64,000 nt of DNA from NCBI GenBank assembly GCA_963759365.1, contig CAVWYX010000007.1:29422-93421 (forward strand). The letters are read 5' to 3'. Made by a program: the position numbers and the translations under genes. Origin of the DNA: an uncultured Actinomycetes bacterium. GTDB taxonomy: Bacteria; Actinomycetota; Thermoleophilia; Gaiellales; Gaiellaceae. This document shows, piece after piece, positions 1 through 64,000 of this stretch (positions are counted from its first letter, which is position 1; every line of letters starts with the position of its first letter). A model generated the notes under the pieces. That model searched no databases. It had not been told where the DNA came from and saw nothing but the letters and a program-made list of their open reading frames with translations.

Positions 1-1
1 T

Positions 2-340
2 GCCACTCCGGCCGCGGCCGCTTCGGTCGCAAGCGTGATGCTGACGGCGCTGCGCTCCGTAGTCTGGCGCGACGGCATCAAGATGGGCACCGGAGGCTAC
101 GAGGTCGTCTTGGGCGTCACCGCGTTGGCGCTGGCGGACCTTGGCCCGGGAGACTGGTCACTCGATGCGCTGCTTGGCTCCGAACGCCGCGGCGCGGGCT
201 GGGCGGCGGCGGCCGTCGGTGCCGCAGCGGTGGGGTCGACAGTCGCCATCGAGCTTGCGAAGCGACAGGCAGAGCGCGCGGACCAGGAGGAAAAGCGCCA
301 CGAGCCGGCCGCGCCTTCGGTCACACCGGCCGACGCGTAA
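2..340 (+). CDS. DoxX-like membrane protein, C-terminal part (runs off left edge)
   Basis: Frame is open from base 2. Hydrophobic C-terminus ...GGYEVVLGVTALALADLGPGDWSLDALLG resembles the DoxX family (recalled, not searched). Confidence 0.45.
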   Translation, partial: ATPAAAASVASVMLTALRSVVWRDGIKMGTGGYEVVLGVTALALADLGPGDWSLDALLGSERRGAGWAAAAVGAAAVGSTVAIELAKRQAERADQEEKRHEPAAPSVTPADA

Positions 341-994
341 GCCAAACCTCAGGCGACGTACAGCACGACGATAATGCCGCCGTCGTCTTCGAGCGGCTCG
401 CGCCAGCAGTCGGCGACGGGTTGCAGAATCATCATCGCTGTCGCGGCGGCGGTCGGTCCTCTGGGACCTCCTCGACCGCGCGGCGGATGGTGGAAGTGAC
501 GAGGCCAGCTGTGGAAAATGGAAGGAAAAGTGGGACGCCACCCGCTGGGCGGGTGGCGTCGCTGTTCCAATACTGTTGCCCGCGAGGAGCGGACTAACTG
601 GGAGTCAGCTCATGTCACGGACGTCTTTGCGGAAGTGCTGGTGGGACGACGCCGCGTTTACCAGGCCTTAAGCTGCCCTGCGACGGCTGCCAACGAAGCA
701 ACCGTGAGCAACGCCGCGACGACACGCGGTGAGAAACGCATGGGAACTCCTCTCGTAGGGATTGCCGCAGGCCGGATTTAGGCAGACGGGCGAACGCTTT
801 GCAAGATTGAACCTAGCCACAACGTGCACGCCGCGCTTTGTTATGCGACTACGCCATCGCCTTGAACCGCTTGCTCGGGCGATGGAACGCTGGCCTCAGG
901 GGGCCATGCGCTGCCGCCGGCTACTCGCCTCTTAGGTGCTGATCCCCAACTCGACAAGCAGGGAATCACTGTTCGAGCCCACTACCGTCCATTC

Positions 995-2104
995 CTACCC
1001 TGCAGCCGGTGCGCGAGCGCGCATTCGCCCATGGGCCAGGGGTGCCAAAGAGGGCGCGAATGCGCGCATCGTGCTGTCCCAGATGCTGTACCGAAATCTC
1101 GTCAGCGCAGCCAACATCGCTCGCGTTCCGTTAGGCAATTCTTCGAGCCGTTCGCGCACGACTTCGTAGTCGGAATCTTCCGCCAGGACTCGCTCTAGGT
1201 CTTTGCGCGCCTGCGCTTTCTTCCCTTGTGCGAGGTAGTTCCTCGCGCGCTCCGACAGCCCAAAGTGTCGGATCTCTGGCGCACGTGAGCGACTCTTGAG
1301 CGCTTCCTTGAACGCTTCGTGTGCACCGTCCGGGTAACCCTGCTCGCGGAGCGCGATCGCCCGATAGACGAGGAGGTGCGCTGCGTCGTCCTCGTTCGAC
1401 GCCATTGGTCAAGTCGACCACATCGTCGTAGCGGCCGGCCTGGGCATACAGCTCCGCCAGCGAGACCGCAGCGTAGGTCGTCGGCTCGAGTAGCTCGACG
1501 ACGTTGATCGCCTGGTCAACCTCGCCGTCCTCTTGATGAAGCTCTGCCAGCGCCAACCCGATGGCGTCGCGGTTAACAGGAAGCACCGCCGAGACGCCTG
1601 AGGCAATCGATAGCTCCAACCGTGTGAACAGGTACTTCGCCGCGAAGCGATCGTCAGCTGGGTTTTGCCCGGTGGCGAAGACCTCGCCGAGCAGGCGCTT
1701 AGCCTCTGGCTCTGTCCGGTCGACGCCGAGCATCATCAGCCCCGCGAGACTGTGCGACAGGACGCGGAAGTCAGCGTGCTCGTCGCCCACTTGCTTGATC
1801 GCCTGGGCGTCCTGCGCACGAACGGCTTTGTAGAGCTGCTTCTCGCCCCTCGGCGCGAACAGGCCGGGCTTCGGCGGAGCGGGCGGCGCTGCCGAAGCTG
1901 GTTCGGAGGCGCGTGACGTGCCGCTGACGCTCTTTTGGTAGTACACGCCGGGGACGCCAGTCCCGCCGATACCGTTCGTCGGCCGGACGAGTGGACGCTG
2001 TAGCGGGCGGGACCCGCGCCAACGCTCATCCCGACACCGGTCCTCGACAGGTTCAGGCGGACGCCTGGGACGAGCCGAATCGACTTCCGAGCGCGGAACC
2101 CCAA
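995..2104 (-). pseudogene. DUF4236-type N-terminus plus helical/TPR-like repeats; frame broken near 1980 and 1400
   Basis: MGFRARKSIRLVPGVRLNLSRTGVGMSVG (1736..2104 ORF) continues as IGGTGVPGVYYQKS in the 1131..2363 frame. It then continues as NEDDAAHLLVYRAIALREQGY in the 995..1405 frame. Confidence 0.5.
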
Positions 2105-2154
2105 CGGTCATTCCTTCCCGTACTGCTCGAAGCCGCGCGTCCCGCAGCGTCGAA

Positions 2155-2397
2155 CTAGCGCCTGCAAAAGTATGTCCGGCCGAGATACTTGACCCGCCTG
2201 TTGAAGCGAGCGGTTCTCTCCTCGGCGCTCGGGGAGACGCAGAGCAATCCACGCCAGCGGTAGCTCGCGTGGTCGCTCGGGCAGGTGTGGGCGCGGTGGC
2301 AGCCGTCGTTGTGCGCGCTTGCGGACGTCGTGCCGAAAGCGGCAAGGCTGAGCAAGCCTGCAATGGCGACGACGGTGACGCAGAGAACCCGAATCAT
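2155..2397 (-). CDS. small secreted Cys/His-rich protein
   Basis: 80 aa ORF with a hydrophobic signal-like N-terminus (VVAIAGLLSLAAFGTTSASA) followed by HNDGCHRAHTCPSDHASY. Confidence 0.55.
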   Translation of the reverse strand: MIRVLCVTVVAIAGLLSLAAFGTTSASAHNDGCHRAHTCPSDHASYRWRGLLCVSPSAEERTARFNRRVKYLGRTYFCRR

Positions 2398-2629
2398 CTA
2401 CTCCTCCTGAAGTGTCTTGCCGCTGGCGCCGCCAGAAGCGGAGCCTCTAAGTCGAGTCTAGGGTCGGAGGTGGCTTCGCAGCATCGCCCGTACGGGTAGA
2501 CGCAGCAGCACGAACGGGTGGCGCATCTAGGATCGGCGTGGTCGAATAGTGCGAGCACTCCCTCGCGCTCGCGTGCGCTCAGCGCCTGTCGCGACACACG
2601 ATAGTGCAGTGCCCACAACCAAACGAGGC

Positions 2630-3658
2630 TCATGGCCCGCAGCACGGCGTCCTCTTGAGGTTAGCTCTCTTCGCGACGATGTCCGCTGCGACCTCTTCCA
2701 GAGCGTCCCGGTCGAGTTCTTCTGCAGCCGCGGGCATGACCTTGGCCGTGGTCTTGGCGCGCAGCGTCGCCGTTCGCCTCCCACCCTCGAGTTGCGCCCG
2801 CTCGCCGGCGATTGCGCCAGGCCCCAGTTCTGCGACCACTTCTCCGTCAACGACGACCTCGAGTATGCCGTCGAGGACTAGAAACACGAGGTTCGTGTCG
2901 TCGGCAGAGTCGCCCTGTTCCACTAGCCGCTCGCCGACCGCCAGCTGTTGCGGCTTCGCCTTGCGGCCCGTTCCCATGATCTCGAGCGAGAGCTCTCGCT
3001 CGAGCGCCGTCTCGACTGCCGTGACAACGGCCGGGGAGTCTTCTCTTCCCCACGGCGTGTTCTGCTCGTGCGACTCGCGGTACCACTTGTCGAAGTCGAT
3101 CGCCGCGCTCTTCTGGACGAGCTTGCCGTCCTTGTCGTAGATCCAGTGCCGCGGGAACGAGCTCGCGCCGGCGAGCTCGTGCTCGGACGAGCCGTCGGCG
3201 TTGATCGTCAGCGCCAGTGTCGTCCATGCGATCGCCGAATTGATCTGGAAATACGGCTTGCCACGCACGGTCATCGGCGCAGGCATGCCCGTTCGTCCGC
3301 CGGCTGTCCGCGTGAAGCGCACGAAGCCGTCGCCGGCCTCCAGCTTCTGCATCGTCGGGAGCGCAACAGCGGCGACAGCGATCTCCTTGGGTCCGATTTT
3401 CAGGCGCGTGAGCCCGATCCGCCCTCGGCCTGCATGCCCCTGACCGACGATCTTGCCGTCCTCGACGTCGATCCAGCCCTTCAGCTCGTTCGCCTCGCGG
3501 AACATGTCGGCGCGGTGCATCGTCTCCATCGAGACGACGCGGTCGGGCGGCGGGTCGTCGTAGTGGGCGAGGCCCATGCTGAACGGCAGCTTCGGCATCC
3601 CCTCGACTGCCTCCGACGGGATCCAGGAGATGGACGTGACGGACGACTCGATCCGCAT
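2630..3658 (-). CDS. protein with C-terminal cyclic-nucleotide-binding-like domain
   Basis: Start MRIESSVTSISWIP (ATG complement at 3656-3658). The C-terminal part LVEQGDSADDTNLVFLVLDGILEVVVDGEVVAELGPGAIAGERAQL...RTATLRA looks like a cNMP-binding beta-roll. Confidence 0.6.
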   Translation of the reverse strand: MRIESSVTSISWIPSEAVEGMPKLPFSMGLAHYDDPPPDRVVSMETMHRADMFREANELKGWIDVEDGKIVGQGHAGRGRIGLTRLKIGPKEIAVAAVALPTMQKLEAGDGFVRFTRTAGGRTGMPAPMTVRGKPYFQINSAIAWTTLALTINADGSSEHELAGASSFPRHWIYDKDGKLVQKSAAIDFDKWYRESHEQNTPWGREDSPAVVTAVETALERELSLEIMGTGRKAKPQQLAVGERLVEQGDSADDTNLVFLVLDGILEVVVDGEVVAELGPGAIAGERAQLEGGRRTATLRAKTTAKVMPAAAEELDRDALEEVAADIVAKRANLKRTPCCGP

Positions 3659-3738
3659 TGTGGGCCCCTTTCGCGACTTGACCGGTCGCGTTGAGGGTGT
3701 GCCCCTACTTCGGCGCTTACAAGAGTTGTCGGCGAGGT

Positions 3739-4757
3739 TCAGACGTCGACGGTTGTCGCCGTTCGCGCATGGCGGATGAAGCTCGCGTCGTGACCGCGTT
3801 GATTCGCGCGCGCAAGCTCGTCCTCGTCGAGCGCGTCGACGCGCCGAAGTAGATCGAGCTCGTCTCGCAGGTGCGTCCGCATCATCTCCGGGCCGTCCGT
3901 CGCGATCGTGAACTTGACGCCGGCGTCGACGAACGAACGGAACGTGTCGCGGACCGCGTCCTCGTTCGCGAGCGCCTTCGTCAGCAGATTGGAGGTCGGG
4001 CAGATCTCGAGCACGATCTCGGCGTCTCGTAGCGCCGCCATCAGCTCCGGATCGTCGGCGGCGAGAATGCCGTGGCCGATGCGGTCCGGCCGAAGAACCT
4101 CGATGACCTCGCCGATCTCCTCGCGTCCGATGTTCGCCGCCTTCCTCGCCGACGTGGATCGTGACGCCGAGGCCGGCCGCTCGCGCCTCCTCGACCATCG
4201 GCGAGACCTGGGTGTAGTCGTAGCGGTCGCCGCCGCGGGCGCGGGCCGGCGATGTCGACGCCGACGATTCCGCGCGGCGCCCAGCGGATCGCCTTCTCGA
4301 CGATGATCGAGTTCAGCTCGGCGCTGAACGTCCGGTCCATCATCAGGATCAGTCCCGCGCGCACCTGCGGGTACTCGAGGCTCGCGCGGTCGAGCCCGCG
4401 GATCGCGGCGAGGATGATGTGGTCGAGGTCGCGCTCGCCGCCACGGTTTCGCTTCATCGGGTTGAAGCGGAGCTCGAGCGTTGTGATCCGCTGCGAGCGG
4501 TAGGCGCCGCCGATGGCCGCATGCACCGAGCGCTCGACGGCGGTCGGGCTCGACTGGATCAGCTCCGTCCAGTGGTAGATTTGGTCGAGCGCGTCGAGGT
4601 TCGCGACGCCGCGCGGGTCCGAGACGGTGACGAGGCGGTCGAACTCCCAGTAGTCCTTCACCGGCAGCGCGATGCCCTGCTCGTGCGCGAGGCTCCAGAG
4701 GATGTCGGAGGCAACCGAGCCGCCGAGGTGCGTATGCAGCTCGGCGAGCCCTTCCAT
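3739..4757 (-). pseudogene. add: adenosine deaminase, reading frame broken twice (about 4240 and 4135); possibly assembly indels
   Basis: The protein is spread over three frames. First MEGLAELHTHLGGS...GVDIAGP, then MVEEARAAGLGVTIHVGEEGG, then RIGHGILAADDPELMAALRDAEIVLEICPTSNLLT...TIATDGPEMM. Confidence 0.65.
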
Positions 4758-4855
4758 GGAGGAAGTCTACGGGGCGCCGCTCGCGTGTCTGCCAAGGTCG
4801 CGCGGCCCCGTCGGCGAGCCGCAAGGCAATCCGATAGGAATCGCATAGACGTCGG

Positions 4856-5252
4856 ATGGGAGGCGCTCAATTGGACTGGATAGGCAGGTCTCTGCTGCTG
4901 ATCGCCTGCCTGGGGATCGCAGCGCCGGCCTCTGCAGCGAACGGGCCGAGGTTCAAGCCCCGGCCGGGATTGACGCAGGCTCAGGCGGTCCGAAAGCTCG
5001 AGCAGAGGTTCAACCGGACGCCTGGCTTCTCCAACGCGCACTGCAGGTTGTTGAACGGGAACGCCCGCATCGGCTGGCGTCACACCTCGTGCATCGCCAC
5101 GGTCGTCTACCAAGGGATGCGCTACGGACTGAGGACCACCTACACGCCCGGTCTCCTGTTCTCGCCAGCGCACGGTCGTCGTCGTGGCGGGTCTCAGGAG
5201 ACAAGCCGGAACCGGCCCGTGGAAGCACGACATCTTCGTCTGTGCGCAGTAG
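4856..5252 (+). pseudogene. hypothetical secreted protein, probable frame break near 5150
   Basis: Signal-like N-terminus LLLIACLGIAAPASAANG. A natural-looking C-terminus RTVVVVAGLRRQAGTGPWKHDIFVCAQ plus stop (5250-5252) lies in another frame. Confidence 0.35.
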
Positions 5253-5346
5253 GGACGACGGCCGGGATTCTTTCCGGCGCCGCGCATTTGACACATTCAG
5301 CTCGACGGCCGAGAATCGCTCGGCTCATTCCGCGAAGGGAGGTCCG

Positions 5347-5949
5347 TGTGTCCTGGAACCTGAAGGGGAGCTACGTCGAGACGTGCTCGTGCGAGCTCAT
5401 GTGTCCGTGCAACCTGTCTTGGGACCACGGCGCGACGTACGACTTCTGTCGCGTCAGCTCGTCTTCAACATTCACGAAGGGGAGATCGAGGGCACGGATG
5501 TCAGCGGTCTCAAGGTCGCTGCGATCGCGGATACCCCGAAGGTCATGACCGAGGGCAACCGGCGACTCGGCATGTTCATCGACGACCAGGCGACGGACGA
5601 GCAAGCGGACAAGCTCACGGCCGTCTTCGGAGGCCAGCTCGGAGGACCTATGGGCGCCCTGGCCCCGCTCGTAGGCGAGGTCTTGGGCGTCGGGCGCGCG
5701 TCGATCGAGGTCGTGGACGACGGGCTGCGTCACGCCGTCCGCGTCGGAGACGCGATCGACTTCGAGATCGAGGACATCGTGCCGTTCGGGGTCGAGACTG
5801 GTGAGCCCGTTCGATTCAACGGCATTGCCCACCCGGTTGGGTCTGACCTGACGATGGCAGAGGCGACCCGCTCGCGGATCAATGCCTTCGGCATCGAGTA
5901 CGAGGGCAAGACGGGTCTCTCGAAGTCCGAGTTCTCCTGGGCTGCTTGA
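5347..5949 (+). pseudogene. DUF1326 family protein, one frame break near 5457
   Basis: VSWNLKGSYVETCSCELMCPCNLSWDHGATYDFCR continues as LVFNIHEGEIEGTDVSGLKVAAIADTPKVMTEGN... in the 5089..5949 frame. Confidence 0.6.
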
Positions 5950-5953
5950 GCGC

Positions 5954-6784
5954 TTGATCGCCTCGGCACCCGACCAGGCGGCTCCCATTGGAGGTCTGAC
6001 TCCGGCGTTCGCCGCCGCGCGAACGCGGCTCGGGCTCGTCGCTTTGCTCTTCGTGCTCGCCGGTGTCGGCTGGTGGTGGACGGTCGACCAGATGCAGGGC
6101 ATGGACGGTGGGCCGTGGACCGATCTCGGGACGCTCGCCTGGTTTGTCGGCGTATGGGTCGTGATGATGGCCGCGATGATGTTTCCGTCGGTATCGCCGA
6201 CGGTTGCGCTCTACTCGCGCATGACCAGGAGTCGAGTCCCGGTCGCACCACTGCTCTTCACCTCCGGCTATCTCGTAGCGTGGGCCGGCGTCGGGGTGCT
6301 CGCATTCGTGGTCGCGACCGCCGGCGGGGGCGTCTTCGGCGACGTGCTTGCATGGGACCGGGGTGGACGCTGGGTTGCAGGCGCGACCCTCGTCGTTGGC
6401 GCCGTCTACGAGCTGACGCCGCTCAAGGACGTGTGCCTGGGGAAGTGCCGCAGCCCGCTCGGCTTCTTGCTCGGGTCCTGGCGTGACGGCGCCGCGGGTG
6501 GGCTGCACATGGGTGTGAGACACGGCGCTTGGTGCATCGGCTGTTGTTGGGCACTGATGGCGTCGCTCTTCGCGCTCGGGGTGATGAGCATCGTCTGGAT
6601 GGCGTTCGTGGCTGGGCTCATCGCTTTCGAGAAGCTGATCCCGTGGCGCCGTGCCGCGACCTATGGGACGGCGGGCGTTCTGCTCGTGCTCGGCGTGCTC
6701 CTCATCGCGGCTCCCGACACGATCCCCGCGCTCACGATTCCCGGGAACGGTTCGATGTCTCAGATGAACCAGATGGGCGGATAG
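5954..6784 (+). CDS. DUF2182 family integral membrane protein (usual partner of DUF1326)
   Basis: WVVMMAAMMFPSVSPTVALY...YELTPLKDVCLGKCRSPLGFL...CIGCCWALMASLFALGVMS. The start (TTG 5954) is uncertain. Confidence 0.6.
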   Translation: MIASAPDQAAPIGGLTPAFAAARTRLGLVALLFVLAGVGWWWTVDQMQGMDGGPWTDLGTLAWFVGVWVVMMAAMMFPSVSPTVALYSRMTRSRVPVAPLLFTSGYLVAWAGVGVLAFVVATAGGGVFGDVLAWDRGGRWVAGATLVVGAVYELTPLKDVCLGKCRSPLGFLLGSWRDGAAGGLHMGVRHGAWCIGCCWALMASLFALGVMSIVWMAFVAGLIAFEKLIPWRRAATYGTAGVLLVLGVLLIAAPDTIPALTIPGNGSMSQMNQMGG

Positions 6785-6999
6785 GGCGGCGGCACTCTAG
6801 GAGGAGGCCTTCAGCAGGACACCCACGTCCTTGCGCGCCAGAATGGCATCGAGCATCGCGTACTTGGCCTCGTCGATCGCGTTACCTGCGAAGTCGACCG
6901 CGTCGCGTGCGTCGGCCTCGGCCGACTCGGCGCGGAGCTCCGCTCCGGCCGAACGTGCCCGGTTGTAACCTGGGGCCCGTGCCCAGAGGAGGCGGATCC

Positions 7000-7179
7000 A
7001 TGCTGATCCAGCTGGCGAAGTTCGCGCTCCTGTCCGGCGTGATTCTCTTCCTGGCCTGGATGGCGGGCACCGGTCGGGTGGCGTACGTCATGGTGATGCT
7101 CTGGATCGCTGCCGCTCTTGGCTACGCCGTTCTCGACCTCGTCGACTACGAGATCGTCAAGAAAGACAGGCGGCGCTAG
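7000..7179 (+). CDS. small two-helix membrane protein
   Basis: ATG at 7000 preceded by AGAGGAGG. 59 aa, MLIQLAKFALLSGVILFLAWMAGTGRVAYVMVMLWIAAALGYAVL. Confidence 0.5.
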   Translation: MLIQLAKFALLSGVILFLAWMAGTGRVAYVMVMLWIAAALGYAVLDLVDYEIVKKDRRR

Positions 7180-7883
7180 GCGGGGGCAGGCAGCGGCCCG
7201 CTCCTGTCCTGCGGGGTAACCCGCCCCACCTTCGTCAGCAGCAGCGCGACGATGACTCCGAAGACGAAGCCGCCCACGTGGGCGAAGAAAGCGACGCCGC
7301 CCCCGTTCGCGGCCGAGCCGAAGAGCCCGAAGTTCGCCTCGATCAGCTGGTAGAGGAACCAGGCGCCGAGGAAGAACCAGGCCGACAACTGAATCGGAAA
7401 GATGACGATGAGTCCGAGCACCCTCGAATTGGGGTAGAGGACGAAGTAGGCGCCGAGCACGGCGGCGATCGCGCCGCTCGCGCCCAGGTTGGGCACGCGC
7501 GCCTCGGCCGTCGTGCCGAAGGCGAGGGTAATCAGCGTCTGCACGATCGTCGCGACGAAGCCGCCGGCGAAGTAGAAGGCGAGGTAGCGGAGCGGGCCGA
7601 AGGCGTCCTCGACGTTCTTGCCGAACACGGCCAGGAAGAGCATGTTGCCCAGGATGTGGTCCCAGCTTCCGTGCAGGAACATCGCGGTGATCCAGCTGAC
7701 CCCCCAGTTCTCAGGCCCGTGGCAAGAGCCGTTGACGGTGCAGGGATAGAAGGAGGCGTGGAAGACGGCCGAGCGCAGGTGCGGTAGCTCGTAGAAAAGC
7801 CAGACCGCGAAGTTGGCGACGATGATCGCGACGTTGACGATCGGGAAGCGTCGAGCTCGAAGTCCATCGGAGAGGGGAAGCAC
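7176..7883 (-). CDS. rhomboid family intramembrane serine protease
   Basis: 235 aa polytopic ORF with HGSWDHILGNM and GASGAIAAVLGAY motifs. Confidence 0.85.
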   Translation of the reverse strand: MLPLSDGLRARRFPIVNVAIIVANFAVWLFYELPHLRSAVFHASFYPCTVNGSCHGPENWGVSWITAMFLHGSWDHILGNMLFLAVFGKNVEDAFGPLRYLAFYFAGGFVATIVQTLITLAFGTTAEARVPNLGASGAIAAVLGAYFVLYPNSRVLGLIVIFPIQLSAWFFLGAWFLYQLIEANFGLFGSAANGGGVAFFAHVGGFVFGVIVALLLTKVGRVTPQDRSGPLPAPA

Positions 7884-7948
7884 ACGGCGAGTCTTTCACG
7901 GGGTGACGCGCAGGGAGAAGGACGTACTGTGGAGGTCGACCCCAACGG

Positions 7949-8782
7949 ATGGAGCCGCCGATGGCTGACAAACCCGACACGATCGTCCTGATCCACGGGC
8001 TCTGGATGACCCCGCGGAGCTGGGAGCACTGGAAGGAGCGTTACGAGGGGAAGGGCTACAAGGTCCTCGCTCCCGCTTGGCCAGGCATGGAGGTCGAAGT
8101 CGAGGCGCTCAACGCCGACCCGACGCCGCTCGAAACGCTCAACGTGGACACGATCGTCGACCACTACGAGGGCATCATCCGCGGCCTCGACAGCCCACCG
8201 ATCATCATGGGCCACTCGTTCGGCGGAGCCTTCACCCAGATCTTGCTCGACCGCGGAGTCGGCGCCGTCGGCGTGGGCGTGGCTCCGGCGACCGTCAAGG
8301 GCGTGCGCGACTTGCCGCTCTCGACGATCAGGTCGTCCGCTCCGCTGCTCGCGCACCCGTTCAAGAAGTACGGCGGGCTAGACGAGAAGCAGTTCCACTA
8401 CGCGTTCGCGAACACCCTGAGCCAGGAGGAATCGAACAAGATCCGCGAGCGCTATGCCGTGCCGGGGCCCGCCGAGGTCCTGAAGGAGGGTGCGTTCGCG
8501 AACTTCATGCGCCATGCGGCGATGTCCGTGAACTTCGAGAACGCGAACCGGGCGCCGATGCACTTCATTGCCTTTTCCGAGGATCACATCGTCCCGCCGA
8601 AGCCGATCCAGCACATGGCCGAGAAGTACACGGCGATACCGGTCGAGTACAAGGAGTTCCCGGACCGGCCGCACTTCCCGGGCGCGCCCGGTTGGGAAGA
8701 GGTCGCCGACTACGCCCTGACGTGGGCAGTCGACAACGCATCGACGAAGACCGCACCACCCGCAGGCGTCGCGACCGAGTGA
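7949..8782 (+). CDS. alpha/beta hydrolase
   Basis: 277 aa; IVLIHGLWMT and nucleophile elbow GHSFGG. Confidence 0.8.
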   Translation: MEPPMADKPDTIVLIHGLWMTPRSWEHWKERYEGKGYKVLAPAWPGMEVEVEALNADPTPLETLNVDTIVDHYEGIIRGLDSPPIIMGHSFGGAFTQILLDRGVGAVGVGVAPATVKGVRDLPLSTIRSSAPLLAHPFKKYGGLDEKQFHYAFANTLSQEESNKIRERYAVPGPAEVLKEGAFANFMRHAAMSVNFENANRAPMHFIAFSEDHIVPPKPIQHMAEKYTAIPVEYKEFPDRPHFPGAPGWEEVADYALTWAVDNASTKTAPPAGVATE

Positions 8783-8857
8783 CCGATCGGAACGTCGGGC
8801 GGCGGAGTCACATCCGCCGCCTGCCGGCGCGCAGGTCCCGGTGGCATCCTTTAGCGC

Positions 8858-9354
8858 GTGGGAATGGGCCGACGCGCGCTGGTGGCGATCTGCTTCCTGA
8901 CACTGCTCGCCCCGCCCGCGACCGCGGCACGACGGCCAGGCTTCTTTCCGCAGCCGCTGTTCGCGACTCCCGGGAAGGCCGCGTACTGCTACGTCGACCA
9001 GACCGGGGTGCAGGATGCGCGGCCGTCGCTGTTCTGTTGGACGCCGAACGACGGTTGGGGCGTCGAGATCCCGTGGAACGGTCGCCGTGCGCAGGCGGCG
9101 TACCGCAACCATCGTCCGCGATTCGCCGAGGACTTCGGCGACCTGCGTGGCTACGCACACGCGCACGGATCCTGAGCTACGGCGCGCGATGGTTCTACCG
9201 TTGCGCAAATCCCGCGAGGCAGGCCACCTGCCACGTCGGCGGACGAGGCGCAATCGCCTTCACGTGCGTGAGTAGCCCAGGCGGTCTGACGTGCACGAAC
9301 GCGGCGCGCCACGGCTGGTTGATCGGCCGCTACGGCGGACGCCGGCTGTTCTGA
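8858..9354 (+). pseudogene. hypothetical secreted Cys-containing protein, frame break near 9170
   Basis: Signal-like LVAICFLTLLAPPATAA. After the stop at 9175 the sequence continues plausibly in the 8077..9354 frame (SYGARWFYRCANPARQATCHVGG...). Confidence 0.35.
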
Positions 9355-9369
9355 TCGCGCGACGAGAAT

Positions 9370-9771
9370 CTATCCCGGCGCGGCGGCCTCGGTTCTTGCA
9401 GGGGTCATGGCCAGAAAATCGTCGACGTCCAACGCGGAGAGGATCCTGCGAGCCGGAGGCGGCACGGACCGGTGCCTCGTATCGGTGAACACCTCCGGAT
9501 CGGTTAGCGCCACCGTCCGCCGACGCGTCTCGATCTCGCAGCTGCCGGCCGCGAGCACGTTCCGAACCCAGTCGCTGTCCCGGCCGTAGGTCAGCGCGAA
9601 CACGTAGCGGCCGTCGCGGCGAAAGACATTGACGGGCGTGTGATACCGACGACCTGAGCGGCGGCCGACGTGGGTCACGATGGCGAAGCCGGGCAGCCAC
9701 GATGCGAAGGGGCGCGTGAGACGGTTCGTCACACGCCGGTTGAAGTGGGCTACACGCTTCGAGAGCGGCAC
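9370..9771 (-). CDS. DUF385 / nitroreductase-family deazaflavin-dependent oxidoreductase
   Basis: 133 aa; FNRRVTNRLTRPFASWLPGFAIVTHVGRRSGRRYHTPVNVF...ALTYGRDSDWVRNVLAAG is the typical DUF385 pattern. Confidence 0.75.
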   Translation of the reverse strand: MPLSKRVAHFNRRVTNRLTRPFASWLPGFAIVTHVGRRSGRRYHTPVNVFRRDGRYVFALTYGRDSDWVRNVLAAGSCEIETRRRTVALTDPEVFTDTRHRSVPPPARRILSALDVDDFLAMTPARTEAAAPG

Positions 9772-10052
9772 GGCAGACGATCGGCGGGAGCGCAGCCATT
9801 CTGCCTGATGCGTTCGGCCGCTCTGCGAAAGCCTTCGCGTATCGCCCCTGTAGTCACAGGTCGGATGCGGAGTCGACCAGCGTCCAGGAATGTCCCCTGA
9901 GCCGTCGCGTGTGGGCGGCGTGGATAGGCTGGCGATCGTGGCCGAGGCGACCGCAACATGGTCGGCGCTGCGCCAGCGTTCACGAATGACGCCCGAGCAG
10001 GTCGTTTACGAGGTGCCCGGATGGGATCGGAATCTGACGCCGTGACAGCAAC

Positions 10053-10733
10053 GTGAAGGCCCGGCAACTCGCAGAAGGTCTCTGGGCTTGGGCGGCTCCG
10101 CATCCTGAATGGACTCCGGATCGCGGCGGCGTCGGCGGATGGGAACTTGAGGTCGCTTCGTGGCTCCTGGAGAGCGACCGTTCCACGATTCTGATCGACC
10201 CGCTCTTGCCGAGCGATCCGGCGGACGCGCAGTGGATTGAGACGCGGTGCGCCGACCGCGACGTGCACGTTCTCGTCACCGTCTACTGGCACCTACGCAG
10301 CGCCGAGATCGCACAAGCACGCCTAGGCGCGACGGTCTGGGGAAACGCCAAGACCCGTGAAGACGTGGAACACATCGTGACCGGCCTGATCGAAGACCAG
10401 GTTCCGCTACCAGGTGGAGTGATTCCGTTCACGCCAATCCCGAACCACGGCGGCGAGGACGAAACAGCCTTCTGGCTTCCGCGCCAGCGCGCACTCGCAG
10501 TCGGAGACGTCCTGATCAGAACTCCAGAAGGCGTCAAGATCTGGTGGTGGGAACAAAAGACTGATCAGCCACAGCTGGACGCTCACGACCGCGTGCAGCC
10601 AAGCCTTCACCGACTCGTTGAACTGCCCATCGAACTACTGCTCCTTCCACACGGAGGGCCAATCGACGAAAACGCCCGCGAAGCCCTAGCAACCAGCCTC
10701 CGCGTCCCTACCTGGCAGCGCCCACCCCAGTAG
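10053..10733 (+). CDS. MBL-fold-like protein (degenerate metal motif); last gene before the array
   Basis: 226 aa. Overall beta-lactamase-fold-like pattern (ILIDPLLP...HVLVTVYWHLRS...LLLPHGGP). The stop at 10731-10733 abuts junction remnant J1. Confidence 0.5.
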   Translation: MKARQLAEGLWAWAAPHPEWTPDRGGVGGWELEVASWLLESDRSTILIDPLLPSDPADAQWIETRCADRDVHVLVTVYWHLRSAEIAQARLGATVWGNAKTREDVEHIVTGLIEDQVPLPGGVIPFTPIPNHGGEDETAFWLPRQRALAVGDVLIRTPEGVKIWWWEQKTDQPQLDAHDRVQPSLHRLVELPIELLLLPHGGPIDENAREALATSLRVPTWQRPPQ

Positions 10734-10768
10734 CCGTGGGCGGGAATCGCCGCGACGCCACGCGGGGG
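10734..10768 (+). repeat. J1: degenerate R remnant (left end of array)
   Basis: ccgtgggcGGGAATcgccgcGACGCCaCGCGGGGG aligns with the R tail plus first bases of the cassette at 35680-35708 (GGGAATGTCACCCGACGCCGCCGCGGGGG). Confidence 0.5.
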
Positions 10769-10875
10769 TCATTCGTCGTCGTGGTCGGTGTTCGCGGTTC
10801 GATACTGCGGCCGCCCGGTGGGCCGGTAGACCTGGATCGTCACGCCCTTCGAGTCGGCTCGCGAGTCGTCGACAT
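10769..10875 (-). pseudogene. C-terminal fragment of RibD_C/DHFR-like gene
   Basis: About 105 nt collinear with 35710-35815. It encodes ...SRADSKGVTIQVYRPTGRPQY..DDE plus stop; there is no N-terminal part. Confidence 0.7.
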
Positions 10876-10897
10876 CGCCCGCTAGATACAGATGCGC

Positions 10898-11007
10898 GGG
10901 CTGCGCGAGCGTCCTCTCCCCCAGGTCTCGGTAGTTCAGGTATTACCGCTACTCCGTAGTTGGAGAGAGAACCCTCGCCTGGGCGAGTTTTGCGGAATGA
11001 CGCCCGA
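10898..11007 (+). repeat. J2: full junction L-M(v1)-H-R
   Basis: cgggctgcgcgagcgtcctctccc...ggtattaccgctactccgtagttggagagagaaccctcgcctgggcgagttttgcggaatgacgcccga. Confidence 0.9.
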
Positions 11008-11037
11008 CGACCGACGATCGTTGGCACGATCCAGATC

Positions 11038-11457
11038 ATGGAACAGGCGAATAAGGAACTCGTCCGCGCGTACACCAGGGACGTGTTCGACAATGGGGAC
11101 ATCTCTGCCGTGGATCGCTACCTGGCGCCGGACTTCGTCAATCACGTGACCGGCCGGTCAGGAACCGAGGACTTCAGGCGTCTTGCTGCTGAACTCAGTG
11201 CCGCGCCCGAGGCGTCGAACGTCATCGAGTTCATGGTCGCCGAGGGCGATCTCGTTGTCGCCTTCATGACTGTCACTCGTACCGTTCGCTCGAACACGAC
11301 CATCTTCGGCTATGCCGTCGAGGGGCGAGGTCAGTCGTACACCGTGCATCACGTCCACATCTACCGGGTAGCGGACGGAAAGATCAGGGAACACTGGGCT
11401 CTGCGTGACGACATCAGCATGCTCCGACAGCTCGGCGTGATCCAGGCCCCGACCTAG
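11038..11457 (+). CDS. SnoaL-like / ester cyclase (NTF2 fold)
   Basis: ATG 11038; MEQANKELVRAYTRDVFDNGDISAVDRYLAPDFVNH... Confidence 0.8.
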   Translation: MEQANKELVRAYTRDVFDNGDISAVDRYLAPDFVNHVTGRSGTEDFRRLAAELSAAPEASNVIEFMVAEGDLVVAFMTVTRTVRSNTTIFGYAVEGRGQSYTVHHVHIYRVADGKIREHWALRDDISMLRQLGVIQAPT

Positions 11458-11467
11458 GGACACCGGA

Positions 11468-11502
11468 GTCGGCTGGGCCAGTGTTCGGGAATGTCACCTG
11501 AG
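11468..11502 (+). repeat. J3: R-only junction
   Basis: gtcggctgggccagtgttcgggaatgtcacctgag. Confidence 0.9.
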
Positions 11503-11503
11503 T

Positions 11504-12016
11504 TTGCGGCAGTTAGCGTTAACGGCCGTGCGGGAGGGCTCGGGACAGCTTGTCCTTCGCGAGATCGAAGATCGTGATCTCGGCGTGCTGTTCGAGCACT
11601 CGAGGGATCGCGACGCTATACGGATGGCCGCGTTCACTTCGCCGGAGGCCGATGATCGAACGAGCTTCGAGCGACGGTGGGCGCGGCTGAGGAGCGACGG
11701 CTTTACGAGGAACAGGGTCGTCGAGATCGACGGTCGAGTTGTGGGTCACATTGCGAGCTTCGACTTGGAGGGTCACCGCGAGGTCACCTATTGGATCGGC
11801 CGTGAAGATTGGGGCCGCGGCATTGCCACGCGTGCCCTGCAAGAGTTCTTGCAGCTGGAGGCAACCCGTCCGCTTTACGCTCACGCTGCGAGCGACAACG
11901 CCGCGTCGATTCGTGTGTTGACGAAGTGCGGTTTCCTTATCGTGGGCGAGGGGCGCGAGTTCGCTCATGGGCGCAACGAGGAAACGGACGAGGTCGTCCT
12001 CCGACTCGATGCATGA
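11504..12016 (+). CDS. GNAT family N-acetyltransferase (copy 1; copy 2 at 36960)
   Basis: LVLREIEDRDLGVLFEH...YWIGREDWGRGIATRALQEFL. The start may be GTG 11528. Confidence 0.8.
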   Translation: MRQLALTAVREGSGQLVLREIEDRDLGVLFEHSRDRDAIRMAAFTSPEADDRTSFERRWARLRSDGFTRNRVVEIDGRVVGHIASFDLEGHREVTYWIGREDWGRGIATRALQEFLQLEATRPLYAHAASDNAASIRVLTKCGFLIVGEGREFAHGRNEETDEVVLRLDA

Positions 12017-12025
12017 CCCCAACTG

Positions 12026-12062
12026 CCCTCGGCTGCGCCAGTGTTCGCGAATGTTCCCTGAG
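12026..12062 (+). repeat. J4: R-only junction
   Basis: ccctcggctgcgccagtgttcgcgaatgttccctgag. Confidence 0.85.
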
Positions 12063-12107
12063 CGCGGTCCGCTCCAGCAATGACGGCGTGCTGCCAGGAT
12101 TCCGGGT

Positions 12108-12800
12108 GTGGCAGACCTAGCGTCTAGGGCCGGATGGTTGCTTGACGAGCTCGCTCACGTAGGGCAGGAGCATCTCGATCCCTCCTACGTGGCCGCCTAC
12201 GACTCCAAGTCCCCAACCGATTGGAGCGACGACATCGCCAGGCTGCAAACGCTCGGGATTGGAGCGGGAAGCAGCGTCGTCGACCTCGGCGCCGGCACCG
12301 GCCAGTTTGCGGAGGCGGTCTCGCGCTACGTCCGGCGTGTCGTCGCCGTCGACATATCTGCGCCCATGTTGGCCGGGATGCGGGAACGCGGAATCGAAGC
12401 GGTTGAGGCTGGCTTTCTTTCGTACGAGCACACGGGTGAGCCTGCGGACGCCGTCGTAACCCGAAACGCGCTCCACCACCTCCCGGACTTCTGGAAGGCC
12501 GTTGCCTTGTCGCGCATGGCGTCGATGCTGCGCGAGCGGGGGATTCTGCTGCTCAAAGACCTCGTCTTCTCGTTTGACCCTCGCGACGCAGAACGCGTGC
12601 TAACAGCCTGGTTTAGATCGGCTCCCACCGATCCGACGAAAGGGTGGACGGCGGACGAGCTCGCCGAGCATGTCCGAACCGAATACTCAACCTTCACCTG
12701 GCTGCTCGAGCCGATGCTCCGACGCGCCGGCTTCGAGATTCAGGAGAAAGCCGTCAGCGACAACAAAATCTTCGCGAGCTACACCTGCATCCGCACGTAA
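12108..12800 (+). CDS. class I SAM-dependent methyltransferase
   Basis: 230 aa; VVDLGAGTGQFAEAV motif I. Confidence 0.8.
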   Translation: MADLASRAGWLLDELAHVGQEHLDPSYVAAYDSKSPTDWSDDIARLQTLGIGAGSSVVDLGAGTGQFAEAVSRYVRRVVAVDISAPMLAGMRERGIEAVEAGFLSYEHTGEPADAVVTRNALHHLPDFWKAVALSRMASMLRERGILLLKDLVFSFDPRDAERVLTAWFRSAPTDPTKGWTADELAEHVRTEYSTFTWLLEPMLRRAGFEIQEKAVSDNKIFASYTCIRT

Positions 12801-12849
12801 ACCTGGTCTGCGTCTGCGGGGAGCCCGCGCGAAGTACAAGGCCCGAGGA

Positions 12850-12951
12850 CTGAGCGAGCCTCCTCTCCCCTGAGGTAGTCGGGTATTACCGCTACTCAGT
12901 AGTTGAAGAGGGAACCCTCGCCTGGGCCAGTGTTCCGGAATGACCCCCGAG
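12850..12951 (+). repeat. J5: full junction L-M(v1)-H-R
   Basis: ctgagcgagcctcctctcccctgaggtagtcgggtattaccgctactcagtagttgaagagggaaccctcgcctgggccagtgttccggaatgacccccgag. Confidence 0.9.
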
Positions 12952-12972
12952 CGGGGACGCTTGGTGGCCCGA

Positions 12973-13497
12973 TTAGCTTCCCCGCGTTTCCGGGCGAATC
13001 GGCAGCATCAGTGAGCAATAGCCGTTGATCAGGGCGTAGCCGCTGTCGGTGTAGAGACGGAGAGCGGGGTCGTTGTCTTCCTCGGTCTGCACGACTAGGC
13101 GGAGTGCGCCCGACGCGATTGCAGCCGCTTGGACGGAGCTGAGAAGGGCACGACCGACTCCACGACGACGGTGCGTCGGCAGGACGAAAAGGTCTCTGAT
13201 CTGCCAGAAGTGGGCGAGCCGCAAGGATGCCGGTACTTCCATCGTGATCGCGAAGCCGACGAACCTCCCACTGTCTTCGGCGACGAACGCGCGTAGCTGG
13301 GTGCTGAGGTTCTGTTCCAGCCAACCTATTGCCTGGGAGGAGTAGGAAGCCTCGCCGTAGTGGGCGCGATACTTGTCGAAGAGCTCGGCGAGTGCTTCGA
13401 TTTCGGAGCGTGTCGGTGCGGTCAGAGTCCGAACTGAGACCGGCTCGCTGGTGGCCGAAGGACTGGCATGGGTGTTCTGACTCACGGCTCTCTCCAC
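12973..13497 (-). CDS. GNAT family N-acetyltransferase (copy 1; frameshifted copy at 21237)
   Basis: 174 aa; FVLPTHRRRGVGRALLSSVQAAAIASGALRLVVQTEEDNDPALRLYTDSGY. Confidence 0.8.
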   Translation of the reverse strand: MERAVSQNTHASPSATSEPVSVRTLTAPTRSEIEALAELFDKYRAHYGEASYSSQAIGWLEQNLSTQLRAFVAEDSGRFVGFAITMEVPASLRLAHFWQIRDLFVLPTHRRRGVGRALLSSVQAAAIASGALRLVVQTEEDNDPALRLYTDSGYALINGYCSLMLPIRPETRGS

Positions 13498-13524
13498 GAA
13501 AACGGTATCGCCAAGCGGCAGTAA

Positions 13525-13633
13525 CCTCGCCTGGGCCAGCGTCCTCTCACCTGAAGGCCCTTCCGGTATTACCGATACTCAGTAGTTACACGCTGGATGC
13601 GGGGTCGGCCAGGGTCCGCGATGTCACCCGACG
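13525..13633 (+). repeat. J6: L-M(v1) then variant spacer and R tail
   Basis: cctcgcctgggccagcgtcctctcacctgaaggcccttccggtattaccgatactcagtagtt|acacgctggatgcggggtcggccagggtccgcgatgtcacccgacg. Confidence 0.85.
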
Positions 13634-14437
13634 ATCGCCGTCGACAAGTGGGTTGCGTGTTCGCGTATGTGTGCCTCGGCGCTTTCCCAGCTCTCAAGGT
13701 GACCTTCGGCGAGCAGTCGGGCATACGGCGGTTTGCCAAGAAAGCCGAGGTCGTGAATGAGCTGTGCCTCGCGGCCGCAGCGTTCCACAGCGACATCCAA
13801 GATGTCGGCGGGGAAAATCGCGGCCCCGTAGCCTTCGCGGAAGACATGGATGCGACGCCTTGTCTCGACCAGGCTGAGCTGGGAAGCGGGCATCAGAGGG
13901 ACGAAGCTGAGTAACGCCCAGGCGAGATCCCACGAGCGTCGGCCCGGGCCAGCGAGGTCCCAGTCAATGAACGTCCATCCGTCGGCCCCGCGAACGAGGT
14001 TCCAGGGCGCGAGATCGTTGTGACAGAGCACCTCGCTAGGCCCGCGCGGGTCGCGACCCCCGGTCTGACCACGGCTGGCCGTCCAGCAACCGAAAGCCTG
14101 TGACAGCATCGTGGTAGCGGCGAATCAGAGCGGAGATTTCGGCAAGCGCCTGGTCGTCAGCCACAAGGTCGAAGTGGTCTGGCCACACGACCGCTCCATC
14201 GATGTAAGTGAGGATCTCGCGGCCCCGCTCGTCGATCCCTCGTACGCGAGGCGCCCCCTCGAACCCGCTCGACTCCAGGTGCCGCAGCAGTTCGTGGACA
14301 CACGGTGTCCACGGTCCGGTGGGGTGTCGCACGGTCGAACCGACCTTCACGACCTCCGCGCTCATATTCCCGCCTGAGAGCTGCTCCTCCACACAGACAT
14401 CCTGCCGCTCAAACCAGCGCCGCGCGACCACGCCCAA
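13624..14437 (-). pseudogene. aminoglycoside/choline-kinase-type phosphotransferase (APH fold), frame break about 14040-14105
   Basis: The N-part ORF is 14036..14437 and the C-part ORF is 13624..14109. The C-part carries [13 protein letters not shown] and IDWDLAG catalytic motifs. Confidence 0.7.
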
Positions 14438-14457
14438 ACGCCTCCGATGGGATCTCT

Positions 14458-14563
14458 GGGCTGCGCGAGCCTCCTCTCCCCGTTGTCAGTAGTCGGGTGT
14501 TACCGCTACTCAGTAGTTGGAAAGAGAACCCTCGGCTGGGCCAGTGACTCGGACAGGTCGACG
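14458..14563 (+). repeat. J7: L-M(v1)-H with degenerate R
   Basis: gggctgcgcgagcctcctctccccgttgtcagtagtcgggtgttaccgctactcagtagttggaaagagaaccctcggctgggccagtgactcggacaggtcgacg. Confidence 0.8.
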
Positions 14564-14688
14564 GCGGCCGGATCGCATCTTGCCGCGAATACTGGGTGCC
14601 GGAGGCCTACGAGGAACCAGTCGCTGAGCGCGCTCGCTGGTTCGAGCCGATGTAGACGAGACTGGCAGGGAACGCTTGCAGAAGGATT

Positions 14689-14730
14689 CTGGCTGCGCGA
14701 GCGTCCTCTTTAGGCCAGCGTCGTCTCTGC
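14689..14730 (+). repeat. J8: two tandem L-like half sites, no M
   Basis: ctggctgcgcgagcgtcctcttta + ggccagcgtcgtctctgc. Confidence 0.45.
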
Positions 14731-14796
14731 ATGCAGCCACGCTGCGTCGCGTCCCTCAGGATCGAGGTCGTCCACGCCATTCGATATGAAACGCAG

Positions 14797-15892
14797 ATGG
14801 CCGCGGCAGAGTCCCCCTCGGGGGCCAGGGACACCGGTCGCCGCGGGGTCGATGTCTCGATATCGATCCGGACGATCCTGCTGGTCGCCGGCGCCGTCGC
14901 CATCGCGTGGGCGCTGGCGTCCATCGCGAACGTTCTGCTCGTCATCTTCGTCTCCGTCTTCAGCGTCGCCGTCCTCGTGCCGGTCGTGACTGCGATGGAG
15001 CGGCGGTTGGGCTGGAGCCGGAGGCTGTGCACCACGGTGCTCGTGCTGGGGATCGTGATCGTCATCGGTGCGGTCGCGCTGGTGCTGGTGCAGTCGATCA
15101 GCGGCGCCGTGCACGGACTCAGCGACGACCTACCTCAGATCGTCGACAAGGTCAGGCGCAGCGATCTGGGCAACTTCATCAACGGCGGGAGCGGCTCCCT
15201 CGACACGCTGAGGAACCACGCGAGCGACATCACCCGAGGAGTGGGCAAGGTGTCGGGCGGCGTCGCCCACCTCGGAGTCTCGGCCTTCGGGGCGGTCACA
15301 CTCGCCTTGTCGGTCATCTTCCTCACGCTTTTCGGGCTGGTCGACGAACCACGCTGGCGGGACTGGATCGGGAGCCTGCTGTATCGGGACAAGCGAGAGC
15401 GCTGGCTGCGGGTCACGGATCGGATCATCCAAACGACCTCGCGCTACATGCTCGGCAACCTGGCCATCTCCGTGATCTGCGGGACCGTCTACGGCGTCAC
15501 CGCGGTGGTCCTCGGCCTTCCGTACCCTCTCGCCCTAGCGGTGATCGCGGGGATCCTCGACCTCATCCCCAGCATCGGGGCCACGCTCGCCGGCATCATC
15601 ATCGCGATCGTCGCGCTGTCGGTCAGCCTTCAGGCCTTGATCGTCTTCCTGATCGTGATCGTGGTCTACCAACAGATCGAGAACTACATCCTGCAGCCGA
15701 CGATCATCGGCAAGGCGGCCCAGGTATCCGGCTTCACCGTGCTCGCCAGCGTCCTCGCGTTCGGGGCGCTCTTCGGGTTGATCGGGGCGATCATCGGCGT
15801 GTCCGATCGCGGCCGGGCTCCAGATCGTCGCGGACGAGCTCACGGCCGGCAGAAGAGCTCGCATCGCCGCCGAGGACGCCGCGAACAAGTAG
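14797..15892 (+). pseudogene. AI-2E (PerM/UPF0118) family transporter, one-base frame break near 15801
   Basis: Polytopic ORF with ...VYQQIENYILQPTIIGKAAQVSGFTVL. After AIIGV the natural C-terminus PIAAGLQIVADELTAGRRARIAAEDAANK plus stop (15890-15892) lies in the next frame. Confidence 0.7.
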
Positions 15893-16136
15893 CCGGCCCT
15901 AACGGTCGGGGTGGGCGCACACCCCTCGCGCGCCGGACGCTGCGTACGCACGCGAGTGTCCCTCCACGACGGGAACTTCCGGGGCGGCGATGCCGCAGGT
16001 CAGCGCAGCAGACTGGCGACGGTGTTGATCAGCAGGGCGACGATGACGGACGTGAACAGGAACGCGAGCGGCGCGTGCCGCGTCGCCGTCCGCCGAGCGA
16101 AGGATGCTCGCCAAGGCGGACGGTCATCGCTCGGGC

Positions 16137-18095
16137 TCAGGCGCCCTCTCGCCCCGGCTCGGCGGCCAGTTCGGTGACGCTTTCGGCGAGGATGATGCGC
16201 GCGGCGGCCTCGACGAGCGCGAGGTGCGAGAACGCCTGGGGGAAGTTGCCGAGGTGCCGGCCGGTGTCGACGTCGAGCTCCTCCGCATAGAGGCCGAGCC
16301 CAGATGCGGCCTTGACGAGGCGCTCCATCAGGGCTCTTCCCCGCTGTGTCTCGCCGATGAGCGCCAACGCCGAGACGAGCCAGAAGGAGCAGATGAGAAA
16401 GGTGCCCTCCTTGCCGGACAGTCCATCGTCGGTTTCTTCCGTGCGGTAGCGCAGTACGAATCCACCCTCGCTCAGCTCGTCCGCGACTGCGAACACCGTC
16501 GCGCGGAGCCTTGCATCGTCGGGCGGCAGGAACCCGAAGATGGCGGCGAGGAGTGCCGAGGCGTCGAGCGCGTCGGTGTCGTAGTGCTGGCGAAGCACTC
16601 CGCGCTCGCTGACCCCATGCTCGAGGATGTCGGACTTGATCGCCGCCGCGCTCTCTGCCCAAGTCGCCACAAGCGCTGCTTCTCCGGCGATGGTTGCGAG
16701 TCGAGCTGCGCGGTCGAGGGCGAGCCAGCACATGAGCTTCGACGACACGTAGTGCCGCGGCTCGCCGCGCGCCTCCCAGATGCCCTGATCCGGTTGACGC
16801 CACACCGCTGTGGCGCACTCGGCCTGCGCCTGCACGAGCGGCCACAGGCGCCGCGGAATACGCCGGCTGCGCCGGCAGTGCAGTAGGGCCGAGTCGAGTG
16901 CGGCGCCGTAGACGTCGTTCTGCCGCTGGTTGAACGCGCCGTTGCCGATGCGGACAGGCTGCGCGCCGTCGTAGCCGGCCAGATCTTCGCGGAGCGTCTC
17001 GGTCAGATCGCGGCGACCGTCGATCCCATACATGATCTGCAGCCCGCCGTCGTCGTTGCGGTCGAGGTCGGCCATGAATTGCATGAATTCGTCGGCCTCC
17101 CAGTCGAGCAGCAGATAGTGCAACGCCCGCAGCAGGAACGTCGAGTCGCGGATCCAGGTGTAGCGGTAGTCCCAATTCCGCTCCCCGCCGGGTGTCTCGG
17201 GGAGCGAGGTCGTCAGCGCCGCCACCGTCGCCCCTGTCGGCATGTAGGTGAGGCCCTTGATCGTCAGAGCCGACCGTTCGATCAGCGGCCCGAGCTCGTG
17301 GTCGGGGATCGCCGCCTGCGCAATCCAGTTGCGCCAGAACGTCGTCGTCGCGTCGAGCTGCTCGAATGCCTCGTCGACCGTCGTCGGTAGATGCGCTTGC
17401 TCGCCCCAGCCGAGCGCGCAGTAGGCCGTCTCGCCGGCGCGCAGGACGTGCCGGGCGCGAGCACGGCCACCCTCGATCCCGAGGAGCATGTCGGTTTGCA
17501 GCTCGACCGCCTGGTCGGCGCCGCTCACCCGCGCCTGGTGGCGATCTGCGGCGAGCGTCCACTCGCCCACAACGCGGCCGTAGTCGAATGCGGGCTCACA
17601 CACGAGCTCGATCTCCACCCTGCCGTCGATGCACGTGGCCGTGCGCACGAGCGCGTGGTCGGCATCCTCGTCCGCGGGCGGACGCGTGTGGGGTGTGACC
17701 GTATCTTCCGCACGGCGTGGTCCCATCGTGAGCGCCTCGCGCACGACCACCCAGCCCGTGGCTGTCTTCCACGAAGTGACGAGCACGTTCGTCCCCGGCT
17801 CGTAGATCCGGGCACGCGGAACGCTGATCCCGAATGGTCCGAAGCGGAAGCCGCCCGCGCCGCGGTCGAGCAACGCTCCGAATACGCTCGGCGAGTCGAA
17901 GCGCGGAACACACAGCCAGTCAACCGTGCCGTCCGGGGCCACGAGCGCGCCCGTGTGGCAGTTGGAAAGGAAGCCGTAGTCGGCGATGGGCGTGAACGGC
18001 GACGGTGCCGCTCCACTCTGCGCGAACGCCACGTTCTGCCGCACGACAGCTTCGCGCGCACCGTCAGACGATGTCGTCGAGCTCACCCACATCAT
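16137..18095 (-). CDS. glycoside hydrolase family 15 (glucoamylase/trehalase-like)
   Basis: 652 aa; IADYGFLSNCHTGALVAPDGTVDWLCVPRFDSPSVFGALLD...ERNWDYRYTWIRDS. Confidence 0.85.
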   Translation of the reverse strand: MMWVSSTTSSDGAREAVVRQNVAFAQSGAAPSPFTPIADYGFLSNCHTGALVAPDGTVDWLCVPRFDSPSVFGALLDRGAGGFRFGPFGISVPRARIYEPGTNVLVTSWKTATGWVVVREALTMGPRRAEDTVTPHTRPPADEDADHALVRTATCIDGRVEIELVCEPAFDYGRVVGEWTLAADRHQARVSGADQAVELQTDMLLGIEGGRARARHVLRAGETAYCALGWGEQAHLPTTVDEAFEQLDATTTFWRNWIAQAAIPDHELGPLIERSALTIKGLTYMPTGATVAALTTSLPETPGGERNWDYRYTWIRDSTFLLRALHYLLLDWEADEFMQFMADLDRNDDGGLQIMYGIDGRRDLTETLREDLAGYDGAQPVRIGNGAFNQRQNDVYGAALDSALLHCRRSRRIPRRLWPLVQAQAECATAVWRQPDQGIWEARGEPRHYVSSKLMCWLALDRAARLATIAGEAALVATWAESAAAIKSDILEHGVSERGVLRQHYDTDALDASALLAAIFGFLPPDDARLRATVFAVADELSEGGFVLRYRTEETDDGLSGKEGTFLICSFWLVSALALIGETQRGRALMERLVKAASGLGLYAEELDVDTGRHLGNFPQAFSHLALVEAAARIILAESVTELAAEPGREGA

Positions 18096-18160
18096 CTCCT
18101 CGTCGGGACACGTCGAGCCGGCGAGCTCACCGCGAGCGTCGGTCGCGGTAATCCGGCGGT

Positions 18161-18589
18161 CTAGGAGGAGCTCGCCGCAAGCTGCGCGGCGTTCTCGCGT
18201 GCCAGCATCGCGTCGAGCGTCGCGTACTCGGCCTCGACGATCGCTGACATCGCAAAGGCGATCGCGTCCGTCGCGTCGGCCTCAGCCCAGTCGGCGTCAC
18301 TCTCGGCCACGTTGGCGTCGACTGCCGCCTTCTTGGCATCCATGCGCTGCCGAACACGCTCGATGTGGCGGTTCAAGTCGGCCTGCATCTCCCGCCACTG
18401 GCTCTCTCCCTCCTTAGCGGCCTGGTCAGTCTTGGCCCGCAGCTCGGCCGCACGTTCATCAGCGTCCCGCCTCGCCTCGTCCACCTTCGCCTTGATCTCT
18501 GCTTGATTCTGCTCGGCCGCAGCCTTGACGCTGCGATCCGCCTTTTCGACCTGCTCCTTGAGCTGCGCGAAGTTGTCCGTCACCGACAT
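18161..18589 (-). CDS. hypothetical coiled-coil protein
   Basis: 142 aa, charged helical repeats. A C-terminal paralog fragment lies at 6797-6960. Confidence 0.55.
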   Translation of the reverse strand: MSVTDNFAQLKEQVEKADRSVKAAAEQNQAEIKAKVDEARRDADERAAELRAKTDQAAKEGESQWREMQADLNRHIERVRQRMDAKKAAVDANVAESDADWAEADATDAIAFAMSAIVEAEYATLDAMLARENAAQLAASSS

Positions 18590-18974
18590 CCCACTCCTCC
18601 TTTCGGTACGTACCGTTGAAGCTACGCCTCCACACCGGGGCGGTCAACCGGATCTGGGTGGGGCAGCCCACTCGGGCGGCGGCGGCGGCTCGCTCGCGGG
18701 GCTTCAACTCAGCTGGTTCGATCCCCGTCCTCGCGGGCGATCGGCAAGGCTGGGGGCCATTGATATCCCCCTAACACCTCACCCCTGTCGGGCGATGGCG
18801 TTCGTCAAGGCTGGCAATGCGTACTCGACAGCGGCGACGGGCAAGGCATCTTCCGGGGGCAAACGTGAACTGAGCGCAACCCGCATGGCTAGTGGGCTAG
18901 CGCCGATAGGACGCTGCGGCCGACCGAGGCGCCGGCGAGAGCGGTTCGGGCATATCGTCGCCCGGTAGAACGAC

Positions 18975-19009
18975 GCTTCCCTGGGCCAGCGTTCCGGAAT
19001 GACGCCTGA
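18975..19009 (+). repeat. J9: R-only junction
   Basis: gcttccctgggccagcgttccggaatgacgcctga. Confidence 0.9.
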
Positions 19010-19039
19010 TCCTTGGGCTCCCAACCTTAGGATTGTGAC

Positions 19040-19444
19040 GTGCCGTTCACGCTCAGGAACATCAAGGAGGATCTGGAGGACATCGGCTCGAGGTTCGACG
19101 GCGCGCCAGACCTGGAGTTCCGCTTGGCGACCAAGGCGCTCGAGCTCGAGAAATCCGGCCTGAGCTACCAGCGCGTCCCGCCCGGCTATCGCTTTCCGTA
19201 CGGCCACACGCACAAGAAGCAAGAGGAGGTGTACGTGGTCCTGCGCGGGAGCGGGCGGATGAAGCTCGACGACGAGATCGTCGAGCTGAAGGAATGGGAC
19301 GCGGTGCGCGTCCCGCCCGGTACGTGGCGAGGCTACGAGGCCGGGCCGGAGGGCCTCGAGATCCTCGTCATCGGCGCGCCCAATCTCGGCGAGGCTCCGC
19401 GCGAAGACGTCGATGGCCAGCGCGACTGGTGGGCTGACGAGTAG
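19040..19444 (+). CDS. cupin domain protein
   Basis: GTG 19040; YGHTHKKQEEVYVVLRGSGRMKLDDEIVELKEWDAVRVPPGTWRGYEAG. Confidence 0.8.
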   Translation: MPFTLRNIKEDLEDIGSRFDGAPDLEFRLATKALELEKSGLSYQRVPPGYRFPYGHTHKKQEEVYVVLRGSGRMKLDDEIVELKEWDAVRVPPGTWRGYEAGPEGLEILVIGAPNLGEAPREDVDGQRDWWADE

Positions 19445-19462
19445 ACCGGTCCGTAAGCCCTT

Positions 19463-19520
19463 CGTCTGAGCGAGCGTCTTCTCACCTGAGGTAGTCGGGT
19501 ATTACCGCTACTCAGTAGTC
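19463..19520 (+). repeat. J10: L-M(v1), no H; only a weak R-like stretch about 19596-19635
   Basis: cgtctgagcgagcgtcttctcacctgaggtagtcgggtattaccgctactcagtagtc|acgtgg. Confidence 0.8.
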
Positions 19521-19638
19521 ACGTGGCGAACGCCGCAACGGTCTCCGCCTGCCGGAGACCCATTCAGTCGGCGACGTTCGAACCAAGCGCCTTCACCGCC
19601 TGGCTGGGGGCAGTCTGCCGACGAGATAATGCGGAGCA

Positions 19639-20019
19639 GTGTACGTCGAGGAGCTCGAGGGAAACGTTCTTGGCTCGTCGGGAGATGACTTCGTCATCGT
19701 CCAGTGGAAGGCGGACGTCGGCGAGCATTGGATCGCGCCGCTTCACATTCATCACCATGACGATGAGGCGTGGTATGTGCTCTCCGGGACGCTCGGCTTC
19801 CGCCTCGGTGACGCTGAGATCCAGGCCCACAGTGGGGGCGCTGTTCTGGCTCGGCACGGCACCCCGCATACCTTCTGGAACGCTGGCGAGACCGAGGCTC
19901 AGTACCTACTCGTGATGACGCCGCGAATCGCTGAACTGGTCGAACAGATCCACCAACCCGGTGCCGACGTTGGCGCGATCTTCGCGTCGCACGCGTCAGA
20001 GATCCTCGCGCGTGAGTAG
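19639..20019 (+). CDS. cupin domain protein
   Basis: 126 aa; HIHHHDDEAWYVLSGTLGFRLGDAEIQAHSGGAVLARHGTPHTFWN. Confidence 0.75.
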   Translation: MYVEELEGNVLGSSGDDFVIVQWKADVGEHWIAPLHIHHHDDEAWYVLSGTLGFRLGDAEIQAHSGGAVLARHGTPHTFWNAGETEAQYLLVMTPRIAELVEQIHQPGADVGAIFASHASEILARE

Positions 20020-20023
20020 TCCA

Positions 20024-20128
20024 CTTCTCGCCTGAGCGAGGTCATCCGCCGCTTCAGCACAGTCCGGTAATCACAACTCTGTAGTCGCTGGCTCAACTCC
20101 GGCCCGTTTGAGGGACGTCTCGGCGGAG
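20024..20128 (+). repeat. J11: L-M(v2) with degenerate R
   Basis: cttctcgcctgagcgaggtcatccgccgcttcagcacagtccggtaatcacaactctgtagtc|gctggctcaactccggcccgtttgagggacgtctcggcgga. Confidence 0.7.
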
Positions 20129-20177
20129 GATCGGCTACCTCTGGGCAGAAACTCGCCGTGTGCTCTCCGCATGGCTC

Positions 20178-20536
20178 ATGTTCGACCGGTTCGCGAAGGC
20201 ACTGAGGGTCGCTGTCCGCGACGAGGGCTTGGTACAGATCCTCGGGCGGGATTCCTCCTCGTCGCCGTTGGCACCATCACCTACACCACGAGCCAGGACT
20301 GGAGTCTTGTTGACGGCTTCTACTTCGCCGTCGCGACGCTGACGACATCGAGCATCGCCGACCCGGAGCTCACGATCACGGGCGCGCCGATCAAGATCTT
20401 CACCGTCTTCTACATCTTGGTCGGCATCGGCATCCTGGTCGAACTCGCTCGACAACTCGGCTTCGCCTACGTCCAGGTACGGCGCGAAGAGAAAGAGGCG
20501 AAAGCCGCCAAAGCAGAACACACAGCCGAGACGTAG
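20178..20536 (+). pseudogene. two-TM ion-channel (Ion_trans_2-like) protein, probable frame break about 20245-20252, degenerate filter
   Basis: MFDRFAKALRVAVRDEGLVQILG (frame of 20160 ORF) continues as GFLLVAVGTITYTTSQDWSLVDGFYFAVATLTTSSIAD... (20108 frame). The filter reads TTSSIAD instead of TTVGYGD. Confidence 0.5.
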
Positions 20537-20566
20537 CCGAGTTTCCTGCCGCAGCACTGCGGGCTT

Positions 20567-20650
20567 TCGGGGATAAACGCAACTCTGTAGTCACGCCGAG
20601 GACCCTCGCCTGGAAAAATTCTCTTGGCAGAGTGTCGAATCCGGGGGCAG
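20567..20650 (+). repeat. J12: M(v2)-H-like with interrupted, degenerate R
   Basis: tcggggataaacgcaactctgtagtc|acgccgaggaccctcgcctgg aaaaattctctt ggcagagtgtcgaatccggggg. Confidence 0.65.
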
Positions 20651-20712
20651 CCGTTCGTCTAAGAGGTGAAGAGGCGGCCGGAGGAGGCCGCCGGGAGACA
20701 AGGGAGGCACGG

Positions 20713-21105
20713 ATGACGCGGTACCTGATCTCGTTCGATGACGGCTGGATGACCTTCCCCGAGGAGGAGTTGCCCGACGTGGCCAAGGCAGGGATCGAGG
20801 TGGTCAAGGAGGCCCAAGACGCCGGAGTGTGGGTTTACGGCGCCGGACTGGAAAGCCAGAGGGCGAGCATCGTGGCCACCGACGGGATCGTCACCGACGG
20901 CCCCTTCCCGGAGACAAAGGAGGTCATCGGCGGGTTCTCGATAGTCGATGTGCCCTCACGCGAGGAGGCGCTGGAGTGGGCTGCCAAGATCGCCGTCGCC
21001 TGCCGCTGCGCGCAAGAGGTACGGATGATCCTGCCCGACCCGCCAGGGCTAGAGCAAGATGTCCCTCGGGCGCGCTCGGCGCATCAACCTGAACCTGCCC
21101 GCTAA
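20713..21105 (+). CDS. YciI-like (YCII/DGPF domain) protein
   Basis: ATG 20713 after AGGGAGG; MTRYLISFDDGWMTFPEEELPDVAKAG...TDGPFPETKEVIGGFSIVDVPSREEALEWA. Confidence 0.8.
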   Translation: MTRYLISFDDGWMTFPEEELPDVAKAGIEVVKEAQDAGVWVYGAGLESQRASIVATDGIVTDGPFPETKEVIGGFSIVDVPSREEALEWAAKIAVACRCAQEVRMILPDPPGLEQDVPRARSAHQPEPAR

Positions 21106-21137
21106 GGCGGATCGTAGTCGCGGTTTCGGCAGAACCT

Positions 21138-21215
21138 GGGTAGTCCGGTATCACCGCTACTCAGTAGTTGGAGAGGGAACCCTCGCCTGGGCCAGGTTCC
21201 GGAATGACCCCCGAG
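21138..21215 (+). repeat. J13: M(v1)-H-R
   Basis: gggtagtccggtatcaccgctactcagtagttggagagggaaccctcgcctgggccaggttccggaatgacccccgag. Confidence 0.85.
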
Positions 21216-21236
21216 CGGGGACGCTCGGTGGCCCGA

Positions 21237-21760
21237 TTAGCTTCCCCGCGTTTCCGGGCGAATCGGCAGCATCAGTGAGCAATAGCCGTTGATCAGGGCG
21301 TAGCCGCTGTCGGTGTAGAGACGGAGAGCGGGGTCGTTGTCTTCCTCGGTCTGCACGACTAGGCGGAGTGCGCCCGACGCGATTGCAGCCGATCGGACGG
21401 AGCTGAGAAGGGCACGACCGACTCCACGACGACGGTGCGTCGGCAGGACGAAAAGGTCTCTGATCTCCCAGAAGTGCGCGAGCCGCAAGGATGCCGGTAC
21501 TTCCATCGCGATCGCGAAGCCGACGAACCTCCCACTGCTTCGGCGACGAACGCGCGTAGGTGCGTGCTGAGGTTCTGTTCCAGCCAACCTATCGCCTGGG
21601 AGGAGTAGGAAGCCTCGCCGTAGTGGGCGCGATACTTGTCGAAGAGCTCGGCGAGTGCTTCGATTTCGCTGCGTGTCGGTGCGGTCAGAGTCCGAACTGA
21701 GACCGGCTCGCCGGTGGCTGAAGGACTGGGATGGGTCTTCTGACTCACGGCTCTCTCCAC
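21237..21760 (-). pseudogene. GNAT acetyltransferase, near-identical copy of 12973..13497 with a 1-nt deletion
   Basis: Collinear with 12973-13497. ctgtcttcggcg in copy 1 reads ctgcttcggcg here (about 21535), which splits the ORF into 21237..21587 and 21359..21838. Confidence 0.75.
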
Positions 21761-21787
21761 GAAAACGGTATCGCCAAGCGGCAGTAA

Positions 21788-21913
21788 CCTCGCCTGGGCC
21801 AGCGTTCTCTCACCTGAAGGCCCTTCCGGTATTACCACTACTCAGTAGTTGGAGAAAGAACCCTCGCTGCAGAGAACCCTCGCCTGCGCCAGCGTTCGGG
21901 AATGTCACTCGGG
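21788..21913 (+). repeat. J14: full L-M(v1)-H-R with internal H duplication
   Basis: cctcgcctgggccagcgttctctcacctgaaggcccttccggtattaccactactcagtagttggagaaagaaccctcgc tgc agagaaccctcgcctgcgccagcgttcgggaatgtcactcggg. Confidence 0.9.
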
Positions 21914-21918
21914 CTCTG

Positions 21919-22521
21919 CTAGAAGTCGATGCGCATGACGGCGCGGCGGAGGGTTGGGCGGCTGACCTCTGCGAAGCCGGCGGCGGTGAAGATGCTGACG
22001 TGGCCGACGTTTAGCTCGCCCCATGGAACGTCCTTCCCACGCTCGGGGTTCATCGGATAGCCCTCCAGGGCACGGGCTCCACGCTCGCGCGCGAAGTCCA
22101 CGGCGGCGCGTGCAAGCGCGTAGCTGAGGCCGCGGCGACGGAACCCTGAGCGGGTGATAAAGCACGGCACGGCCCAGACGCTGGCGTCGGTTCTGTCCTC
22201 TTTTCGCTTCCGCCAAGGCACGCTACGGAGATACGGGTAAGCGGTGCGCGGCTCCACGTTGCACCACCCGGCCGGCTCACCATCGAGATAGGCGACAAGG
22301 CCGCTTGTCGTGGCCGATCTTGGATGCCCGCAATCGGTCTGCTCGCGCAGCATGTGCGCGCGATCGAGCGCGTCGCCGGGCCATGCGGTCCCATGGAGCT
22401 TGAAGCGCTGGCAGTAGCAGCGTCCCCCGTGACAGCTGGCGCCCGCGAGGATTGCCTCTAGGTCATCCCAGGATGCCTTGTTCGCCGGGACGATCCTCGC
22501 CCCCAACGCCGAACCCCTCAC
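21919..22521 (-). CDS. GNAT family N-acetyltransferase
   Basis: ...CHGGRCYCQRFKL...WAVPCFITRSGFRRRGLSYALARAAVDFARERGARALEGYP. The start is assumed to be GTG (complement 22519-22521) and is uncertain. Confidence 0.7.
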   Translation of the reverse strand: MRGSALGARIVPANKASWDDLEAILAGASCHGGRCYCQRFKLHGTAWPGDALDRAHMLREQTDCGHPRSATTSGLVAYLDGEPAGWCNVEPRTAYPYLRSVPWRKRKEDRTDASVWAVPCFITRSGFRRRGLSYALARAAVDFARERGARALEGYPMNPERGKDVPWGELNVGHVSIFTAAGFAEVSRPTLRRAVMRIDF

Positions 22522-22570
22522 GCCGATATCCTGCCGCAGGCAGGTGGCGAGACCAAAGTCGATCCCGACG

Positions 22571-22679
22571 CTCGGCCTGGGCCAGCGTCCTCTCACCTGA
22601 AGGCTTCCGGTATTACCGCTACTCAGTAGTTGGAGAGAGAACCCTCGCCTGGGCCAGTGTTCGGGAATGTCCCCTGACG
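22571..22679 (+). repeat. J15: full junction, best consensus copy L-M(v1)-H-R
   Basis: ctcggcctgggccagcgtcctctcacctgaaggcttccggtattaccgctactcagtagttggagagagaaccctcgcctgggccagtgttcgggaatgtcccctgacg. Confidence 0.95.
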
Positions 22680-22854
22680 ACAACCCGTCAGATCAACCTG
22701 ACGATCAAAAACGACTACGGGAAGAGCGCCGATTGAGCGCAAGCTCATCCTCGGACACCTCGCCGAGGTCGAGCCGCTCCTGCGCGCGACGTGCACGCAC
22801 GAGACAACCCCTCGCAGCCGATCGACGCGGTCGTGGCGGAGCTCGGCTCGACGG

Positions 22855-24033
22855 CTAGTCGCCTCGGCGAAGCACGCCCGCGGCCAACGCGATGATTCCC
22901 ACCAGGGCGGCGACGAGGCAGAACGACGTCGTAAGCGACGACGCCGAGGCGATGCCGCCGATCACTCCGGGGACGACGAGGCCGCTCGCGTAGGCGACGA
23001 CGGCGACGCCGGCGATGCTGCGCGCGGGATGGGCGCCTACGCGCCCGGCCGCGGCGAACACGAGCGGGACGACGACTGCGAGGCCGATCCCGAGCAGCGC
23101 GAAGCCCAGGAGGCCGACCGCAAGGCCGGGCGCCAGTACGACCGCGACGGCGCCGACGAAGGCGCACGCCCCTGAGATGCGGACGGTACGGACAGGCCCC
23201 AGCCTGCGGATCACACGGTCGCCCATGAGCCTGACCGTCGCCATCGCGACAGCGAACGCCGAGACAGCCAGCGCTGCGACGCTCGCCGACCCGCCGAGCT
23301 CGTTGCGAATGTAGAACGCCGACCAGTCGGTTCCGGCCTGCTCGCCGAAGACGGCGCAGAGGCCGACGAGCCCGATCAGGAGAACGGGCCGGGTCGGAAG
23401 CGCGAAGTGCGGCGGCGCAGGTGCGTCGGTCGTCGTCGGGTCCTCGATCAGAAGCTGCGCGACGGCCGCGCCGACCGTGGCGAGGACGAGCGCCTCGACC
23501 GCGAACTGGACCCGCGTGTCGATGCCGACGTGGGCCGCGAGGGCCGAGACGGCCGACCCGAACAGGACGCCCACGCTCCAGAAGCCGTGCAGGCTCGACA
23601 TCACCGACCGGCCGAACAACTTCTCCACCAGGACGCCCTCCGCATTCATCGCCATGTCCGCGAGCCCCGCGACCGCGCCGAAGACGAGCAGGACGGCGCA
23701 GAGCGCCACGAGCGACGTCGGCAGCGCCGGCAGGACGAGGCACGCGCACAACGCGACGACCGTGGCCGTGACGAACGGGCGGAGCGCGAAGCGGTGAGCG
23801 AGACGGCCCGAGAACGGCATGGCGAGCAGGGCGCCGATCCCCGGCATGAGCAGCGCAATCCCGAGATGGCCGACGCCGACGCCGACGTGTGACGCGATCC
23901 ACGGAATGCGGGCCGCGAAGCTGCCGGTGACGCATCCGTGCACCGCGAACACCGCCGCCGTCCCGCGTCGCGCACGCTGGACGTCGAGAGCGGGCGCGAC
24001 CTGATCCGGTGCGGACGTCGCGGCCGCGGTCAC
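22855..24033 (-). CDS. MFS transporter
   Basis: 392 aa, about 12 hydrophobic segments, MFS-like loop GRLAHRF. Confidence 0.85.
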   Translation of the reverse strand: MTAAATSAPDQVAPALDVQRARRGTAAVFAVHGCVTGSFAARIPWIASHVGVGVGHLGIALLMPGIGALLAMPFSGRLAHRFALRPFVTATVVALCACLVLPALPTSLVALCAVLLVFGAVAGLADMAMNAEGVLVEKLFGRSVMSSLHGFWSVGVLFGSAVSALAAHVGIDTRVQFAVEALVLATVGAAVAQLLIEDPTTTDAPAPPHFALPTRPVLLIGLVGLCAVFGEQAGTDWSAFYIRNELGGSASVAALAVSAFAVAMATVRLMGDRVIRRLGPVRTVRISGACAFVGAVAVVLAPGLAVGLLGFALLGIGLAVVVPLVFAAAGRVGAHPARSIAGVAVVAYASGLVVPGVIGGIASASSLTTSFCLVAALVGIIALAAGVLRRGD

Positions 24034-24197
24034 CGTGCGAGACTATCCAGCGCCGGCCGAGAACAACCTGTTCGCATCGTCGACCGACCTGCAGGCCGGA
24101 GCCGCCGCGGCGATCCGCACACTCGCCACGAATGGCAACGTCACCGCGACCGAGCAGCTGCCCTAGGCGACGCAGCCGACGAACAAGTGCGCCCGTT

Positions 24198-24346
24198 GGC
24201 TCGCCTGCGCGAGCGTCCTCTCCCCGGGTTCGGTTAGTCGGGTATTACCGCTACTCCGTAGTGACAGAGGCGACATCCGCGGTGACAGAGGCGACATCCG
24301 GAGAGTCGTCGCTTGGGTGCCCGAGTGTGCGGGAATGTCTCTTGAG
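24198..24346 (+). repeat. J16: L-M(v1), 2 x ~21-nt tandem insert, R
   Basis: ggctcgcctgcgcgagcgtcctctccccgggttcggttagtcgggtattaccgctactccgtagt|gacagaggcgacatccgcg gtgacagaggcgacatccgga gagtcgtcgcttgggtgcccgagtgtgcgggaatgtctcttgag. Confidence 0.85.
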
Positions 24347-24359
24347 CAGTCTGTCGTAG

Positions 24360-25208
24360 CTAGGCCGCGACGCGCCGATATCCGCCGCTGACCCAGTCGA
24401 CGACAAGGCGGCCGTATTCGTCCGCTGCTTGCTCCCACGCGAAGTGACCGGCGTCGAGAGGATGGATCTTGCTGTTTGGGAGGAGGTCGTCGAGGTACTG
24501 GTTGTTCGACCACGGCACGAGGTCATCGTCGCGCCCCGCCACGATCTGGGTCGGCGTCGTGATCGACGGCAGCAGATCGCGTAACACCGGGTTCTGCTCG
24601 GGGTAATGCCGCACGAACCGGGCTGACTCCGCGAACCGACCGAGGTCGTAGGCGCTGACATAGTCCTCGTGGACCTCAGGCTCGCTCTCGCTCCCGGCAG
24701 CGGCCTCTACGGCGTAGCCGATGTTGGTCCTGGCGTCCAGTCCGCGCACGACGTCCAGGCTCGGCGCTTCGATGATGTCCTTGAGCGCGCCGCCTGCTTC
24801 GATCGGGAAGCGGACTGCGCCGCCGCCGACGGTCAAGCTCGTTACGCGTTCCGGAGCCTTCGCGGCAAGGAAGAGCGCTGCGGCCGTGCCGACGTCCGGG
24901 CCGACAACGTGCGGAGCCCCCAGGCCCCACTCGTCGATCAGGCCAGCCAGGAACGCTCCCGAGGCATCGGGGGCGATCAGTTCCGGGCGACCATCGGAGT
25001 GCCCGAACCCCGGCATGTCGATGGCGACCGCCCGCCCGACTGCCGAGACGCGGTGCCAGATGTGACGGAAGGCCCAAAGGCTTTCGGGCCAAGGCGCCAG
25101 CAGCAGCACCGTGACGACGGAGTCCGCCCCGTTGTCGGCAAACCTCACTCGCACCCCGTCGCAGACTCGGAAGTAGGTGGTGATCGGCGCAATCGCTTCG
25201 GCGCTCAT
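24360..25208 (-). CDS. alpha/beta hydrolase
   Basis: Start MSAEAIAP after AAGGAGGAG. MPGFGHSD; C-terminal AGHFAWEQAADEY. Confidence 0.8.
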   Translation of the reverse strand: MSAEAIAPITTYFRVCDGVRVRFADNGADSVVTVLLLAPWPESLWAFRHIWHRVSAVGRAVAIDMPGFGHSDGRPELIAPDASGAFLAGLIDEWGLGAPHVVGPDVGTAAALFLAAKAPERVTSLTVGGGAVRFPIEAGGALKDIIEAPSLDVVRGLDARTNIGYAVEAAAGSESEPEVHEDYVSAYDLGRFAESARFVRHYPEQNPVLRDLLPSITTPTQIVAGRDDDLVPWSNNQYLDDLLPNSKIHPLDAGHFAWEQAADEYGRLVVDWVSGGYRRVAA

Positions 25209-25247
25209 GTGACTGTCTCCTCCTTCACTTCTGTCCGTTCGGCATTC

Positions 25248-25263
25248 GATGACAGTCGTCATC
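25248..25263. promoter_or_regulatory. candidate TetR operator O1 (palindrome GATGAC-AGTC-GTCATC)
   Basis: Perfect 6-bp inverted arms in the divergent hydrolase/TetR intergenic region. A second copy lies at 25286-25301. Confidence 0.55.
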
Positions 25264-25285
25264 GGAGTCAGACGCTAGCAGAAGC

Positions 25286-25301
25286 GATGACGGTCGTCAT
25301 C
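25286..25301. promoter_or_regulatory. candidate TetR operator O2 (GATGAC-GGTC-GTCATC)
   Basis: Same palindrome as O1, 3 nt upstream of the TetR start codon. Confidence 0.55.
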
Positions 25302-25304
25302 TAA

Positions 25305-25937
25305 ATGCCCTACCCTGCCGCTATGGCTGCAAGGAACGAAACGAAGGACCCGGCCGCCGATCGCTGGCGCTCTCCGGCGCGAGCGCGCATGGTGCAGAGC
25401 GCCGCGACGCTCATCCGCGAGCGTGGCATCCACGGCACCGGACTCCGCGAGGTCGTCGCCCACTCCGGCGGTCCCCGCGGCTCGCTCGGCCGCTTCTTCC
25501 CGGGCGGCAAGACGCAACTCGTGACCGAAGCGATCGACGTCGCGCTCGTCGACCTCTTCGGTGATCTCGAGCGTACGCTCAGCGAAGCCGAGACGTTCCC
25601 CGAAGCAATCAGCGTGATCGTGGCCCCATGGCGGCGCCTGCTCGTCGATTACGACTTCGCCCTGGGCTGCCCACTGGCCGCGACCATTTGCGACGCGGCC
25701 GACAACGACAGCCTCCGCACCCATGTCCGCGACGCGTTCGCAGGGTGGCGAGCGCCAGTCGTCGACGCCTACGCCAGGTTTGGGGCGTCGCCGGCGGAAG
25801 CCGAAGCGCACGCGACGGTGCTCATGGCTGCGCTCGAAGGTGCCCTCATACTCGCTCGCGCTCAACGAAGCATCGAGCCGCTCGACACAGTCGAGCGGTT
25901 TTTCGCGTCACGCGCTCCAGACCCACGACGAAGATAG
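25305..25937 (+). CDS. TetR/AcrR family transcriptional regulator
   Basis: 210 aa; HTH region MVQSAATLIRERGIHGTGLREVVAHSGGPRGSLGRFFPGGKTQLV. Confidence 0.85.
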   Translation: MPYPAAMAARNETKDPAADRWRSPARARMVQSAATLIRERGIHGTGLREVVAHSGGPRGSLGRFFPGGKTQLVTEAIDVALVDLFGDLERTLSEAETFPEAISVIVAPWRRLLVDYDFALGCPLAATICDAADNDSLRTHVRDAFAGWRAPVVDAYARFGASPAEAEAHATVLMAALEGALILARAQRSIEPLDTVERFFASRAPDPRRR

Positions 25938-25995
25938 AAGGCGCAAGAACGGCGGGCGCAGTGGCTCCCGTGGGGAGGCACGCCTGGTGACGGAT

Positions 25996-26107
25996 CCCTC
26001 GCGTGTGCGAGCGTACTATCGCTTGGGAGCTAGTCGGGGATAAAGACAACTCTGTAGTTGGAGAGAGAACCCTCGCCTGCGCCAGCGTTCAGGAATGTTC
26101 CCCGGAG
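25996..26107 (+). repeat. J17: full L-M(v2)-H-R
   Basis: ccctcgcgtgtgcgagcgtactatcgcttgggagctagtcggggataaagacaactctgtagttggagagagaaccctcgcctgcgccagcgttcaggaatgttccccggag. Confidence 0.9.
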
Positions 26108-26130
26108 ATCGCGCTCCTAAGATAGAGGGG

Positions 26131-26532
26131 GTGTCGCTGCCCGTGACGCTTCCCCTCATCGACCACTTGGCCTTGCGGGTACGTGACGTCAGACGCAGCC
26201 GCACCTTCTACGAGCGGGCCCTCGAGCCGTTCGGAGTGAAGGTGGTGGAGAGCTCGCAGGGGCCTGGGTTTGCCATCGAGGGCGGTGGAGACTTCTGGAT
26301 CGGAGAAGGAGAACCCCCGGCCGCGCCCGTTCATGTGGCCTTCGCCGCAGCAGACCGAGCCACCGTTGACAGGTTCCACCGCGCCGCTGTCGAAGCCGGC
26401 GGCCGCGACAACGGCGCGCCGGGCCTTCGCCCGCATTACCACGCCGGGTATTACGCAGCGTTCGTCATTGACCCGGACGGGAACAACGTCGAAGCGGTCT
26501 TCCACGGAGACCGCCAGATGCCGGCCGCGTGA
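26131..26532 (+). CDS. VOC/glyoxalase family protein
   Basis: GTG 26131 after GAGGGG; IDHLALRVRDVRRSRTFYERALEPFG...YAAFVIDPDGNNVEAVFH. Confidence 0.8.
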   Translation: MSLPVTLPLIDHLALRVRDVRRSRTFYERALEPFGVKVVESSQGPGFAIEGGGDFWIGEGEPPAAPVHVAFAAADRATVDRFHRAAVEAGGRDNGAPGLRPHYHAGYYAAFVIDPDGNNVEAVFHGDRQMPAA

Positions 26533-26646
26533 CGCTCGCTTGGGCGAGCGTACTGTCGCCAGAGAGAGCAGTCGGGGATAAAGACAACTCTGTAGTTGGG
26601 CGGAGGACTCTCGCCTGCGCGAGTGTCCCGGAATGTCGCCGTGAGG
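26533..26646 (+). repeat. J18: full L-M(v2)-H-R with covarying stem
   Basis: cgctcgcttgggcgagcgtactgtcgccagagagagcagtcggggataaagacaactctgtagttgggcggaggactctcgcctgcgcgagtgtcccggaatgtcgccgtgagg. Confidence 0.85.
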
Positions 26647-26928
26647 ATCTGGCGGGCTCGCCTGGCGCGCCACTTGCGGAATATTGGACTCGACGGCAAC
26701 TGCTCAAGGCACAAGCATCCGGGTGAGGAGATCATCTACGTCCTCGAGGGGTCGCTCGAGTATCAGATCGACGGCATGCCCGCGAAGACATTCAACGCCG
26801 GCGAGGCTTTGATCGTCCCGGCTGAGACGGTTCACGCAGTCAGGAACGTGGGCGAGGGCAACGGGGCCGAGCTTGCGACGTACGTCATCGAGAAGGGCAA
26901 GCCCTTCATCGTTTTGGCCGAGGACTGA
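26641..26928 (+). CDS. short (probably N-terminally truncated) cupin
   Basis: About 95 aa from GTG 26641, which lies inside the R tail; SRHKHPGEEIIYVLEGSLEYQIDGMPAKTFNAGEALIVPAETVHAVRNVG. Confidence 0.55.
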   Translation: MRIWRARLARHLRNIGLDGNCSRHKHPGEEIIYVLEGSLEYQIDGMPAKTFNAGEALIVPAETVHAVRNVGEGNGAELATYVIEKGKPFIVLAED

Positions 26929-27046
26929 GCGGCACATCACAAGAGGTAGAGAGACGTGCAGACCGTGCGCGCGGCTCGCGGCTTGTTCGCGAAGCGTCTT
27001 GCGCTCTCTCGCGACCCGCTGCTTGCGGGCGGTCTACACCGCAACC

Positions 27047-27162
27047 GTTCGCCTGCGCGGAGCGTTCCTCTCCCCAGGTCTCGGTAGTCGGGTATTACCA
27101 CTACTCCATAGTTGAAGAGGGAACCCTCGCCTTGGCCGAGTGTTCGGGAATGTCACCCGACC
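27047..27162 (+). repeat. J19: full L-M(v1)-H-R
   Basis: gttcgcctgcgcggagcgttcctctccccaggtctcggtagtcgggtattaccactactccatagttgaagagggaaccctcgccttggccgagtgttcgggaatgtcacccgacc. Confidence 0.9.
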
Positions 27163-27187
27163 GCAAGGGGGCTGTAGCTTCTCGCGC

Positions 27188-27472
27188 ATGGATAAGGAGT
27201 TGAGCGCGAGGCTCGCCCGCTCCGGCTATGACCGTCCGGGGTTCGCGGCCGACTACGACCTGTACCGCCCAAGACCGCCATCGCTCTTGCTGGAACTCCT
27301 TCCGCGTTTTCCCCAAATCACTCGGCCTCGACCCGCCCGCGTCTCCGCGACCGAGCCTCGCGTGGCTCGAAGAGAGCGGAGCCTTCCGCGAAGTGCGCGA
27401 GATGTTCCTGCACAGCATCGAAGAGGGAAACGCCACTTCCCGCGTCAGGCTTCAGCGGGCATGCGCAGATGA
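27188..27472 (+). pseudogene. methyltransferase remnant (N-terminal and C-terminal pieces, SAM-binding core missing)
   Basis: MDKELSARLARSGYDRPGFAADYDLYRPRPPSLLLELL resembles the N-terminus of the 42406 methyltransferase. WLEESGAFREVREMFLHSIEEG lies in another frame. Confidence 0.4.
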
Positions 27473-27906
27473 TTCGGATCGAGCGCGAGCATCACTTTGC
27501 GATACCCGTCGAAACCGGCTTCGCGTTCATCACCGACATGGCGAACTGGCCCCGGTACTGGCCCGGGTTCGTCCGGATAGAGTCCGGTTCGCGCTGGAAC
27601 GCCCCGGGCGACGAGGCCCGCATCGCCGTTCGACTTCTTGGGCGGGAAGTCGAGCTTCGGATGACTCTGCGCAACTTCGAGCAGAACCAACTGGTCGAGT
27701 ACGAGAGCACCCAGACCGGGATGCCCGATGCGCATCACGAGCGACACTTCGTACCGGCCAACGGCGGGTTCTTCTACCGCCTCGTGGTCGAGTACGAGCC
27801 GAGGGCTGGGGTCCGAGGCCTCTACGACCGGCTTTTGCTTCGGCGCGGCGTCGAGCGCGCGCTCTGTCAGACGGTCGCAAACCTCGACACCAGGTTGGCA
27901 GCGTGA
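27469..27906 (+). CDS. SRPBCC (polyketide cyclase/dehydrase-like) family protein
   Basis: 145 aa; MIRIEREHHFAIPVETGFAFITDMANWPRYWPGF. Confidence 0.75.
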   Translation: MIRIEREHHFAIPVETGFAFITDMANWPRYWPGFVRIESGSRWNAPGDEARIAVRLLGREVELRMTLRNFEQNQLVEYESTQTGMPDAHHERHFVPANGGFFYRLVVEYEPRAGVRGLYDRLLLRRGVERALCQTVANLDTRLAA

Positions 27907-27907
27907 C

Positions 27908-28026
27908 GGTCGGGTATTAGCGCTACTCAGTAGTTACACGCCGTATGCGGAGTCGGCCGGCGCTGCCTACTGGGGCTCGGCGTTGGGTCCGAGACCTGCG
28001 GCGGTGTTCTGGAATGTCGCTCGAGG
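27908..28026 (+). repeat. J20: M(v1), variant spacer, R tail (no L)
   Basis: ggtcgggtattagcgctactcagtagtt|acacgccgtatgcggagtcggccgg...gcggtgttctggaatgtcgctcgagg. Confidence 0.75.
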
Positions 28027-28071
28027 CTTGATGCCCCGCTTCCGCTGAATGCGCGGTCATAGACTCGCCCG

Positions 28072-29175
28072 ATGCTGTTCACGCCGGCGGCGCATGAGGC
28101 CCTCGTCGACGAGTCGTGGAATGCTGAGAGGGTTCGGAGGGTGATTGCTGGGACCGTCGCCGATGTCGAGCGCGAATTCGATGAAGGTTGGCCAGCGCAT
28201 CCGCGGGACTTGCTCGACCATGAGGATCCGAGTGCGCGGTTCCGGACGGTGTATGCGGGCGGCGCGGGGGTCGTGGACGCCCTCTACCGCCTTGCACGAC
28301 GCGGCTTCGTGGAGCTGCGAGGGGACTACGTCCCGTATCTGGAACGTTCGCTCGAGGCGGAGCCGGACTTTCCGGAGGAGGATTCCCAGCGAAGCCTCTG
28401 GATGGGCGAGACGGGAATCCGGCTCGTCCTGCAGAGACTCGCACCGTCGCCGGCGAATCTCGAGCGGCTGGCGGAGCTGATCGCGGCGAACGCGCGGGAC
28501 GAGCGGTGCGAGCTGATGTGGGGCAGTCCCGGAACGATCCTCGCGGGACGCGAGCTCGGGCTGGACGTTACGGCGAGCATCGAGTGGTTACGGGGGCGCC
28601 GCGACGCGGACGGCTTGTGGACGCAGCAGCTCGGCGGGCGAAGCAGCCGCTTCCTCGGCCCAGCGCACGGATTCGCGGGCTGCGCGCTCGCGCTCGGCGA
28701 TGCCGTCCGCGTCTCGGAGACGCTCCAGCGCTTCGCCGTCGAGGAGGACGGGCTCGTCAACTGGCTGCCGTACGCCGCGATGCAGCGACTGGATGCACAC
28801 CGCGACGGTCAGATCCGGACGCAGTGGTGCCACGGCGCGCCGGGGATCGTCGCGACGCTCGCGGACACGATGGACGAAGAGCTCGCGCTCGGAGGCGGCG
28901 AGTTGACGTGGCGTGCCGGCCCGTTGACGAAGGGCGCGGGCCTCTGCCACGGGACAGCCGGAAACGGGTACTCGTTCCTGGCGTTGCTCGAGCGCACCGG
29001 CGACGAAATGTGGCTCGCCCGAGCGCGCGCGTTCGCGATGCACGCCGCGAGCCAGGTAGAGCGGAGCCGCACCGACGACGGGCGCGGGCGCTACACGCTC
29101 TGGACAGGCGACCTCGGCGCGGCCCTCTATCTCGCCGACTGCCTCGACGGAGGAGGGAAACCACCCCTCCCATAG
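28072..29175 (+). CDS. LanC-like (lanthionine synthetase C-like) protein, stand-alone
   Basis: 367 aa; MWGSPGTILAG, GPAHGFAGCALAL, WCHGAPGIVATL, GLCHGTAGNGYSFLAL. Confidence 0.8.
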   Translation: MLFTPAAHEALVDESWNAERVRRVIAGTVADVEREFDEGWPAHPRDLLDHEDPSARFRTVYAGGAGVVDALYRLARRGFVELRGDYVPYLERSLEAEPDFPEEDSQRSLWMGETGIRLVLQRLAPSPANLERLAELIAANARDERCELMWGSPGTILAGRELGLDVTASIEWLRGRRDADGLWTQQLGGRSSRFLGPAHGFAGCALALGDAVRVSETLQRFAVEEDGLVNWLPYAAMQRLDAHRDGQIRTQWCHGAPGIVATLADTMDEELALGGGELTWRAGPLTKGAGLCHGTAGNGYSFLALLERTGDEMWLARARAFAMHAASQVERSRTDDGRGRYTLWTGDLGAALYLADCLDGGGKPPLP

Positions 29176-29192
29176 ACGCTCATTCCGATCGT

Positions 29193-29225
29193 CTGGTCAG
29201 CTGTTCGGGAACGTCTCCCCTGACG
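29193..29225 (+). repeat. J21: R-only junction
   Basis: ctggtcagctgttcgggaacgtctcccctgacg. Confidence 0.8.
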
Positions 29226-29260
29226 AGGCGACATGGACTCACCACAAGTGACCGTCGCAT

Positions 29261-29360
29261 GGCGAGCATCCTCTCGCCTGAAGACTGTTCCGGTATAGAC
29301 GCTACTCAGTAGTTGGAGAGAGAACCCTCGCCTGCGCGAGTGTGCGGGAAGTATCTCGAG
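29261..29360 (+). repeat. J22: full L-M(v1)-H-R, 35 nt after J21 (empty cassette between)
   Basis: ggcgagcatcctctcgcctgaagactgttccggtatagacgctactcagtagttggagagagaaccctcgcctgcgcgagtgtgcgggaagtatctcgag. Confidence 0.85.
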
Positions 29361-29451
29361 CTTCTAGCGCCGGGCTAGGCGCCGGCGCCGCGCTTACTGG
29401 CCGGATCGCCGGGTGTCCAGTCTAGGTCTGCGTAGGGGAGGGATCTCTAGG

Positions 29452-29668
29452 GAGGCGCCCCCTCGAACCCGCTCGACTCCAGGTGCCGCAGCAGTTCGTG
29501 GACACACGGTGTCCACGGTCCGGTGGGGCGTCGCACGGTCGAACCGACCTTCACGACCTCCGCGCTCATATTCCCGCCTGAGAGTTGCTCCTCCACACAG
29601 ACATCCTGACGCTCAAACCAGCGCGGCGCGAACACGCCCAAACGCCTCCGATGGGATCTCTGGGCGCG
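29452..29668 (-). pseudogene. N-terminal fragment of the APH-like phosphotransferase (duplicate of 14236-14460)
   Basis: About 215 nt nearly identical to 14236-14460. It encodes MSAEVVKVGSTVRRPTGPWTPCVHELLRHLESSGFEGAP and then stops being homologous. Confidence 0.7.
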
Positions 29669-29669
29669 A

Positions 29670-29705
29670 CCCAGCACCGTTCCCAGCGTTCCGGTGCGGG
29701 CGCGT
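29670..29705 (+). repeat. J23: degenerate R-like site
   Basis: cccagcaccgttcccagcgttccggtgcggg compared with tgggccagcgttccggaatg. Confidence 0.4.
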
Positions 29706-29748
29706 GGCCGGAGCCGCGAACGGCGTGCCCCAATTACCATCGCCACCC

Positions 29749-30294
29749 GTGGCCGAGGGCGTCGTCATCCGTCCCGAGCGCGACGCGGACCATCCCGTGA
29801 TCGCAGAGGTGGTCCGCGCGGCATTCGTCGGACACCCCGACGAGGTCGCGTCGTTCGTCGAGCGCATTCGGGCGTCGGAACAGTTCATTTCGGAGCTGGC
29901 GTTGGTCGCCGAGGACTCCTCCGGTGTGATTGCTCACGTGATGCTGAGCTGGGTCGGCGTTGAAGGCGGATCCCGGACAAGGATCCTCAATCTCACGCCG
30001 ATGTCGGTTCGGCCTGACCGCCAGCGCATCGGTGTGGGGGCACGGCTGATCCGGGACGCGCTCGGCCGCGCCGAAGAAGCAGGCGAGCCTGCCGTCATGG
30101 TCGAGGGCATTCCCGCCTACTATCCTCGCTTCGGCTTCGAGCAGGCGAGCGCGCTCGGCTTCATCTCCCCGCATCCGAAGATCCCCGACGACGCTTTCAT
30201 GGTCAAGCGGCTCCAGGGATACAGCCCCGACCTCGCCGGTCGGATCGTCTATCCGGCCGCGTTCGACGCTCTCGGTTACCAACGACCGGTCTGA
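29749..30294 (+). CDS. GNAT family N-acetyltransferase (YhbS-like)
   Basis: GTG 29749; VVIRPERDADHPVIAEVVRAAF...MSVRPDRQRIGVGARLIRDALGRAEEAGEPAVMVEG. Confidence 0.75.
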   Translation: MAEGVVIRPERDADHPVIAEVVRAAFVGHPDEVASFVERIRASEQFISELALVAEDSSGVIAHVMLSWVGVEGGSRTRILNLTPMSVRPDRQRIGVGARLIRDALGRAEEAGEPAVMVEGIPAYYPRFGFEQASALGFISPHPKIPDDAFMVKRLQGYSPDLAGRIVYPAAFDALGYQRPV

Positions 30295-30353
30295 GAAGAG
30301 CGGCGCACTCGGCGGGTCGCAACGTGCCTAACGAGGTCCCGGGCGTCGGCTAC

Positions 30354-30396
30354 GAAACCCTCGGCTGGGCCAGTGTTCAGGAATGTCCCCCGAACG
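30354..30396 (+). repeat. J24: (H tail)-R junction
   Basis: gaaaccctcggctgggccagtgttcaggaatgtcccccgaacg. Confidence 0.9.
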
Positions 30397-30455
30397 ACGT
30401 TTACGCTGGACGGGCGACCGATGAGTCTTCGCCTTGAAGGCGGTCTAGAGGAAGC

Positions 30456-31004
30456 GTGATCCTCGTACACGTAGCGATGTCTCTCGACGGCTTTATCGCC
30501 GGCCCGGGGCACGACATGTCCTGGACAGGCGGGGCCGAGTTCGACACCTCCAGCCAGCTCGCAGACGACGTCGCGCGTTCAACCAGCGTCGTGCTGGCCG
30601 GCCGTGGCTGGTACGAGGTTGCGAGCGCAGACGAGGGCGGCGCTGTCGCTGGAATCTACGGCGGGGCTTGGTCGGGACCGGTCCTCGTCTTGACGCATCA
30701 TCCGGAGCGGCTCGCGTCCGACGCAACGGTGGAAGCGGTCTCGGACCTAGGGACTGCTTTGGCGCGCGCCGAGGAACTCGCCGACGGTCGAGCGGTGAGC
30801 ATCTTCGGTGCCGATGTTGCTCGGCAGGTGCTGGCGCTTGGTCGGCTAGACGAGATCGTCGTGCAGATCGTCCCTCTCATACTTGGCGATGGGGTGCGGC
30901 TGTTCGGCGAGGCGCCGGCTCCCCAAGTCAGGCTGGAGCGCACGTACGTCGGTACGAGCGGGACGCTGACGGACATCCGCTTTCGAGTCTCCGGCCGTCG
31001 ATGA
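30456..31004 (+). CDS. RibD_C / dihydrofolate-reductase-like family protein
   Basis: 182 aa; MILVHVAMSLDGFIAGPGHDMSW...IVVQIVPLILGDGVRLF. Confidence 0.8.
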   Translation: MILVHVAMSLDGFIAGPGHDMSWTGGAEFDTSSQLADDVARSTSVVLAGRGWYEVASADEGGAVAGIYGGAWSGPVLVLTHHPERLASDATVEAVSDLGTALARAEELADGRAVSIFGADVARQVLALGRLDEIVVQIVPLILGDGVRLFGEAPAPQVRLERTYVGTSGTLTDIRFRVSGRR

Positions 31005-31125
31005 GCGGGTTCTGGCTTGATGTCATCAGTGACGGCCTCGACAGGTATCGCGGCACTCCCCAAACCGTGAGGAGGTCGAACTACGCCCGGCTGCTCGACT
31101 TCAGTACGTGCTAGCGCCAGCACAG

Positions 31126-31159
31126 CGGCATGGGCCAGTGTTCGGGAATGACGCCTGAG
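31126..31159 (+). repeat. J25: R-only junction
   Basis: cggcatgggccagtgttcgggaatgacgcctgag. Confidence 0.9.
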
Positions 31160-31191
31160 CCGCGTCGAGCTGAACGGCTGCTTGGAGACGC

Positions 31192-31641
31192 CTAAGCTCG
31201 CCGCGCGTACTCGACGGTGGCGAATGGCCAGTCTGATTCGAGCCACTCGGTCACGGCGCGCCAGAGCGGGGTGTCCAGGTGCGCGTGGCTCTTCCGCACC
31301 CAGGAGAGGACGGAGGCGGCGTAGTCGTTGTCAGGGAGCGGGTAGATGTAGACGCACCCGATCACGTCACGGCCGCCTGGATCGAGCACCGTGTACGTGA
31401 ACCCCTTCCGGTTGCGGAAGTCGTCGGCGTGGCGCTGCAGGTCGGCGCGATTCTCGTCCCGCGTCATCTCTCTTGGCCAGGAGCCGTCGGGGAACCCAGG
31501 CGTCGCCGCGATGTGCTCCATCGACGACGTCCAGGCGTCGTAATCCTGCTCGTTGTGCTCGGGCCCAAGCGGTTCGACGACGAACTCAGAAGTCTCGAGA
31601 CCGAGCGAGACTTCGAAGTCGGGCGGGACGAACTCGGCCAT
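31192..31641 (-). CDS. GNAT-like acetyltransferase family protein
   Basis: 149 aa; FVVEPLGPEHNEQDYDAWTSSMEHIAATPGFPDGSWP...FTYTVLDPGGRDVIGCVYIYP (family recalled, moderate certainty). Confidence 0.6.
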   Translation of the reverse strand: MAEFVPPDFEVSLGLETSEFVVEPLGPEHNEQDYDAWTSSMEHIAATPGFPDGSWPREMTRDENRADLQRHADDFRNRKGFTYTVLDPGGRDVIGCVYIYPLPDNDYAASVLSWVRKSHAHLDTPLWRAVTEWLESDWPFATVEYARRA

Positions 31642-31687
31642 GAACCGATCCTAGGGCGCTGGCTCAGGTGAAGCCAAAGAAGCATCG

Positions 31688-31722
31688 TCACCTGCGCCGG
31701 CGTGCGGGAATGTCCCGCCGGC
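31688..31722 (+). repeat. J26: R-only junction (diverged)
   Basis: tcacctgcgccggcgtgcgggaatgtcccgccggc. Confidence 0.75.
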
Positions 31723-31898
31723 GGGGAGGCTGCAAGTAGCCGGACGGTGCGTTAGGTTCCGCCAGCGCCGTTCCCGTCGCTTGGAGCGCCACCGGCGCAG
31801 TCGCATCGAAGAGCTAGCTGGTCGAGAGACCTCGGCATCGATTGATGCGAAGCGATGACTTCGCCTCGCGGCGGGAGTCGTACGTCGGTAGGAGGTTG

Positions 31899-32519
31899 AT
31901 GCTGATAACGCCGCCCACGATCACGCCAGTCCGCGTTGCCGACCTGCTCGCCGAGGGCGAGCGGGTGCCGGTCTACGTGCACGTCATCGACCATCCCGAT
32001 GCGCGCGTGCTGGTCGACACCGGCATCACGGAGCTGCACCCGGCGGTAGCCGACCTCGATCCCCGCCTCCGTCCACTGAGCAAGCAGGACTTCGACCTCG
32101 CGGGCATCGACATCGTCGTCAACACACACCTGCACTTCGACCACTGCGGCGGCAACCACCTGTTCGCCGGACGGCCGATCTACGTTCAGCGGCAGGAGCT
32201 CGAGGACGCGCGCACGGAGGACGACTACACCATTCGCGAGTGGGTCGAGGCGCCCGGCGTGCGTTACGAGCCGGTCGACGGCGAGCTCGAGCTGCTTCCG
32301 GGGCTCCGGCTCGTCCCAGCGCCGGGCCACACACGCGGCATGCAGGTGGTCGTCGTCGAGACTGGCGGGCGTCCGGTCGTCGTCGGCGGTGACGTGGCGG
32401 TTTGGTTCGGCGAGCTCGACGAGCCGCACACTGAAGGCCAGCTGCGGGTGCGCGCGCTCGAGCCCGAGCTCGTCTGGCTCGCGCACGAGCACGAGCCCTG
32501 GCGGCCGCGCACCACGTAA
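31899..32519 (+). CDS. MBL-fold metallo-hydrolase (lactonase-like)
   Basis: ATG 31899 after GGTAGGAGG; VVNTHLHFDHCGGN and PAPGHTRG motifs. Confidence 0.8.
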   Translation: MLITPPTITPVRVADLLAEGERVPVYVHVIDHPDARVLVDTGITELHPAVADLDPRLRPLSKQDFDLAGIDIVVNTHLHFDHCGGNHLFAGRPIYVQRQELEDARTEDDYTIREWVEAPGVRYEPVDGELELLPGLRLVPAPGHTRGMQVVVVETGGRPVVVGGDVAVWFGELDEPHTEGQLRVRALEPELVWLAHEHEPWRPRTT

Positions 32520-32646
32520 GGCGCGGCACAGTGCATACGGCCCACGATGACCTCGAACACAACGATCGGGACGGCTGATCGCTGACAGAAGCGAACGGGC
32601 AACGAAATCGAGCCTCCGTCGCACTAGGTTCGCCCGCGGGCATTGT

Positions 32647-32685
32647 GCGTTGCGGTGCGCCAGCGTTCGGGAATGTCACCTGAGG
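32647..32685 (+). repeat. J27: R-only junction
   Basis: gcgttgcggtgcgccagcgttcgggaatgtcacctgagg. Confidence 0.9.
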
Positions 32686-32744
32686 CAACTGACCGACCAC
32701 GCACGACTTAGACTCCTTGGGCGCAGATTGGATATGTTCGCCGA

Positions 32745-33209
32745 ATGAAGACGTTCAACCTCAACAGCGACGAGTGGGATGGGACGAGGGATCGCGACGG
32801 CTGGCGCGTCAAGGGCGCGCTTGTCGGCCAACGCGTCGGCGGTGAGCTAATAGGCGCGACCATGTCCGAAGTCGGGCCTGGCGACAGGCTCTGGCCCTAC
32901 CACACGCACTACCTGAACGAGGAATGGGTGATCGTGCTCGGCGGCGAGCCGACGCTGCGCACGCCCGAAGGTGAGCGTGTGTTGAAGGAGGGTGACGTCG
33001 TCTGCTTTCCGCGAGGCAAGGACGGTGCGCATCAGATCATCAACCGAACAGACTCGCCCATTCGGGTACTCATGCTCTCCTCGATGATCCGCGGCGAGAT
33101 CATTGAGTACCTCGACGCCGGGAAGGTTCTCGCCAAGGGCGTCGAGGACGAAGACATCATGTTCGCGAGGCCCGGACCCACGGTCGAGTTCTGGGAGGGC
33201 GAGGACTAG
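32745..33209 (+). CDS. cupin domain protein
   Basis: 154 aa; LWPYHTHYLNEEWVIVLGGEPTLRTPEGERVLKEGDVVCFPRGKDGAHQIIN. Confidence 0.8.
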   Translation: MKTFNLNSDEWDGTRDRDGWRVKGALVGQRVGGELIGATMSEVGPGDRLWPYHTHYLNEEWVIVLGGEPTLRTPEGERVLKEGDVVCFPRGKDGAHQIINRTDSPIRVLMLSSMIRGEIIEYLDAGKVLAKGVEDEDIMFARPGPTVEFWEGED

Positions 33210-33268
33210 CTCCGGGCCACGCTCTCGATTAACCGGGCAGCAGAGACTCCGCCGACCCAAGGTCATCC

Positions 33269-33373
33269 GAGTGCACGAGCGTCCTGTCCCTTGAGTGCAG
33301 TCGGGTGTAAGCGCAACTCTGTAGTTGGGTGAAGGACCCTCGCCTGGCCCAGTGTTCGGAGTGTCACCCGGAG
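33269..33373 (+). repeat. J28: full L-M(v2)-H-R
   Basis: gagtgcacgagcgtcctgtcccttgagtgcagtcgggtgtaagcgcaactctgtagttgggtgaaggaccctcgcctggcccagtgttcggagtgtcacccggag. Confidence 0.85.
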
Positions 33374-33388
33374 CCGCGGGCCGTGCCA

Positions 33389-34090
33389 CTACCCTTGCAC
33401 GGCGGCAGCGTTCGCCGCGGTCACTATCCGCTCATGCGTCTCCTCCGGGTGGGAGACCATCGCGCAGTGTCCGCTCGTGACCTCGATCGTGTCTGCGCCC
33501 ATCCGCTGTGCGAACTGCCTCTCGGCATCGGGTGGAATTGCCTCGTCGTTCTCGGCGACCAGATACCACGAGGGCAGCGACTTCCACGCGGGGGTGCCCA
33601 TCACGTCGTCGAACGTGGACAAGGGCAGAGGCTGCTGCACGGCGTACATGACCTTCGCCTTGACCTGGTCGATATCGGCGGCGAAGTGACGGAGGAAATC
33701 GTCCTCGGGGAGCCAGGCGAAGCCCTCCGAGTCGACATCGATATTCGCCAGCGCCGGGGTCGGAGGACCCCCCTGTAGCAGCGCGCCGATCGACTCACCC
33801 TCGTCGAGCCCGAAGGCGGCGATGTAGACGAGACCGACGACGTTCGGTGCGTCCGTGCCGAGCGAGGTGATGACCTGACCTCCGTAGGAGTGGCCCGCGA
33901 GAATCGTCGGGCCGCTCTGCCGTGTGAGCACGTGACGGACCCTCGCGACGTCATCCGCAAGCGAGGTCTCCGGAAGCTGAGGGGCGGTGACGTTGTAGCC
34001 GTCGGCCTGTAGGCGCTCGATCACGTTGCTCCAGCAAGAGCCGTCTGCCCAGGCTCCATGGACAAGGACGATATTCGGTAGTGCAGCCAT
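33389..34090 (-). CDS. alpha/beta hydrolase
   Basis: 233 aa; IVLVHGAWADGSCW, GHSYGG. Confidence 0.85.
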   Translation of the reverse strand: MAALPNIVLVHGAWADGSCWSNVIERLQADGYNVTAPQLPETSLADDVARVRHVLTRQSGPTILAGHSYGGQVITSLGTDAPNVVGLVYIAAFGLDEGESIGALLQGGPPTPALANIDVDSEGFAWLPEDDFLRHFAADIDQVKAKVMYAVQQPLPLSTFDDVMGTPAWKSLPSWYLVAENDEAIPPDAERQFAQRMGADTIEVTSGHCAMVSHPEETHERIVTAANAAAVQG

Positions 34091-34242
34091 GAGTCACGTC
34101 CTTTCGTGGGGACATCGACCCTATAGACCACGCCAGCAGCCGACAACGGAAGGGAGTACCGAATGGCGGGACTCTGTTCGAGCTCTAATGTGACAGTTCG
34201 GCTCGACGTGCCGTACGCTCGCTGCTAACTGAACGGGAGGCT

Positions 34243-34548
34243 GTGATGGTTCGCTTGTTTGTGCGCATCAACGTCGCCGATTACGAGACTTGGAGGAAGG
34301 TGTACGACGAGTTCTATGGGGAGCGCGTCGCCATGGGTGTCATGGGCGCCGCCGCGTTTCAGTTAGTCGACGACCCGAACGACGTCACCGTATGGCACGA
34401 CTTCGAGACTGCCGAAGTGGCCAGAGCTTTCGTCTCGTCGGACGCTCTACGGAACGTCATGCAGCGTGCCGGCGTCCAAGGCGAGCCCCAGATCTGGTTC
34501 ACCACTGAGAGCTGGCGGCCGGCACCGAGTTTCGCATCAAGCCTCTGA
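34243..34548 (+). CDS. small ferredoxin-like (ABM/cyclase-type) protein
   Basis: 101 aa after GGGAGG; MVRLFVRINVADYETWRKVYDEF...DPNDVTVWHDFETAEVARAFVSSDALRNVMQRAGV. Confidence 0.55.
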   Translation: MMVRLFVRINVADYETWRKVYDEFYGERVAMGVMGAAAFQLVDDPNDVTVWHDFETAEVARAFVSSDALRNVMQRAGVQGEPQIWFTTESWRPAPSFASSL

Positions 34549-34549
34549 C

Positions 34550-34972
34550 ATGGAGATGGACGCAACGGCTGCGGCCGCAGGAGAAGCTCGCGAAATCGTA
34601 GCCGGTCTTTTGGTGCGCGACAGCCGTGTGTTGTTGTGTCACCGCTCTGCTGGTCGTCAATGGTTTCCAGACGTGTGGGATCTCCCCGGTGGGCATGTGG
34701 AACGTGGGGAACCGCCCATAGAAGCGCTCGCCCGTGAGTTGGATGAGGAGTTGGGAATACGCATCCAACAACCTGGGCCCGAGCTACGCCGAGTTGTCGA
34801 GCCCGAATTCGCTTTGCGGATCTGGCTGGTCGAGAGGTGGGTTGGCGATCCCGTAAATGCTTCGCCTGCAGAGCACGACGATCTCCGATGGTTCGACCTA
34901 AATGAAGCATCAAGTCTGCCGCTCGCACACACCGGCTACCTCTCTTTGATACGCGACACGATCGCCGGTTAG
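34550..34972 (+). CDS. NUDIX hydrolase
   Basis: ATG 34550, 1 nt after the upstream stop. Nudix box GGHVERGEPPIEALARELDEELGI. Confidence 0.8.
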   Translation: MEMDATAAAAGEAREIVAGLLVRDSRVLLCHRSAGRQWFPDVWDLPGGHVERGEPPIEALARELDEELGIRIQQPGPELRRVVEPEFALRIWLVERWVGDPVNASPAEHDDLRWFDLNEASSLPLAHTGYLSLIRDTIAG

Positions 34973-34989
34973 GAGCGTCGCGCCGCGGC

Positions 34990-35025
34990 GGTCGCCTGCG
35001 CCAGTGTTCAGGAATGTCCCCGAGC
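34990..35025 (+). repeat. J29: R-only junction
   Basis: ggtcgcctgcgccagtgttcaggaatgtccccgagc. Confidence 0.85.
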
Positions 35026-35094
35026 TGGGGCCGGTACCGGAGCTGCTCGTACCTAGGGTCCCACGCTCCGAGGCGGACTTCTTATGCTGGCGCC

Positions 35095-35577
35095 GTGCGG
35101 ACGGTTTTGGTGACGGGGATGTCGGGTGTCGGAAAGTCGACCGCGCTCGCAGAGCTGGCGCGACACGGCTTCGACGTCGTCGAGACCGATGTTCCTCCTT
35201 GGAGCGAGTGGTCTCGGGCGGCAGGCGGTTATGTTTGGCGCGAGGAGCTCGTGAGCGAGCTCCTCGCAGGTGAGCGCCGAACGACGCTGTACGTGTCGGG
35301 AGCAGTCTCGAATCAGGGACGCTTCTACTCGCAGTTCGACGCGGTCGTGCTTTTAAGCGCGCCGCAGGATGTCCTTCTGCGCCGGATCGAGTCGCGGACG
35401 ACAAACGAATACGGCAAGAGGGCCGAGCAGCTCGAGCGGATCATCCGCGACATGGTCGAAGTCGAACCGTTGCTGCGTGCAACGAGCACACACGAGATCG
35501 TCACAACGAAGCCGATCGCGGACGTGGTTGCCGAGCTCGTCGCCATCGGGCGCTCGAAGCCCCCTGAGGAGTCCTGA
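35095..35577 (+). CDS. P-loop NTPase / small-molecule-kinase-like protein
   Basis: GTG 35095; Walker A VLVTGMSGVGKST. Confidence 0.7.
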   Translation: MRTVLVTGMSGVGKSTALAELARHGFDVVETDVPPWSEWSRAAGGYVWREELVSELLAGERRTTLYVSGAVSNQGRFYSQFDAVVLLSAPQDVLLRRIESRTTNEYGKRAEQLERIIRDMVEVEPLLRATSTHEIVTTKPIADVVAELVAIGRSKPPEES

Positions 35578-35589
35578 GGACGGCGCCTT

Positions 35590-35697
35590 CCCTTTGGGTG
35601 AGCGTGCTGTCACTAGAGCGCAGTCCGTGGTAATGGCGACTCTGTAGTTGGAGAGAGAACCCTCGCCTGCGCCGGCGTTCGGGAATGTCACCCGACG
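35590..35697 (+). repeat. J30: full L-M(v2)-H-R
   Basis: ccctttgggtgagcgtgctgtcactagagcgcagtccgtggtaatggcgactctgtagttggagagagaaccctcgcctgcgccggcgttcgggaatgtcacccgacg. Confidence 0.9.
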
Positions 35698-35709
35698 CCG
35701 CCGCGGGGG

Positions 35710-36363
35710 TCATTCGTCGTCCTGCTCGGTGGTGGCGGTTGCATACTGCGGGCGTCCGGTGGGCCGATAGACCTGGATCGTTACGCCCTTCGAGTCGGCT
35801 CTCGAGTCGACCAGGTCAAGCGCAATGTCCGGGCCGGCCTCGGGGAACAGCCGCGTGCCCTGGCCGACGACCACGGGGACGATGAGCAGGTTGATCTCGT
35901 CGACCAGGTCGTTTTCGAGCAGCCATCGGATCAGGGCACCGCTGCCGTGCACCTGCAGCTCACCCGCCGGCTTGGCTTTCAGCTCGCCGATTGCCGCCGC
36001 GAGGTCACCGGAGAGGAGGGTCGTGTTCGCCCAGCGCGGTTCGGTGAGCGTGGTCGATGCGAGGTACTTGGGCTTCGTGTTCAAGGCAGCTGCGATCTGG
36101 TGGTTGCCCGGATCTTCCAGCGCGGCGCGAGCCCGCTCCTCTGCGCCCCAGTAGCCGGCGAAGAGCTCGTAGGTCCGCCGGCCGAACAGGAACGCGTCGG
36201 CGCGCTGGTAGGTCTGGTTGATGAACGTCATGGTCTCGTTGTCGAACACCCCCATGGCCCATCCGCCGCGCTCGAATCCGTTCCTGCGGTCCTCATCCGA
36301 CGCGCCGCCGTTTCCCTGCATCACTCCATCGACGGTGACTTGCGTCATGGTGGTCAGTTTCAT
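35710..36363 (-). CDS. RibD_C / dihydrofolate-reductase-like family protein
   Basis: 217 aa; MKLTTMTQVTVDGVMQG...FGRRTYELFAGYWG...LQVHGSGALIRWLLENDLVDEINLLIVPVVVGQGTRLF. Confidence 0.85.
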   Translation of the reverse strand: MKLTTMTQVTVDGVMQGNGGASDEDRRNGFERGGWAMGVFDNETMTFINQTYQRADAFLFGRRTYELFAGYWGAEERARAALEDPGNHQIAAALNTKPKYLASTTLTEPRWANTTLLSGDLAAAIGELKAKPAGELQVHGSGALIRWLLENDLVDEINLLIVPVVVGQGTRLFPEAGPDIALDLVDSRADSKGVTIQVYRPTGRPQYATATTEQDDE

Positions 36364-36516
36364 GGGTTCGTCCTTTCTCTCGTGCTGGTCTTTCTCGTTA
36401 TGACCGCACCGAGGCGCGGAGCTCATCGGTCGCAGCAGAGTCTTCCGTCCGGCCGAATCGAGCCTGAGGATCTGGAAGACGGAGCTGGCAGAGTCGTGGT
36501 CAACAAAGGAGGCGTC

Positions 36517-36921
36517 GTGTCGGGCCCGTTCATCTTCATCGCCACCAACCGTCTTAAGCCCGGGAAGCTCGCCGACGAAAGGAGGCGAGTGCCAGGCCTC
36601 GTCGACTTCATCGAAGCGAACGAGCCGCGGCTGATCGCGTTCAACGAGTACGTCAACGAGGATGGCACCGAAGTCGGGGTTGTCCAAGTTCACGCGGACG
36701 CCGACTCGATGCGGTTACACATGGAGATCATTGCCGAGCGTGCCGCCGCCGCGTACGCCGAAACGGTCGAGGCGACCACGAGCATCCAGGTTTTCGGCAC
36801 GCCGAGTGACGCCGTCCTCAGAATGCTCGAGCGTCAGGCTGGCGCCGGTGTCCCGCTGTTGGTCAAGCCCCACCACCTCGGTGGGTTCACACGCCCACAC
36901 CGTTGGGAACCGGTGACGTAA
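36517..36921 (+). CDS. ferredoxin-like (ABM-type) protein of unknown function
   Basis: GTG 36517 after AAAGGAGG; SGPFIFIATNRLKPGKLADERRRVPGLVDFIEANEPRLIAFNEYVNEDGTEVGVVQVHADADSM. Confidence 0.6.
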   Translation: MSGPFIFIATNRLKPGKLADERRRVPGLVDFIEANEPRLIAFNEYVNEDGTEVGVVQVHADADSMRLHMEIIAERAAAAYAETVEATTSIQVFGTPSDAVLRMLERQAGAGVPLLVKPHHLGGFTRPHRWEPVT

Positions 36922-36958
36922 TCGTCGGCTGGGCCAGTGTTCGGGAATGTCACCTGAG
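36922..36958 (+). repeat. J31: R-only junction (consensus-like)
   Basis: tcgtcggctgggccagtgttcgggaatgtcacctgag. Confidence 0.95.
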
Positions 36959-36959
36959 T

Positions 36960-37472
36960 TTGCGGCAGTTAGCGTTAACGGCCGTGCGGGAGGGTTCGGG
37001 ACAGCTTGTCCTTCGCGAGATCGAAGATCGTGATCTCGGCGTGCTGTTCGAGCACTCGAGGGATCGCGACGCTATACGGATGGCCGCGTTCACTTCGCCG
37101 GAGGCCGATGATCGAGCGAGCTTCGAGCGACGGTGGGCGCGGCTGAGGAGCGACGGCTCTACGACGAACAGGGTCGTCGAGATCGACGGTCGAGTTGTGG
37201 GTCACATTGCGAGCTTCGACTTGGAGGGTCACCGCGAGGTCACCTATTGGATCGGCCGTGAAGATTGGGGCCGCGGCATTGCCACGCGTGCCCTACAAGA
37301 GTTCTTGCAGCTGGAGGCAACCCGTCCGCTTTACGCTCATGCTGCGAGCGACAACGCCGCGTCGATTCGTGTGTTGACGAAGTGCGGTTTCCTTATCGTG
37401 GGCGAGGGCCGCGAGTTCGCTCATGGGCGCAACGAGGAAACGGACGAGGTCGTGCTCCGACTCGATGCATGA
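36960..37472 (+). CDS. GNAT family N-acetyltransferase (copy 2 of 11504..12016)
   Basis: Collinear with 11504-12016 at a constant offset of 25456, with roughly ten substitutions by eye. Confidence 0.8.
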   Translation: MRQLALTAVREGSGQLVLREIEDRDLGVLFEHSRDRDAIRMAAFTSPEADDRASFERRWARLRSDGSTTNRVVEIDGRVVGHIASFDLEGHREVTYWIGREDWGRGIATRALQEFLQLEATRPLYAHAASDNAASIRVLTKCGFLIVGEGREFAHGRNEETDEVVLRLDA

Positions 37473-37482
37473 CCCCAACTGT

Positions 37483-37607
37483 CCTCGGCTGGACGAGCGT
37501 GCCGTCTCTCGAGCGCAGTCGGGGGTAAACGCAACTCTGTAGTCACTGGCGCGACTATCGGCAGCGACCCCGTCGCTTGGGCCAGCGTTCGGGAATGACG
37601 CCTGAGG
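37483..37607 (+). repeat. J32: L-M(v2), spacer, R
   Basis: cctcggctg|gacgagcgtgccgtctctcgagcgcagtcgggggtaaacgcaactctgtagtc|actggcgcgactatcggcagcgaccccgtcgcttgggccagcgttcgggaatgacgcctgagg. Confidence 0.85.
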
Positions 37608-37636
37608 GGGCTCTCCCGTCGCGAAAGTTCAACCCG

Positions 37637-38083
37637 CTAGCCGATCTGCTCGGCCAGCCCGATGAGGATCCCCTCAGGGCCTCGGACGTAACAGAGCCGA
37701 TACTGATCCTCGTACTGCGCCAGTTCACCAACCAACTCGGCTCCGTGCGAGCGGAGCCGGGCGAGCGTATCGTCGATGTCCTCGACGGCGAACATGATGC
37801 GTAGGTAGCCGAGAGCGTTCACGGGGGCGTTCCGGTGATCGGCGACCGCAGGCGGCGTGAGAAATCGCGAGATCTCGAGCCGGCTGTGGCCGTCCGGCGT
37901 GCGCATCATGGCGATCTCGACGCGCATGTGGCGCAGTCCAGTGACGCGCTCTGCCCAGTCTCCTTCGATCGTGGCTCGCCCTTCGAGCTCGAGGCCGAGC
38001 TCGGCGAAAAAAGAGATAGCGGCATCGAGGGATTCCACCACGATGCCGACGTTGTCCATCCGTTGAAGCGTCACGCGGCCCAC
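37637..38083 (-). CDS. VOC/glyoxalase family protein
   Basis: 148 aa; MDNVGIVVESLDAAISFFAELGLELEG...CYVRGPEGILIGLAEQ. Confidence 0.8.
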   Translation of the reverse strand: MGRVTLQRMDNVGIVVESLDAAISFFAELGLELEGRATIEGDWAERVTGLRHMRVEIAMMRTPDGHSRLEISRFLTPPAVADHRNAPVNALGYLRIMFAVEDIDDTLARLRSHGAELVGELAQYEDQYRLCYVRGPEGILIGLAEQIG

Positions 38084-38158
38084 ACTAGTCCTGTTGTCGC
38101 TTCGACACGCCCACCGGACGAGCGCACAATTGGTGCGGCGAGGTCTTGGACCATCACC

Positions 38159-39172
38159 ATGGCCAAACGTAACTATTTAGTGGAGGGCTTATCTGGTGCC
38201 GGTAAATCCTCGGTCTACGAGGAGCTGATCCGACGCGGCTACAAGGCCATCAGTACCGACCGTGCTTGGAAGTACCATGCCGACCCTGACACCGGTCTCC
38301 GAGGTGGGCCCACTCATCACGACAACGCTATGTGGGACCAGCAAAAAGCTGTCAGCGAACTCGAAAGCCCGGAACCAGAAGTGTTATTCGTCTGTGGAAG
38401 CAGCCGCAATCGCGACCGCTTTCTGCCCTATTTCACCAAGATATTCAACCTCCGCATCGACGACGACACCATGCGTCGCCGCCTCCAAGAGCGCACCAAT
38501 AATGAATTTGGCAAGCAGTCCGAGGAACTCGAACTCATGCTCAGGCTAAATCGGAGCGACGAGAAACCGGCCGGAGCTATAGATGTGGACGGTACCCAGC
38601 CTCTTAACCAGGTAGTCGACGAATTGCTTCGCTTAGCAAACTGCAGAACCGTGATGAGCGACTCGAGGCTGACACCATGGTCTAAACGCGGGTCCGCGAT
38701 CGGCCAGTCATTCGTGATCTCTGAGTCCGCACTGCCGATCGTGCAGGCTGCTGCTAGTTCGCGGAAACGCATCCTCCGTGGAACGTCGGATGAATTCTGG
38801 GTTGTCCTAGGCCGCGAGACCATCACTCGCATCGAATACGGCTGGTCTGGCTACGTTCTTGCGACGCTGTTGCCGTACCTCGACGAGCAGGGCATCGACC
38901 TTATGCACTCTGACCACGATGAGGTGGCCTCGACCATCTCGCAGACCCGAGAGGGCTCGGTCTTTGTCCTCACGTCAGATCACCGTGAGCGTTACCTGAC
39001 ACGCCTCGATCCAATTGAGTTCGACGGGGCAGTGCTTCGCCGCTACTACGAGGAGTTCAACGAGACGGCAGCAGAGGGCGTCGATGCCGCAATGCTGGAC
39101 GGGATTGCTTTCTTTCGTGACACGCTCGCGCCTCTCGAATCCGCGATCGTTGCCGTGTTCATCATCGGATAG
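38159..39172 (+). CDS. P-loop kinase-like N-domain fused to ~170 aa domain of unknown function; visibly lower GC
   Basis: ATG 38159; Walker A LVEGLSGAGKSS. The N-domain resembles the 35095 gene. A/T-rich codons are unlike the neighbours. Confidence 0.7.
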   Translation: MAKRNYLVEGLSGAGKSSVYEELIRRGYKAISTDRAWKYHADPDTGLRGGPTHHDNAMWDQQKAVSELESPEPEVLFVCGSSRNRDRFLPYFTKIFNLRIDDDTMRRRLQERTNNEFGKQSEELELMLRLNRSDEKPAGAIDVDGTQPLNQVVDELLRLANCRTVMSDSRLTPWSKRGSAIGQSFVISESALPIVQAAASSRKRILRGTSDEFWVVLGRETITRIEYGWSGYVLATLLPYLDEQGIDLMHSDHDEVASTISQTREGSVFVLTSDHRERYLTRLDPIEFDGAVLRRYYEEFNETAAEGVDAAMLDGIAFFRDTLAPLESAIVAVFIIG

Positions 39173-39190
39173 TCCCTGCTCAGGCCGCGT

Positions 39191-39229
39191 GCGCTCGCCT
39201 GGACCAGCGTGCCGGAATGTCACCCGACC
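39191..39229 (+). repeat. J33: R-only junction
   Basis: gcgctcgcctggaccagcgtgccggaatgtcacccgacc. Confidence 0.85.
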
Positions 39230-39327
39230 GCCGTGGGCGATTGTGTCGCGGCGTGGTGACAGACTGTTGCTTATCCAGACTGGCACGCGTAGTCTCGCGC
39301 CCAAGTCCTCTACCCAGGGAGGTCCTC

Positions 39328-40218
39328 ATGACCACCACCAGCCTGCTCCCTGACGTCGGGATCGAGCTTCGGGAGGGTTATGCCAAGGTCGGCGATCAGA
39401 CCTTGCATTACGTCGAGGCCGGTGACGGGCCGCTGATCGTTCTGTTGCACGGCTTTCCCGAGTTCTGGTTCGGTTGGCGGCTACAGATCGAGCCGCTCAC
39501 GGCGGCGGGTTTTCGGGTAGTCGCCCCCGACACGCGTGGCTACAACCTGTCATCGAAGCCAGAGGGCTTCGAGTCCTACGGCGTCGACCTGCTCGCCGCC
39601 GACATCCGCGGCCTCATCGGAGAACTCGGTGCCGAGTCTGCGCTGTTGGTCGGTCACGACTGGGGCGGAAGCATCGCCTGGACCATCGCGATGAACCACC
39701 CCGAGGTGGTCGACCGACTCGCCATCCTCAACGCGGCCCATCCGCGGCGGCTCTCGGAGGGACTGCACCACCCGAGCCAGCTTCGGAAGTCCTGGTACTT
39801 CTTCTTCTTCGCAACACCCGGACTGCCCGAGGAGATCGTGCCCGCCAGAGACTGGCACTTCTTCCGACACTTCCTGCATGACGCGAACCCGCCTTACACG
39901 CCGCAGGAGATCGAACGCTACATCGAGGCGTGGTCACAGCCGGGGGCAGCGGCCGGGATGATCAACTACTACCGAGCCTCGGTACGACAGTCCCAGAAGG
40001 AAGCCGCAGCAAAGCTTCGCCCGATCTCGGCGCCGACACTGGTCATCTGGGGGGAGCGCGATTCCTACCTCGGCTCCGACCTCGCCGAGCCCGACCGCGA
40101 CGACGTGCCCAACCTCGACCGCGTGGAGCGCCTGGCCGACGCGTCCCACTGGGTGCATCACGACGAGGCTGAACGCGTCAACCAACTGCTCATCGACTTC
40201 TTCGCCGCCGCCGGGTAA
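39328..40218 (+). CDS. epoxide-hydrolase-like alpha/beta hydrolase
   Basis: ATG 39328 after AGGGAGG; LLHGFPEFWFGWR, GHDWGG, HWVHHDEAERVNQLL. Confidence 0.85.
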   Translation: MTTTSLLPDVGIELREGYAKVGDQTLHYVEAGDGPLIVLLHGFPEFWFGWRLQIEPLTAAGFRVVAPDTRGYNLSSKPEGFESYGVDLLAADIRGLIGELGAESALLVGHDWGGSIAWTIAMNHPEVVDRLAILNAAHPRRLSEGLHHPSQLRKSWYFFFFATPGLPEEIVPARDWHFFRHFLHDANPPYTPQEIERYIEAWSQPGAAAGMINYYRASVRQSQKEAAAKLRPISAPTLVIWGERDSYLGSDLAEPDRDDVPNLDRVERLADASHWVHHDEAERVNQLLIDFFAAAG

Positions 40219-40249
40219 ACGCAACTCTGTAGTTACACGCTGGGTTGCG
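40212..40249 (+). repeat. J34: M(v2) only, overlaps the hydrolase stop codon
   Basis: cgggtaaacgcaactctgtagtt|acacgctgggttgcg (the same post-M sequence type as J6 and J20). Confidence 0.65.
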
Positions 40250-40256
40250 AGCAGGT

Positions 40257-40856
40257 CTACGACGTGTGGACGGGATAGCGCAGATGCGTGACACCCACAC
40301 CGGTGACGACTGTCGGATTCCCGAGGACTGCCGGTGTGTTCGCGAGGTGGTCGAACAGCCGCACTCCTGCGCCTAGCAACACGGCAGCCAGATCGATGTG
40401 GATCTCGTCGAGCAGTCCGGCGTCCAGGCACTGCTGGATCGTTTGGGCGCCGTGCACTCCCACGGACTTCGGGCCGGCAGCCGATTTCGCTCGAGCAACG
40501 GCGCTTTCGATGCCGTCGGTGACGAACTGGACTGTCGAGCCGGGCCGTGGCCAGCCGTCCGGCACGTTGTGGGTGGCGACGAAAGCGGGGACATCCCACG
40601 GGTGCCGGCCGCCCCAGCCGTCGGCGCGCTCGAACGTGCGCCGACCGGTGAGCATGGCGCCGACCTCAGCCTGCAAGCCTCTCAGGTGGTCGGCGCTCGG
40701 CGCCGAGACGTGGAACGTCATGCCGGATGTCGTGCTCGCTGTGGGGACCTCGACGTCGCCCGAGAAGTACCAGTCGAAAACCTCGGCGACCCCGTCGTTC
40801 GCGTCGGCGACGTACCCGTCGAGAGACATCGACATGATTGCGACCACCTTGGTCAT
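40257..40856 (-). CDS. RibD_C / dihydrofolate-reductase-like family protein
   Basis: 199 aa; MTKVVAIMSMSLDGYVADANDG...GRRTFE...VGVHGAQTIQQCLDAGLLDEIHIDLAAVLLGAGVRLF. Confidence 0.8.
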   Translation of the reverse strand: MTKVVAIMSMSLDGYVADANDGVAEVFDWYFSGDVEVPTASTTSGMTFHVSAPSADHLRGLQAEVGAMLTGRRTFERADGWGGRHPWDVPAFVATHNVPDGWPRPGSTVQFVTDGIESAVARAKSAAGPKSVGVHGAQTIQQCLDAGLLDEIHIDLAAVLLGAGVRLFDHLANTPAVLGNPTVVTGVGVTHLRYPVHTS

Positions 40857-40903
40857 GGTGCAGCTCCATCGACGGAGACGAGCGTCGTGGTCGTCAGTTT
40901 CAT
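40853..40903 (-). pseudogene. 16-codon N-terminal remnant of a 35710-type DHFR-like gene, now a uORF overlapping the 40856 start (ATGA)
   Basis: MKLTTTTLVSVDGAAP plus stop. The first ~50 nt plus ~110 nt of leader are collinear with 36312-36475. Confidence 0.5.
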
Positions 40904-41012
40904 GGGTTCGTCCTTTCTCTCGTGGTGGTCTTTCTCGTTTACGACCGCACCGAGGCGCGGATCTCATCGGTCCCAGCAGAGGCCGTCCCGGCCGAATCGA
41001 GCCTGAGGATCT

Positions 41013-41026
41013 GATACTCAGTAGTT
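41013..41026 (+). repeat. J35: M-core remnant
   Basis: gatactcagtagtt, directly abutting the conserved DHFR leader. Confidence 0.45.
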
Positions 41027-41039
41027 GCTGCCGCGATAC

Positions 41040-42251
41040 CTACGCGCGAGCGGGGAAGAGTCGTTTCTCCGTTCCGAGGTGTGAAGCCCATTCGAGCTTG
41101 GTCGCGCGCGCGAAGAGCATGTAGGCGCGAAGCGCGTCCCGCATCGCGTCGACGAAGCCGTCGGCGCGGCGCGGGTCGAAGCCGTCCTCCCACCAGACGT
41201 CGAGCACCTCCACGCGGGCTTGGTCCCGGTCGATCCGCGGTTCGATCCGGCCGACGAAGCGGTCGCCGAAGGAGATCGGGAGCACGTAATAGCCCCAACG
41301 GCGCTTTGCCGGCGGGAAGAAGCCCTCCCACACGTAGGCGAAGTCGAACATGCTCGCAAGGAGGGCTGTGTCCCACAGCAGCGAGTCGAACGGGGCGATG
41401 AACGCGACGGAAGACGTCGGCTCCGGCGGCGCCTGCAGCAGGGCGAGCTCTTCGGCGAGGACGAGGCGCTTGCCGCGCACGCCCTCGACCTCGACGGGCA
41501 CGAGTGCGCCGAGCTCGACCAGTTCGTTGCGCAGATCGGTGCGCACCGGCGGATCGGCGATGCGGGCGAACGTACCGCCGGCGCCGCCGGGCCCGAGGAG
41601 GCCGTGGGCTCGGTACCGGGACAGGAGCTTGTGCCGGAGCTGTTCTCGCTCCGACACCTCGTGCGCGAGCACCTCGGCCGGAAGCAGCCGTTCGAGAAGG
41701 TCGTAGTACCGGATGTTGCCGTCGCGGCGGGCGAGGCCGATCGCGCCCATGACGGTGTACGCCTCGAGCACGGCACGCACGGCGTTCTCCGGCATCCCGA
41801 ACCAGTTCTTCGTCGGGCCGCTCTCCCGCTCGAAGTCGGCCGAAGACAGCGGCCCGTCCGCCCGGATGCCTTCGAGGACGCGCTCGGCCACCGCCGTGTT
41901 GTCGGCGAGTGCCTGGGAGTGGAACTTGGGCCCCTTGCGGCCCATGGCATGACGGAACCAAGGGAACTCGGTCGTCGGGACGAATGACAGCGCCTTGTTG
42001 GTCGCCTCGAAGATCTCACGGCGCTCGTAGAGCAAGTCGCACCAGGCGGGCTCGTAGCCGGCGACGCGTGCGTGCAGCACGAGATCGTGGTTCCGGCCGG
42101 CGACCGCGATCGGGTCGAACTGGATCGACCCGAGCGTGCGGAAGACCTCGAGCACCGCGTCGGGCCCACCCTCGAGGGATCGCGCCGGCGCAAGGCGGTG
42201 GCGGGCTACGAGGAAGCGCCGCGCGGCGTCGGCCGTAACCTTCACCGACAT
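41040..42251 (-). CDS. winged-helix YcaQ/AlkZ-like (DUF1006) putative DNA glycosylase
   Basis: 403 aa from MSVKVTADAARRFLVARHRL...GSIQFDPIAVAGRNHDLVLHARV...WGYYVLPISFGDRFVGRIEPRIDR. Confidence 0.75.
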   Translation of the reverse strand: MSVKVTADAARRFLVARHRLAPARSLEGGPDAVLEVFRTLGSIQFDPIAVAGRNHDLVLHARVAGYEPAWCDLLYERREIFEATNKALSFVPTTEFPWFRHAMGRKGPKFHSQALADNTAVAERVLEGIRADGPLSSADFERESGPTKNWFGMPENAVRAVLEAYTVMGAIGLARRDGNIRYYDLLERLLPAEVLAHEVSEREQLRHKLLSRYRAHGLLGPGGAGGTFARIADPPVRTDLRNELVELGALVPVEVEGVRGKRLVLAEELALLQAPPEPTSSVAFIAPFDSLLWDTALLASMFDFAYVWEGFFPPAKRRWGYYVLPISFGDRFVGRIEPRIDRDQARVEVLDVWWEDGFDPRRADGFVDAMRDALRAYMLFARATKLEWASHLGTEKRLFPARA

Positions 42252-42292
42252 GACGCTACCCCTTGGGCCGTTGGCGGCCCAAGCGCAGGCCG

Positions 42293-42372
42293 ACTCGCCT
42301 GAGCGAGCGTAACTGGCAGCCGAGCACAGTCTGTCGTCCGGCGGAGCGATCTGCTCGGGAATGTTCCCTGGG
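42293..42372 (+). repeat. J36: L, M remnant, R
   Basis: actcgcctgagcgagcgtaactggcagccgagcacagtctgtcgtccggcggagcgatctgctcgggaatgttccctggg. Confidence 0.65.
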
Positions 42373-42405
42373 CGATGAGAGGCCATCTGGAGGAGGATCG
42401 ACTGC

Positions 42406-43221
42406 GTGGGCGAGATGCGGCCGGGCTTGCGCGAAACGTTCGAGTCTGCTGCGGATGGTTATGACGCCGCGCGACCGAGCTACCCCGAGCAGCTTTTCGA
42501 TGACCTCGTCGAGCTCGCCGAGCTACCCCCGCGCGCCCGGCTCCTGGAGATCGGCTGCGCGACTGGAAAGGCGACGCGTCCACTGCTCGAACGTGGTTTC
42601 TCGGTCGTATGCGTCGAGTTGGGTGAGCGCCTCGCCGAGCGCGCGCGCGCCAACTTGGCCGGCATGCCCGCCGAAATCCATGTTGCCCCGTTCGAGGTCT
42701 GGGAGAACGAGCGCGAACAGTTCGACCTTGTCTACGCGGCGACCGCATGGCACTGGATCGACCCTGCGATCCGCTACCGCAAGGCGTACGAGTTGTTGCG
42801 ACCGACGGGTCATCTCGCCTTCTGGAGCGCGCAGCACGCCTTCCCCGTCGACTACGACCCCTTCTTCGCCGAGATCCAGGAGGTCTACGACGCCATCGGC
42901 GAAAGCCGCCCCGGAGAATGGCCGCCTACTCCACCCGATCGTGTCCCCGACGATGTAGCGGAGATCGAAGCGACCGGCCTGTTCGAGGGGATCCACGTTC
43001 GCCGGTACGTCTGGGAGACGGAGTATTCGGCCGACGAGTACATCGCCCTCCTCGACACCTTCTCCGGGCATATCGCGATGGAGAGATCTAGGCGAGCTCG
43101 CCTCTACGGCGAGATCCGACGCCGGATCGGGCGTCGCACACCGTCATCGGTGCGGCGGCACTGGATCGCGATCCTCCATGTGGCACGCCGCAAGCACGCC
43201 GCCGGTCACGCCAGGGCTTGA
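42406..43221 (+). CDS. class I SAM-dependent methyltransferase
   Basis: 271 aa; RLLEIGCATGKATRPLLERG motif I. Confidence 0.8.
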   Translation: MGEMRPGLRETFESAADGYDAARPSYPEQLFDDLVELAELPPRARLLEIGCATGKATRPLLERGFSVVCVELGERLAERARANLAGMPAEIHVAPFEVWENEREQFDLVYAATAWHWIDPAIRYRKAYELLRPTGHLAFWSAQHAFPVDYDPFFAEIQEVYDAIGESRPGEWPPTPPDRVPDDVAEIEATGLFEGIHVRRYVWETEYSADEYIALLDTFSGHIAMERSRRARLYGEIRRRIGRRTPSSVRRHWIAILHVARRKHAAGHARA

Positions 43222-43237
43222 GGCGGCAGCGGCTTCG

Positions 43238-43287
43238 GGAGGGAGCGAACCCTCGCGTGGGCCAGCGTTCGCGAATGTCACCCGACG
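43238..43287 (+). repeat. J37: H-R junction
   Basis: gggagggagcgaaccctcgcgtgggccagcgttcgcgaatgtcacccgacg. Confidence 0.85.
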
Positions 43288-43673
43288 CGAGCTCGTCGAG
43301 ACGCCTTGACGGGTGCAACCGTCCTGCGCATCACGCAATTCTTCTTTCCCTTGGGCCGCTCGTAGCTGAAGCCGACCTCCTCGAACATGCTGCGCGTGGC
43401 GCTATAGAGGAACTGGGACCGCATCTTCTCGCCCTGCAGGTCGTGCGGATAGCCCTCCACCACGCCGCCGCCCGCCTTCGCGATCAGATCGAGGGCTCCA
43501 CGGACCGCCACGGCTGCGAAGCCTTTCCGCCGATAGTCCCTGTCGACGAAGATGCAGGTGATGCGATAGGCAGGCGGCTTCCCCAACCAGCAGCCGCCGA
43601 ACCCACACCCATTGTGCTTCTCGACGAGCCGCGCGAAGGCATCCCACGTCGTGGCGCGCATCCTGCCTGGCAT
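43278..43673 (-). CDS. GNAT family N-acetyltransferase (short form)
   Basis: 131 aa; WRITC-type core YRITCIFVDRDYRRKGFAAVAVRGALDLIAKAGGGVVEGYP. It looks shorter than usual for this subfamily, and its 3' end overlaps J37. Confidence 0.7.
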   Translation of the reverse strand: MPGRMRATTWDAFARLVEKHNGCGFGGCWLGKPPAYRITCIFVDRDYRRKGFAAVAVRGALDLIAKAGGGVVEGYPHDLQGEKMRSQFLYSATRSMFEEVGFSYERPKGKKNCVMRRTVAPVKASRRARVG

Positions 43674-43701
43674 AGTCGGGTATTACCGCTGCTCCGTAGT
43701 C
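43673..43701 (+). repeat. J38: terminal M(v1) copy (right end of array)
   Basis: tagtcgggtattaccgctgctccgtagtc|accgag. It starts at the GNAT start codon. Confidence 0.7.
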
Positions 43702-43857
43702 ACCGAGTAGAAGACCTTAGACCGGCGGTCCCGACGTCAGGCAAATGGGTGGCGCGCGCTTACATCTACTGCAGCCGGAACGGGAGAATCCGATGAATCA
43801 GATCGTCCAAGACGAGCAAGGCTCAGCCGATGTCCGGGGCGCCACGGGACCCACGCG

Positions 43858-44544
43858 ATGAGGGTCTGCATCGTCGGAGCCTCCGGGAAGCTCGGGCGGT
43901 ACATGGTCCAGCACGCACTGGATCGCGGCTACGAGGTGGTGTGCGTGTGCCGCGAGCGCAGCGTCGAGAAGCTCGATGCGTTCGAGGGGCGCATCACAGT
44001 CATTCCGGGAGCGACGGACGACCGCGAGGTCATCAAGCACGCAGTAGCGGGGTGCGACGGGGTGCTCGTCGTGCTGGTCCCGCGAGGCGTCCACGAGTAC
44101 TCGACGGGAACGGCCCAGGCTGTGCTCGACTACGCGCCTCCGGGCGCGCGGCTCGTGTTCTCGTGCGGGTGGCACATCACGCGCGACGGCCAGGACGTGT
44201 ACTCGTGGAAGCTGAAGGCGATCGTGAAGGTCTTCGGCCCACTCGCACGCCTCGCCCGCTTCGCCGACCTCGACGACCAGGTGGAGGCGTGCCGGCGGGT
44301 GTTCGCCAGCGACACGCGATGGACCGTCGTACGTGGGAGCGACCTCGAGGAGGGCGAGAGCCAGGGTCTGCCCGTGTGGAGCCGGCACGTGGGCGACCCC
44401 ATTCTCGAGAGCAACATCACGCGCCGCGTGGACTTTGCCCTGTTCATGGTGGAGGCCCTCGAGAACGACGAGCTCGTCCACGAGGCTCCGGCGATCGTCG
44501 GCCGCCAGACCCCCTCGGCGCTCGCACACGCGGCCGGCGAGTGA
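43858..44544 (+). CDS. NAD(P)H-binding (NmrA/BVR-B-like) oxidoreductase
   Basis: 228 aa; MRVCIVGASGKLGRYMV Rossmann motif. Confidence 0.8.
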   Translation: MRVCIVGASGKLGRYMVQHALDRGYEVVCVCRERSVEKLDAFEGRITVIPGATDDREVIKHAVAGCDGVLVVLVPRGVHEYSTGTAQAVLDYAPPGARLVFSCGWHITRDGQDVYSWKLKAIVKVFGPLARLARFADLDDQVEACRRVFASDTRWTVVRGSDLEEGESQGLPVWSRHVGDPILESNITRRVDFALFMVEALENDELVHEAPAIVGRQTPSALAHAAGE

Positions 44545-44632
44545 GCTCTCGCAACCCAACCGATTCCGATGTGGTCGCTCAGCTCGTCGACATTGGCCGA
44601 GACCTGAACGCCTGAGCGCTTAGGGCCGAGAG

Positions 44633-44857
44633 TCAGCGTGCGGAGTCTCCGAGCAACTCCCTTGCGGCCTCGACATCAGAGGCGCGCACCAGGATCTCGC
44701 GCGGGCCTGCCGCAATGAAGTCCTCGAGCGGCGAATCGATGACCTCCGTATCGCGATAGGCGCAATCGATGCCGTTGGACTGGAGCAGACCGCAGACCAC
44801 GTCGGCTTCCTGCTCGCTGGCCACAACCGTCACGACGACACCCTCCTCGGGTTGCAT
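44633..44857 (-). CDS. DUF2007-like small protein
   Basis: 74 aa; VVTVVASEQEADVVCGLLQSNGIDC...ILVRASDVEAARELL. Confidence 0.55.
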   Translation of the reverse strand: MQPEEGVVVTVVASEQEADVVCGLLQSNGIDCAYRDTEVIDSPLEDFIAAGPREILVRASDVEAARELLGDSAR

Positions 44858-44976
44858 GATCGGAGGCTACTCAATGTCCGGGCGGTGCACGCACCCAGCG
44901 TGGCCGTCCGACCACGCTGCGAAAGGTCTTCGCCAGGAAGATCCGTTAGCCCGTTCGAGCCGTATCCTGCGCCGCG

Positions 44977-46122
44977 ATGAAGGTCGGGATCGTCGTCCCG
45001 TACTCGTGGTCCTTCTGGGGCGCGGTGGTCGAGCACGCCGAGCTGCAGGCAGAGGCGCTGCAGCGACTCGGCGTCGAGACGCGCACGATCATGGGGAACG
45101 ACCCCGAGGGCAGCTTCACGCGCGTGCTGCACCCGCGGCTCGGGCGGCATGGCAATCCGCCGCCGGACGTCATTCCCGTGGGACGGTCAGTGATCGTGCC
45201 GGCGAACGGCTCGTTGCCGAACATCGTCCTCTCGCCGCGGTCGGTTTCTGCGATTCGGCGCGCATTCGAGCGCGAGCGGTTCGACGTCGTGCACGTACAC
45301 GAGCCGATGACCCCTGCGATCTCCGTCGCGGCGCTCGCGCTGGCGCGCGTTCCGTGCGTCGCGACGTTTCACGCGCACGGGTCGCTTGGGTGGATGAAGT
45401 TCGGCAAGTGGTTGTGGGGTTTCCTCGCCGACCGTCTGGACTACCGGATCGCAGTCTCGCCCTACGCGCGCGATTCGGCGGCCGCCTGGCTTCCGGGTGA
45501 GTACGAGGTCGTGCCGAACGGCGTCTTGATCCCGCCGGACGCCGATCCGAGTGGACGAGAGCATCAGGTGGTCTTCGCGGGACGCCAGGAGCCCCGGAAG
45601 GGACTGCACGTATTGCTGCGCGCCTGGCCCGAGGTGCGGCGGCGGACCGGCGCGCGGCTCCGGATTGCCGGTGCCGATCCGCTCGCCGTGCGGCTCTTGC
45701 TCAGCCGCGAGCGTGTGTCCGACGAGGGGATCGACGTGCTCGGCCTCCTGTCGCAGGACGACCTCACCGCCGAGCTTCTCCGCGCCAAGGCGCTCGTCGC
45801 CCCGTCGCTCGGCGGCGAGAGCTTCGGGATGGTGCTGACCCGTGCGTTCGCCTGCGCCACGCCGGTGCTTGCCTCCGACATCGACGGGTACCGTGAGGTC
45901 ATGACCGACGAGGTCGGGGTCACCTTTCCTGCGGGTGACGAGCGTGCGCTCGCCGACGCGCTCGTGCGTCTGCTGGAGGACGAGCCCCGTCGCGCCGCGC
46001 TCGGCGCCGGCGCCCGCGAGCTGGCGACTCGCCGCTACTCCTGGGGCGACATCGCGCGCCGCCTGCTCGAGATCTACGAGCTCGTCACCGGCCGTTCGCG
46101 CGAGGTGGCGGCCGCGTCGTGA
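44977..46122 (+). CDS. GT4 family glycosyltransferase (PimA-like)
   Basis: 381 aa; MKVGIVVPYSW...C-terminal LVAPSLGGESFGMVLTRAFACATPVLASDIDGYREV. Confidence 0.85.
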   Translation: MKVGIVVPYSWSFWGAVVEHAELQAEALQRLGVETRTIMGNDPEGSFTRVLHPRLGRHGNPPPDVIPVGRSVIVPANGSLPNIVLSPRSVSAIRRAFERERFDVVHVHEPMTPAISVAALALARVPCVATFHAHGSLGWMKFGKWLWGFLADRLDYRIAVSPYARDSAAAWLPGEYEVVPNGVLIPPDADPSGREHQVVFAGRQEPRKGLHVLLRAWPEVRRRTGARLRIAGADPLAVRLLLSRERVSDEGIDVLGLLSQDDLTAELLRAKALVAPSLGGESFGMVLTRAFACATPVLASDIDGYREVMTDEVGVTFPAGDERALADALVRLLEDEPRRAALGAGARELATRRYSWGDIARRLLEIYELVTGRSREVAAAS

Positions 46123-47190
46123 AGCTCCTTCGCAGCACTGACGTGCGCGTCGCGCTGACCTTGCCGCCGCTACAGGTGTCGCTGCGCTGCTGTGGTGGCG
46201 CGGGCCGGCGTGGAGCGCCGTCGGGGACGCGTTCAAGGCCGTCGAGTGGCGGTGGGTGGTGGTCGCGATCGTGTTCAACCTCTTGTCCGTGGTGGCTCGC
46301 GCGGACTCGCTTGGCGCACCATCATCAATCAGGCGTTCGAGCAGCCTCATCCCTCGTTCATGCTCGTGTTCTCTGCCTTCTCGGTGGGACTGTTCGCGAA
46401 CGCGATCCTGCCGGGGCGGATCGGCGAGATCGCACGCGTCGCGGTGCTCGACCGGCACATGCCTCAGCCCAGGGCCTGGGCAAGACTGCTCGGCACGGTG
46501 TTCGCGCACCGTGTCTTCGACCTCGTCGCGGTGATCGCTCTGATCATCTATGTGATGCTGACCGCGCCCATTCCCGACTGGGCGGTCACGAGCCTGATCG
46601 TCGTCGTTGCCGTCGGCGTCATCCTCCTCACGGTTGCCGTGATGGGCGCACGGAACGATCGCTTCGCCGGATACGAGGAAGGGCTCGGTGCGATCCGGAA
46701 GGTGATCAGGCTCATTCGTTACGGCCTCGGCGTGATGCGCGAGCCGGCGGCGGCAGCGCTTGCCATGTTCTTCCAGATGCTCGGCTGGACGTTTCAGCTC
46801 TTCGCCGTCTGGACGTCGATGCGCGCGTTCGGGATCCACGAGGGGCTGCCGGCGGCCGGGCTCGTGCTCGTGCTGATGAACGTGGCGACGATCTTCCCGC
46901 TCTGGCCGGGCAACGTCGGGCTCGTCCAGGCGGCGGTCGCCCTGCCGCTGTTCACGTACTACGGCGTCGCGAAGGCGAGGGGAATCGCGTTCGGATTCGG
47001 CCTGCAGGCGATCGAAGCGTCGGTCGGCGTCGGCATCGGCCTGATCTTCCTCGCGCGCGAGGGGCTGTCGGTTGCAATGCTGAAGGTGATGCCCGACGCT
47101 TCACACGCCGAGGCGCCTGCGGACGAGCCACCGGCCGAGCCGGAGCCGGAGGTGGATGTCGAGCGCCCGCGCGCTCGCGTGTCCGGCTAG
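46119..47190 (+). pseudogene. flippase-like (UPF0104 / lysyl-PG-synthase TM region) membrane protein, two frame breaks near 46160 and 46300
   Basis: The protein is spread over three frames. First MKLLRSTDVRVALTL, then WRWVVVAIVFNLLSVVARA, then AWRTIINQAFEQPHPSFMLVFSAFSVGLFANAILPGRIGEIARV... Confidence 0.6.
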
Positions 47191-48094
47191 CCTCAAAGGC
47201 GTCCTCACGGCGCGCGAGGCTGCGGCGGCCCTCGCGGAAGGTCTGCGAACCTGGGCGGACGACGTCCGGGAGCTGCCGGTCGCCGACGGCGGCGAAGGCA
47301 CGCTCGACGTGCTGCACGCGACGCTCGGCGGCGAGCTCCATCCGGCGCAGGTGCACGACGCCTTCGGCCGGCCGCGCGAGGCTCGCTGGCTCGAATTGCC
47401 CGGCGGCGTTGCGGCCGTGGAGTCGGCGGAGGCGATCCCGCTCGATCCGGAGCGGCTCGATCCGTTTGCCGCCTCGAGCCGCGGGGTCGGCGAGCTGATC
47501 CAGGCCGTCGGGAGGCCGCGCGAGCTGCTCGTGTGCCTCGGTGGAACGGCGAACGTCGACGGCGGAGCGGGTCTGCTGGAGGTCGTGCACGAGCTGCCGG
47601 CGTTCACGCGCGTGGCGTGCGACGTCGACGTGCCGCTCGTGGACGCCGCGCGAGTCTTCTCGCTGCAGAAGGGCGCCACGGCAGAGGACGCCGTCGAGCT
47701 GGAGCGACGGCTGATGTCGATGCCGGCGCTGGCGCCGTACGCCGATCTTCCGGGCGCCGGCGCGGCCGGCGGTCTCGGGGCGGCGCTGGCCTCCCTCGGC
47801 GCGGAGCTCGTCCCGGGCGCACAGCTCGTGCTCGACGCGATCGGGTTCGATCCTTCGGGCTACGACCTCGTCGTGACCGGCGAGGGGACAGTCGACGTCA
47901 CGACGATGCGCGGCAAAGCGCCGGGTTACATTGCGCGGCGCTGCGCACGCCGCGGCGTCCGCTGCATCGTCTTCGGCGGCCGCGTCGTCGAGCCGCTTCG
48001 CCGTGCCGAGACGGTTGCGCTCTCGGGAGATCCCGCGCGTGCGCGCGAGGATCTCGTAGCGCTCGGTAAGGGACTCGCACCGGCCGCCGGCTAG
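47156..48094 (+). CDS. glycerate kinase
   Basis: 312 aa; SLKGVLTAREAAAALAEG...PVADGGEGTLDVL...VVTGEGTVDVTTMRGKAPG. Confidence 0.8.
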   Translation: MSSARALACPASLKGVLTAREAAAALAEGLRTWADDVRELPVADGGEGTLDVLHATLGGELHPAQVHDAFGRPREARWLELPGGVAAVESAEAIPLDPERLDPFAASSRGVGELIQAVGRPRELLVCLGGTANVDGGAGLLEVVHELPAFTRVACDVDVPLVDAARVFSLQKGATAEDAVELERRLMSMPALAPYADLPGAGAAGGLGAALASLGAELVPGAQLVLDAIGFDPSGYDLVVTGEGTVDVTTMRGKAPGYIARRCARRGVRCIVFGGRVVEPLRRAETVALSGDPARAREDLVALGKGLAPAAG

Positions 48095-48114
48095 GGTCGG
48101 CCAGAGGCGCCGCG

Positions 48115-48912
48115 CTACTCGATCAGCCCGAGGTGGCGTTCGAGGGTGCCGTCGGCGAGGTAGCGGCTTAGCTCCGGCTGGTCGTCCACGTCCGGCGCCC
48201 GCTCACGGAGAAGGGCAAGCAGCTCGCTGCCGAGCCGGGCGACAGCGGCCCGCACCTCGCCGCCGGACGCAGAGGTAACTCCGAGACAAACGGCAAGGTC
48301 GGTGGCGTAGTTGGCCGGTGCCACGGCGAGCTTCAGGGCAGCATCGAGCGCGTCGCGGCGGTCCACGACGATCCGCTCGTCGTTGAGGGAAATAAGCAGT
48401 GTTGGTGCGAGCGCAGCGGCGCCCTGCGCGAACCAGCGCAGTCCTAGCTCGTCGCCGCCGTGGGCCGCTCGCTTCGCCTTCAGCACGAAGTCGAGGAAGT
48501 CCTCGAGCTCCGGCGCCGCCCCCGGATGGCGCAGTGACGGATCGTTGCCCAGGTGTGCCCGCGTCTCTTCGTCCGTGCAGAGGTAGGAGGCGGCGTTGAT
48601 TGCCGGGAAGCCGAGCGACCAACGCGCCGGGGTCGTCGCCTTTGCCAGCCAGGCGTCCGCGGTTGTCGCTCCTGCGGAGATTCGCAACGGCGCTTCGCCG
48701 ATTTGCTCCTCGAACCACGTGCGGTAGCCGACACGCGGCGAGGGCGTGATCGCCATCAGGTCGAGGTCGCTCGCTTCCGCAGCCGTCCCCTTCGCGTAGC
48801 TGCCGGTGAGAAGCACCGCGGTCGCCTCCGGCTCCTTCGTGTCGAGCCGTTCGACCACTCGCCGGACGAGCGCGCCGTCGAGACCTTCGATCCCTCGTTC
48901 GAGACGGGGCAC
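48115..48912 (-). CDS. nucleotidyltransferase domain protein
   Basis: 265 aa; AVLLTGSYAKGTAAEASDLDLMAIT (GS-X-DxD type motif). Confidence 0.7.
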   Translation of the reverse strand: MPRLERGIEGLDGALVRRVVERLDTKEPEATAVLLTGSYAKGTAAEASDLDLMAITPSPRVGYRTWFEEQIGEAPLRISAGATTADAWLAKATTPARWSLGFPAINAASYLCTDEETRAHLGNDPSLRHPGAAPELEDFLDFVLKAKRAAHGGDELGLRWFAQGAAALAPTLLISLNDERIVVDRRDALDAALKLAVAPANYATDLAVCLGVTSASGGEVRAAVARLGSELLALLRERAPDVDDQPELSRYLADGTLERHLGLIE

Positions 48913-49080
48913 GCAGCGACCTTACGCTCGTCCCTTCGTCGAAGGAGTCGCGAAAGCAACGTCGACGGCGGTTCGACGACGGGGTCGCCTGCACATGCGC
49001 CGTTCAAGCGGGTTGCGAACGATCTGTCTGGCGATGAGGACGTGTGGCGCGAACACCCTCCGACTATGCCCGGCGTGTCG

Positions 49081-49095
49081 ATTATCAGCAATAAT
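49081..49095. promoter_or_regulatory. LysR-type T-N11-A box (ATTAT-CAGCA-ATAAT)
   Basis: Perfect inverted repeat in an unusually AT-rich stretch, 29 nt upstream of the LysR start and between divergent genes. Confidence 0.5.
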
Positions 49096-49123
49096 GGTTT
49101 GTTCAGTATCATCAGCACCGCTT

Positions 49124-50026
49124 ATGCTGGACCCTCGCCGAGTCCTGACCTTTCGTGAGGTTGCGCGGCTGAGGTCGTTCTCCGAGGCGGCCGCAGCTCT
49201 GTCGCTGACGCAACCGGCGGTCTCGCAACAGATTCGTGCGCTCGAGTCGCAACTCGGCGAGCGCCTCATCGACCGCCGGCCCGGTCTCTTCAGGCTCACG
49301 GAAGCGGGTCAGCTGCTGCTCGAGCACGCCGAGTTTCTGGCAGAGCGCTTGCAGCTGGCGGAGACGCAGCTTGCCGAGACCCTCGCACGTCTGAGCACGG
49401 CCCTTCGGCTCGGGGCATTCCCCAGCGCGCTTGCGACGCTGGTCCCGAGGGCGGTGCAACGAGCCCGGTCCTCAGGGCGCGAGCTCGAGCTGAGCGTGAC
49501 CGAAGGCGGCACCGACGAGCTCGTCGCCCAGGTGCGCGCAGGCGAGCTGCACGTCGCGCTCTGCTTTCAGAGCGCCGCCGATGAGCCACGCGAGGACATC
49601 GGGACGCGCCGATACGACCTGTTCGAGGAGCCCATGGTCGCGGTCCTGCCGCCGTCGCACCGACTGGCGGCACGCACCCGGATCCGGCTGAGCGACTTGA
49701 GCAAGGAGACGTGGCTTGCCGCCACACGCGACGGCCTGATCTATCGGGCCTGCGCTGCGGCCGGCTTCGAGCCGCGAATCGCCTACCTCACAGCCGACCC
49801 GCTGGGGAGTCGCGGCCTTGTCGCGGCCGGGCTCGCCGTCACGCTGACATCGAAGCTTCTGGCCGCGGACCTGCACGGCGTCGCAACTCCCAGCCTCGAT
49901 CGGCCGCCGCATCGCACGGTCTACGCCGTCGTGCCGAGTGCGGGCACGGGCCCGATCGTGGATTCGTTCCTCGCGATGATCCGCAGTGAGGCTCGTCAGC
50001 TCGGATTGAGACCGAAAGCCGCTTAA
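49124..50026 (+). CDS. LysR family transcriptional regulator
   Basis: ATG 49124; MLDPRRVLTFREVARLRSFSEAAAALSLTQPAVSQQIRALESQLG. Confidence 0.85.
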   Translation: MLDPRRVLTFREVARLRSFSEAAAALSLTQPAVSQQIRALESQLGERLIDRRPGLFRLTEAGQLLLEHAEFLAERLQLAETQLAETLARLSTALRLGAFPSALATLVPRAVQRARSSGRELELSVTEGGTDELVAQVRAGELHVALCFQSAADEPREDIGTRRYDLFEEPMVAVLPPSHRLAARTRIRLSDLSKETWLAATRDGLIYRACAAAGFEPRIAYLTADPLGSRGLVAAGLAVTLTSKLLAADLHGVATPSLDRPPHRTVYAVVPSAGTGPIVDSFLAMIRSEARQLGLRPKAA

Positions 50027-50232
50027 GACGAGCGTGCCGACTCGGCGCGGCGGGCCAGCTCTTCGATCTTCCCCTGCGCTGCGTCGAGCTTGCCGACGCA
50101 GATCTTGTAGAGCTCTTCTCCGCGCTCCCAGAGCTGGATCGCCTCGTCGAGATTCGCTTCACCCCGCTCGAGCCGCTCGACGATCTGCTCCAGCTCGCGC
50201 TGTGCCTCTTCGAAGGTCAGCGTGGTGCTCAC
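50023..50232 (-). CDS. xseB: exodeoxyribonuclease VII small subunit
   Basis: 69 aa; LTFEEAQRELEQIVERLERGEANLDEAIQLWERGEELYKIC. 4-nt overlap with xseA. Confidence 0.85.
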   Translation of the reverse strand: MSTTLTFEEAQRELEQIVERLERGEANLDEAIQLWERGEELYKICVGKLDAAQGKIEELARRAESARSS

Positions 50233-51368
50233 TCGACGCGTGCTCCGAAGCGGCCCTCGGCGACCTCCACCTGGAGTGGGTCTCCGCGGGAGACGTCCTC
50301 CGGAGAGCGGACGATGCCCTGCTCCGCGCGAACGATCGCGTAGCCGCGCTCGAGCGTCGCGCGGGGCGAGAGCGCGCGCAGCCGTCCGGCGGCGTGCTCG
50401 AGCCGTGCGCGCTTCCGCTCGACGGCCAGCATCGGAGCGTGGCGCAGGCGCTGGTGCGCATGTGTGATGCGTTGGCGCCGTTGTTCGAGGACGCCCTGAG
50501 CACCGCGTGCGAGCGCCGCGCGTGAACGGCCGAGGCGCTCGGCCAGCGCGGCGGCGTCCGGCACGACGAGTCGCGCCGCTGCGGTCGGTGTCGACGCGCG
50601 GGCATCCGCGGCAAGATCGCACAGCGGAGTGTCCTGCTCGTGCCCGACGGCGGACACCACCGGTACGGGACACGCCGCGACTGCGCGGACGAGTCGCTCG
50701 TCGCTGAACGGAAGCAGGTCCTCGAAGCTGCCCCCGCCGCGCGCGAGCACGATCACGTCCACCTCGCCGGCCGCGCAGATCTGGCCGAGTGCATCGACCA
50801 TCGCGTTCGCGGCGAGCGGTCCCTGGACGTACGTCTCGGCGACCACGATCCGCGCCGCGGGGAAGCGCGACGTCATCGTCGTCAGGACGTCGCGCTTCGC
50901 GGCAGCGTCGTTTCCGGTCACGAGCCCGATCCGGCGCGGCATGAACGGGAGCGGACGCTTGCGCTCGAAGACACCTTCGGCGGCGAGCTTCTTCTTCAGC
51001 CGCTCGAGCGCGGCGAGGTGATCGCCGAGCCCGAAGCGCTCGATCGAGAGCGCGCGCATCCGGAAGTCGCCGCGCGCTTCGAAGAGCTCCGGGCGCCCGA
51101 AGACGTGGACGCGCTCGCCGTTCGCGAGGTCGAGCCGCAGCGCGTCGAAGCGACTACGTGCGATCGTGACGCCGAGGCACGCTCCGTCGCTCGGATCCTT
51201 CAGCGTGAAGAACACGGACTGCCAGCGCGCGTTCCGCCGCAGCTCGGTGACCTCGCCCTCGACCCAGATCGTCGGCAGGCGCTGTAGCCAGTCGGCGACG
51301 CCGCGGTTGAACGCGGCGACGGTGTAGACCTTGCGGTCGCCGTACTGGAGTGCCTCGACCTTCGCCAC
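50229..51368 (-). CDS. xseA: exodeoxyribonuclease VII large subunit
   Basis: 379 aa; VYTVAAFNRGVADWLQRLPTIWVEGEVTELR...GLVTGNDAAAKRDVL...VIVLARGGGSFEDLLPF. Confidence 0.9.
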   Translation of the reverse strand: MAKVEALQYGDRKVYTVAAFNRGVADWLQRLPTIWVEGEVTELRRNARWQSVFFTLKDPSDGACLGVTIARSRFDALRLDLANGERVHVFGRPELFEARGDFRMRALSIERFGLGDHLAALERLKKKLAAEGVFERKRPLPFMPRRIGLVTGNDAAAKRDVLTTMTSRFPAARIVVAETYVQGPLAANAMVDALGQICAAGEVDVIVLARGGGSFEDLLPFSDERLVRAVAACPVPVVSAVGHEQDTPLCDLAADARASTPTAAARLVVPDAAALAERLGRSRAALARGAQGVLEQRRQRITHAHQRLRHAPMLAVERKRARLEHAAGRLRALSPRATLERGYAIVRAEQGIVRSPEDVSRGDPLQVEVAEGRFGARVE

Positions 51369-51411
51369 GCGGCTCAGGATGCCACGCGCCGCTCGGCGAA
51401 TGTGCGCCGGC

Positions 51412-51639
51412 TTAGATCAGGATCTCGGCGGCGGTCTCGGGCGCGCAGCCCTGACCGACGAGCTCGACGGCGCGGTGCAGGTCGGCTTCGCTACCCGCGA
51501 GGCGCTCGGCCAGTGGCAGGGGATACCCGGCTTCCATCAACACGTGCAGTCGCCAGCTCTCGACCTTGGAGCGCTCGCCACCGTCCGGCTCGATGATCTC
51601 GGTCGTCTCTCCCACGGTGTGCCTCGTTCGCCGTCTCAT
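51412..51639 (-). CDS. hypothetical small protein
   Basis: 75 aa ORF with plausible composition; no motif recognised. Confidence 0.4.
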   Translation of the reverse strand: MRRRTRHTVGETTEIIEPDGGERSKVESWRLHVLMEAGYPLPLAERLAGSEADLHRAVELVGQGCAPETAAEILI

Positions 51640-51702
51640 AGACGAACCCTGCCGTCGTTTGTTGGTTGCGAGACTCTTTCTTAAAGATCTAGATTCGCAG
51701 AT

Positions 51703-53029
51703 TTAGGTTCGCGCGAAGGTCTCGTCGATCCGGCGCGCCAGCTCGCGCAGGCGACCGTCGAGGACGGCACGCTCCGCCTCCAGGTCGGCGGCGAGACCGT
51801 CGAGGCGCCGGCGCAGCTCCTGCTCGGAATGGCTCAGGCGCGACTCGAGCTCGGCGACGGCCTCACCGTGCTGGCGCTCGAGACTGTTCGACGCATCCGC
51901 CATCCGCTTCTCGAGACGCTGCGCTCCGGCGTCGCCCACCTGAGCGAGCCGCTCGCCGAGCACTTTCTGCGCCTCTCGTGCGTACGCCTGCACCGCGCGG
52001 TCGAGCTCCCGCGCCAGCCGGGTGCCTGCGTTGTCCCGGGCCGTCTTCAGCGCGTCGGCGAACTGCTGGCCGGCGGCGTCGGAGTAGCTCGCCGTCGCGC
52101 GCTGGAGGATCCGTTCGAGGTTCTCGATCTGTCGGCGCTCGACGTCGGCGAAGCTCGACTGGATCCGGCGCATCGCTTCCGTTTCCTCGCGCTCGATCTG
52201 CTGGGACAGCTGCCGCTCGCGCTGCCGCATCCGGTCGTTGAGCTCGTGCAGTGCGCGCCTGCGCTCCGACGCGTAGCCCTCGAGCTCGCCGCTTCCCGCC
52301 TGCACCGCCTCGTGTGTGGCACGCGTCACGTCCTCGCGGAGGCGCACCAGCGCCGCGCGCTGCTGCTCGCTCTCGCCCTCGAGGCGCTCGGCGTCCGCGG
52401 CCACGCGCGCCTCGGCCTCGGAGATCAACTGCTTCTGGCGCTGTGCGAGCCGCGTGATCTGCTCGGTGACGCCTTGCTGGACTCGGTCGAGGTCGCCTTG
52501 CCACGCCTGCAGCCGCGCCTCCACCTGTCGCTGCGCGATGACGAGTGCGTGGCCCAGCTCGTCGCCCGCGACGCGTGAGCGTTCGGCCGCTTCGGCTCGG
52601 TGTGTCTCGGCGATCCGGCGTTCCTGCTCCTCCAGCAGCGAGGTCGAGTCCGCCCGCGCCCGCAGGAGGATTCGCTCGAGCTCGGCGCTGAGCTCGTCCG
52701 CCTCCTGCGCCACGAGCGCGCTGAGCCGTGCCTGGGCGCGCGCCAGCTGGTCGTCGATGCGCCTGATCGCCCGGACGAGATCGCGCATGCGGAGCGCTCC
52801 GAGCTCGGCGAGAAAGGCGAGCGTGATGCCACCTGCGACGACCGCCAGCTCCGCTTGGGGCCGGAGGCCGAAGGCGATCCACGCTGCGACGGCCGTGGCG
52901 CCGAGGGCTGCGGCGAGGGAGCGCAGCAAGGAATGCGACAGCGCGATCGAGCGCGGCTCCGAGGAGGGAAAGCGCCGCGACCACCACCGCGACGGCGAAG
53001 ACGATCTGTGCGACTCCGACGAGCGACAC
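51703..53029 (-). pseudogene. membrane-anchored long coiled-coil protein, frame break near 52920
   Basis: TM start MSLVGVAQIVFAVAVVVAALSLLGAAL (51863..53029 frame) joins LLRSLAAALGATAVAAWIAFG... and about 380 aa of E/R/A/L/Q-rich coiled coil (51703 frame). Confidence 0.5.
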
Positions 53030-53033
53030 GGCG

Positions 53034-53765
53034 TCAGGTTACGCGGAGGAGGACGAGGGCGACCGCGAGAGCGACGACGGCCGCGGTGAGCATCCGGAGG
53101 GCGCGCTCGGCGTCGGCGGTGAGGCTCGCGCGGGTGATCGGGATGGTCGTGCCGTCGACGAGATCGATCCTGCCGGAGACGTTTCGTGCCTGCCGGCGGA
53201 GGCGTCGCACCGGAGTCGAGAGGAGCCGTTGGGCGTAGCTGTAGAGGGCCGCGAAGGCCGCCGCGAGGATCGCCTCGACGCGGACCGTCTCGGCCATCGC
53301 GAAGTACGTTGCCAGGACGGGAAACGCTCCCCAGGCGAGCGCGAACCACAGGTCTCCGTGGAAGCGGCCGCCGAAGAGCTCGAGGTTGTACGCGACGGCG
53401 ATGAACGTCCCGGCGGCGACGAAGGCGAGGAGCCACAGGTTGGTGTACAGCGCCGTAACTACGCCGATGGCGGCGGCTCCGGCGAGCGAGACGACGGCCA
53501 GCGCGATCAGCCCGCGGCGCGGGATCCTCGTCTCGAGCGGCCGCCCGTGCAGCTCGTCGAGGGCGTGGGCGGCGATGCCCATCCCGAGGAAGAAGGCGGC
53601 CAGGGCGAGCCCGAGCACCCAGGCTCGGAAGTGCGGGGCGATGGCGGCGCCGATCGCCACGTACGACAGATGCCACGCGGTGTACGGCGGGTGGAGGAGC
53701 GTCACGTAGTCGCGCCAGCCGCCGGGCGCGAGCGCGTAGAAGGCGGGCCGCGCCGTCTCGCTCAT
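53034..53765 (-). CDS. polytopic integral membrane protein
   Basis: 243 aa from MSETARPAFYALAPGGWRDYVTLLHPPY. The ATGA overlaps the upstream methyltransferase. Confidence 0.6.
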   Translation of the reverse strand: MSETARPAFYALAPGGWRDYVTLLHPPYTAWHLSYVAIGAAIAPHFRAWVLGLALAAFFLGMGIAAHALDELHGRPLETRIPRRGLIALAVVSLAGAAAIGVVTALYTNLWLLAFVAAGTFIAVAYNLELFGGRFHGDLWFALAWGAFPVLATYFAMAETVRVEAILAAAFAALYSYAQRLLSTPVRRLRRQARNVSGRIDLVDGTTIPITRASLTADAERALRMLTAAVVALAVALVLLRVT

Positions 53766-54451
53766 GTGCGGTGTCCCCAGGTGACGATCCCGCCGCCGAG
53801 GCTGAGCCGCTCCGCACGGACGTCGCCGACCCCGGCCTGTCTCCACAGGTCCAGCAGCTTCGCCTCGGGCCAGCGCGCGTAGAACGCGCGGATGCTCGGG
53901 CCGAGAAAGCTTCCGACCGTTCCCCAGGCCGGCGAGATCACGCGGCCCGCGAGCGGCAGCCCGACGCGGACGTAGAGCTCCCACCACGGACGCCAGAACC
54001 CCTTTGGGATCCCGAACTCGAGCCCGGCGAGCGTGCCGCCGGGACGGATGACCCGCGCGAGCTCCCGAAGGGCCGCGCCCGGATCGGCGACGTAGCGCAG
54101 GGGGTACGCGAATGTGACGGCGTCGAAGGCGCCGTCGGGGAACGGCACCGACTCCGCATCCCCTTCGACGAGGCGAACCTCCGGAGGCAGGCGGCGCCGG
54201 GCCTCGGCCAGCATCTCCGGGCTCGGGTCGAGGCCGACAACAGTGCACCCCTTCTGCCTGAGCAGCTCGAGCGCGACCGCGCCGGTGCCGGTCGCGACGT
54301 CGAGGACGGTGTCGCGGGGGCCGACGTCGACGCGGGAGACGAGCGTTCGTCGCCAGCGCGGATCCTGGCCCAGGGAAAGGAGCGCGGCGTACCGGTCGTA
54401 CGTCGGCCCGAGCGGTGCGAAGAGCGTCCGCGCGACGGCGGTCTCTGACAC
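53762..54451 (-). CDS. UbiE/MenG-like class I SAM-dependent methyltransferase
   Basis: 229 aa; VLDVATGTGAVALELL, RPGGTLAGLEF. Confidence 0.8.
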   Translation of the reverse strand: MSETAVARTLFAPLGPTYDRYAALLSLGQDPRWRRTLVSRVDVGPRDTVLDVATGTGAVALELLRQKGCTVVGLDPSPEMLAEARRRLPPEVRLVEGDAESVPFPDGAFDAVTFAYPLRYVADPGAALRELARVIRPGGTLAGLEFGIPKGFWRPWWELYVRVGLPLAGRVISPAWGTVGSFLGPSIRAFYARWPEAKLLDLWRQAGVGDVRAERLSLGGGIVTWGHRT

Positions 54452-54473
54452 GGCGCGAGTTTATTCTTGGTCC

Positions 54474-54896
54474 GTGGCGTTGGCGGACGACGTCCAGCGG
54501 ATCGCCTTGGCGGCGGCAGATTACGCCGGGGACGGCGAGCGAGTGGCCGCAGTGCTCGCGACGGAGCCTGTGTCCGGCAAACGCGTGTATCTCGCGGCGT
54601 TCGAGGGCGAGGACGAGGCGCAGAGCTGGCTCGCGCTCGACGACGAGGGCGCTGCCGTCACCGACCGTAAGCTCGTGCGCGATGCCGCGGCGATTGCGGC
54701 GCTCTGCGAGATCGCCGAGGAGAGCGAGGACGTCGCGGCCGGCGAGGGTCCGCGCCTGGCGTCGCCGTCCTACCTCGACCGGCTCGGCGCCGCGAAGCAG
54801 AACGGGGACGTCGTCGGCGCGCTCCAGGGCGCTCTTCCCGCGGTCGAGGAGTTGACGCGCGACGTCGAGGGCAACTACAAGCTCGAGCTCAGCTGA
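54474..54896 (+). CDS. hypothetical acidic protein
   Basis: GTG 54474, 140 aa; no motif recognised. Confidence 0.45.
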   Translation: MALADDVQRIALAAADYAGDGERVAAVLATEPVSGKRVYLAAFEGEDEAQSWLALDDEGAAVTDRKLVRDAAAIAALCEIAEESEDVAAGEGPRLASPSYLDRLGAAKQNGDVVGALQGALPAVEELTRDVEGNYKLELS

Positions 54897-55516
54897 TGGA
54901 CGAGACGCCGGCCATCCGCGCCTCCGATCCCGAGCGGGAGCAGACGGTCACGCGCCTGCGAGAGGCGGCCGCCGAGGGACGCTTGACGCTCGAAGAGTTC
55001 GCGCAGCGCGCCGATCGCGCGTACGCGGCGAAGACGAACGAGGACCTCGCGGAGCTGACGAGCGACCTTCCGGTAACAGCCGCCGGCGCCGAGCCGCCCG
55101 CGCCGACGCGCAGGGCGCGGCGACTCACGCTGTCGATCTTCGGCGGCATCGATCGCAAGGGACGCTGGCGGTCCGCGAAGACGCACTGGGTGATCTCGAT
55201 CTTCGGCGGGTCGGACCTCGACTTCCGCGACGCGTCGATCGACGGCGCGAAGGCGAGTGTCTTCGTCTTCGACATGTTCGGCGGGGCGGATCTGTACGTC
55301 CCCGAGGGCGTCGACGTCGATTTCAGCGGCTTCGGGATCTTCGGCGGCTCGGATGACCACGGGCGGGATCTGCCGCCGCGGCCGGGGGCGCCGTCCCTCC
55401 GCGTCCGGGCCTTCTCACTCTTCGGCGGGACGGACGTCTGGCGAATTCCGCTGGACGCGAAGGGAAAGCGGAAGGAGCTCCGCCAGGCGGCACGCGACGC
55501 CGAGTACGGGCGCTAG
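54896..55516 (+). CDS. DUF1707 domain protein with LiaF-like C-terminal repeats
   Basis: IRASDPEREQTVTRLREAAAEGRLTLEEFAQRADRAYAAKTNEDLAELTSDLP; repeated IFGG.D segments. Confidence 0.7.
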   Translation: MDETPAIRASDPEREQTVTRLREAAAEGRLTLEEFAQRADRAYAAKTNEDLAELTSDLPVTAAGAEPPAPTRRARRLTLSIFGGIDRKGRWRSAKTHWVISIFGGSDLDFRDASIDGAKASVFVFDMFGGADLYVPEGVDVDFSGFGIFGGSDDHGRDLPPRPGAPSLRVRAFSLFGGTDVWRIPLDAKGKRKELRQAARDAEYGR

Positions 55517-55603
55517 AGACTCCCTCGCGCGCGTTGGTCCGAGGCTGAGTCGAACTCCATCAGCAGCCAACGGTGCGGGTGCTCGTCGTCAGCCTCTCGC
55601 TCC

Positions 55604-56063
55604 TCACCGGACGAAAGCCGGCGCGCCTCCAACTGCGTACGGCGCTCTCGTTCCGGAGTTCGGGATCGACGGTGACACGTGTCCGTCCTGCCTCGCGCAG
55701 CAGATTTCGAGCGAGAGTCCGAGCAGCGTCGGGCACCTAACCCTCGACCGCGGGCTGTTGCGGATCAAGAACATGTCGAGGCCGGTCACGTCCGCCGTTT
55801 CGGCCAAACCACGCTTGTAGGTAGCCGACGGGCTCGCCGTCTGCCTCGACGATGTAGGCGTCGACCTGCGGGCGCGCGAGCCGGGCGACTATCTGCTCCC
55901 GCGAGTAGGTCTTCCCGCCCCAGTAGCGCGCAACCTCCGGATGGGCGTGCCAGCGAACGAGGAGGTCGACATCGGCTCCGGTGGCGGGGCGCACGACAGT
56001 GATTCGTCCCTGAAGCGGAGCACCAGGCACGCGGGAGCTGAGTCGCTTGACTCCCTGACTCAT
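55604..56063 (-). pseudogene. GNAT (AAC(6')-like) acetyltransferase spread over several frames
   Basis: ITVVRPATGADVDLLVRWHAHPEVARYWGGKTYS...IVEADGEPVGYLQAWF, then GLDMFLI and C-terminal pieces in other frames. Confidence 0.45.
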
Positions 56064-56074
56064 TCCAGTGCTCT

Positions 56075-56760
56075 GGCTTGAGCGCGCGCAGGTGCAGGAA
56101 CTCGGCAGGCGCTGCCAGCGGCGGCTTCGGGGGCGGGTGATCGCATGCTCCGGCGCTGCGGGCTCGCGCAAGCGTTCGATCAGCAGGCCGGCGTCGTTGA
56201 TCGCGTCCGTGTACGCGTGCAGCGGCCGATGGGCGCTGACGAAGGTCATTTCGAGTCCGTCACGGACAGGATTGTCTTCATAGAACGACTCGTCAAGGTA
56301 TGAGCCAGTGATGACGAAGGGCTGTCGGCTTCGATCCCCTTGAACTCGCCCGCGGAGTTGAGTGGTGCACGACCGCTACACAGAAGCGGCCGCCGGGCTC
56401 GAGGACGCGGCCGGCGCTGGCGAACCGCTCCGTCGAGATCCTGTACGTCCTGAAGCGACATGAAGGCGACGACGCAGTCGAAGGCAGAATCCGAAAACGG
56501 TAGTGCTGCTGCGTCTGCGAGCTGCACGTCGATCTGCGGGTCGGCTTCTCGTGCAGCGGCGATCATGGTCGGCGAGGCGTCCACTCCGACAATGTCGTGA
56601 CCGAGCGCCTTCAGGTCGCGCGATAGGCGGCCCTCCCCGCAGCCCAAGTCGAGTGTCCTTCGACCTGGCGCTGGTGCAAGCCCGAGGAAGCAGATCGCGA
56701 TCGGAACTGCCAGTAGCTGTCGTCGCTACGGCATTTCGGCGACGATCAGGCAACGATTGC
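56075..56760 (-). pseudogene. type-11 SAM methyltransferase spread over several frames
   Basis: GCGEGRLSRDLKALGHDIVGVDASPTMIAAAREADPQIDVQLADAAALPFSDSAFDCVVAFMSLQDV, with the C-terminal HRPLHAYTDAINDAGLLIERLREP in another frame. Confidence 0.4.
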
Positions 56761-56872
56761 TGTCATGTGCTAGCCACCCAAAAAGTGCACGCCACGGTCA
56801 GCGGAGCATCGGTCGGTCCCGTGGTCCCGGTTAGCCGGGACAATACCGTGGCAATAGCCGACCAGATAGAGG

Positions 56873-57256
56873 ATGGCTAGTCCGGAGATTATTCTCCGTC
56901 CTAGGGCCTCAGATCGCACACTCGACCACGACCCTCGCCTCTTCCCTATGCTTGATCACATGGAAGGCGGTGGATTCGGCTTTCCCCTCGGCGGAGATCC
57001 GGAGGATCTTCTCCGCGGCCTGCGCGAGTTTGCGGAGCAACAGGCGGAGTCGGTGCAGGAGGCACAGCGCGAGCAGTTCGCGACGCTGACGCTCAACACG
57101 GCGGTCGAGCTCACTGGCGCCGCCCTGTCCCAGCTGCAGCCGACCGGTAGCCCGGACGAGCAGGCGCTGGCGCTCCGCGATTCGATGCGGGTGCTGTTCC
57201 CTGAGGCGGTGGCGCTCGTCAGCGCCGCGCGTCAGGGCTTCATGCGCGAGGGGTAG
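56873..57256 (+). CDS. hypothetical protein
   Basis: 127 aa ORF; start uncertain (an internal ATG is possible). Confidence 0.35.
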   Translation: MASPEIILRPRASDRTLDHDPRLFPMLDHMEGGGFGFPLGGDPEDLLRGLREFAEQQAESVQEAQREQFATLTLNTAVELTGAALSQLQPTGSPDEQALALRDSMRVLFPEAVALVSAARQGFMREG

Positions 57257-57303
57257 TTCGGTGGAGCTGACGCGGTCGGATCCGCGAGTGGCGGATCGAC
57301 CGC

Positions 57304-57888
57304 ATGACCGACCGCATCGCCCGCCGGCCGCACGGGCGTAAGGCGCGTGCCGTTTACGGCGCGGACGACGCTCACTCGTTTGCGTGGGAGCCGGTGCTCG
57401 GTGCGTTGCAGCTCACGCCCGACGATGTACTGCTCGACGTCGGTTGTGGCGGCGGGGTGTTTCTTCGGCGGGCGCTCGACACTGGTTGCCGTGCCATGGG
57501 TGTCGATCACAGCGGGGAGATGGTGCGGCTGGCGAGGAGCACGATCGCCGGTCGTGCGCAGATCGTGCAGGGCGATGCTGCTCAACTGCCGTTTGGCGTC
57601 GGTGAGTTCACTGCGATCTCGTCGATCGTCGCGTTCTTCTTCTTTCCGGATCCCGTTGGGGCGTTGCGCGAGTTCCGGCGGGTGCTCGACCGCGAGAGCG
57701 GGCGCATTGCGGTGTACACCACGGCGCCGGAGATGAAGGGGACGCCGGCTGCGCCGTATCCGCTCGCGACGCGTGGGCACTTCTACGAGGACACGGAGCT
57801 CGAAAGCTCGCAGCGCGATGCGGGCTTTGCGTCGTCGAGCGTCACGCGCCCAGACGAGGGAGCGCAGCTGCTCGTCGCGCGCGGCTGA
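57304..57888 (+). CDS. class I SAM-dependent methyltransferase
   Basis: 194 aa; VLLDVGCGGGVFLRRAL. Confidence 0.8.
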   Translation: MTDRIARRPHGRKARAVYGADDAHSFAWEPVLGALQLTPDDVLLDVGCGGGVFLRRALDTGCRAMGVDHSGEMVRLARSTIAGRAQIVQGDAAQLPFGVGEFTAISSIVAFFFFPDPVGALREFRRVLDRESGRIAVYTTAPEMKGTPAAPYPLATRGHFYEDTELESSQRDAGFASSSVTRPDEGAQLLVARG

Positions 57889-57918
57889 CTCGTGGGCACG
57901 ACGTAGAATCGCGGCCCC

Positions 57919-58848
57919 TTGGCGATCTTCGACCGCGCGATCGTCCGTTTGCTGCCTGCCGTGCCGCGGCCGGTGGTGCACAAGCTGTCGGAGCGCTACA
58001 TCGCCGGGCCGGAGTTGAAGGACGCGCGCGAGACCGTCCGGCGCGTCAATGCCGACGGGAAGATGGCGACGATCGACGTCCTCGGCGAGGAGATCACAGA
58101 CGAGGAAGACGCGGCGGCGATCGTCGACGCCTACGAGGACGTCTTCGCGGACATCGGGCGCGCCGGCCTCGACTCGAACGTGAGCGTGAAGCTGACGGCG
58201 CTCGGGCTGAAGCTGGGTCACGACATCTGCGCTGCGAATCTCCGGAGCGTGGTCGAGGACGCGGCGTCGCGCGGCAACTTCGTGCGCATCGACATGGAGG
58301 ACTCGTCGACGACGGACGAGACGCTCCGGCTCTACCGCGAGCTGCGCGAAGAGGGGCACGACAACGTCGGCATCGTCCTGCAGGCGACGCTGCGTCGGAC
58401 GCTCGGTGATGTCCGCGCACTTGCCGACCTGAAGCCGAGCGTCCGCTTGTGCAAGGGGATCTATCTCGAGCCGCCGGCGATCGCGTATCAGGACTTCGAG
58501 GCGGTGCGGGCGTCGTACGTGACGGCGTTGCAGGCGTTGCTCGACGCGGGTTGTTACGTCGGGATCGCGACGCACGACGAGTGGCTGTTGCAGGAGGGAA
58601 GGCGCCTTGTCGCCGAGCACGGCCTCGGTCGCGACGAGTACGAGTTCCAGATGCTGCTCGGCGTGACGCCGGGGCTCGGAGACGAGCTCGTGCGCGAAGG
58701 ACGCCGTCTGCGGATCTACGTCCCGTTCGGCCGGCGCTGGTACGAGTACTCGCTGCGGCGGCTGCAGGAGAACCCGAAGATCGCCGGCTACATCGCGGGG
58801 GACACGCTCGGCCGGCTCGTCGGCCGCCGCAACGGTGCTGTGGTCTAG
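57919..58848 (+). CDS. proline dehydrogenase
   Basis: 309 aa; ATIDVLGEEITDEE...NVSVKLTALGL...FVRIDMEDS...RLCKGIY...FQMLLGV...YVPFG. Confidence 0.85.
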   Translation: MAIFDRAIVRLLPAVPRPVVHKLSERYIAGPELKDARETVRRVNADGKMATIDVLGEEITDEEDAAAIVDAYEDVFADIGRAGLDSNVSVKLTALGLKLGHDICAANLRSVVEDAASRGNFVRIDMEDSSTTDETLRLYRELREEGHDNVGIVLQATLRRTLGDVRALADLKPSVRLCKGIYLEPPAIAYQDFEAVRASYVTALQALLDAGCYVGIATHDEWLLQEGRRLVAEHGLGRDEYEFQMLLGVTPGLGDELVREGRRLRIYVPFGRRWYEYSLRRLQENPKIAGYIAGDTLGRLVGRRNGAVV

Positions 58849-59857
58849 GGCCGAGGGCTGTCGCGTCTGGGACGCGGAGGGGCGCGAGTACATCGACCTG
58901 ACCGGCGGCTTCGGCGTCGCCGTCCTCGGTCATCGGAGCCCGGCGATCGTGGAGGCGATCGCGACGGCGCCGGTCGTGCATGCGCTCGGAGACCTCGCCG
59001 AGGCGGAGGTGACGCAGCGGCTACGAGAGGCCTTGCCGTGGCCCGCGAAGCTCGGCGTTACCGGCGAGGACGCAGTGGAGATCGCGCTGCGGACCGGGCT
59101 GCTCGCTACGGGCCGGAGCGGCATCGTTGCCTTCGACGGTGCGTACCACGGGACCGGGTTGCTCGCTCTGGCCGCTACGGGGCTCGAGCGGTTTCGCGAG
59201 CCGTTCGCTGCGTGGTTGCCCGGGCCCGTGCACCGGCGCGCGTACGGTGAGGATCCCGGACCGCTGCCCGAGGACGCGGGTGTCGTCATCGTCGAGCCGG
59301 TGCAGGGACGCGTCGGCGCGCGTGTTCCTCCGGATGACTTTCTGCCGACGTTGCGGCGGCGGTGTGACGAGGTGGGGGCCGTGCTCGTGGTGGATGCGGT
59401 GTTCACCGGCATCGGCCGGATCGGGGAGCTGTGGCCGGGGTCTGACGTCGCGGACGTCCTCTGCGTCGGCAAGGCGCTCGGCGGCGGGTTGCCGCTGTCT
59501 GCGGCGCTCTTCGTACGGCGGGAGCTGGAGGACGTTTGGGATCTGGGTCTGGAGGACGTCTACACGCACACGCATTCGGGCAACCCGCTCGCGTGTGCGG
59601 CGGCGCTCGTCGTGCTCGACGAGGTGCCGCGGCTGCTGCCACGCGTCGGCGAGCTGTCGGACCGCTTCGAAGCGGCCGGCTGGCGTGGGCGGGGGCTGCT
59701 GCGTGTGCGGTCGGGGGACCCGGCGCGTGCAGAGGAGAACGGCGTGCTGGTGATTCCGATCCCGGCGGCCGAGGGTCGCGAGGCGTTGATCCAGGCGGCG
59801 CCGCCGCTCACGATCTCCGACGCGGAGCTCGACGAGGCCCTCGAGCGGTTGGCCTAG
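58835..59857 (+). CDS. class III (acetylornithine/GABA-type) aminotransferase
   Basis: 340 aa; VWDAEGREYIDLTGGFGVAVLGHRSP...VIVEPVQGRVG...LVVDAVFTGIGRIGELW...VGKALGGGLP. Confidence 0.8.
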   Translation: MLWSRAEGCRVWDAEGREYIDLTGGFGVAVLGHRSPAIVEAIATAPVVHALGDLAEAEVTQRLREALPWPAKLGVTGEDAVEIALRTGLLATGRSGIVAFDGAYHGTGLLALAATGLERFREPFAAWLPGPVHRRAYGEDPGPLPEDAGVVIVEPVQGRVGARVPPDDFLPTLRRRCDEVGAVLVVDAVFTGIGRIGELWPGSDVADVLCVGKALGGGLPLSAALFVRRELEDVWDLGLEDVYTHTHSGNPLACAAALVVLDEVPRLLPRVGELSDRFEAAGWRGRGLLRVRSGDPARAEENGVLVIPIPAAEGREALIQAAPPLTISDAELDEALERLA

Positions 59858-59872
59858 AGCCGCACCGACGCT

Positions 59873-60511
59873 TCAGGCTTTGCGTGCGTAGAGCAGGAAG
59901 GTGCCCGGAACACGCTCGTCGTGATGGCGGAAGCCTCCGTGGCGCGCCGGATATTCCTCGAGGGCGCGCAGCCCGAGGCCTGCTCGCGTGGCGGCGTTGA
60001 CGATCTGACCGAGGCGCTTCAAGCCGACGTCGAAGTAGCTCTCCCGCCAGTGCATGAGGCCGTCCACGCACAACGCGACGGGGTGCTCTTCGAAGAGAAG
60101 GAGCTCTCCCGACGACCGCAGGGCGGCGACGACCTCGCGCATCCACGTGTCCAGGTCGTTGATCTGCAGGATCGAGCCGGGGCCGGCGTAGACGAGGTCG
60201 AAGCGTGCGCGGCGCAGCTCTGCGGGCAGCTGCTCCGGGTCGGCCTGGACCCAGAGGATCGACGGCCAGCGCTCGCGTGCGGCCTCGAGCGCCCCTCCCG
60301 AAGAGTCGACGCCGGTAACGACGGCGCCGAGCTCCGCGAGCTCGGCGGCCGACTCTCCAGTGCCGCAGTGGACGTTGAGGACGCGTTTCTTACTGAGGTC
60401 TGCGAGGGCATGCCGCACCGGCGACGGAAGGCCGCGCTGGCCGGCGAGCGCCTCGGCCCGCTGCCGGTGGATCTCGTCCCAGGCGCGGCGGTTGTGCTCG
60501 GTGGGCTCCAT
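59873..60511 (-). CDS. class I SAM-dependent methyltransferase
   Basis: 212 aa from MEPTEHNRRAWDE; VLNVHCGTGESAAELAELG. Confidence 0.75.
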   Translation of the reverse strand: MEPTEHNRRAWDEIHRQRAEALAGQRGLPSPVRHALADLSKKRVLNVHCGTGESAAELAELGAVVTGVDSSGGALEAARERWPSILWVQADPEQLPAELRRARFDLVYAGPGSILQINDLDTWMREVVAALRSSGELLLFEEHPVALCVDGLMHWRESYFDVGLKRLGQIVNAATRAGLGLRALEEYPARHGGFRHHDERVPGTFLLYARKA

Positions 60512-61248
60512 CAGGCGAGGAGCGAGTAGCCGCCGTCGACGACGAGCGTGTGTCCGCAGACCATGTCGGCGTCGGGCGAGCACAGGTATGCGACGGCTCC
60601 GGCGACGTCGTCGGGCTCGACCATGCGCCCGGCGGGGGTGCGTGTGTTGGCGGCGCGGAGCATGTCCTCGCGGTTCGGGAAGTGCTCGAGGGCTTCGGTC
60701 TCGACGACACCGGCCGAGACGGCGTTGACGCGGATCCCGCGTGGCGCGAGCTCGACGGCGAGGTAGCGCACGACGGACTCGAGTGCCGCCTTCGAGGTGC
60801 CGACGAGCACGTAGTTGTCGAGGACGCGCGCCGAGCCGAGTGAGGACAGGGCGACGATCGAAGAGCCGCTCTCCATTGTCGGCGTGCATGCGCGCGCGAG
60901 TGACAGAAGGGAGCGCGCGTTCGCGTTCAGCGTCCAGTCCCAGTGCTTGTCCTCGGTCTCGAGCGTCGGCCTGATCACGCCGGTGGCGGCGTTGTGGACG
61001 ATCGCGGCGTACGGACCGTGCGACGCCATCTCTTCGACCACTCGATCGGAGGCGATGTTGCCGCGTACGAGCGTCGGCTCGGTGCCGGCGCTGCGCAGCT
61101 CGTCAGCCGCGGCTTCGGCGGCGGAGTCGTTCCGGAGGTACCCGACCGTGACGTGCTTCGCGCCGTCGGCGGCGAAGCGGAGCGCAATCGCCTTGCCGAT
61201 GCCGCGCGTCCCGCCCGTCACGAGGACCGAGCGGCCCTCGACGCTCAT
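60511..61248 (-). CDS. SDR family oxidoreductase (FabL/FabG-like)
   Basis: 245 aa; VLVTGGTRGIGKAIAL, YVLVGTSKAALES. Confidence 0.85.
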   Translation of the reverse strand: MSVEGRSVLVTGGTRGIGKAIALRFAADGAKHVTVGYLRNDSAAEAAADELRSAGTEPTLVRGNIASDRVVEEMASHGPYAAIVHNAATGVIRPTLETEDKHWDWTLNANARSLLSLARACTPTMESGSSIVALSSLGSARVLDNYVLVGTSKAALESVVRYLAVELAPRGIRVNAVSAGVVETEALEHFPNREDMLRAANTRTPAGRMVEPDDVAGAVAYLCSPDADMVCGHTLVVDGGYSLLA

Positions 61249-61544
61249 CGCGCGCGGGGGAGCGGGTCGTACGCGGGGGCGGAGCTCGGGATCTCGTCCC
61301 AGCCGGGCCGTGACTTCGGCTCGCGGTCGCCCTCCTCCGCTTTCGAGGATGCGTACCCGAGCCGGTCGAGCAGATCCATCTGCTCGTTGGCGTACTCCTT
61401 GACCGGGTGGCCGGCCGGGAGGTTCATGACGAGCTCCTCGACGCGTGCGCGCAGCTGGTAGGCGAAGTGGGGCGTCGCCGGCCCGACGAGCGCGTCGATG
61501 TGTTCCCTGGTCGGCTCCGGCATCGGCGAAAGCCTAACCCCCAA
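61245..61544 (-). CDS. hypothetical protein
   Basis: 99 aa ORF overlapping the SDR start by 4 nt. Confidence 0.4.
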   Translation of the reverse strand: MGVRLSPMPEPTREHIDALVGPATPHFAYQLRARVEELVMNLPAGHPVKEYANEQMDLLDRLGYASSKAEEGDREPKSRPGWDEIPSSAPAYDPLPRAR

Positions 61545-61718
61545 CCGGTGAGTGGTTGCCGAACCATGTCACGTCGAACCACGTCGCGTTGCGACACGTG
61601 CGTTCCAGACCGTCGGGGTCTGACCCGCGGACACGGCCCCGCCGGACACGAAAACCGTGACGAGTTCGCAACGGTTTTTCCACGGCTGCGGGATCCTGAC
61701 CGATTTACTTCCGCGTTC

Positions 61719-62611
61719 GTGCGCCGTCCGACTGCCGATCTGATGCTGCTCGCGACGGTCAGCCTCTGGGCCTTCAACTTCACCGTCTCGAAGTACATCC
61801 TGGACGAAGGCTTCCATCCGCTGGCGTACTCCTCGATTCGTTACGGGTGTGCGGCCGTGGTCTTCGCGGCGATCACGCTCGCCATTGGAGGGCTCGCTCG
61901 CGATCGGCCGGCGGGAGCTGCCGCTGATCCTCTTCTGCACGACCGTGCTCTTTCTGAACCAGCTGGGCTTCGTCTACGCGCTCAAGTTCACAACCGCGAC
62001 GACGGTGGCGCTGCTGTTCGGGACGCTCCCGATCTTCACCGCGTTGTTCGCCCGCGGCAGCGGCGTCGAGCATCTCAGCCGACGCTTCTGGCTCGCCGCC
62101 GTGGTCTCCTTCGCGGGCGTCGCGCTCGTGGCGCTCGGTTCGGGAGGAGACCTCTCAGCCGACCTCAAGGGCGACGGCCTCGCCATTCTCGGCTCCGTCA
62201 CCTGGGCTGCCTACTCCGTGGCGATCGCCCCCTTGATGCGGCAATACTCGCCGTTCCGGCTCAGCGCTGTGCTCCTACTGGCCGTGACGGTCCCGCTGCT
62301 AGCGGTCGGCTCCCATCAAATCGCAGACCAGAGCTTCGACTTCGGCGCACTCGTCTGGATCGGATTCGCTTTCGCGGTGCTCGGGCCGCTCGTCCTGACG
62401 AACCTCCTTTGGTTCACGGCGATCGACCGAGTCGGGCCGTCGCGCGCCTCGCTGTTCGCGAACCTGCAGCCGTTCCTCGCCGCGATCGTCGCGCTGCTCC
62501 TGCTTTCGGAGAGCATCGGCGCGGTCCAGGCCATCGGTGGTTTCGCGATCGCCGGCGGGATCGTCCTCGCCCCGCCGACGCGAGTCCCCGCCCGAGCCGC
62601 CGGCGGACTAA
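61719..62611 (+). pseudogene. EamA/DMT family transporter, frame breaks near 61890 and 62565
   Basis: LMLLATVSLWAFNFTVSKYIL (61407 frame) continues as LFLNQLGFVYALKFTTATTVALLFGTLPIF...ANLQPFLAAIVALLLLSE (61849 frame). The natural end RRRESPPEPPAD plus stop lies in the third frame. Confidence 0.6.
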
Positions 62612-62623
62612 GCTTCGTTTTCG

Positions 62624-63730
62624 ATGGGGCAGAACGCCGACTTCATGCCGATCGACGGGTGGGATCACCTCGAGCTGTACGTCGGCAACGCGAAGCAGGC
62701 TGCCTTCTTCTACGAGCAGGCGCTCGGCTTTACGCGAACCGCGTACGCCGGCCCAGAGACGGGTGTGCGCGACCGGGCGTCGTATCTCGTCGAGCAGGCT
62801 GACATCCGGCTAGCGCTCACGAGCGGCATTCGTCCGGACAGCGAGATAACGCGGTTCGCGTGCATGCACGGCGACGGTGTCAAGGACACCGCGCTCACCG
62901 TCCCCGACGCGACTGAGGCTTACCGGCAGGCCGTGCAGCGCGGCGCGCGCGGAATCGTCGAGCCCCAGTGGCTCGAGGACGACTTCGGCCGCGTCGAGCG
63001 CGCGACGATCGGCACCTACGGCGAGAACGTCCACACCTTCGTGAACCGGAGCGAGTACGCCGGGCCGTTCCTTCCCGGCTACCAGGCGGTCGTCACGACG
63101 AACGGTCAGCCCGCAACCGGCGTCGGGCTCAAGGCGATCGACCATGTCGTCGGCAACGTCGAGCTCGGCCGGATGAACTACTGGGTCGAGTTCTACGAGC
63201 GCACGATGGGCTTCACGAACATCATCCACTTCGGCGACGAGCAGATCCACACGGAGTACTCGGCGCTGATGTCGAAGGTGATGGCGGACGGCGAGGGGAA
63301 GATCAAGTTCCCGATCAACGAGCCCGCCGAAGGGAAGCGGAAGAGTCAGATCGAGGAGTACCTCGAGTTCTTCGGCGGTCCCGGCGTGCAACACGTCGCA
63401 CTGCAGTCGGAGGACATCGTCCGGACGGTCGAAGCGCTGCAGGAACGCGGCATCGTCTTCCTCTCTACTCCGGATGGCTACTACGAGGACGCGATCGACC
63501 GCGTGGGCGAGATCGGCGAGGACTGGGAGGATCTTCGGAGACTGCGGATCCTCGTCGACCGCGACGAGGACGGATACCTGCTCCAGATCTTCACGAAGAC
63601 CGTCCAGGACCGGCCGACGCTCTTCTTCGAGGTGATCGAGCGCCACGGCGCCCGCGGCTTCGGCGAGGGCAACTTCAAGGCACTCTTCGAGGCGATCGAG
63701 CGCGAGCAGGCGCTTCGCGGCAACCTCTAG
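62624..63730 (+). CDS. hppD: 4-hydroxyphenylpyruvate dioxygenase
   Basis: 368 aa; IDHVVGNVELGRMNYWVEFYERTMGF...GPGVQHVALQSEDI...LLQIFTK...FFEVIERHGARGFGEGNFKALFEAIEREQ. Confidence 0.9.
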   Translation: MGQNADFMPIDGWDHLELYVGNAKQAAFFYEQALGFTRTAYAGPETGVRDRASYLVEQADIRLALTSGIRPDSEITRFACMHGDGVKDTALTVPDATEAYRQAVQRGARGIVEPQWLEDDFGRVERATIGTYGENVHTFVNRSEYAGPFLPGYQAVVTTNGQPATGVGLKAIDHVVGNVELGRMNYWVEFYERTMGFTNIIHFGDEQIHTEYSALMSKVMADGEGKIKFPINEPAEGKRKSQIEEYLEFFGGPGVQHVALQSEDIVRTVEALQERGIVFLSTPDGYYEDAIDRVGEIGEDWEDLRRLRILVDRDEDGYLLQIFTKTVQDRPTLFFEVIERHGARGFGEGNFKALFEAIEREQALRGNL

Positions 63731-63735
63731 CGGGT

Positions 63736-64000
63736 ATGCGAATGCTCGTGGGCGCACGCGATCTCCTGCAGTCGGCCCGGCGTCAGGGCACAACGCTGTC
63801 GGAGGTGTCGCAGAGGCCCTGGTCTCTGCCCGAATCGCCGTGGTTGATCGGGCAGACGCTGGTCGACCAGCTCTTCGTTCACTACCGCTTCCCGGTCGAG
63901 CAGTTGCGTGGGCTCGTGCCCGACGGCGTCGAGGTGCAGGAACACTCGGGCAGCGCCTGGCTCGGCGTGACGCCGTACGCGGTCACAGGTCTTCGCGCGC
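63736..64000 (+). CDS. DUF2071 (YqjF-like) protein, N-terminal part (runs off right edge)
   Basis: ATG 63736; RPWSLPESPWLIGQTLVDQLFVHYRFPVEQLRGLVPDGVEVQEHSGSAWLGVTPY. Confidence 0.55.
   Translation, partial: MRMLVGARDLLQSARRQGTTLSEVSQRPWSLPESPWLIGQTLVDQLFVHYRFPVEQLRGLVPDGVEVQEHSGSAWLGVTPYAVTGLRA

Follow-up and report, generated by a model that had tools for sequence, protein, structure and literature searches.

How did a long array of small accessory genes, separated from one another by the same short repeats, come to lie between two ordinary chromosomal genes of a Gaiellaceae bacterium, and what moves its cassettes? Complete integrons are reported to be lacking in Actinobacteria (PMC9024848). 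In this study, we analyzed a stretch of 64 kb that contains the array (the window) together with related loci. Our best explanation, to which we assign a probability of about 0.55, is an integron-like, non-canonical array of mobile cassettes that is served in trans by an enzyme encoded elsewhere. A search of the literature available to us on cassette arrays in Gaiellales, Thermoleophilia or Actinomycetota returned nothing relevant.

Extent of the cassette block

A related locus of ~90% nucleotide identity, L031, is array-free. Window 8840-9774 aligns with L031 4318-5213 (81% nt) and window 44633-55524 with L031 5221-16049 (90% nt), and window position 9774 is joined there to 44633 through a 10-nt spacer. 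Since this synteny joins the two positions, the true limits of the inserted block are 9772 and 44632 (Table 1). The counterparts of the F420H2_quin_red-like and DUF2007 flanking genes in L031 are gene 4833-5210, carrying PF04075, and gene 5221-5445, carrying PF09413; the two are co-directional and 10 nt apart. On either side of the block, the two closest conserved chromosomal genes are ordinary core genes, adjacent in the array-free relative. Core or ordinary genes make up the 9.7 kb of the window to the left of the block and the 19 kb to its right. The pimA-like flanking gene is 98% identical to a Gaiellaceae MAG protein at NCBI. Three proteins of the window that were looked up by exact match had no counterpart on record. 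No tRNA or tmRNA was found by scanning the 64-kb window.

The block comprises ~35 small, gene-sized cassettes ranging from 0.4 to 4.5 kb. Significant junction elements number ~34; every one is on the + strand, and the median distance between them is 765 nt. Of the genes, ~23 lie on the + strand and ~17 (~42%) on the opposite one. The GC content is 65.5%, vs 69.5% in the right flank. The repeats are of two kinds, M and R. All significant nhmmer matches to them in the window are on the + strand and confined to 9877-43711, and nhmmer found no copy in the 29 kb of flanks. The empty site in L031 holds nothing R- or M-like that would account for the seeding of the array, which counts against our best explanation.

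Table 1. Coordinates of the block, its flanking genes and selected sites and cassettes in the window.
Feature	Position	Strand	Remarks
F420H2_quin_red-like gene, left core flank	9370..9771	-	GTG start 9769-9771 abuts block
Inserted cassette block	9772..44632	+	34.9 kb; missing from L031
Leftmost site, degenerate M (GAAAGCCTTCGCGTATCGCCCCTGTAGT)	9827..9854	+	Recognized by eye; CAC follows, as at other class-2 M flanks
R copy left of the previously proposed boundary	9877..9906	+	nhmmer E 8.5e-6; repeat families D8, D13
R copy heading MBL cassette	9968..9999	+	nhmmer E 3.4e-7; families D6, D9; 53 nt before start codon
MBL-fold gene, cassette, not core	10053..10733	+	Pfam Lactamase_B; TAG stop; absent from L031
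J1, degenerate R arm (GGGCGGGAATCGCC; CCGTGGGCGGGAATCGCCGCGACGCC)	10734..10760	+	Aligns with R and leader at 35680-35709
RibD_C (DHFR-like) C-terminal remnant, ~35 aa	10761..10868	-	87-90% nt identity to 35710-36693(-)
First full composite junction R*-M-d-R, ~125 nt	10889..11013	+	M E 2e-13, R E 1.5e-11
GNAT cassette, copy 1	11468..12035	+	Copy 2 at 36924-37491, 98.4% identical; also in L003, 94%
Cassette from M core to M core, GNAT-type gene on -	12869..13587	+	Duplicate at 21135-21850, 96.7% identical
Cassette ending right after ..GTAGT on both sides	20578..21168	+	Also in L005, L019, L027 with other neighbours
Last full R copy	43243..43290	+	nhmmer E 3.4e-12
Last clear M (J38)	43659..43711, core 43679-43700	+	nhmmer E 8.1e-11; 1 mismatch to 22-nt M core
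Decayed R (CTGCAGCCGGAACGGGAGAATCCGATGA) upstream of NAD(P)H gene	43769..43796	+	Aligns with intact R in L007, L018; below nhmmer threshold
NAD(P)H-binding gene, last cassette, not core	43858..44544	+	Absent from L031
Possible terminal core-like motif (CGCCTGAGCGCT)	44609..44620	+	Tentative, by eye; 12 nt before right flank
DUF2007 gene, right core flank	44633..44857	-	Stop codon (TCA on +) abuts block

These limits differ from those of a preliminary description of the locus, in which sharp boundaries were placed at J1 and J38, next to an MBL-fold and an NAD(P)H-binding gene that were both taken as core-like. The block is ~1 kb wider at each end. J1 is indeed a degenerate R following the MBL stop codon, but the array does not end there. 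Because R copies and a degenerate M lie to its left, the MBL gene is an R-led cassette. The R at 9968 precedes it, J1 at 10734 follows it, and it falls within the stretch that L031 lacks. Sequence 9850-9882 matches the sequence after M at 13582-13614 and 27930-27962 (repeat family D20). The C-terminal remnant of ~105 nt of a DHFR-like cassette was correctly recognized; its minus-strand translation (...VDDSRADSKGVTIQVYRPTGRPQY..DDE and stop) is the C-terminus of the intact RibD_C gene at 35710-36693(-), with 87% nt identity.

On the right side, the last clear M, with its class-2 flank (GTAGT followed by CACCGAG), and the ORF start at 43858 stand as described, but a decayed R lies beyond that M. 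The NAD(P)H-binding gene is a cassette too, having 90% protein identity to genes between R and M in L007 (6772R...7573M) and L018. No copies are more decayed than the terminal sites at the two ends, so that the array fades out instead of stopping sharply. Synteny with an array-free relative, proposed as a check at the 10053 and 43858 genes, thus did yield the insertion point, but at 9772 and 44632 instead of at these genes.

Cassette content and mobility

The cassettes encode GNAT, methyltransferase, RibD_C, cupin, glyoxalase, SnoaL and NUDIX proteins and hydrolases, in either orientation. Duplicated cassettes within the array are ~97-98% identical. Ten cassettes recur at 82-96% identity with other neighbours in related loci (L003, L004, L005, L011, L014, L015, L017, L022, L027, and L030). 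Because of these duplicates, and of the same cassettes in other MAGs next to different genes, the cassettes behave as independent mobile units, as integron cassettes do. Part of the sharing at 82-96% could stem from vertical descent with later rearrangement, and not from transfer between genomes. The preliminary description had considered that the array might be a fossil. We reject this option for the system, because the duplicates within the array are still 97-98% identical and single cassettes recur at 82-96% in different neighbourhoods.

The limits of the recurring cassettes fall at the repeats. Rare variants of the M core travel with the upstream cassette, and the downstream homology begins right after GTAGT, for example at window 20578/21168 compared with L005 and L027, at 26049 compared with L014, and at 37544 compared with L003. 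Ends of shared alignments peak 0 to +2 from GTAGT (56 events, redundant contig pairs included), and starts peak at +3. These ends partly mark where the conservation of the repeat stops, and do not necessarily mark a crossover.

The same repeats form co-oriented arrays in ~115 loci of soil Actinomycetota, and all copies are on one strand in 116 of 117 related loci. The M motif was found in MAGs of Gaiellaceae, Solirubrobacterales and Thermoleophilia, with several arrays per genome. Plasmid and phage collections searched with the composite site gave no match, and neither did the M pattern in IMG/VR viral contigs. The R pattern gave 27 IMG/VR matches, which we ascribe to chance; nearly all are one conserved gene in contigs of ~50% GC, likely enteric prophages, and the rest are isolated.

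Anatomy of the junction sites

A total of 13 matches to the 22-nt M core were found in the window, vs none in 100 shuffles. The composite at 10889-11013 was aligned with 21 other composites. The full site is R*-M-d-R of ~125 nt, with R* a diverged R copy placed before M, and the sites at the junctions all have one orientation. The M core (AGTCGGGTATTACCGCTACTCAGTAGT) forms the 3' end of the upstream cassette, and the next cassette starts right after ..GTAGT, often with d (TGGAGAGAGAACC) and R (CTCGCCTGSGCCAGYGTTCGGGAATGTCACCYGAG). Junctions with R only or M only are shortened forms of this site. On the reading of a trans-acting enzyme, the latter would insert, excise and duplicate cassettes by site-specific recombination at M and R, and the platform would be integron/CALIN-like with its own kind of site. 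It is from the anatomy of the array that we infer site-specific recombination.

Homologous recombination deserves weighing here. The repeats might simply be portable homology with no dedicated enzyme, RecA shuffling, duplicating and deleting cassettes while DNA uptake exchanges them between relatives; minimal mobile elements and repeat arrays of Neisseria provide a similar model. Near-identical stretches extend to ~50 nt between composites, and the identity over ~50 nt seen in some of them suffices for RecA-driven exchange, which counts against a dedicated enzyme. Deletion between two direct 17-nt cores would explain the R-only junctions, and one and the same cassette is followed by core and M-arm in the window and by core and R-arm in L014. 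Neither the window nor most of the ~117 related loci hold a recombinase in cis. However, most copies are 65-90% alike over 30-55 nt, a poor substrate for RecA, the copies are strictly co-oriented, the cassette limits lie no more than a few nt from GTAGT, and the M variants are not mosaic. The 22-nt M core is moreover kept from Gaiellaceae to Solirubrobacterales, and such conservation implies that the sequence as such is under selection, in the manner of a protein-binding site. We therefore consider the RecA reading unlikely, though it deserves more weight than the readings below.

The repeats could also serve the expression of an accessory-gene island, as promoters, terminators or RNA motifs. 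Their intergenic position and their conservation would fit this, and d holds a GGAGAG stretch. Nevertheless, the type and orientation of the junctions are independent of the direction of the neighbouring genes, which argues against promoters and terminators. No -10/-35 element or start codon is conserved at a fixed distance from R or M, so that promoter, terminator and leader peptide were all rejected as their function. Rfam gave nothing at the junctions, neither at the gathering threshold over the window nor at E <= 5 over the array. The homology of cassettes breaks exactly at the repeats, and this reading has very little to recommend it.

Secondary structure was considered under two further readings. 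The first is a divergent true integron, with IntI outside the window or elsewhere in the genome and junctions that are lineage-specific attC sites. Architecture and cassette gene content resemble those of sedentary chromosomal integrons, the composite includes an imperfect inverted repeat whose arms pair in 73% of cells vs ~40% with the partners slid, and ..GTAG/TTGGAG recalls G/TTRRRY. However, complementary R''/R' pairs (RYYYAAC...GTTRRRY) number zero in the 34.9 kb of 9772-44632, vs 0.48 expected in Markov controls. RNAalifold gives no consensus hairpin for the composite; a hairpin supplied by hand pairs in 63% of cells overall, and its covariation is no better than that of shuffles (254/500). 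The crossover would lie in the middle of the site, leaving ~48 conserved nt on the next cassette and not 6, and ~42% of the genes are on the opposite strand. Both array ends are decayed M or R copies and show no distinct attI-like element. Several array loci occur per genome, neither side of the block (9.7 kb leftward, 19 kb rightward) encodes an integrase, and the reported lack of complete integrons in Actinobacteria also speaks against this highly improbable reading. A canonical intI with attI just outside the window, the finding that the preliminary description had named as decisive for an ordinary integron, is likewise unlikely, because both flanks in the window (9.7 and 19 kb) consist of core or ordinary genes and those flanks in L031 lack an integrase.

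In the second, the cassettes would move as single strands, mobilized by an HUH (Y1) transposase like those of IS200/IS605 or RAYT whose gene lies elsewhere. Small hairpins in the M core would direct the cut to the position immediately 3' of ..GTAGT, and each incoming unit would join the 3' side of an end already present, giving head-to-tail arrays. The M core does contain two short adjacent palindromes (CGGTATTACCG, CTACTCAGTAG), the second of which pairs in 89% of cells, and the cassette limit is 1 nt 3' of this second palindrome. Strict polarity fits as well. Of the two strands, the top strand of the sites is the one rich in G, both in the window and in 37 of 56 loci (p = 0.02, the loci not being independent), which would fit action on the lagging-strand template, although this skew bias is weak. 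The helices lack covariation, the flanks of 29 kb are free of copies, unlike the dispersed REP or PATE, and no Y1/HUH or TnpB gene is present among the top-25 families listed for the window or for the ~430 ORFs of related loci. An HUH enzyme seems improbable to us, less so than a divergent integron.

Search for the enzyme

The preliminary description had reported no recombinase in the window, and Pfam, PHROGs and profile searches agree. No recombinase-like ORF was found in the 64 kb by individual Pfam searches with 40 large ORFs. For 150 further ORFs, Pfam and PHROGs gave no recombinase among the top 25 families listed, where a weak singleton could hide. Local profiles, one each for a tyrosine family, a serine recombinase and an IS110 protein, were run on all six-frame ORFs of at least 50 aa, with best E values of 1.4 for the tyrosine integrase, 0.14 for the serine recombinase and 0.06 for the IS110 transposase. 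Proteins recurring beside arrays are an adenylate cyclase-ATPase, MFS, cupin, an ECF sigma factor, WbsX, YCII and RibD_C; these were dismissed as the array enzyme, not one being a recombinase. Because the window has no recombinase and none recurs beside the ~115 related loci, action in trans, already offered among the options in the preliminary description, is the best reading.

Some related arrays do have candidate enzymes beside them, namely IS110-family (bridge-RNA-guided) recombinases and a tmRNA-linked tyrosine integrase, either of which might move the cassettes. In L011 and L029, which are independent loci, IS110-family elements interrupt R exactly between AGY and GTT; L011 has another copy 10 nt away, and fragments adjoin R in L095 and L009. 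The cassette ends, however, have nothing in common with the IS ends, and the pattern fits IS elements parasitising an abundant target, in the way that IS1111-attC elements parasitise attC sites in integrons. In four lineages (L036, L064, L067/L091/L095/L098, and L129), the conserved integrase is encoded 0.1-2 kb beyond the array on its downstream side, and the order is invariably array, int, tmRNA. It is N-terminally truncated in L036, frameshifted in L067/L091/L095/L098 and reduced to its tail in L064, while no array occurs within 10 kb of this integrase in L123-L128. Its place beside smpB and tmRNA is where an ordinary island integrase would sit, and the likeness between R and the 3' end of tmRNA is the 7-mer CGGGAAT only. 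We discarded the integrase as the array enzyme, as it is decayed in three of the four array-adjacent lineages and occurs array-free in two others; the two kinds of enzyme together retain about as small a probability as a divergent integron.

Comparison with known systems

The array resembles integrons and CALINs (clusters of attC sites lacking an integron integrase) in being long and one-directional with similar sites between gene-sized cassettes. The accessory genes (GNAT, RibD_C/DHFR-like, glyoxalase, cupin, and methyltransferase), the duplicates within the array and the presence of the same cassette in different arrays are further common traits. As in a CALIN, no integrase lies beside the array, and IS110-family elements target the repeat here as IS1111-attC elements target attC. 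The sites differ in being conserved in sequence rather than in structure, without RYYYAAC/GTTRRRY boxes, and in consisting of two modules, M and R, with a crossover that appears to lie mid-site after GTAGT. With ~42% of the genes on the opposite strand and no IntI, attI or Pc seen, the window lacks what makes a complete integron: an adjacent intI, attC sites, whose R'' and R' boxes lie 50-150 nt apart in an imperfect hairpin of otherwise variable sequence, and attI/Pc at the integrase end with mostly co-oriented, promoterless cassette ORFs. A CALIN is defined by at least 2 attC sites with no integron integrase within ~4 kb. The CALIN-like label of the preliminary description holds by analogy only: there is no integrase, and the sites fail the attC box test and have no covarying hairpin.

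In the pdif system of Acinetobacter plasmids (Xer-dependent dif modules), discrete gene modules are likewise bounded by short conserved sites, and the recombinase is encoded elsewhere, on the chromosome. Each pdif site measures 28 bp, and the orientation of the sites alternates around a module, whereas the sites here are all direct, 45-125 nt long, and not of the Xer/dif type. No 11-6-11 dyad is evident by eye in R or M; the one likeness noted is ATGTCA, 6-7 nt that may resemble an actinobacterial XerD arm. REP/BIME-RAYT and the PATE of IS200/IS605 share short palindromic intergenic repeats, strand bias and, on our reading, a trans-acting enzyme with our array. Those repeats, however, are dispersed genome-wide and do not delimit swappable cassettes, whereas the repeats here have no copies in 29 kb of flanks and bound genes that move as units. 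Islands at tRNA or tmRNA genes come to mind because in four related lineages the array neighbours a tyrosine integrase linked to tmRNA. In the window, neither a tRNA or tmRNA nor an integrase is present, the array lies between two protein-coding core genes, and the array-adjacent integrases elsewhere are mostly decayed, so the locus in the window is not an island of this kind.

Implications

Integrons are the textbook means of storing up and shuffling accessory genes in bacteria; by report they are essentially absent in Actinobacteria. An array of ~35 cassettes with its own type of site, of a kind that many uncultured soil Actinomycetota share and that has no recombinase in cis, suggests that cassette platforms arose more than once or use other enzymes. 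It is possible, though we put it at somewhat less than an even chance, that soil Thermoleophilia (Gaiellaceae, Solirubrobacterales) have a cassette-capture system of their own with an origin independent of integrons, in which one trans-acting recombinase serves sequence-specific, bipartite M/R sites in several arrays per genome. As part of the same tentative proposal, this recombinase would belong to a family not yet linked to gene cassettes. The corrected limits and the empty site in L031 constitute a defined pair of states before and after, and the conserved M/R sites are substrates for testing candidate recombinases. The enzyme, if found, would provide a new tool for sequence-specific recombination that comes from high-GC bacteria, and would give a handle on gene flow in a dominant and poorly known soil lineage.

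Limits of the inserted block

The arrayed cassettes lie in a block inserted into a locus that is preserved without them in a close relative. The pimA-like glycosyltransferase of the window (44977-46122) is 98% identical to a protein named by NCBI from a Gaiellaceae MAG and has a 93%-identical homologue on L031, a metagenome contig of 41 kb that aligns with both flanks of the block (table). Since only 10 nt separate the F420H2_quin_red gene start from the DUF2007 gene stop in L031 (cac|ggcgcgtctt|tca), and neither R nor M, the two repeat modules of the cassette junctions, is present at this join, the inserted block is defined as window positions 9772-44632 (34.9 kb). Its G+C content is 65.5%, against 69.5% in the right flank. 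The array is also absent from a more distant relative, L032. A second segment of 3.6 kb missing from L031 (window 5253-8839) is repeat-free, contains genes for a PpoB2 copper chaperone, a rhomboid protease and an alpha/beta hydrolase together with part of a DUF1326 gene, and is a separate insertion or deletion adjoining the array locus.

The preliminary description had placed sharp boundaries beside two core-like genes. The local details hold: the MBL-fold ORF (10053-10733) stops with TAG and is directly followed by a degenerate R arm; 10761-10868 on the minus strand encodes the C-terminal ~35 residues of RibD_C, whose intact gene is at 35710-36693 (minus strand), with 87% identity between 10741-10868 and 35680-35809; and the last clear M (43659-43711) precedes a NAD(P)H-binding ORF beginning at 43858. 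However, both boundaries had been set about 1 kb too far inwards, both genes are cassette genes within the block, and the array has no sharp ends, decay being most advanced in its terminal sites. Two R copies (9877-9906 and 9968-9999) and a degenerate M (9827-9854) are found left of the MBL gene, which is thus an ordinary R-led cassette. Homologues of the NAD(P)H-binding protein in two MAG loci (L007 and L018) are 90% identical at the protein level and flanked by intact R and intact R*-M, R* being a diverged R; the window has lost the downstream M and retains the matching R in decayed form (43769-43796).

Repeat modules and junctions

R (CTCGCCTGSGCCAGYGTTCGGGAATGTCACCYGAG) and the M core (AGTCGGGTATTACCGCTACTCAGTAGT) were defined by direct-repeat search and two nhmmer profiles made from the copies. 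All significant nhmmer matches in the window, whose G+C is ~66%, are on the plus strand and confined to 9877-43711. With at most three mismatches allowed, the 22-nt M core was matched 13 times, versus none in 100 shuffles. A total of 34 junctions were found at E < 1e-3, with a median spacing of 765 nt, including 14 M-R composites, 14 R-only and six M-only junctions. The full order is R*-M-d-R, with R* as CTGSGCGAGCGTCCTCTCNCCTGARG and the intervening d segment as TGGAGAGAGAACC; R* and R have a direct 17-nt core, CTCGCCTGSGCSAGYGT, in common. The cassette at 26095-26532 is followed by the core and an M-arm in the window and by the core and an R-arm in L014, a related locus, which means that deletion between the 17-nt cores can give rise to R-only junctions. 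Arrays that are wholly R-only are also known (L129). M occurs as two sequence types, GGTATTACCGCTACTCAGTAGT and GGGGATAAAGACAACTCTGTAGT (e.g. 12877-12903 versus 26032-26058), which share only AGTC.G...TA......AC.C.GTAGT. A conserved YAC 3' of the M-only junctions (GTAGT|CAC...) suggests that there may be another type of right half-site.

Cassettes as mobile units

The genes between junctions are small and varied, encoding GNAT, methyltransferase, RibD_C, cupin, glyoxalase, SnoaL, NUDIX, MBL, alpha/beta hydrolase, MFS, LanC-like and AlkZ-like proteins, with ~23 on the plus and 17 on the minus strand. Two of the minus-strand genes, RibD_C and the ORF 40257-40967, have in common a 150-nt stretch (36324-36474, 90% identical to 40864-41013) that spans the 5' end and the upstream leader of each; it may be a common leader or promoter or a mark of paralogy.

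Three segments are duplicated within the window (table), and ten of its cassettes are also present in other MAGs at 82-96% identity with different neighbours. Gapped comparison of the ends shows that the M core, including rare variants such as GGTATCACC or those of GGGGATAAAGACAACTCTGTAGT type, remains part of the upstream cassette and R part of the downstream one, to which homology starts directly 3' of ..GTAGT. Among shared alignments in all loci, 56 end at 0 to +2 from GTAGT and 20 start at +3, counts that take in redundant pairs and partly mirror where conservation stops.

An exact-pattern scan with the M core recovered 28 genuine loci, all in soil Actinomycetota MAGs (Gaiellaceae, Solirubrobacterales, Thermoleophilia and "uncultured Actinomycetes"), some holding several loci each, and soil metagenomes gave 90 more. 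Most related loci have several R and M copies, and all copies share one strand in 116 of 117. Searches of known plasmids and phages and of viral contigs yielded no such array. Cumulative GC skew climbs along the entire window, in which the sites have the G-rich strand as their top strand; so do the sites in 37 of the 56 related loci measuring 4 kb or more (p = 0.02, the loci not being independent), which may reflect an orientation bias relative to replication.

Comparison with integrons

The available tests count against an integron. Complementary RYYYAAC...GTTRRRY pairs are absent from the block (0.48 expected in controls), RNAalifold gave no consensus hairpin in 22 composites, and GCGAGCGTCCTCTC and GAGAGAGAACCCTCGC form an inverted repeat whose arms pair in 73% of cells, with covariation no greater than in shuffles. 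Genes in both directions and the lack of a nearby integrase argue likewise, and it is improbable that a canonical integron lies directly beyond the ends of the window. Rfam gave no match at the junctions, and our literature search turned up no publication describing arrays of this kind in the lineage.

Recombinases

The array was previously described as devoid of a recombinase, and Pfam, PHROGs, motif and profile searches of the window bear this out. None was found among 40 large ORFs compared individually with Pfam, among the 25 commonest families listed for another 150 ORFs, each 122 aa or longer (Pfam and PHROGs), or by regular expressions for catalytic motifs. Three more queries, a profile built from 79 tyrosine integrases, one large serine recombinase and one IS110 transposase, were compared with every six-frame ORF of 50 aa or longer and found none either, with best E-values of 1.4, 0.14 and 0.06, respectively; the same queries recovered positive controls in other loci.

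Features located in the window and in related loci (L handles)
Feature	Position	Counterpart	Identity or state
Left flank	2662-5252	L031 1731-4312	91%
Left flank	8840-9774	L031 4318-5213	81%
Right flank	44633-55524	L031 5221-16049	90%
Duplicate	11468-12035	36924-37491	98.4%
Duplicate	12869-13587	21135-21850	96.7%
Duplicate	14248-14465	29452-29668	97%
IS110-family element	L011 3070-5520
IS110-family element	L029 1570-2915
IS110-family element	L095 985-1203
IS110-family element	L055 1941-3029
IS110-family element	L009 116-793
tmRNA-linked integrase	L036 199-981		truncated by M junction
tmRNA-linked integrase	L064 3364-3810		reduced to tail
tmRNA-linked integrase	L095 8644-9497	same region as L067, L091, L098	frameshifted
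tmRNA-linked integrase	L129 10001-11071		intact, alone among four lineages

Two kinds of recombinase were found in related loci; the proteins recurring beside arrays are not recombinases. IS110-family (DEDD) transposase elements, with ends TGTGAGTGTG...ACTTGACAGACATAGAAGCATC, lie within R at exactly AGY|GTT (CCAGY|GTTCRGGAATG) in two independent loci, L011, which has a second, diverged copy 10 nt further on, and L029; fragments adjoin R in both L095 and L009. The elements seem to be insertion sequences specific for R, and their insertion looks like parasitism of an abundant target, paralleling the IS1111-attC elements that occur in integrons.

The other kind is a tyrosine integrase of ~341 aa (PF00589 and PF02899) that adjoins smpB and is located 0.1-2 kb downstream of arrays in four lineages, all in the constant order array, integrase, tmRNA. 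In L123-L128 the same family has no array within 10 kb. Next to the tmRNA locus of L064, an ORF adjoining the integrase tail contains KFDLEDFFPSINF, which resembles a reverse-transcriptase motif; the ORF may be what is left of a retron-like or group II RT. Upstream of the integrase in L126, which lacks an array, are a Replic_Relax relaxase-like gene and a large serine recombinase (890-3840), which makes the tmRNA locus a general hot spot for mobile DNA in the lineage.

Among the three explanations first offered for the missing recombinase, action in trans is best supported, and a fossil array is contradicted by the recent duplicates and the cassettes shared between genomes. Recombination that depends only on homology and a single-strand mechanism of HUH type are less probable alternatives. 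Most probably, an enzyme encoded elsewhere and acting in trans would move the cassettes by site-specific exchange, which would take place near GTAGT| in M and possibly also in R.

Follow-up and report, generated by a model that had tools for sequence, protein, structure and literature searches.

The 64,000-nt window (the whole stretch of DNA analysed here) includes a soil actinobacterial chromosome region of about 35 kb made up of about 40 cassettes, mostly single-gene, located between copies of one co-oriented 33-nt motif. The whole array (9842..44580, + strand; about 40 units and a similar number of junction landmarks) is bordered by a left chromosomal anchor encoding an alpha/beta-hydrolase (7949..8782, +), whose orthologues in loci L120 and L121 are found at a motif-free locus, and a right chromosomal anchor encoding an LPG-synthase TM protein (46192..47190, +). 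A repeat search of the window recovered families with 15 to 24 co-oriented copies from about 9,965 to 43,703. A profile HMM made from the window's junction copies (threshold E<0.01) gave 30 matches, every one on the + strand and within 9,877 to 43,290, while no match better than E=0.4 was obtained on the minus strand; a gap-free search with the 33-nt consensus, in which as many as 9 substitutions were allowed, matched 26 times on the + strand and 0 times on the minus strand. The exact pattern CCAGYGTTCNGGAATGWCNCCYGA was found 9 times in the window and a hairpin 22-mer (≤3 mismatches) 13 times, as compared to 0.00 matches in shuffles for each, and the 29 kb of window flanks contained 0 motif copies. 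A preliminary description of this DNA had counted 38 junction copies, all in the same orientation; core copies, hairpin-only junctions, and decayed junctions together give about 40 landmarks, in line with that count and far beyond chance, and the profile HMM matches bear out the uniform orientation.

The preliminary description had also treated the junction as one element, which is in fact a composite of a universal 33-nt core, TCGCCTGGGCCAGYGTTCSGGAATGWCNCCYGA, and a hairpin module that terminates in ...ACTCAGTAGT and was found in the window's lineage only; a long junction represents a pair of cores around this module. All junction features that follow are on the + strand, and a slash marks a boundary. 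At the far left, what remains of the end of a hairpin module (CCCTGTAGT/CAC, i.e., GTAGT/CAC; 9842..9852) is the first landmark, followed by core copies with 7 (9868..9900) and 6 (9964..9996) mismatches to the consensus. The array thus begins about 900 bp before the start proposed initially (10,734), so that the first bounds were slightly narrow, and the presence of motif copies to the left of the gene at 10053..10733, which encodes a protein with a metallo-beta-lactamase fold, identifies this gene as a cassette within the array rather than part of the flank. To its right come a decayed motif (..CCGTGGGCGGGAATCGCCGCGAC; 10734..10760), a truncated cassette or gene remnant (10761..10868) that is 90% identical to 35,702-35,809, in agreement with the gene remnants noted before, and a long junction in which a core without its polar arm precedes the hairpin module and a full core (10897..11007). 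Short junctions with a core copy are found at 11469..11501 (1 mismatch) and 12029..12061, and further core copies at 30361..30393, 31126..31158, 31688..31720, 32651..32683, 34992..35024, 39195..39227, and 43253..43285; the core at 29189..29221 is decayed (8 mismatches).

Long junctions include two whose core shows 0 mismatches (12846..12950 and 22573..22677), two with a second core that breaks off, after CCAGTGA (14457..14547) or after GGGAAG (29256..29351), one with a duplicated left half-site (21790..21912), one with a tandem 20-nt insert after GTAGT (24201..24345), four with a variant hairpin (25999..26105, 26536..26643, 33267..33372, and 35590..35695), and one at 27050..27160. Other junctions combine the same parts differently. 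A first core with hairpin module extends to GTAGT/TAC at 13527..13586 (with a decayed tail then at 13,613-13,632) and to GTAGT/CAC at 19462..19519; a hairpin module (GTAGT/TAC) is separated by 57 nt from a core at 27908..28024, and a first core and variant hairpin (GTAGT/CAC) are separated by 30 nt from a core at 37485..37605. The hairpin module at 21141..21214 is joined to a core with a 1-nt deletion, and a hairpin-module end at 20565..20613 to a partial left half-site. Hairpin-module ends alone were found at 20062..20085 (variant ..CAACTCTGTAGT), 40212..40233 (GTAGT/TAC), 41003..41025 (..ATACTCAGTAGT/TGC), and 43666..43700 (GTAGT/CAC); the second of these forms the edge of a RibD_C cassette whose version in locus L056 is bounded by core motifs. 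A decayed junction at 42295..42372 retains a box (42,297-42,310) and a tail (42,355-42,372). The last cassette (43858..44544, +), which encodes an NAD(P)-binding protein and is flanked by core motifs on both sides in loci L073 and L048, is followed by a decayed motif, CTCGCAACCCAACCGATTCCGATGTGGTCGCTCAG, identified by eye (44545..44580). The array therefore reaches about 44,580, beyond the end at 43,701 given previously.

The cassette genes in the window encode typical accessory functions (GNAT, cupin, glyoxalase, RibD_C, alpha/beta-hydrolase, MBL, methyltransferase, and Nudix proteins), consistent with the initial account of units that mostly carry one small accessory gene on either strand. 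The unit sizes given in that account hold as well, including the single outsize unit; it spans 4.4 kb (14,522 to 18,967), contains an AI-2E transporter gene, a GH15 gene, and a 142-aa ORF, and is closed by a core copy at 18977..19009. Three duplicated cassette pairs confirmed the duplications reported: the GNAT cassette at 11,469-12,036 is repeated at 36,925-37,492, where a core copy (36925..36957) opens the duplicate, 12,876-13,586 corresponds to 21,141-21,849, and 14,248-14,461 corresponds to 29,452-29,665.

In the 416 copies compared, which come from the window and 119 loci, the conserved block is sharp-edged, with no conservation of the sequence 3′ of the motif. On our best reading, each junction carries one polar site of about 40 bp. 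Its left half-site (G[GA]AC-N-CTCGCC) is weakly conserved and forms part of the 3′ end of the cassette upstream; next come a central TG, a right half-site with strong conservation (GGCCAGYGTTC), and, as the fourth piece, a 16-nt asymmetric arm (SGGAATGWCNCCYGAG), which forms part of the 5′ end of the downstream cassette. The half-sites make up an imperfect dyad, with the left half mirroring the right at 5.2 of 11 positions versus 2.9 in the control. The block is conserved in sequence and shows no Watson-Crick covariation, matching the appearance of a duplex site recognised by a protein, and folding energies are near those of shuffles (z = -2.0 to +0.4).

Beyond the reach of the preliminary description, the 33-nt core is common to a whole class of soil bacteria, with several arrays per genome. 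Soil MAGs of Thermoleophilia (Gaiellaceae and Solirubrobacteraceae) carry it in at least 119 loci, where it was strictly intergenic and, in 87 of 88 multi-copy loci, co-oriented; a genome may hold several arrays or clusters as well as solitary cassettes. The 291 units delimited in this way had a median length of 635 bp, with one ORF filling 78% of the unit and gene direction split between + (112) and - (132). Scatter in both orientations, which the preliminary description had named as the sign of a REP or MITE, is thus contradicted by the co-orientation of these loci.

Several lines of evidence show that cassettes are shuffled across species. Fourteen window cassettes had nucleotide matches of 85-98% identity that ended at junctions, each in a different genome, and cassettes matched at 87-98% nucleotide identity were found singly in other species, beside different neighbours. 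Cassette content and order, whose conservation in divergent relatives the preliminary description had named as a refuting outcome, are not conserved: the cassettes at 19,025-19,441 and 37,578-38,127, separated by 18 kb in the window, are adjacent in locus L015. For one cassette protein, soil metagenomes contain 7,940 relatives (88-99% identity), and its gene context differs among L015, L122, L123, L124, and the window. When motif pairs from different loci were compared, 32 shared the upstream flank alone, 36 the downstream flank alone, and 1 both; 68 of 69 pairs thus share one flank alone. The orthologous locus in relatives (flanking gene 82-86% identical) lacks the motif over 34 kb, and the distance from the hydrolase gene to the LPG-synthase TM protein gene is 9.3 kb in L121 versus 37 kb in the window.

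The position at which linkage switches from one flank to the other maps to the central TG of the imperfect dyad. In a crossover map of 68 pairs with few variable positions, upstream linkage is kept to position -6 and downstream linkage holds from +3 onwards, with mutual-information blocks separating between -6 and -3 and positions -3 and +3 showing weak linkage to the downstream side. Among intragenomic duplicates, identity stops at ...CTCGGCTG/ and at ...CTCTGGGC/TG. Homologous recombination would be expected to occur mostly within the long identical right arm, and the observed position of the switch therefore counts against it. Some window boundaries sit after the ...GTAGT of the hairpin module rather than at the core TG, and a simple model of crossover at TG leaves these boundaries unexplained.

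No IntI or other recombinase gene was found in the window, in agreement with the preliminary description, which had claimed an integron-like organisation without a linked integrase rather than an integron. Among the 119 loci, only four contained a tyrosine recombinase, in a different position each time, and no serine-recombinase motif was found. The array edges (54 + 54) share no conserved gene, 150 array-edge ORFs included no recombinase families, and about 0.95 Mb of array-bearing DNA contained no IntI-like ORF. Searches of the loci also yielded no TnpA-like ORF and, by phmmer, which is a weak test here, no IS200/RAYT-like protein. Neither an excised circle nor an empty site was seen.

It is fairly probable, in our view, that the cassettes of this array, most of which carry a single gene, are mobile and are exchanged at a new site through site-specific recombination. 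This exchange would be enzymatic, and we infer a recombinase encoded elsewhere in the genome that would recombine two sites at or beside the central TG. Recombination between two directly repeated sites would release a circle carrying one cassette and one site, and this circle could re-enter at any other site, either in the same genome or, after transfer, in another species. Because the site is polar, all insertions would have the same orientation and co-oriented arrays would build up; because cassette genes lie in either direction, they would require their own expression signals. Inverted half-sites around a 2-bp centre are the geometry of serine and DEDD/IS110-type recombinases, and the enzyme may belong to one of these classes, though it may instead be a tyrosine recombinase. 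As cassettes are shuffled and no defining integron part is present, the array looks like an undescribed means of gathering and shuffling accessory genes.

Each of the other explanations that we considered accounts for some of these observations. The motif may be a selfish intergenic repeat of REP or MITE type, perhaps mobilised by a RAYT-type HUH enzyme, that built up in accessory regions, with gene shuffling as a by-product of homologous recombination. Its size (33-40 nt), imperfect dyad, strictly intergenic location, and occurrence in several clusters per genome would fit such a repeat, as would the absence of a linked recombinase and the insertion of IS110-family elements into the motif at one fixed position; IS1111 members insert likewise in REPs and in attC sites. 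However, REPs usually occur in both orientations and in inverted pairs, while the copies here are co-oriented irrespective of gene direction and absent from the window flanks and the orthologous locus. In addition, genes travel with the motif, linkage switches at the dyad centre rather than within the longest identical stretch, and the weak phmmer test of the loci yielded no RAYT-like protein, making this explanation unlikely. We regard as still less likely a single-stranded DNA system with an HUH/Rep-like nuclease, comparable to IS200/IS605, IS91, or rolling-circle elements, in which the dyad would form a hairpin nicked in or beside a CTGG loop and cassettes would be non-autonomous passengers inserted beside a resident copy. 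A crossover that maps to the tip of a possible hairpin (GAACCCTCGCC-TG-GGCGAGTGTTC), co-oriented insertions without target duplication, and the second boundary type in the window, directly 3′ of the hairpin (GTAGT/), are consistent with this idea, but no covariation maintains the hairpin, folding energies are near those of shuffles, the loci searched contained no TnpA-like ORF, and motif orientation is not clearly tied to GC skew (positive in 67 of 118 loci; p = 0.17).

An integron was rejected because array edges lack IntI or another recombinase, no GTTRRRY core is present, covariation is absent, and genes lie in both orientations. Very unlikely, too, is a genuine integron or CALIN that has diverged strongly, with a minimal attC and a distant IntI-type integrase. 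The sedentary-integron organisation would fit this reading, as would two features of the motif, its GTT triplet and its inverted repeat GAAC...GTTC, and some known CALINs have no integrase nearby (PMC9024848), but C occupies position 4 of the supposed GTTRRRY box in 96% of copies, the 33-nt site is conserved in sequence and not in structure, linkage switches about 8 nt upstream of G/TT, gene orientation is random, the array-bearing DNA lacks an IntI-like ORF, and 2022 surveys found no complete integron in Actinobacteria. Least credible of all is the idea that the motif serves a regulatory or structural function at the DNA or RNA level, as an operator, promoter, terminator, or processing site that recurs in front of or behind many accessory genes, and plays no role in mobility. 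The high sequence conservation and the palindromes TTCSGGAA and CTGGGCCAG would fit such an element, as would a GGAAT box, which may resemble ECF-sigma -35 elements; motif orientation is nevertheless independent of gene direction, the motif lies at synteny breakpoints, the sequence downstream is unconserved, and Rfam gave no match even at E ≤ 1.

The array of mobile cassettes favoured here resembles sedentary integrons and CALINs (e.g., Vibrio VCR arrays) in its tens of compact, mostly one-ORF units with co-oriented, clade-homogeneous sites, its accessory genes (GNAT, glyoxalase, cupin), its duplicated or truncated cassettes and order shuffled among genomes, and its role as a target of IS110/IS1111-family insertion sequences. 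The integron-like organisation with a non-attC junction described initially holds, with co-oriented sites bounding one-ORF units, and so do the differences listed then, i.e., no RYYYAAC/GTTRRRY pair, a short site, mixed gene orientation, no recombinase, and an actinobacterial host. Further differences are that no attI platform is present, that the site is 33-40 nt and sequence-conserved, as compared to a structure-conserved attC of 57-141 nt, that crossover occurs at the dyad centre rather than at G/TT, that the conserved part of the site goes with the downstream cassette, that a genome carries several arrays and solitary cassettes, and that the host class, Thermoleophilia, belongs to a phylum without complete integrons. 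In Xer-dependent pdif modules and IMEX arrays at dif, short duplex sites likewise flank small gene modules, with no dedicated recombinase gene adjacent since the host supplies the enzyme from a gene located elsewhere, and IMEX also stack in tandem with co-oriented sites. However, site orientation alternates in pdif modules (Acinetobacter plasmids), and Xer sites are organised as 11-6-11 bp, unlike the 2-bp gap between inverted half-sites and the 16-nt polar arm found here; the core motif also appears to have no recognisable XerC/XerD arm consensus. REP/BIME (RAYT) sequences share imperfect palindromes of about 35 nt that are strictly extragenic, clustered, and targeted by IS1111-family elements, but they are genome-wide and delimit no mobile genes, whereas the copies in the loci covered here are confined to accessory arrays and located at cassette breakpoints. 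The shufflon sfx sites recognised by Rci are also asymmetric, with one conserved and one poorly conserved arm around a short crossover core; while sfx sites are inverted repeats that result in inversion within one gene cluster, the direct repeats found here imply excision and integration of whole genes.

The junction array that had been described is genuinely present. A repeat search of the window recovered co-oriented repeat families of 15–24 copies each, spanning about 9,965 to 43,703, and a profile HMM built from the window copies gave 30 matches with E < 0.01, all on the plus strand and all within 9,877–43,290; the best match on the minus strand reached only E = 0.4. The exact pattern CCAGYGTTCNGGAATGWCNCCYGA occurs nine times in the window versus 0.00 times in shuffles, a 22-mer from the hairpin (up to three mismatches) occurs 13 times versus 0.00, and the ungapped 33-nt consensus (up to nine substitutions) was found 26 times on the plus and 0 times on the minus strand of the window; no motif copies were found in 29 kb of window flanks. 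Once hairpin-only and decayed junctions are included, about 40 landmarks can be placed, in good agreement with the 38 junctions counted in the preliminary description, and the exceptional 4.4-kb unit, the duplicated cassettes, and the truncated remnant reported there were all found in the window. While the array itself stands, both of its proposed ends have to be moved: the left end lies near 9,842, where a GTAGT remnant followed by CAC precedes motif copies at 9,868 and 9,964, and the right end lies near 44,580, where a decayed motif follows a NAD-binding gene (43,858–44,544) that has motif copies on its flanks in L073 and L048, two motif-bearing loci from other Thermoleophilia soil MAGs. Since the remnant and two motif copies precede it, the gene at 10,053–10,733 is a cassette, i.e., a unit between junctions.

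The window cassettes encode at least seven GNAT acetyltransferases, four cupins, three RibD_C reductases, three alpha/beta-hydrolases, two glyoxalase/bleomycin-resistance proteins, two MBL-fold proteins, two methyltransferases, two AAA_18 kinases, an APH fragment, an ion channel, and one each of SnoaL, YCII, TetR, MFS, LanC-like, Nudix, and AlkZ-like proteins; the window flanks contain ordinary chromosomal genes (rhomboid, hydrolase, glycosyltransferase, LPG synthase, glycerate kinase, xseA, and putA). Over 291 intervals among the matches listed, the median unit is 635 bp long and a single ORF fills 78% of it. The mixed gene orientation noted earlier extends to the other genomes, with 112 plus versus 132 minus ORFs over 244 units among the matches listed (11 plus versus 7 minus in the window). 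The commonest cassette family encodes large zinc-ribbon/adenylate-cyclase/AAA/TPR (LuxR-type) proteins of varying length (440–1,175 aa); it is present in 15 of the 119 loci among the matches listed (L006:260–3787, L016:3122–5572, L034:3476–5743, L038:421–3360, and 11 more loci), and many of its members lie between two motif copies. A PpoB2 copper-chaperone gene (window 5,280–6,778) lies 3 kb outside the array in opposite orientation and is 80% identical to a gene at L112:958–2461, which is located exactly between two motif copies; a minus-strand match to the motif tail, with four mismatches, is found beside the window gene (5,193–5,210). This gene possibly represents an ancient inverted cassette that has since decayed.

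Alignment of 416 motif copies from the window and other genomes on the anchor CAGYGTTC (position 0 being the C of CAG) revealed a conserved block of 33 nt, TCGCCTGGGCCAGYGTTCSGGAATGWCNCCYGA, with a sharp onset at −10, a stop at +22, and >85% sequence identity at most positions; 5′ of this block, just a weak G[GA]AC-N-C signal is present. Around a central TG, the left part of the site (−16 to −6) mirrors the right part (−3 to +7) in degenerate form, with a mean of 5.2 of 11 positions complementary (2.9 in the control), giving two inverted half-sites 2 bp apart. No mirror counterpart exists for the 16 nt at +8 to +23, which makes the site polar. The pairing observed equals the expectation from independent columns, indicating that there is no covariation; Watson–Crick pairs were absent from the mutual information, which held subfamily associations only, single-stranded DNA of the motif folded no better than shuffles (z = −2.0 to +0.4), and alifold yielded a short GAAC/GTTC stem only. 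An attC-like folded site was rejected on these three grounds (short stem, ordinary fold z-scores, no covariation). Rfam gave no match at the gathering threshold in the window and none at E ≤ 1 in the array, and no tRNA or tmRNA genes were found. Because its sequence is conserved without covariation, folds like shuffles, and has no Rfam counterpart, the motif has the character of duplex DNA recognised by a protein, not that of a folded attC or an RNA. In 96% of the 416 copies, a C comes after the only GTT of the logo (GTTCSGG), the left GAAC is present in fewer than half of them, and a conserved RYYYAAC partner is missing; the junction thus lacks the RYYYAAC...GTTRRRY pair, as had been noted earlier.

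The junction had initially been taken for a single element; the repeat was confirmed, but it proved to be a composite of a universal core and a lineage-specific hairpin module. Long junctions consist of three pieces, namely a first core without the polar arm (..CTCGCC TG CGCGAGCGTCC), a module of ~50 nt (TCTCCCC..GTCGGGTATTACCGCTACTCAGTAGT TGGAGAGA), and a complete second core. The module exists in two sequence variants (..GTCGGGTATTACCGCTACTCAGTAGT and ..GGGGATAAAGACAACTCTGTAGT) and ends sharply at GTAGT (...ACTCAGTAGT); at no fewer than eight places, it forms the unit boundary without a core and is then followed by CAC, TAC, or GAC. Its 23 window copies lie within 10,897–43,700, and other copies were found at L078:3490–3610, L079:139–6430, and L045:4056; because it is confined to the window and these three loci, it is regarded as a lineage-specific addition and was rejected as a component common to all sites. 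The module may represent a mini-cassette that has no ORF and lies between two cores; alternatively, its end, directly after ...ACTCAGTAGT, may be a second recombination point or the terminus of a small element parasitic on the cassettes. At window 24,263–24,305, a ~20-nt tandem duplication (GACAGAGGCGACATCCGCGGT GACAGAGGCGACATCCGGAGAG) separates the end of a hairpin module from the core that follows.

A motif scan of 185,579 species genomes identified at least 119 stretches of 8 kb; all 119 listed stretches belong to Thermoleophilia, Gaiellaceae, Solirubrobacterales, or unclassified Actinomycetota soil MAGs and contain, among the matches listed, 360 profile matches. Copies are co-oriented in 87 of the 88 listed stretches with two or more copies, and the minus strand of the window has none, so that the scattering in both orientations against which the preliminary description had set its interpretation is not observed in the window or these stretches. 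One convergent pair ~1 kb apart (L071:6005, plus strand, and 6991, minus strand) is the sole opposite-orientation locus among the matches listed. Several genomes carry more than one array, on different contigs or hundreds of kb apart on a single contig (locus pairs L070/L084, L054/L100, and L046/L094). Carriage by phages or plasmids was rejected, with 0 matches in viral contigs and just weak gene-level matches to Streptomyces in PLSDB. Complete integrons have not been reported in surveys of Actinobacteria (PMC9024848), and full-text literature searches retrieved no description of Thermoleophilia integrons, Actinomycetota integron-like elements, order names combined with cassettes, or the motif strings.

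BLAST comparison of the window with the 119 listed loci gave matches of 85–98% identity that are one cassette long, end at junctions, and come from different genomes. Two cassettes that are 18 kb apart in the window (19,025–19,441 and 37,578–38,127) are neighbours in L015, and a RibD_C cassette (40,257–40,967) is bounded by hairpin-module ends in the window and by core motifs in L056; among the matches listed, motif pairs from different loci shared homology upstream only in 32 cases, downstream only in 36, and on both sides in one. Co-oriented sites bound units of one gene each, and such units recur individually in other neighbourhoods, as expected for an integron-like function. The protein encoded by a glyoxalase cassette (37,637–38,083) has 7,940 metagenome relatives with 88–99% amino-acid identity (E ≤ 1e-50), mostly on short soil-metagenome contigs, and this cassette is very abundant in soils; its contexts differ among the window, L015, and the further loci L122, L123, and L124, the last two being mini-arrays of two to three sites among core genes. 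Conservation of cassette content and order is thus clearly contradicted, as cassettes match singly and in other neighbourhoods, which favours the original interpretation. At the orthologous chromosomal locus of relatives (L120 and L121; flanking hydrolase 82–86% identical), no motif whatever was found, and the distance from the hydrolase to the LPG synthase gene (7,949–8,782 and 46,192–47,190 in the window) is 9.3 kb in L121 versus 37 kb in the window. This motif-free locus is still variable, with ~9 kb from the hydrolase to a zf-CDGSH gene in L120 missing from L121, and small GNAT, glyoxalase, and flavodoxin genes are present in both (L120:3340–12525 and L121:10846–20129); variability without the motif indicates that the array sits in a pre-existing variation hotspot.

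For pairs with homology upstream only, linkage extends through −6, with none at −3, +3, +17, and +20; for pairs with homology downstream only, linkage is present from about +3 onwards, with none at −6. The mutual-information matrix likewise separates positions −10 to −6 from positions −3 to +20 as two blocks, placing the switch between −6 and −3, ~8 nt 5′ of GTT (68 informative pairs with few variable columns). In the window, identity between GNAT cassette duplicates stops directly after ...CTCGGCTG, and identity between the 14,248/29,452 duplicate pair stops at ...CTCTGGGC, immediately before TG. These sequence comparisons point to the invariant central TG as the likely exchange point. Homologous recombination between 33-nt repeats is expected to produce crossovers mainly in the long identical right arm; crossovers away from this arm are therefore our main argument for an exchange point defined by an enzyme, based on 68 pairs and a few variable columns. 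A GC-skew test of motif orientation against replication strand was not significant.

Neither Pfam nor phmmer detected a recombinase or transposase among the window ORFs, consistent with the absence noted earlier; phmmer queries with IntI1 and XerD matched no window ORF of at least 90 aa and gave four unrelated phage-type or Xer matches in the 119 listed loci. The four tyrosine recombinases in ~0.95 Mb of array-bearing DNA (L069, Xer-like; L002; L051; L070) share no position relative to the arrays. The minus strand of L070 carries two paralogous phage-type tyrosine recombinase genes (1536–2051 and 4399–5097), 3 kb apart and frameshifted or truncated; the former stops 24 nt short of an isolated motif copy and is the sole recombinase adjoining a motif among the matches listed. 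No serine-recombinase motif was found in the ~0.95 Mb, no recombinase family by Pfam on 150 array-edge ORFs, no recurrent gene cluster at 54 left and 54 right array edges, and no linked recombinase by clustering of all ORFs with Pfam on the recurrent clusters. Inverted half-sites around a dinucleotide together with an accessory arm represent the geometry of serine and DEDD recombinases, and the motif site would, by analogy, fit an enzyme of either type.

IS110-family elements (DEDD_Tnp_IS110/Transposase_20) were found within the L122 array (L122:3552–5973) and, as another element, in the further loci L125–L129 (e.g., L125:5900–6200 and L127:3060–3417), in both cases splitting the motif at one fixed point, between CCAG and YGTTC. 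The split motif of L122 reads ...TGCGCCAG before the element and AGTGATCCGGAATG after it; on the right side of the L125 insertion, ...AATGAC is followed by AGTGAGTTCCGGAATG. IS110 was rejected as the cassette enzyme, as the family has no copy in the window or the 119 listed loci and its ends are unlike cassette ends. The element, an insertion into the motif, is regarded as a parasite of the site; its insertion resembles that of IS1111 elements, which target integron attC sites and REPs (PMC11187229).

The integron-like organisation with a non-attC junction and no linked integrase is supported by these results, and we consider it fairly probable that the arrays represent a system of cassettes exchanged through site-specific recombination at a new polar site of 40 bp (core motif plus left half-site), with a recombinase that would act in trans on these sites and move the cassettes. 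A more specific proposal, to which we assign an even chance, is that Thermoleophilia have their own cassette system with parts unrelated to integrons. It would combine a polar duplex site of 40 bp with crossover at a dinucleotide, a putative recombinase that is encoded at a distance from the arrays and belongs to a class so far not associated with the capture of cassettes, chromosomes bearing several arrays, cassettes that bring promoters of their own, and frequent interspecies exchange. If the main reading is true, the integron principle would have been invented a second time, independently, in dominant soil bacteria; the system is spread over a class dominant in many soils, and single cassettes occur in thousands of near-identical metagenome copies. 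It would also imply a large unannotated mobile-gene pool in which detoxification and small-molecule-modifying enzymes predominate, the 33-nt motif would provide a simple sequence tag for harvesting cassette genes from metagenomes, and the putative recombinase, with its compact 40-bp site, could possibly be used as a tool.

A REP-like repeat combined with homologous recombination could also account for a repeated junction, but this appears unlikely; the co-orientation of the motif, its absence from the flanks, and the genes travelling with it argue against a REP, and crossovers outside the long identical right arm argue against homologous recombination. REPs and BIMEs are present as extragenic copies genome-wide, in both orientations or as inverted pairs, with a RAYT (Y1 HUH) gene flanked by repeats, and the motif differs from them in orientation, in distribution, and in travelling with genes; a phmmer search with IS608 TnpA (a weak test) gave no match in the ~0.95 Mb of array neighbourhoods. 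An HUH or other single-strand mechanism is more doubtful still. The least credible reading is that the motif is a regulatory element. Compared to MITEs and IS elements, the units are well conserved at the 5′ end, weakly at the 3′ end, and lack TIRs, no flanking duplications (TSD) were found at the boundaries of duplicated cassettes, and the sole transposase seen, IS110, represents an insertion into the motif. Xer dif modules and IMEX are characterised by a 28-bp XerC/XerD site (11-6-11), with modules between oppositely oriented sites, whereas the half-sites described here are 2 bp apart and all motif sites are direct repeats.

The textbook example of a system that gathers and reshuffles accessory genes is the integron, and the motif array works like a sedentary integron. 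However, an integron is recognised by an intI tyrosine recombinase with an IntI-specific insertion beside the array, plus attI and Pc, while the motif arrays have no IntI and no attI. The attC site is conserved as an imperfect hairpin of 57–141 nt with extrahelical bases, not as sequence, whereas the motif is conserved in sequence (33 nt), not in structure, and has no RYYYAAC/GTTRRRY core sites. Integron crossover occurs between G and TT of R′, but the switch point of the motif appears to lie away from this position (just 68 informative pairs); most ORFs in integron cassettes lack a promoter and point the same way as the array, while gene orientation in the motif arrays is random. A divergent integron, which would share the array organisation, is very improbable given the lack of IntI, attI, and RYYYAAC/GTTRRRY, the sequence-conserved site, and the random gene orientation. 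If the reading as a cassette system with a recombinase in trans is true, the arrays are a functional equivalent of integrons built from different parts, and cassette-array architecture would therefore have evolved more than once.

Follow-up and report, generated by a model that had tools for sequence, protein, structure and literature searches.

A GNAT acetyltransferase gene that is present twice in the window (the whole stretch of DNA analysed, 64,000 nucleotides) is probably a discrete mobile cassette, bounded by ~36-bp double-stranded sites that would be exchanged by site-specific recombination within a TG(N) centre through a putative recombinase encoded in trans. The gene is part of an array of ~34 kb with ~45 mostly single-gene cassettes, and both ends of this array lie within the window:

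9873 to 43710, + strand: whole cassette array

The array contains ~28 TG sites of type R, ~17 of type L and ~22 M cores, which all point in the + direction. The R box has 24 matches in the window, where 3.2 are expected, a number that none of 100 shuffles reached; 23 of the 24 matches are on the + strand and one is on the opposite strand. L is a variant of R whose arm is shorter by ~6 nt (GCGAGCGTCCTCTC..CCTGAGG), and an L-M-R junction is in effect a gene-less mini-cassette of 72-78 nt, flanked by two TG sites. The ORFs of the array are found on both strands. According to Pfam, the cargo consists of accessory genes of small size (GNATs, cupins, glyoxalases, RibD_C, alpha/beta-hydrolases, MBL, SnoaL, SRPBCC, TetR and methyltransferases) and a few larger ones (MFS, AI-2E, GH15 and AlkZ-like). 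The array is bordered on the left by an F420H2 quinone-reductase-like gene, an alpha/beta-hydrolase gene and a rhomboid gene, and on the right by NAD-binding and GT4 genes. Rfam and tRNA scans of the window returned no match. The ATG of the R box was rejected as a common start codon, being out of frame in both of the cassettes inspected by eye (GNAT and SnoaL), and so was a structured RNA in the L-M mini-cassette, for which the consensus fold was weak (-4.4 kcal/mol) and the covariation term unfavourable (+0.37).

The two copies of the GNAT cassette and their junctions are placed as follows:

11468 to 12035, + strand: GNAT cassette copy 1, full homology span of 568 nt (ungapped comparison and BLASTN)
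11477 (GCCAG...) to the TG at 12034-12035, + strand: GNAT cassette copy 1 as the inherited unit (junction families and metagenome contexts)
36924 to 37491, + strand: GNAT cassette copy 2, 98.4% identical to copy 1 (ungapped comparison and BLASTN)
11528 to 12016, + strand: GNAT acetyltransferase ORF of copy 1 (translation and Pfam), with a possible alternative start TTG at 11504
36984 to 37472, + strand: GNAT ORF of copy 2
11465 to 11502, + strand: left junction of copy 1, with upstream arm GGAGTCGGC, TG at 11474-75, N = G at 11476 and R arm GCCAGTGTTCGGGAATGTCACCTGAG at 11477-11502
12026 to 12062, + strand: right junction of copy 1, with its own 3' arm CCCTCGGC, TG at 12034-35, N = C at 12036 and the next R arm GCCAGTGTTCGCGAATGTTCCCTGAG
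36921 to 36958, + strand: left junction of copy 2, with the same R arm as copy 1, TG at 36930-31 and N = G
37482 to 37606, + strand: right junction of copy 2, with 3' arm TCCTCGGC, TG at 37490-91, N = G and L-type arm ACGAGCGTGCCGTCTCTCGAG
~37516 to 37546, + strand: M core (...GTAAACGCAACTCTGTAGTCAC) 3' of copy 2, followed by an R site with its TG at 37578-79

The initial annotation had described this duplication, at an offset of 25456 and with roughly ten substitutions. The ungapped comparison at that offset gave nine mismatches over 568 nt (98.4% identity; copy 1 positions 11539, 11660, 11703, 11709, 11839, 11884, 11953, 11998 and 12026), and BLASTN returned the same span. As had also been noted, the same R box, TG-G-GCCAGTGTTCGGGAATGTCACCTGAG, stands in front of both copies (TG at 11474-75 and 36930-31), and the copies diverge at once behind the shared 3' stretch ...GACCCCAACTG(C/T)CCTCGGC-TG (TG at 12034-35 and 37490-91). 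The first mismatch past this TG is 12036 C vs 37492 G; beyond the TG, copy 1 continues as CGCCAGTGTTCGCGAATG, which is an R box, and copy 2 as GACGAGCGTGCCGTCTCTCGAG...GTAAACGCAACTCTGTAGTCAC, which is an L-M element. The claim that homology breaks exactly at the TG, made for the right end of the pair, was borne out. At the left end, homology begins 6 nt upstream of the TG. Both upstream cassettes terminate there in GTCGGC, so that the GNAT pair alone pins only the right-hand break at TG. Such GTCGGC arms are rare (8 of 512 sites). The neighbour of one copy is an R-type cassette and that of the other an L-M mini-cassette, and the adjacency of GNAT and L-M is also present in another locus (L100).

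The GNAT ORF is intact in both copies and carries eight of the substitutions, five synonymous and three non-synonymous. Its product matches PF13302 (E=3e-18), and also PF00583, and is RimJ/RimL-like. There were 1881 homologues at E<=1e-10, the best 120 of these 1881 at 84-97% identity, and the cassette gene is both abundant and subject to purifying selection. The two copies in the window would stem either from two insertions or from one duplication via the cassette route.

Across 359 sites outside the window, the junction consensus is (A)CCTCGCC-TG-N-GCCAGYGTTCGGGAATGTCMCCTGAG. It is made up of a weak left arm, CCTCGCC, which is the 3' end of the upstream cassette, followed by TG, a single unconstrained base, N, and a strong right arm of 26 nt, with which the downstream cassette opens at its 5' end. 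Per position, the left arm carries 0.5-0.9 bit of information, TG 1.5-1.6, N 0.9 and the right arm ~1.3-1.9, and every junction has, in its R arm, a nearly identical stretch of 26-28 nt. The right arm includes two ARTGTY repeats at a spacing of 10 bp. TG is almost invariant and asymmetric, and the opening six bases of both arms form an inverted repeat around it (consensus CTCGCC/GGCSAG). The shared core CTCGCC-TG-GGCGAG with its 6-bp arms, as previously proposed for both site types, is perfect in L (CTCGCC/GGCGAG); R matches in only five of the six positions (CTCGCC/GGCCAG). Conservation of the left arm is weak in general.

The sites follow one another at a median spacing of 697 nt, about one ORF per cassette. 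The best ORF of each cassette showed no orientation bias (145 on the + strand vs 128 on the - strand). Junction windows of 120 nt showed no more DNA folding than their shuffles did (z = -0.10, n=120, vs -0.19 for internal controls), and neither an inverted copy of the R box nor an inverse-core partner was found at the junctions of the window. The break described below sits 8 nt upstream of the sole conserved GTT in the site. Head-to-head sites, consisting of an inverted R arm, CA, N and an L or R arm, are present in two loci (L077 and L087).

To locate the exchange, junction families were assembled that are anchored on the site and share only one side, 12 left and 10 right, across species. In these families, position -4 (the base before TG) and everything leftward tracks the upstream cassette, and odd left arms such as GCGCCA-TG, CAGGGC-TG and CCTTCC-TG do so as well. 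Conversely, GCCAG... (position 0) and everything rightward goes with the downstream cassette, and this holds for rare arms like GTGCCGCGATG too. A metagenome scan with the GNAT cassette added 80 soil-metagenome loci. Among these 80, the 39 loci with a recognisable upstream site represent 31 distinct contexts and the 59 loci that keep the 3' arm represent 44 distinct downstream contexts; the GNAT 3' arm CTCGGCTG is retained in 36 of the latter 44, which are independent. At the upstream GNAT junction, mean pairwise identity was 0.40 left of TG, 0.87 at T, 0.70 at G, 0.51 at N and 0.94 at the first base of the arm. At the downstream junction it was 0.91, followed by 0.95 at T, 0.87 at G and 0.46 at N, and then fell in line with the general conservation of the site. 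The break is confined to TG(N), no more than 3 nt on the leftmost edge of the conserved block, and the inherited unit runs from GCCAG... to the next TG. The initial annotation had proposed exchange at a defined TG crossover point, and the 22 cross-species families together with the 31 and 44 GNAT contexts do step there.

The base N is inherited with neither neighbouring cassette (identity 0.51 and 0.46). Over the 14 contexts of the largest group of GNAT arm variants, N is C eight times, G five times and A once, and in another variant it is C in all eight. Such independence from both sides is predicted by no standard 2-bp or single-point exchange; N might lie within a region of staggered cuts, where mismatches would be tolerated and then segregate. 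Adjacent sites agreed in N in 208 of 378 cases, with 209 ± 6 expected from within-locus permutations, and since adjacent N are uncorrelated, no target-site duplication flanks the cassettes. Identity of the arms in all seven positions was found at 1.7% of adjacent sites vs 3.0% of non-adjacent ones. As positions -4 and 0 are each linked to one side and flanking arms are no more alike than others, a shared overlap of 6-8 bp is excluded.

Two other duplications in the window bear on the position of the break:

12869 to 13587, + strand: second duplicate, 96.7% identical to 21135-21850
14248 to 14461, + strand: third duplicate, a partial cassette, 97.7% identical to 29452-29665

The first of them starts with GGTAGTC... 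and ends with ...CAGTAGTT, and both of its ends are inside M cores and not at TG. It could result from unequal homologous exchange between M cores or reflect a second kind of site. The right end of the partial cassette, ...TCTGGGC, is directly before the TG of an L site, and its left end is inside coding sequence. The breakpoints of duplicated cassettes, which the initial annotation expected at the core, are at TG(N) across species and in the metagenomes, but the pair 12869-13587 / 21135-21850 departs from this pattern. Besides this M-core-bounded pair, two further duplicate pairs in the window are partial.

An exact-pattern scan with one genome per species showed the site to be carried by more than 119 stretches of metagenome-assembled genomes (MAGs) among the matches listed. 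All of the 80 titles listed are MAGs of Gaiellaceae, Solirubrobacterales or Solirubrobacteraceae, Thermoleophilaceae, Thermoleophilia, or unclassified Actinomycetes or Actinomycetota; M cores are limited to a few lineages. All-against-all BLASTN found cassette-sized segments common to different species, at 90-99% identity and with altered neighbours and order. The arrays occupy many unrelated chromosomal positions, with core-gene neighbours such as clpB, dnaE, corA and purU. The site was absent from the plasmids of PLSDB and the phages of INPHARED, and the scan of IMG/VR returned only two chance matches (GC 0.44 and 0.57) without an extended arm. Some GNAT homologues are in core-gene contexts with an eroded site or no recognisable one (L121 and L126/L127). 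The near-isogenic pair L126/L127, compared for recent gain or loss of a cassette, was collinear and showed no event. Clustering the ORFs of 119 loci yielded no candidate for a recurrent array-associated gene family, as the top clusters were all cargo (cyclase/ATPase regulators, cupins, RibD_C, quinone oxidoreductases, GNATs and methyltransferases). Searches of the openly accessible literature, by Thermoleophilia as host, by gene cassettes or integron-like arrays and by the sequence of the site, found no description of these arrays; the cassette system is widespread in soil Thermoleophilia (Actinomycetota) and apparently undescribed.

The enzyme was sought by phmmer, using gamma-delta resolvase, Hin, XerD and IntI1 as queries against the six-frame ORFs of the window and of 119 loci. 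Serine recombinases were detected neither at E<1 in the window and the 119 genome loci nor at E<0.1 in the 80 GNAT metagenome loci. In the window, no tyrosine recombinase was detected with IntI1 and XerD, no recombinase was present at the ends of the array, and the ~70 ORFs scanned included no recombinase or transposase of any Pfam family. Three matches to tyrosine recombinases were obtained in the 119 loci (L065, L114 and L067), that of L067 being a partial ORF at an array end, and the 80 GNAT loci contained just one truncated tyrosine recombinase (L128). The integrases of L065 and L114 were rejected as the cassette enzyme, as they share only 31% identity and have the ordinary settings of integrative elements: that of L065 adjoins the 3' end of a tRNA and that of L114 an excisionase-like gene. 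Also rejected, as a possible transposase, were the genes between the opposed R boxes of L077 and L087, which code for a TolB-like propeller and a DUF4157-like protein and are mutually unrelated. The location of arrays beside unrelated core genes (clpB, dnaE, corA, purU) suggests an enzyme acting in trans.

Under the mechanism that we propose, a putative recombinase encoded elsewhere in the genome would pair two sites and exchange strands within TG(N). Two direct sites would recombine to give an excised circle with one rebuilt site, and the circle could insert at any other site by the reverse reaction. Repeated events of this kind would build and reshuffle the arrays and pass cassettes between species. 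Not being a palindrome, the TG would confer polarity, and this would account for the uniform orientation of the sites within an array. The circle is a postulated intermediate; neither a circular cassette nor an empty site was observed, and we count this against the model, along with the negative search for a recombinase, the independence of N from both neighbours, the left homology of the GNAT pair that begins before TG, the duplicate bounded by M cores and the GNAT homologues in core-gene contexts.

By analogy, the exchange window of 2-3 nt and the short inverted inner arms most resemble serine-type (or IS110-type) chemistry; the initial annotation had raised the link to serine recombinases as speculation. 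Crossover sites of serine recombinases (site I of resolvases and invertases, att of large serine integrases) likewise have a central asymmetric dinucleotide, short inverted arms and an exchange of 2-3 bp, and a polarity derived from a non-palindromic centre would fit the uniform orientation seen here. However, ~1.3 Mb of array-bearing sequence contained no serine recombinase, the half-sites are very unequal (~7 weak vs 26 strong positions), and N assorts independently of both sides, which a strict TG overlap does not predict. The sfx sites of the R64 shufflon, used by Rci, are also asymmetric, with one arm strongly conserved and the other variable, but these are inverted, have a conserved 7-bp spacer and give only inversions, whereas the sites described here are direct, share a TG(N) core and are associated with gain, loss and reordering of cassettes. 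REPIN-RAYT systems, in which a trans-acting enzyme present in single copy mobilises non-autonomous repeats, have in common with the arrays a lineage-wide distribution of many short conserved intergenic copies with no enzyme gene nearby. In contrast, REPs form hairpins that have a 5' GTAG, and they lack cargo, while the units here carry genes of 0.3-3.5 kb and have no hairpin. PATEs of IS200/IS605 and REP/RAYT elements have hairpins, subterminal or spanning the element, that are recognised as single strands, unlike the junctions here, which gave no folding signal.

Among other explanations, a real alternative, which we nevertheless regard as unlikely, is a transposase acting on asymmetric ends. 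The cassettes would then be non-autonomous transposon-like units mobilised in trans, either by an IS110-type recombinase, whose core is 2 nt, or by an IS630/Tc1-like enzyme that inserts them at a fixed TG(N). Each unit would combine a long, conserved left terminus (GCCAG...) with a short right one (...CCTCGCC) and would favour the junction beside an existing element. Conservation almost wholly on one side of the break is what a transposon end would show, GGCSAG/CTCGCC would suit as a short terminal inverted repeat, N resembles a target base in belonging to neither cassette, and the arrays are scattered over many unrelated chromosomal positions. However, N is not duplicated on the flanks of the cassettes (208 of 378 vs 209 ± 6), as it would be for a cut-and-paste transposon that duplicates its target site, the window ORFs scanned include no transposase of any Pfam family, there are no subterminal hairpins, and no phage or plasmid in IMG/VR, INPHARED and PLSDB carries the site. 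It is more improbable still that the arrays arose by homologous recombination, gene conversion or segmental duplication, with the R boxes serving as patches of identity and the sites being otherwise regulatory or structural intergenic repeats. The 26-28 nt of near identity at each junction would provide the substrate, the duplicate that ends in M cores is what unequal homologous exchange would give, and the left boundary of the GNAT pair, 6 nt before TG, could be read in the same way. Yet crossovers would then be expected mostly within the long identical right arm, whereas the entire arm, rare variants included, stays with the downstream cassette in the 22 families and the 31 and 44 GNAT contexts. 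That arm variants are always linked to the downstream cassette disfavours homologous exchange within the arm, and dozens of species hold cassettes with different neighbours on both sides.

Recombination of dif-like sites by the host XerC/XerD has little in its favour as an explanation. It would follow the example of the pdif modules of Acinetobacter plasmids or of IMEX elements, in which short double-stranded sites of 11-6-11 architecture with a 6-bp spacer alternate in orientation. A host enzyme would explain the absence of a dedicated recombinase nearby, the sites here are likewise short, double-stranded and conserved and bound gene modules, and the AATGTCA of the right arm resembles what we take to be the XerD-arm core of actinobacterial dif. 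But the consensus fits no 11-6-11 layout with palindromic inner arms, any such layout would place cleavage 8-18 nt further right than the break observed at the border of the conserved block, and the shared overlap of 6-8 bp that tyrosine core sites repeat on both flanks of a unit is lacking (7/7 identity at 1.7% of adjacent vs 3.0% of non-adjacent sites). Furthermore, all sites are direct repeats, unlike the alternating pdif sites, and the arrays are chromosomal with tens of cassettes. The least probable of the explanations is a divergent integron of the CALIN type, with unusual attC sites and an IntI-type tyrosine integrase encoded elsewhere. In integrons, intI and attI are located beside the first cassette, and the attC sites are imperfect palindromes of 57-141 nt with R'' (RYYYAAC) and R' (GTTRRRY) cores that are recombined as folded single strands, with crossover between the G and the TT of the R' core. 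Both systems have one-orientation arrays of short single-gene cassettes (~0.7 kb here), a fixed break per site, sites of which one part closes a cassette and the other opens its neighbour, cassettes that recur in several genomes in varying order, and a cargo typical of chromosomal integrons (GNAT, glyoxalase, cupin, SnoaL); integron arrays without a nearby integrase are also known (PMC4889954). Nonetheless, the sites here are only ~36 bp long and, unlike attC, conserved in sequence across the class, with the main conserved part at the 5' start of the cassette and not at its 3' end. The junctions have no hairpin potential and no R''/R' inverse-core pair, and the break is upstream of the only GTT instead of at a G/TT crossover. 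The arrays have neither an integrase or attI next to them nor a common promoter, phmmer detected no IntI-like protein in the window and the 119 loci, the cassette ORFs show no orientation bias, and many arrays sit between unrelated core genes. Complete integrons were moreover absent from all the Actinobacteria covered by an IntegronFinder survey (PMC4889954). An integron thus already fails as an explanation on its defining features.

Taken with site-specific exchange in TG(N) as the preferred reading, the arrays may represent a new class of gene-capture system, which we put forward tentatively: a functional analogue of integrons that evolved independently in Thermoleophilia with a putative trans-acting recombinase of its own, with many arrays per chromosome and a large pool of cassettes shared among abundant soil Actinomycetota. 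Integrons are the textbook system for the capture and shuffling of single genes, and the arrays of this abundant class of soil actinobacteria behave like integron cassette arrays with a wholly different site architecture. If this is true, the recombinase would work on a compact and directional site, with a possible use in genome engineering, and the 36-bp site could be used to mine a very large pool of cassettes in soil metagenomes. The arrays would then constitute a second, independent solution for modular gene acquisition.

The strong right arm of the R site contains two direct repeats, AGYGTTC (+3 to +9) and AATGTCM (+13 to +19), set 10 bp apart, and this spacing of one helical turn suggests that protein may bind at two tandem positions along the same face of the helix. 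Within the crossover region, between TG and the GCCAG that opens this arm, lies a single base: of 512 sites, 58% have G here, 34% have C, and the other 8% have A or T. Neither the flanking cassettes nor the neighboring sites predicted this base, which assorted independently of all of them; one site of L020, an array locus from another Thermoleophilia genome, lacks it.

Site features, found at every site, with examples from the window
11480-11486 and 11490-11496: the two direct repeats of the R arm
11476, 12036, 36932, 37492: the base between TG and GCCAG, at the junctions of the duplicated GNAT cassette

The L-M-R junctions, in which a shorter-armed L site is followed by an M core and an R site, proved to be gene-less mini-cassettes of 72-78 nt with a TG site at each end. 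Their conserved core reads AGTCGGGTATTACCGCTACTCAGTAGT or GGGGATAAAGACAACTCTGTAGT, and among the loci listed they are confined to a few lineages (the window, L100, L109, and L110). As RNA, they gave a weak fold and an unfavorable covariation term.

L-M-R mini-cassettes of the window
10902-10985
12851-12928
22578-22655
26004-26083
26541-26621
29259-29338
35595-35673

A 719-nt duplicate (12869-13587 versus 21135-21850 of the window, 96.7% identity) has both its ends within M cores (GGTAGTC... and ...CAGTAGTT), not at TG. Past GTAGT, the M cores continue in two ways, with TGGAGAGAGAACCCTCGCC or with YAC and unrelated sequence. These ends and the two continuations hint at a second class of breakpoint. 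Two RibD_C-family genes on the minus strand also have a 150-nt stretch in common (36324-36474 versus 40864-41013, 90% identity), which spans the start codon and upstream region of both; a degenerate M core adjoins the end of one copy.

Two other loci contain head-to-head composite sites, in which the R arm is inverted and is followed by CA, a single base, and an L or R arm in forward orientation. Cassettes diverge both ways from the center of these sites, which could mark where arrays originate or could have arisen by inversion.

Head-to-head composite sites
L077, ~2785-2835
L087, ~560-620

The largest ORF cluster, present in 26 of the 119 loci, connects proteins with an adenylate/guanylate-cyclase domain, which can be as long as ~1175 aa and in some cases carry a fused alpha/beta-hydrolase (Pfam, L065 member). 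The window member scanned as alpha/beta-hydrolase only. By eye, the long members look ATPase/TPR-rich. R sites immediately precede these genes, so cassettes can be as long as 3.5 kb. A 650-nt cassette for an RNase H-like protein, with an L-spacer-R composite upstream, is 97-98% identical across three species, and its flanks differ on both sides.

Shared cargo
L004 4214-7741, L037 3706-6648, L093 3988-6843, L014 3122-5572, window 39217-40218: cyclase-domain cluster
L032 4510-5154, L041 4916-5560, L049 1550-2197: RNase H-like cassette

Just right of the last recognizable site of the window lies an NAD(P)-binding gene (43858-44544). In L020, L063, and L099, this gene (87-93% nucleotide identity) forms a cassette with sites on both sides, so the array may continue further right with eroded sites. 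Elsewhere, cupin and GNAT cassette homologs sit between core genes, their junction sites deleted or eroded.

Cassette homologs between core genes
L121 (2.06-Mb contig), 9528-10489: between fpg and a pyrimidine-nucleoside phosphorylase gene
L126/L127, 5600-10550: between HhH-GPD and corA

These homologs look like fossil cassettes that have become fixed in the chromosome.
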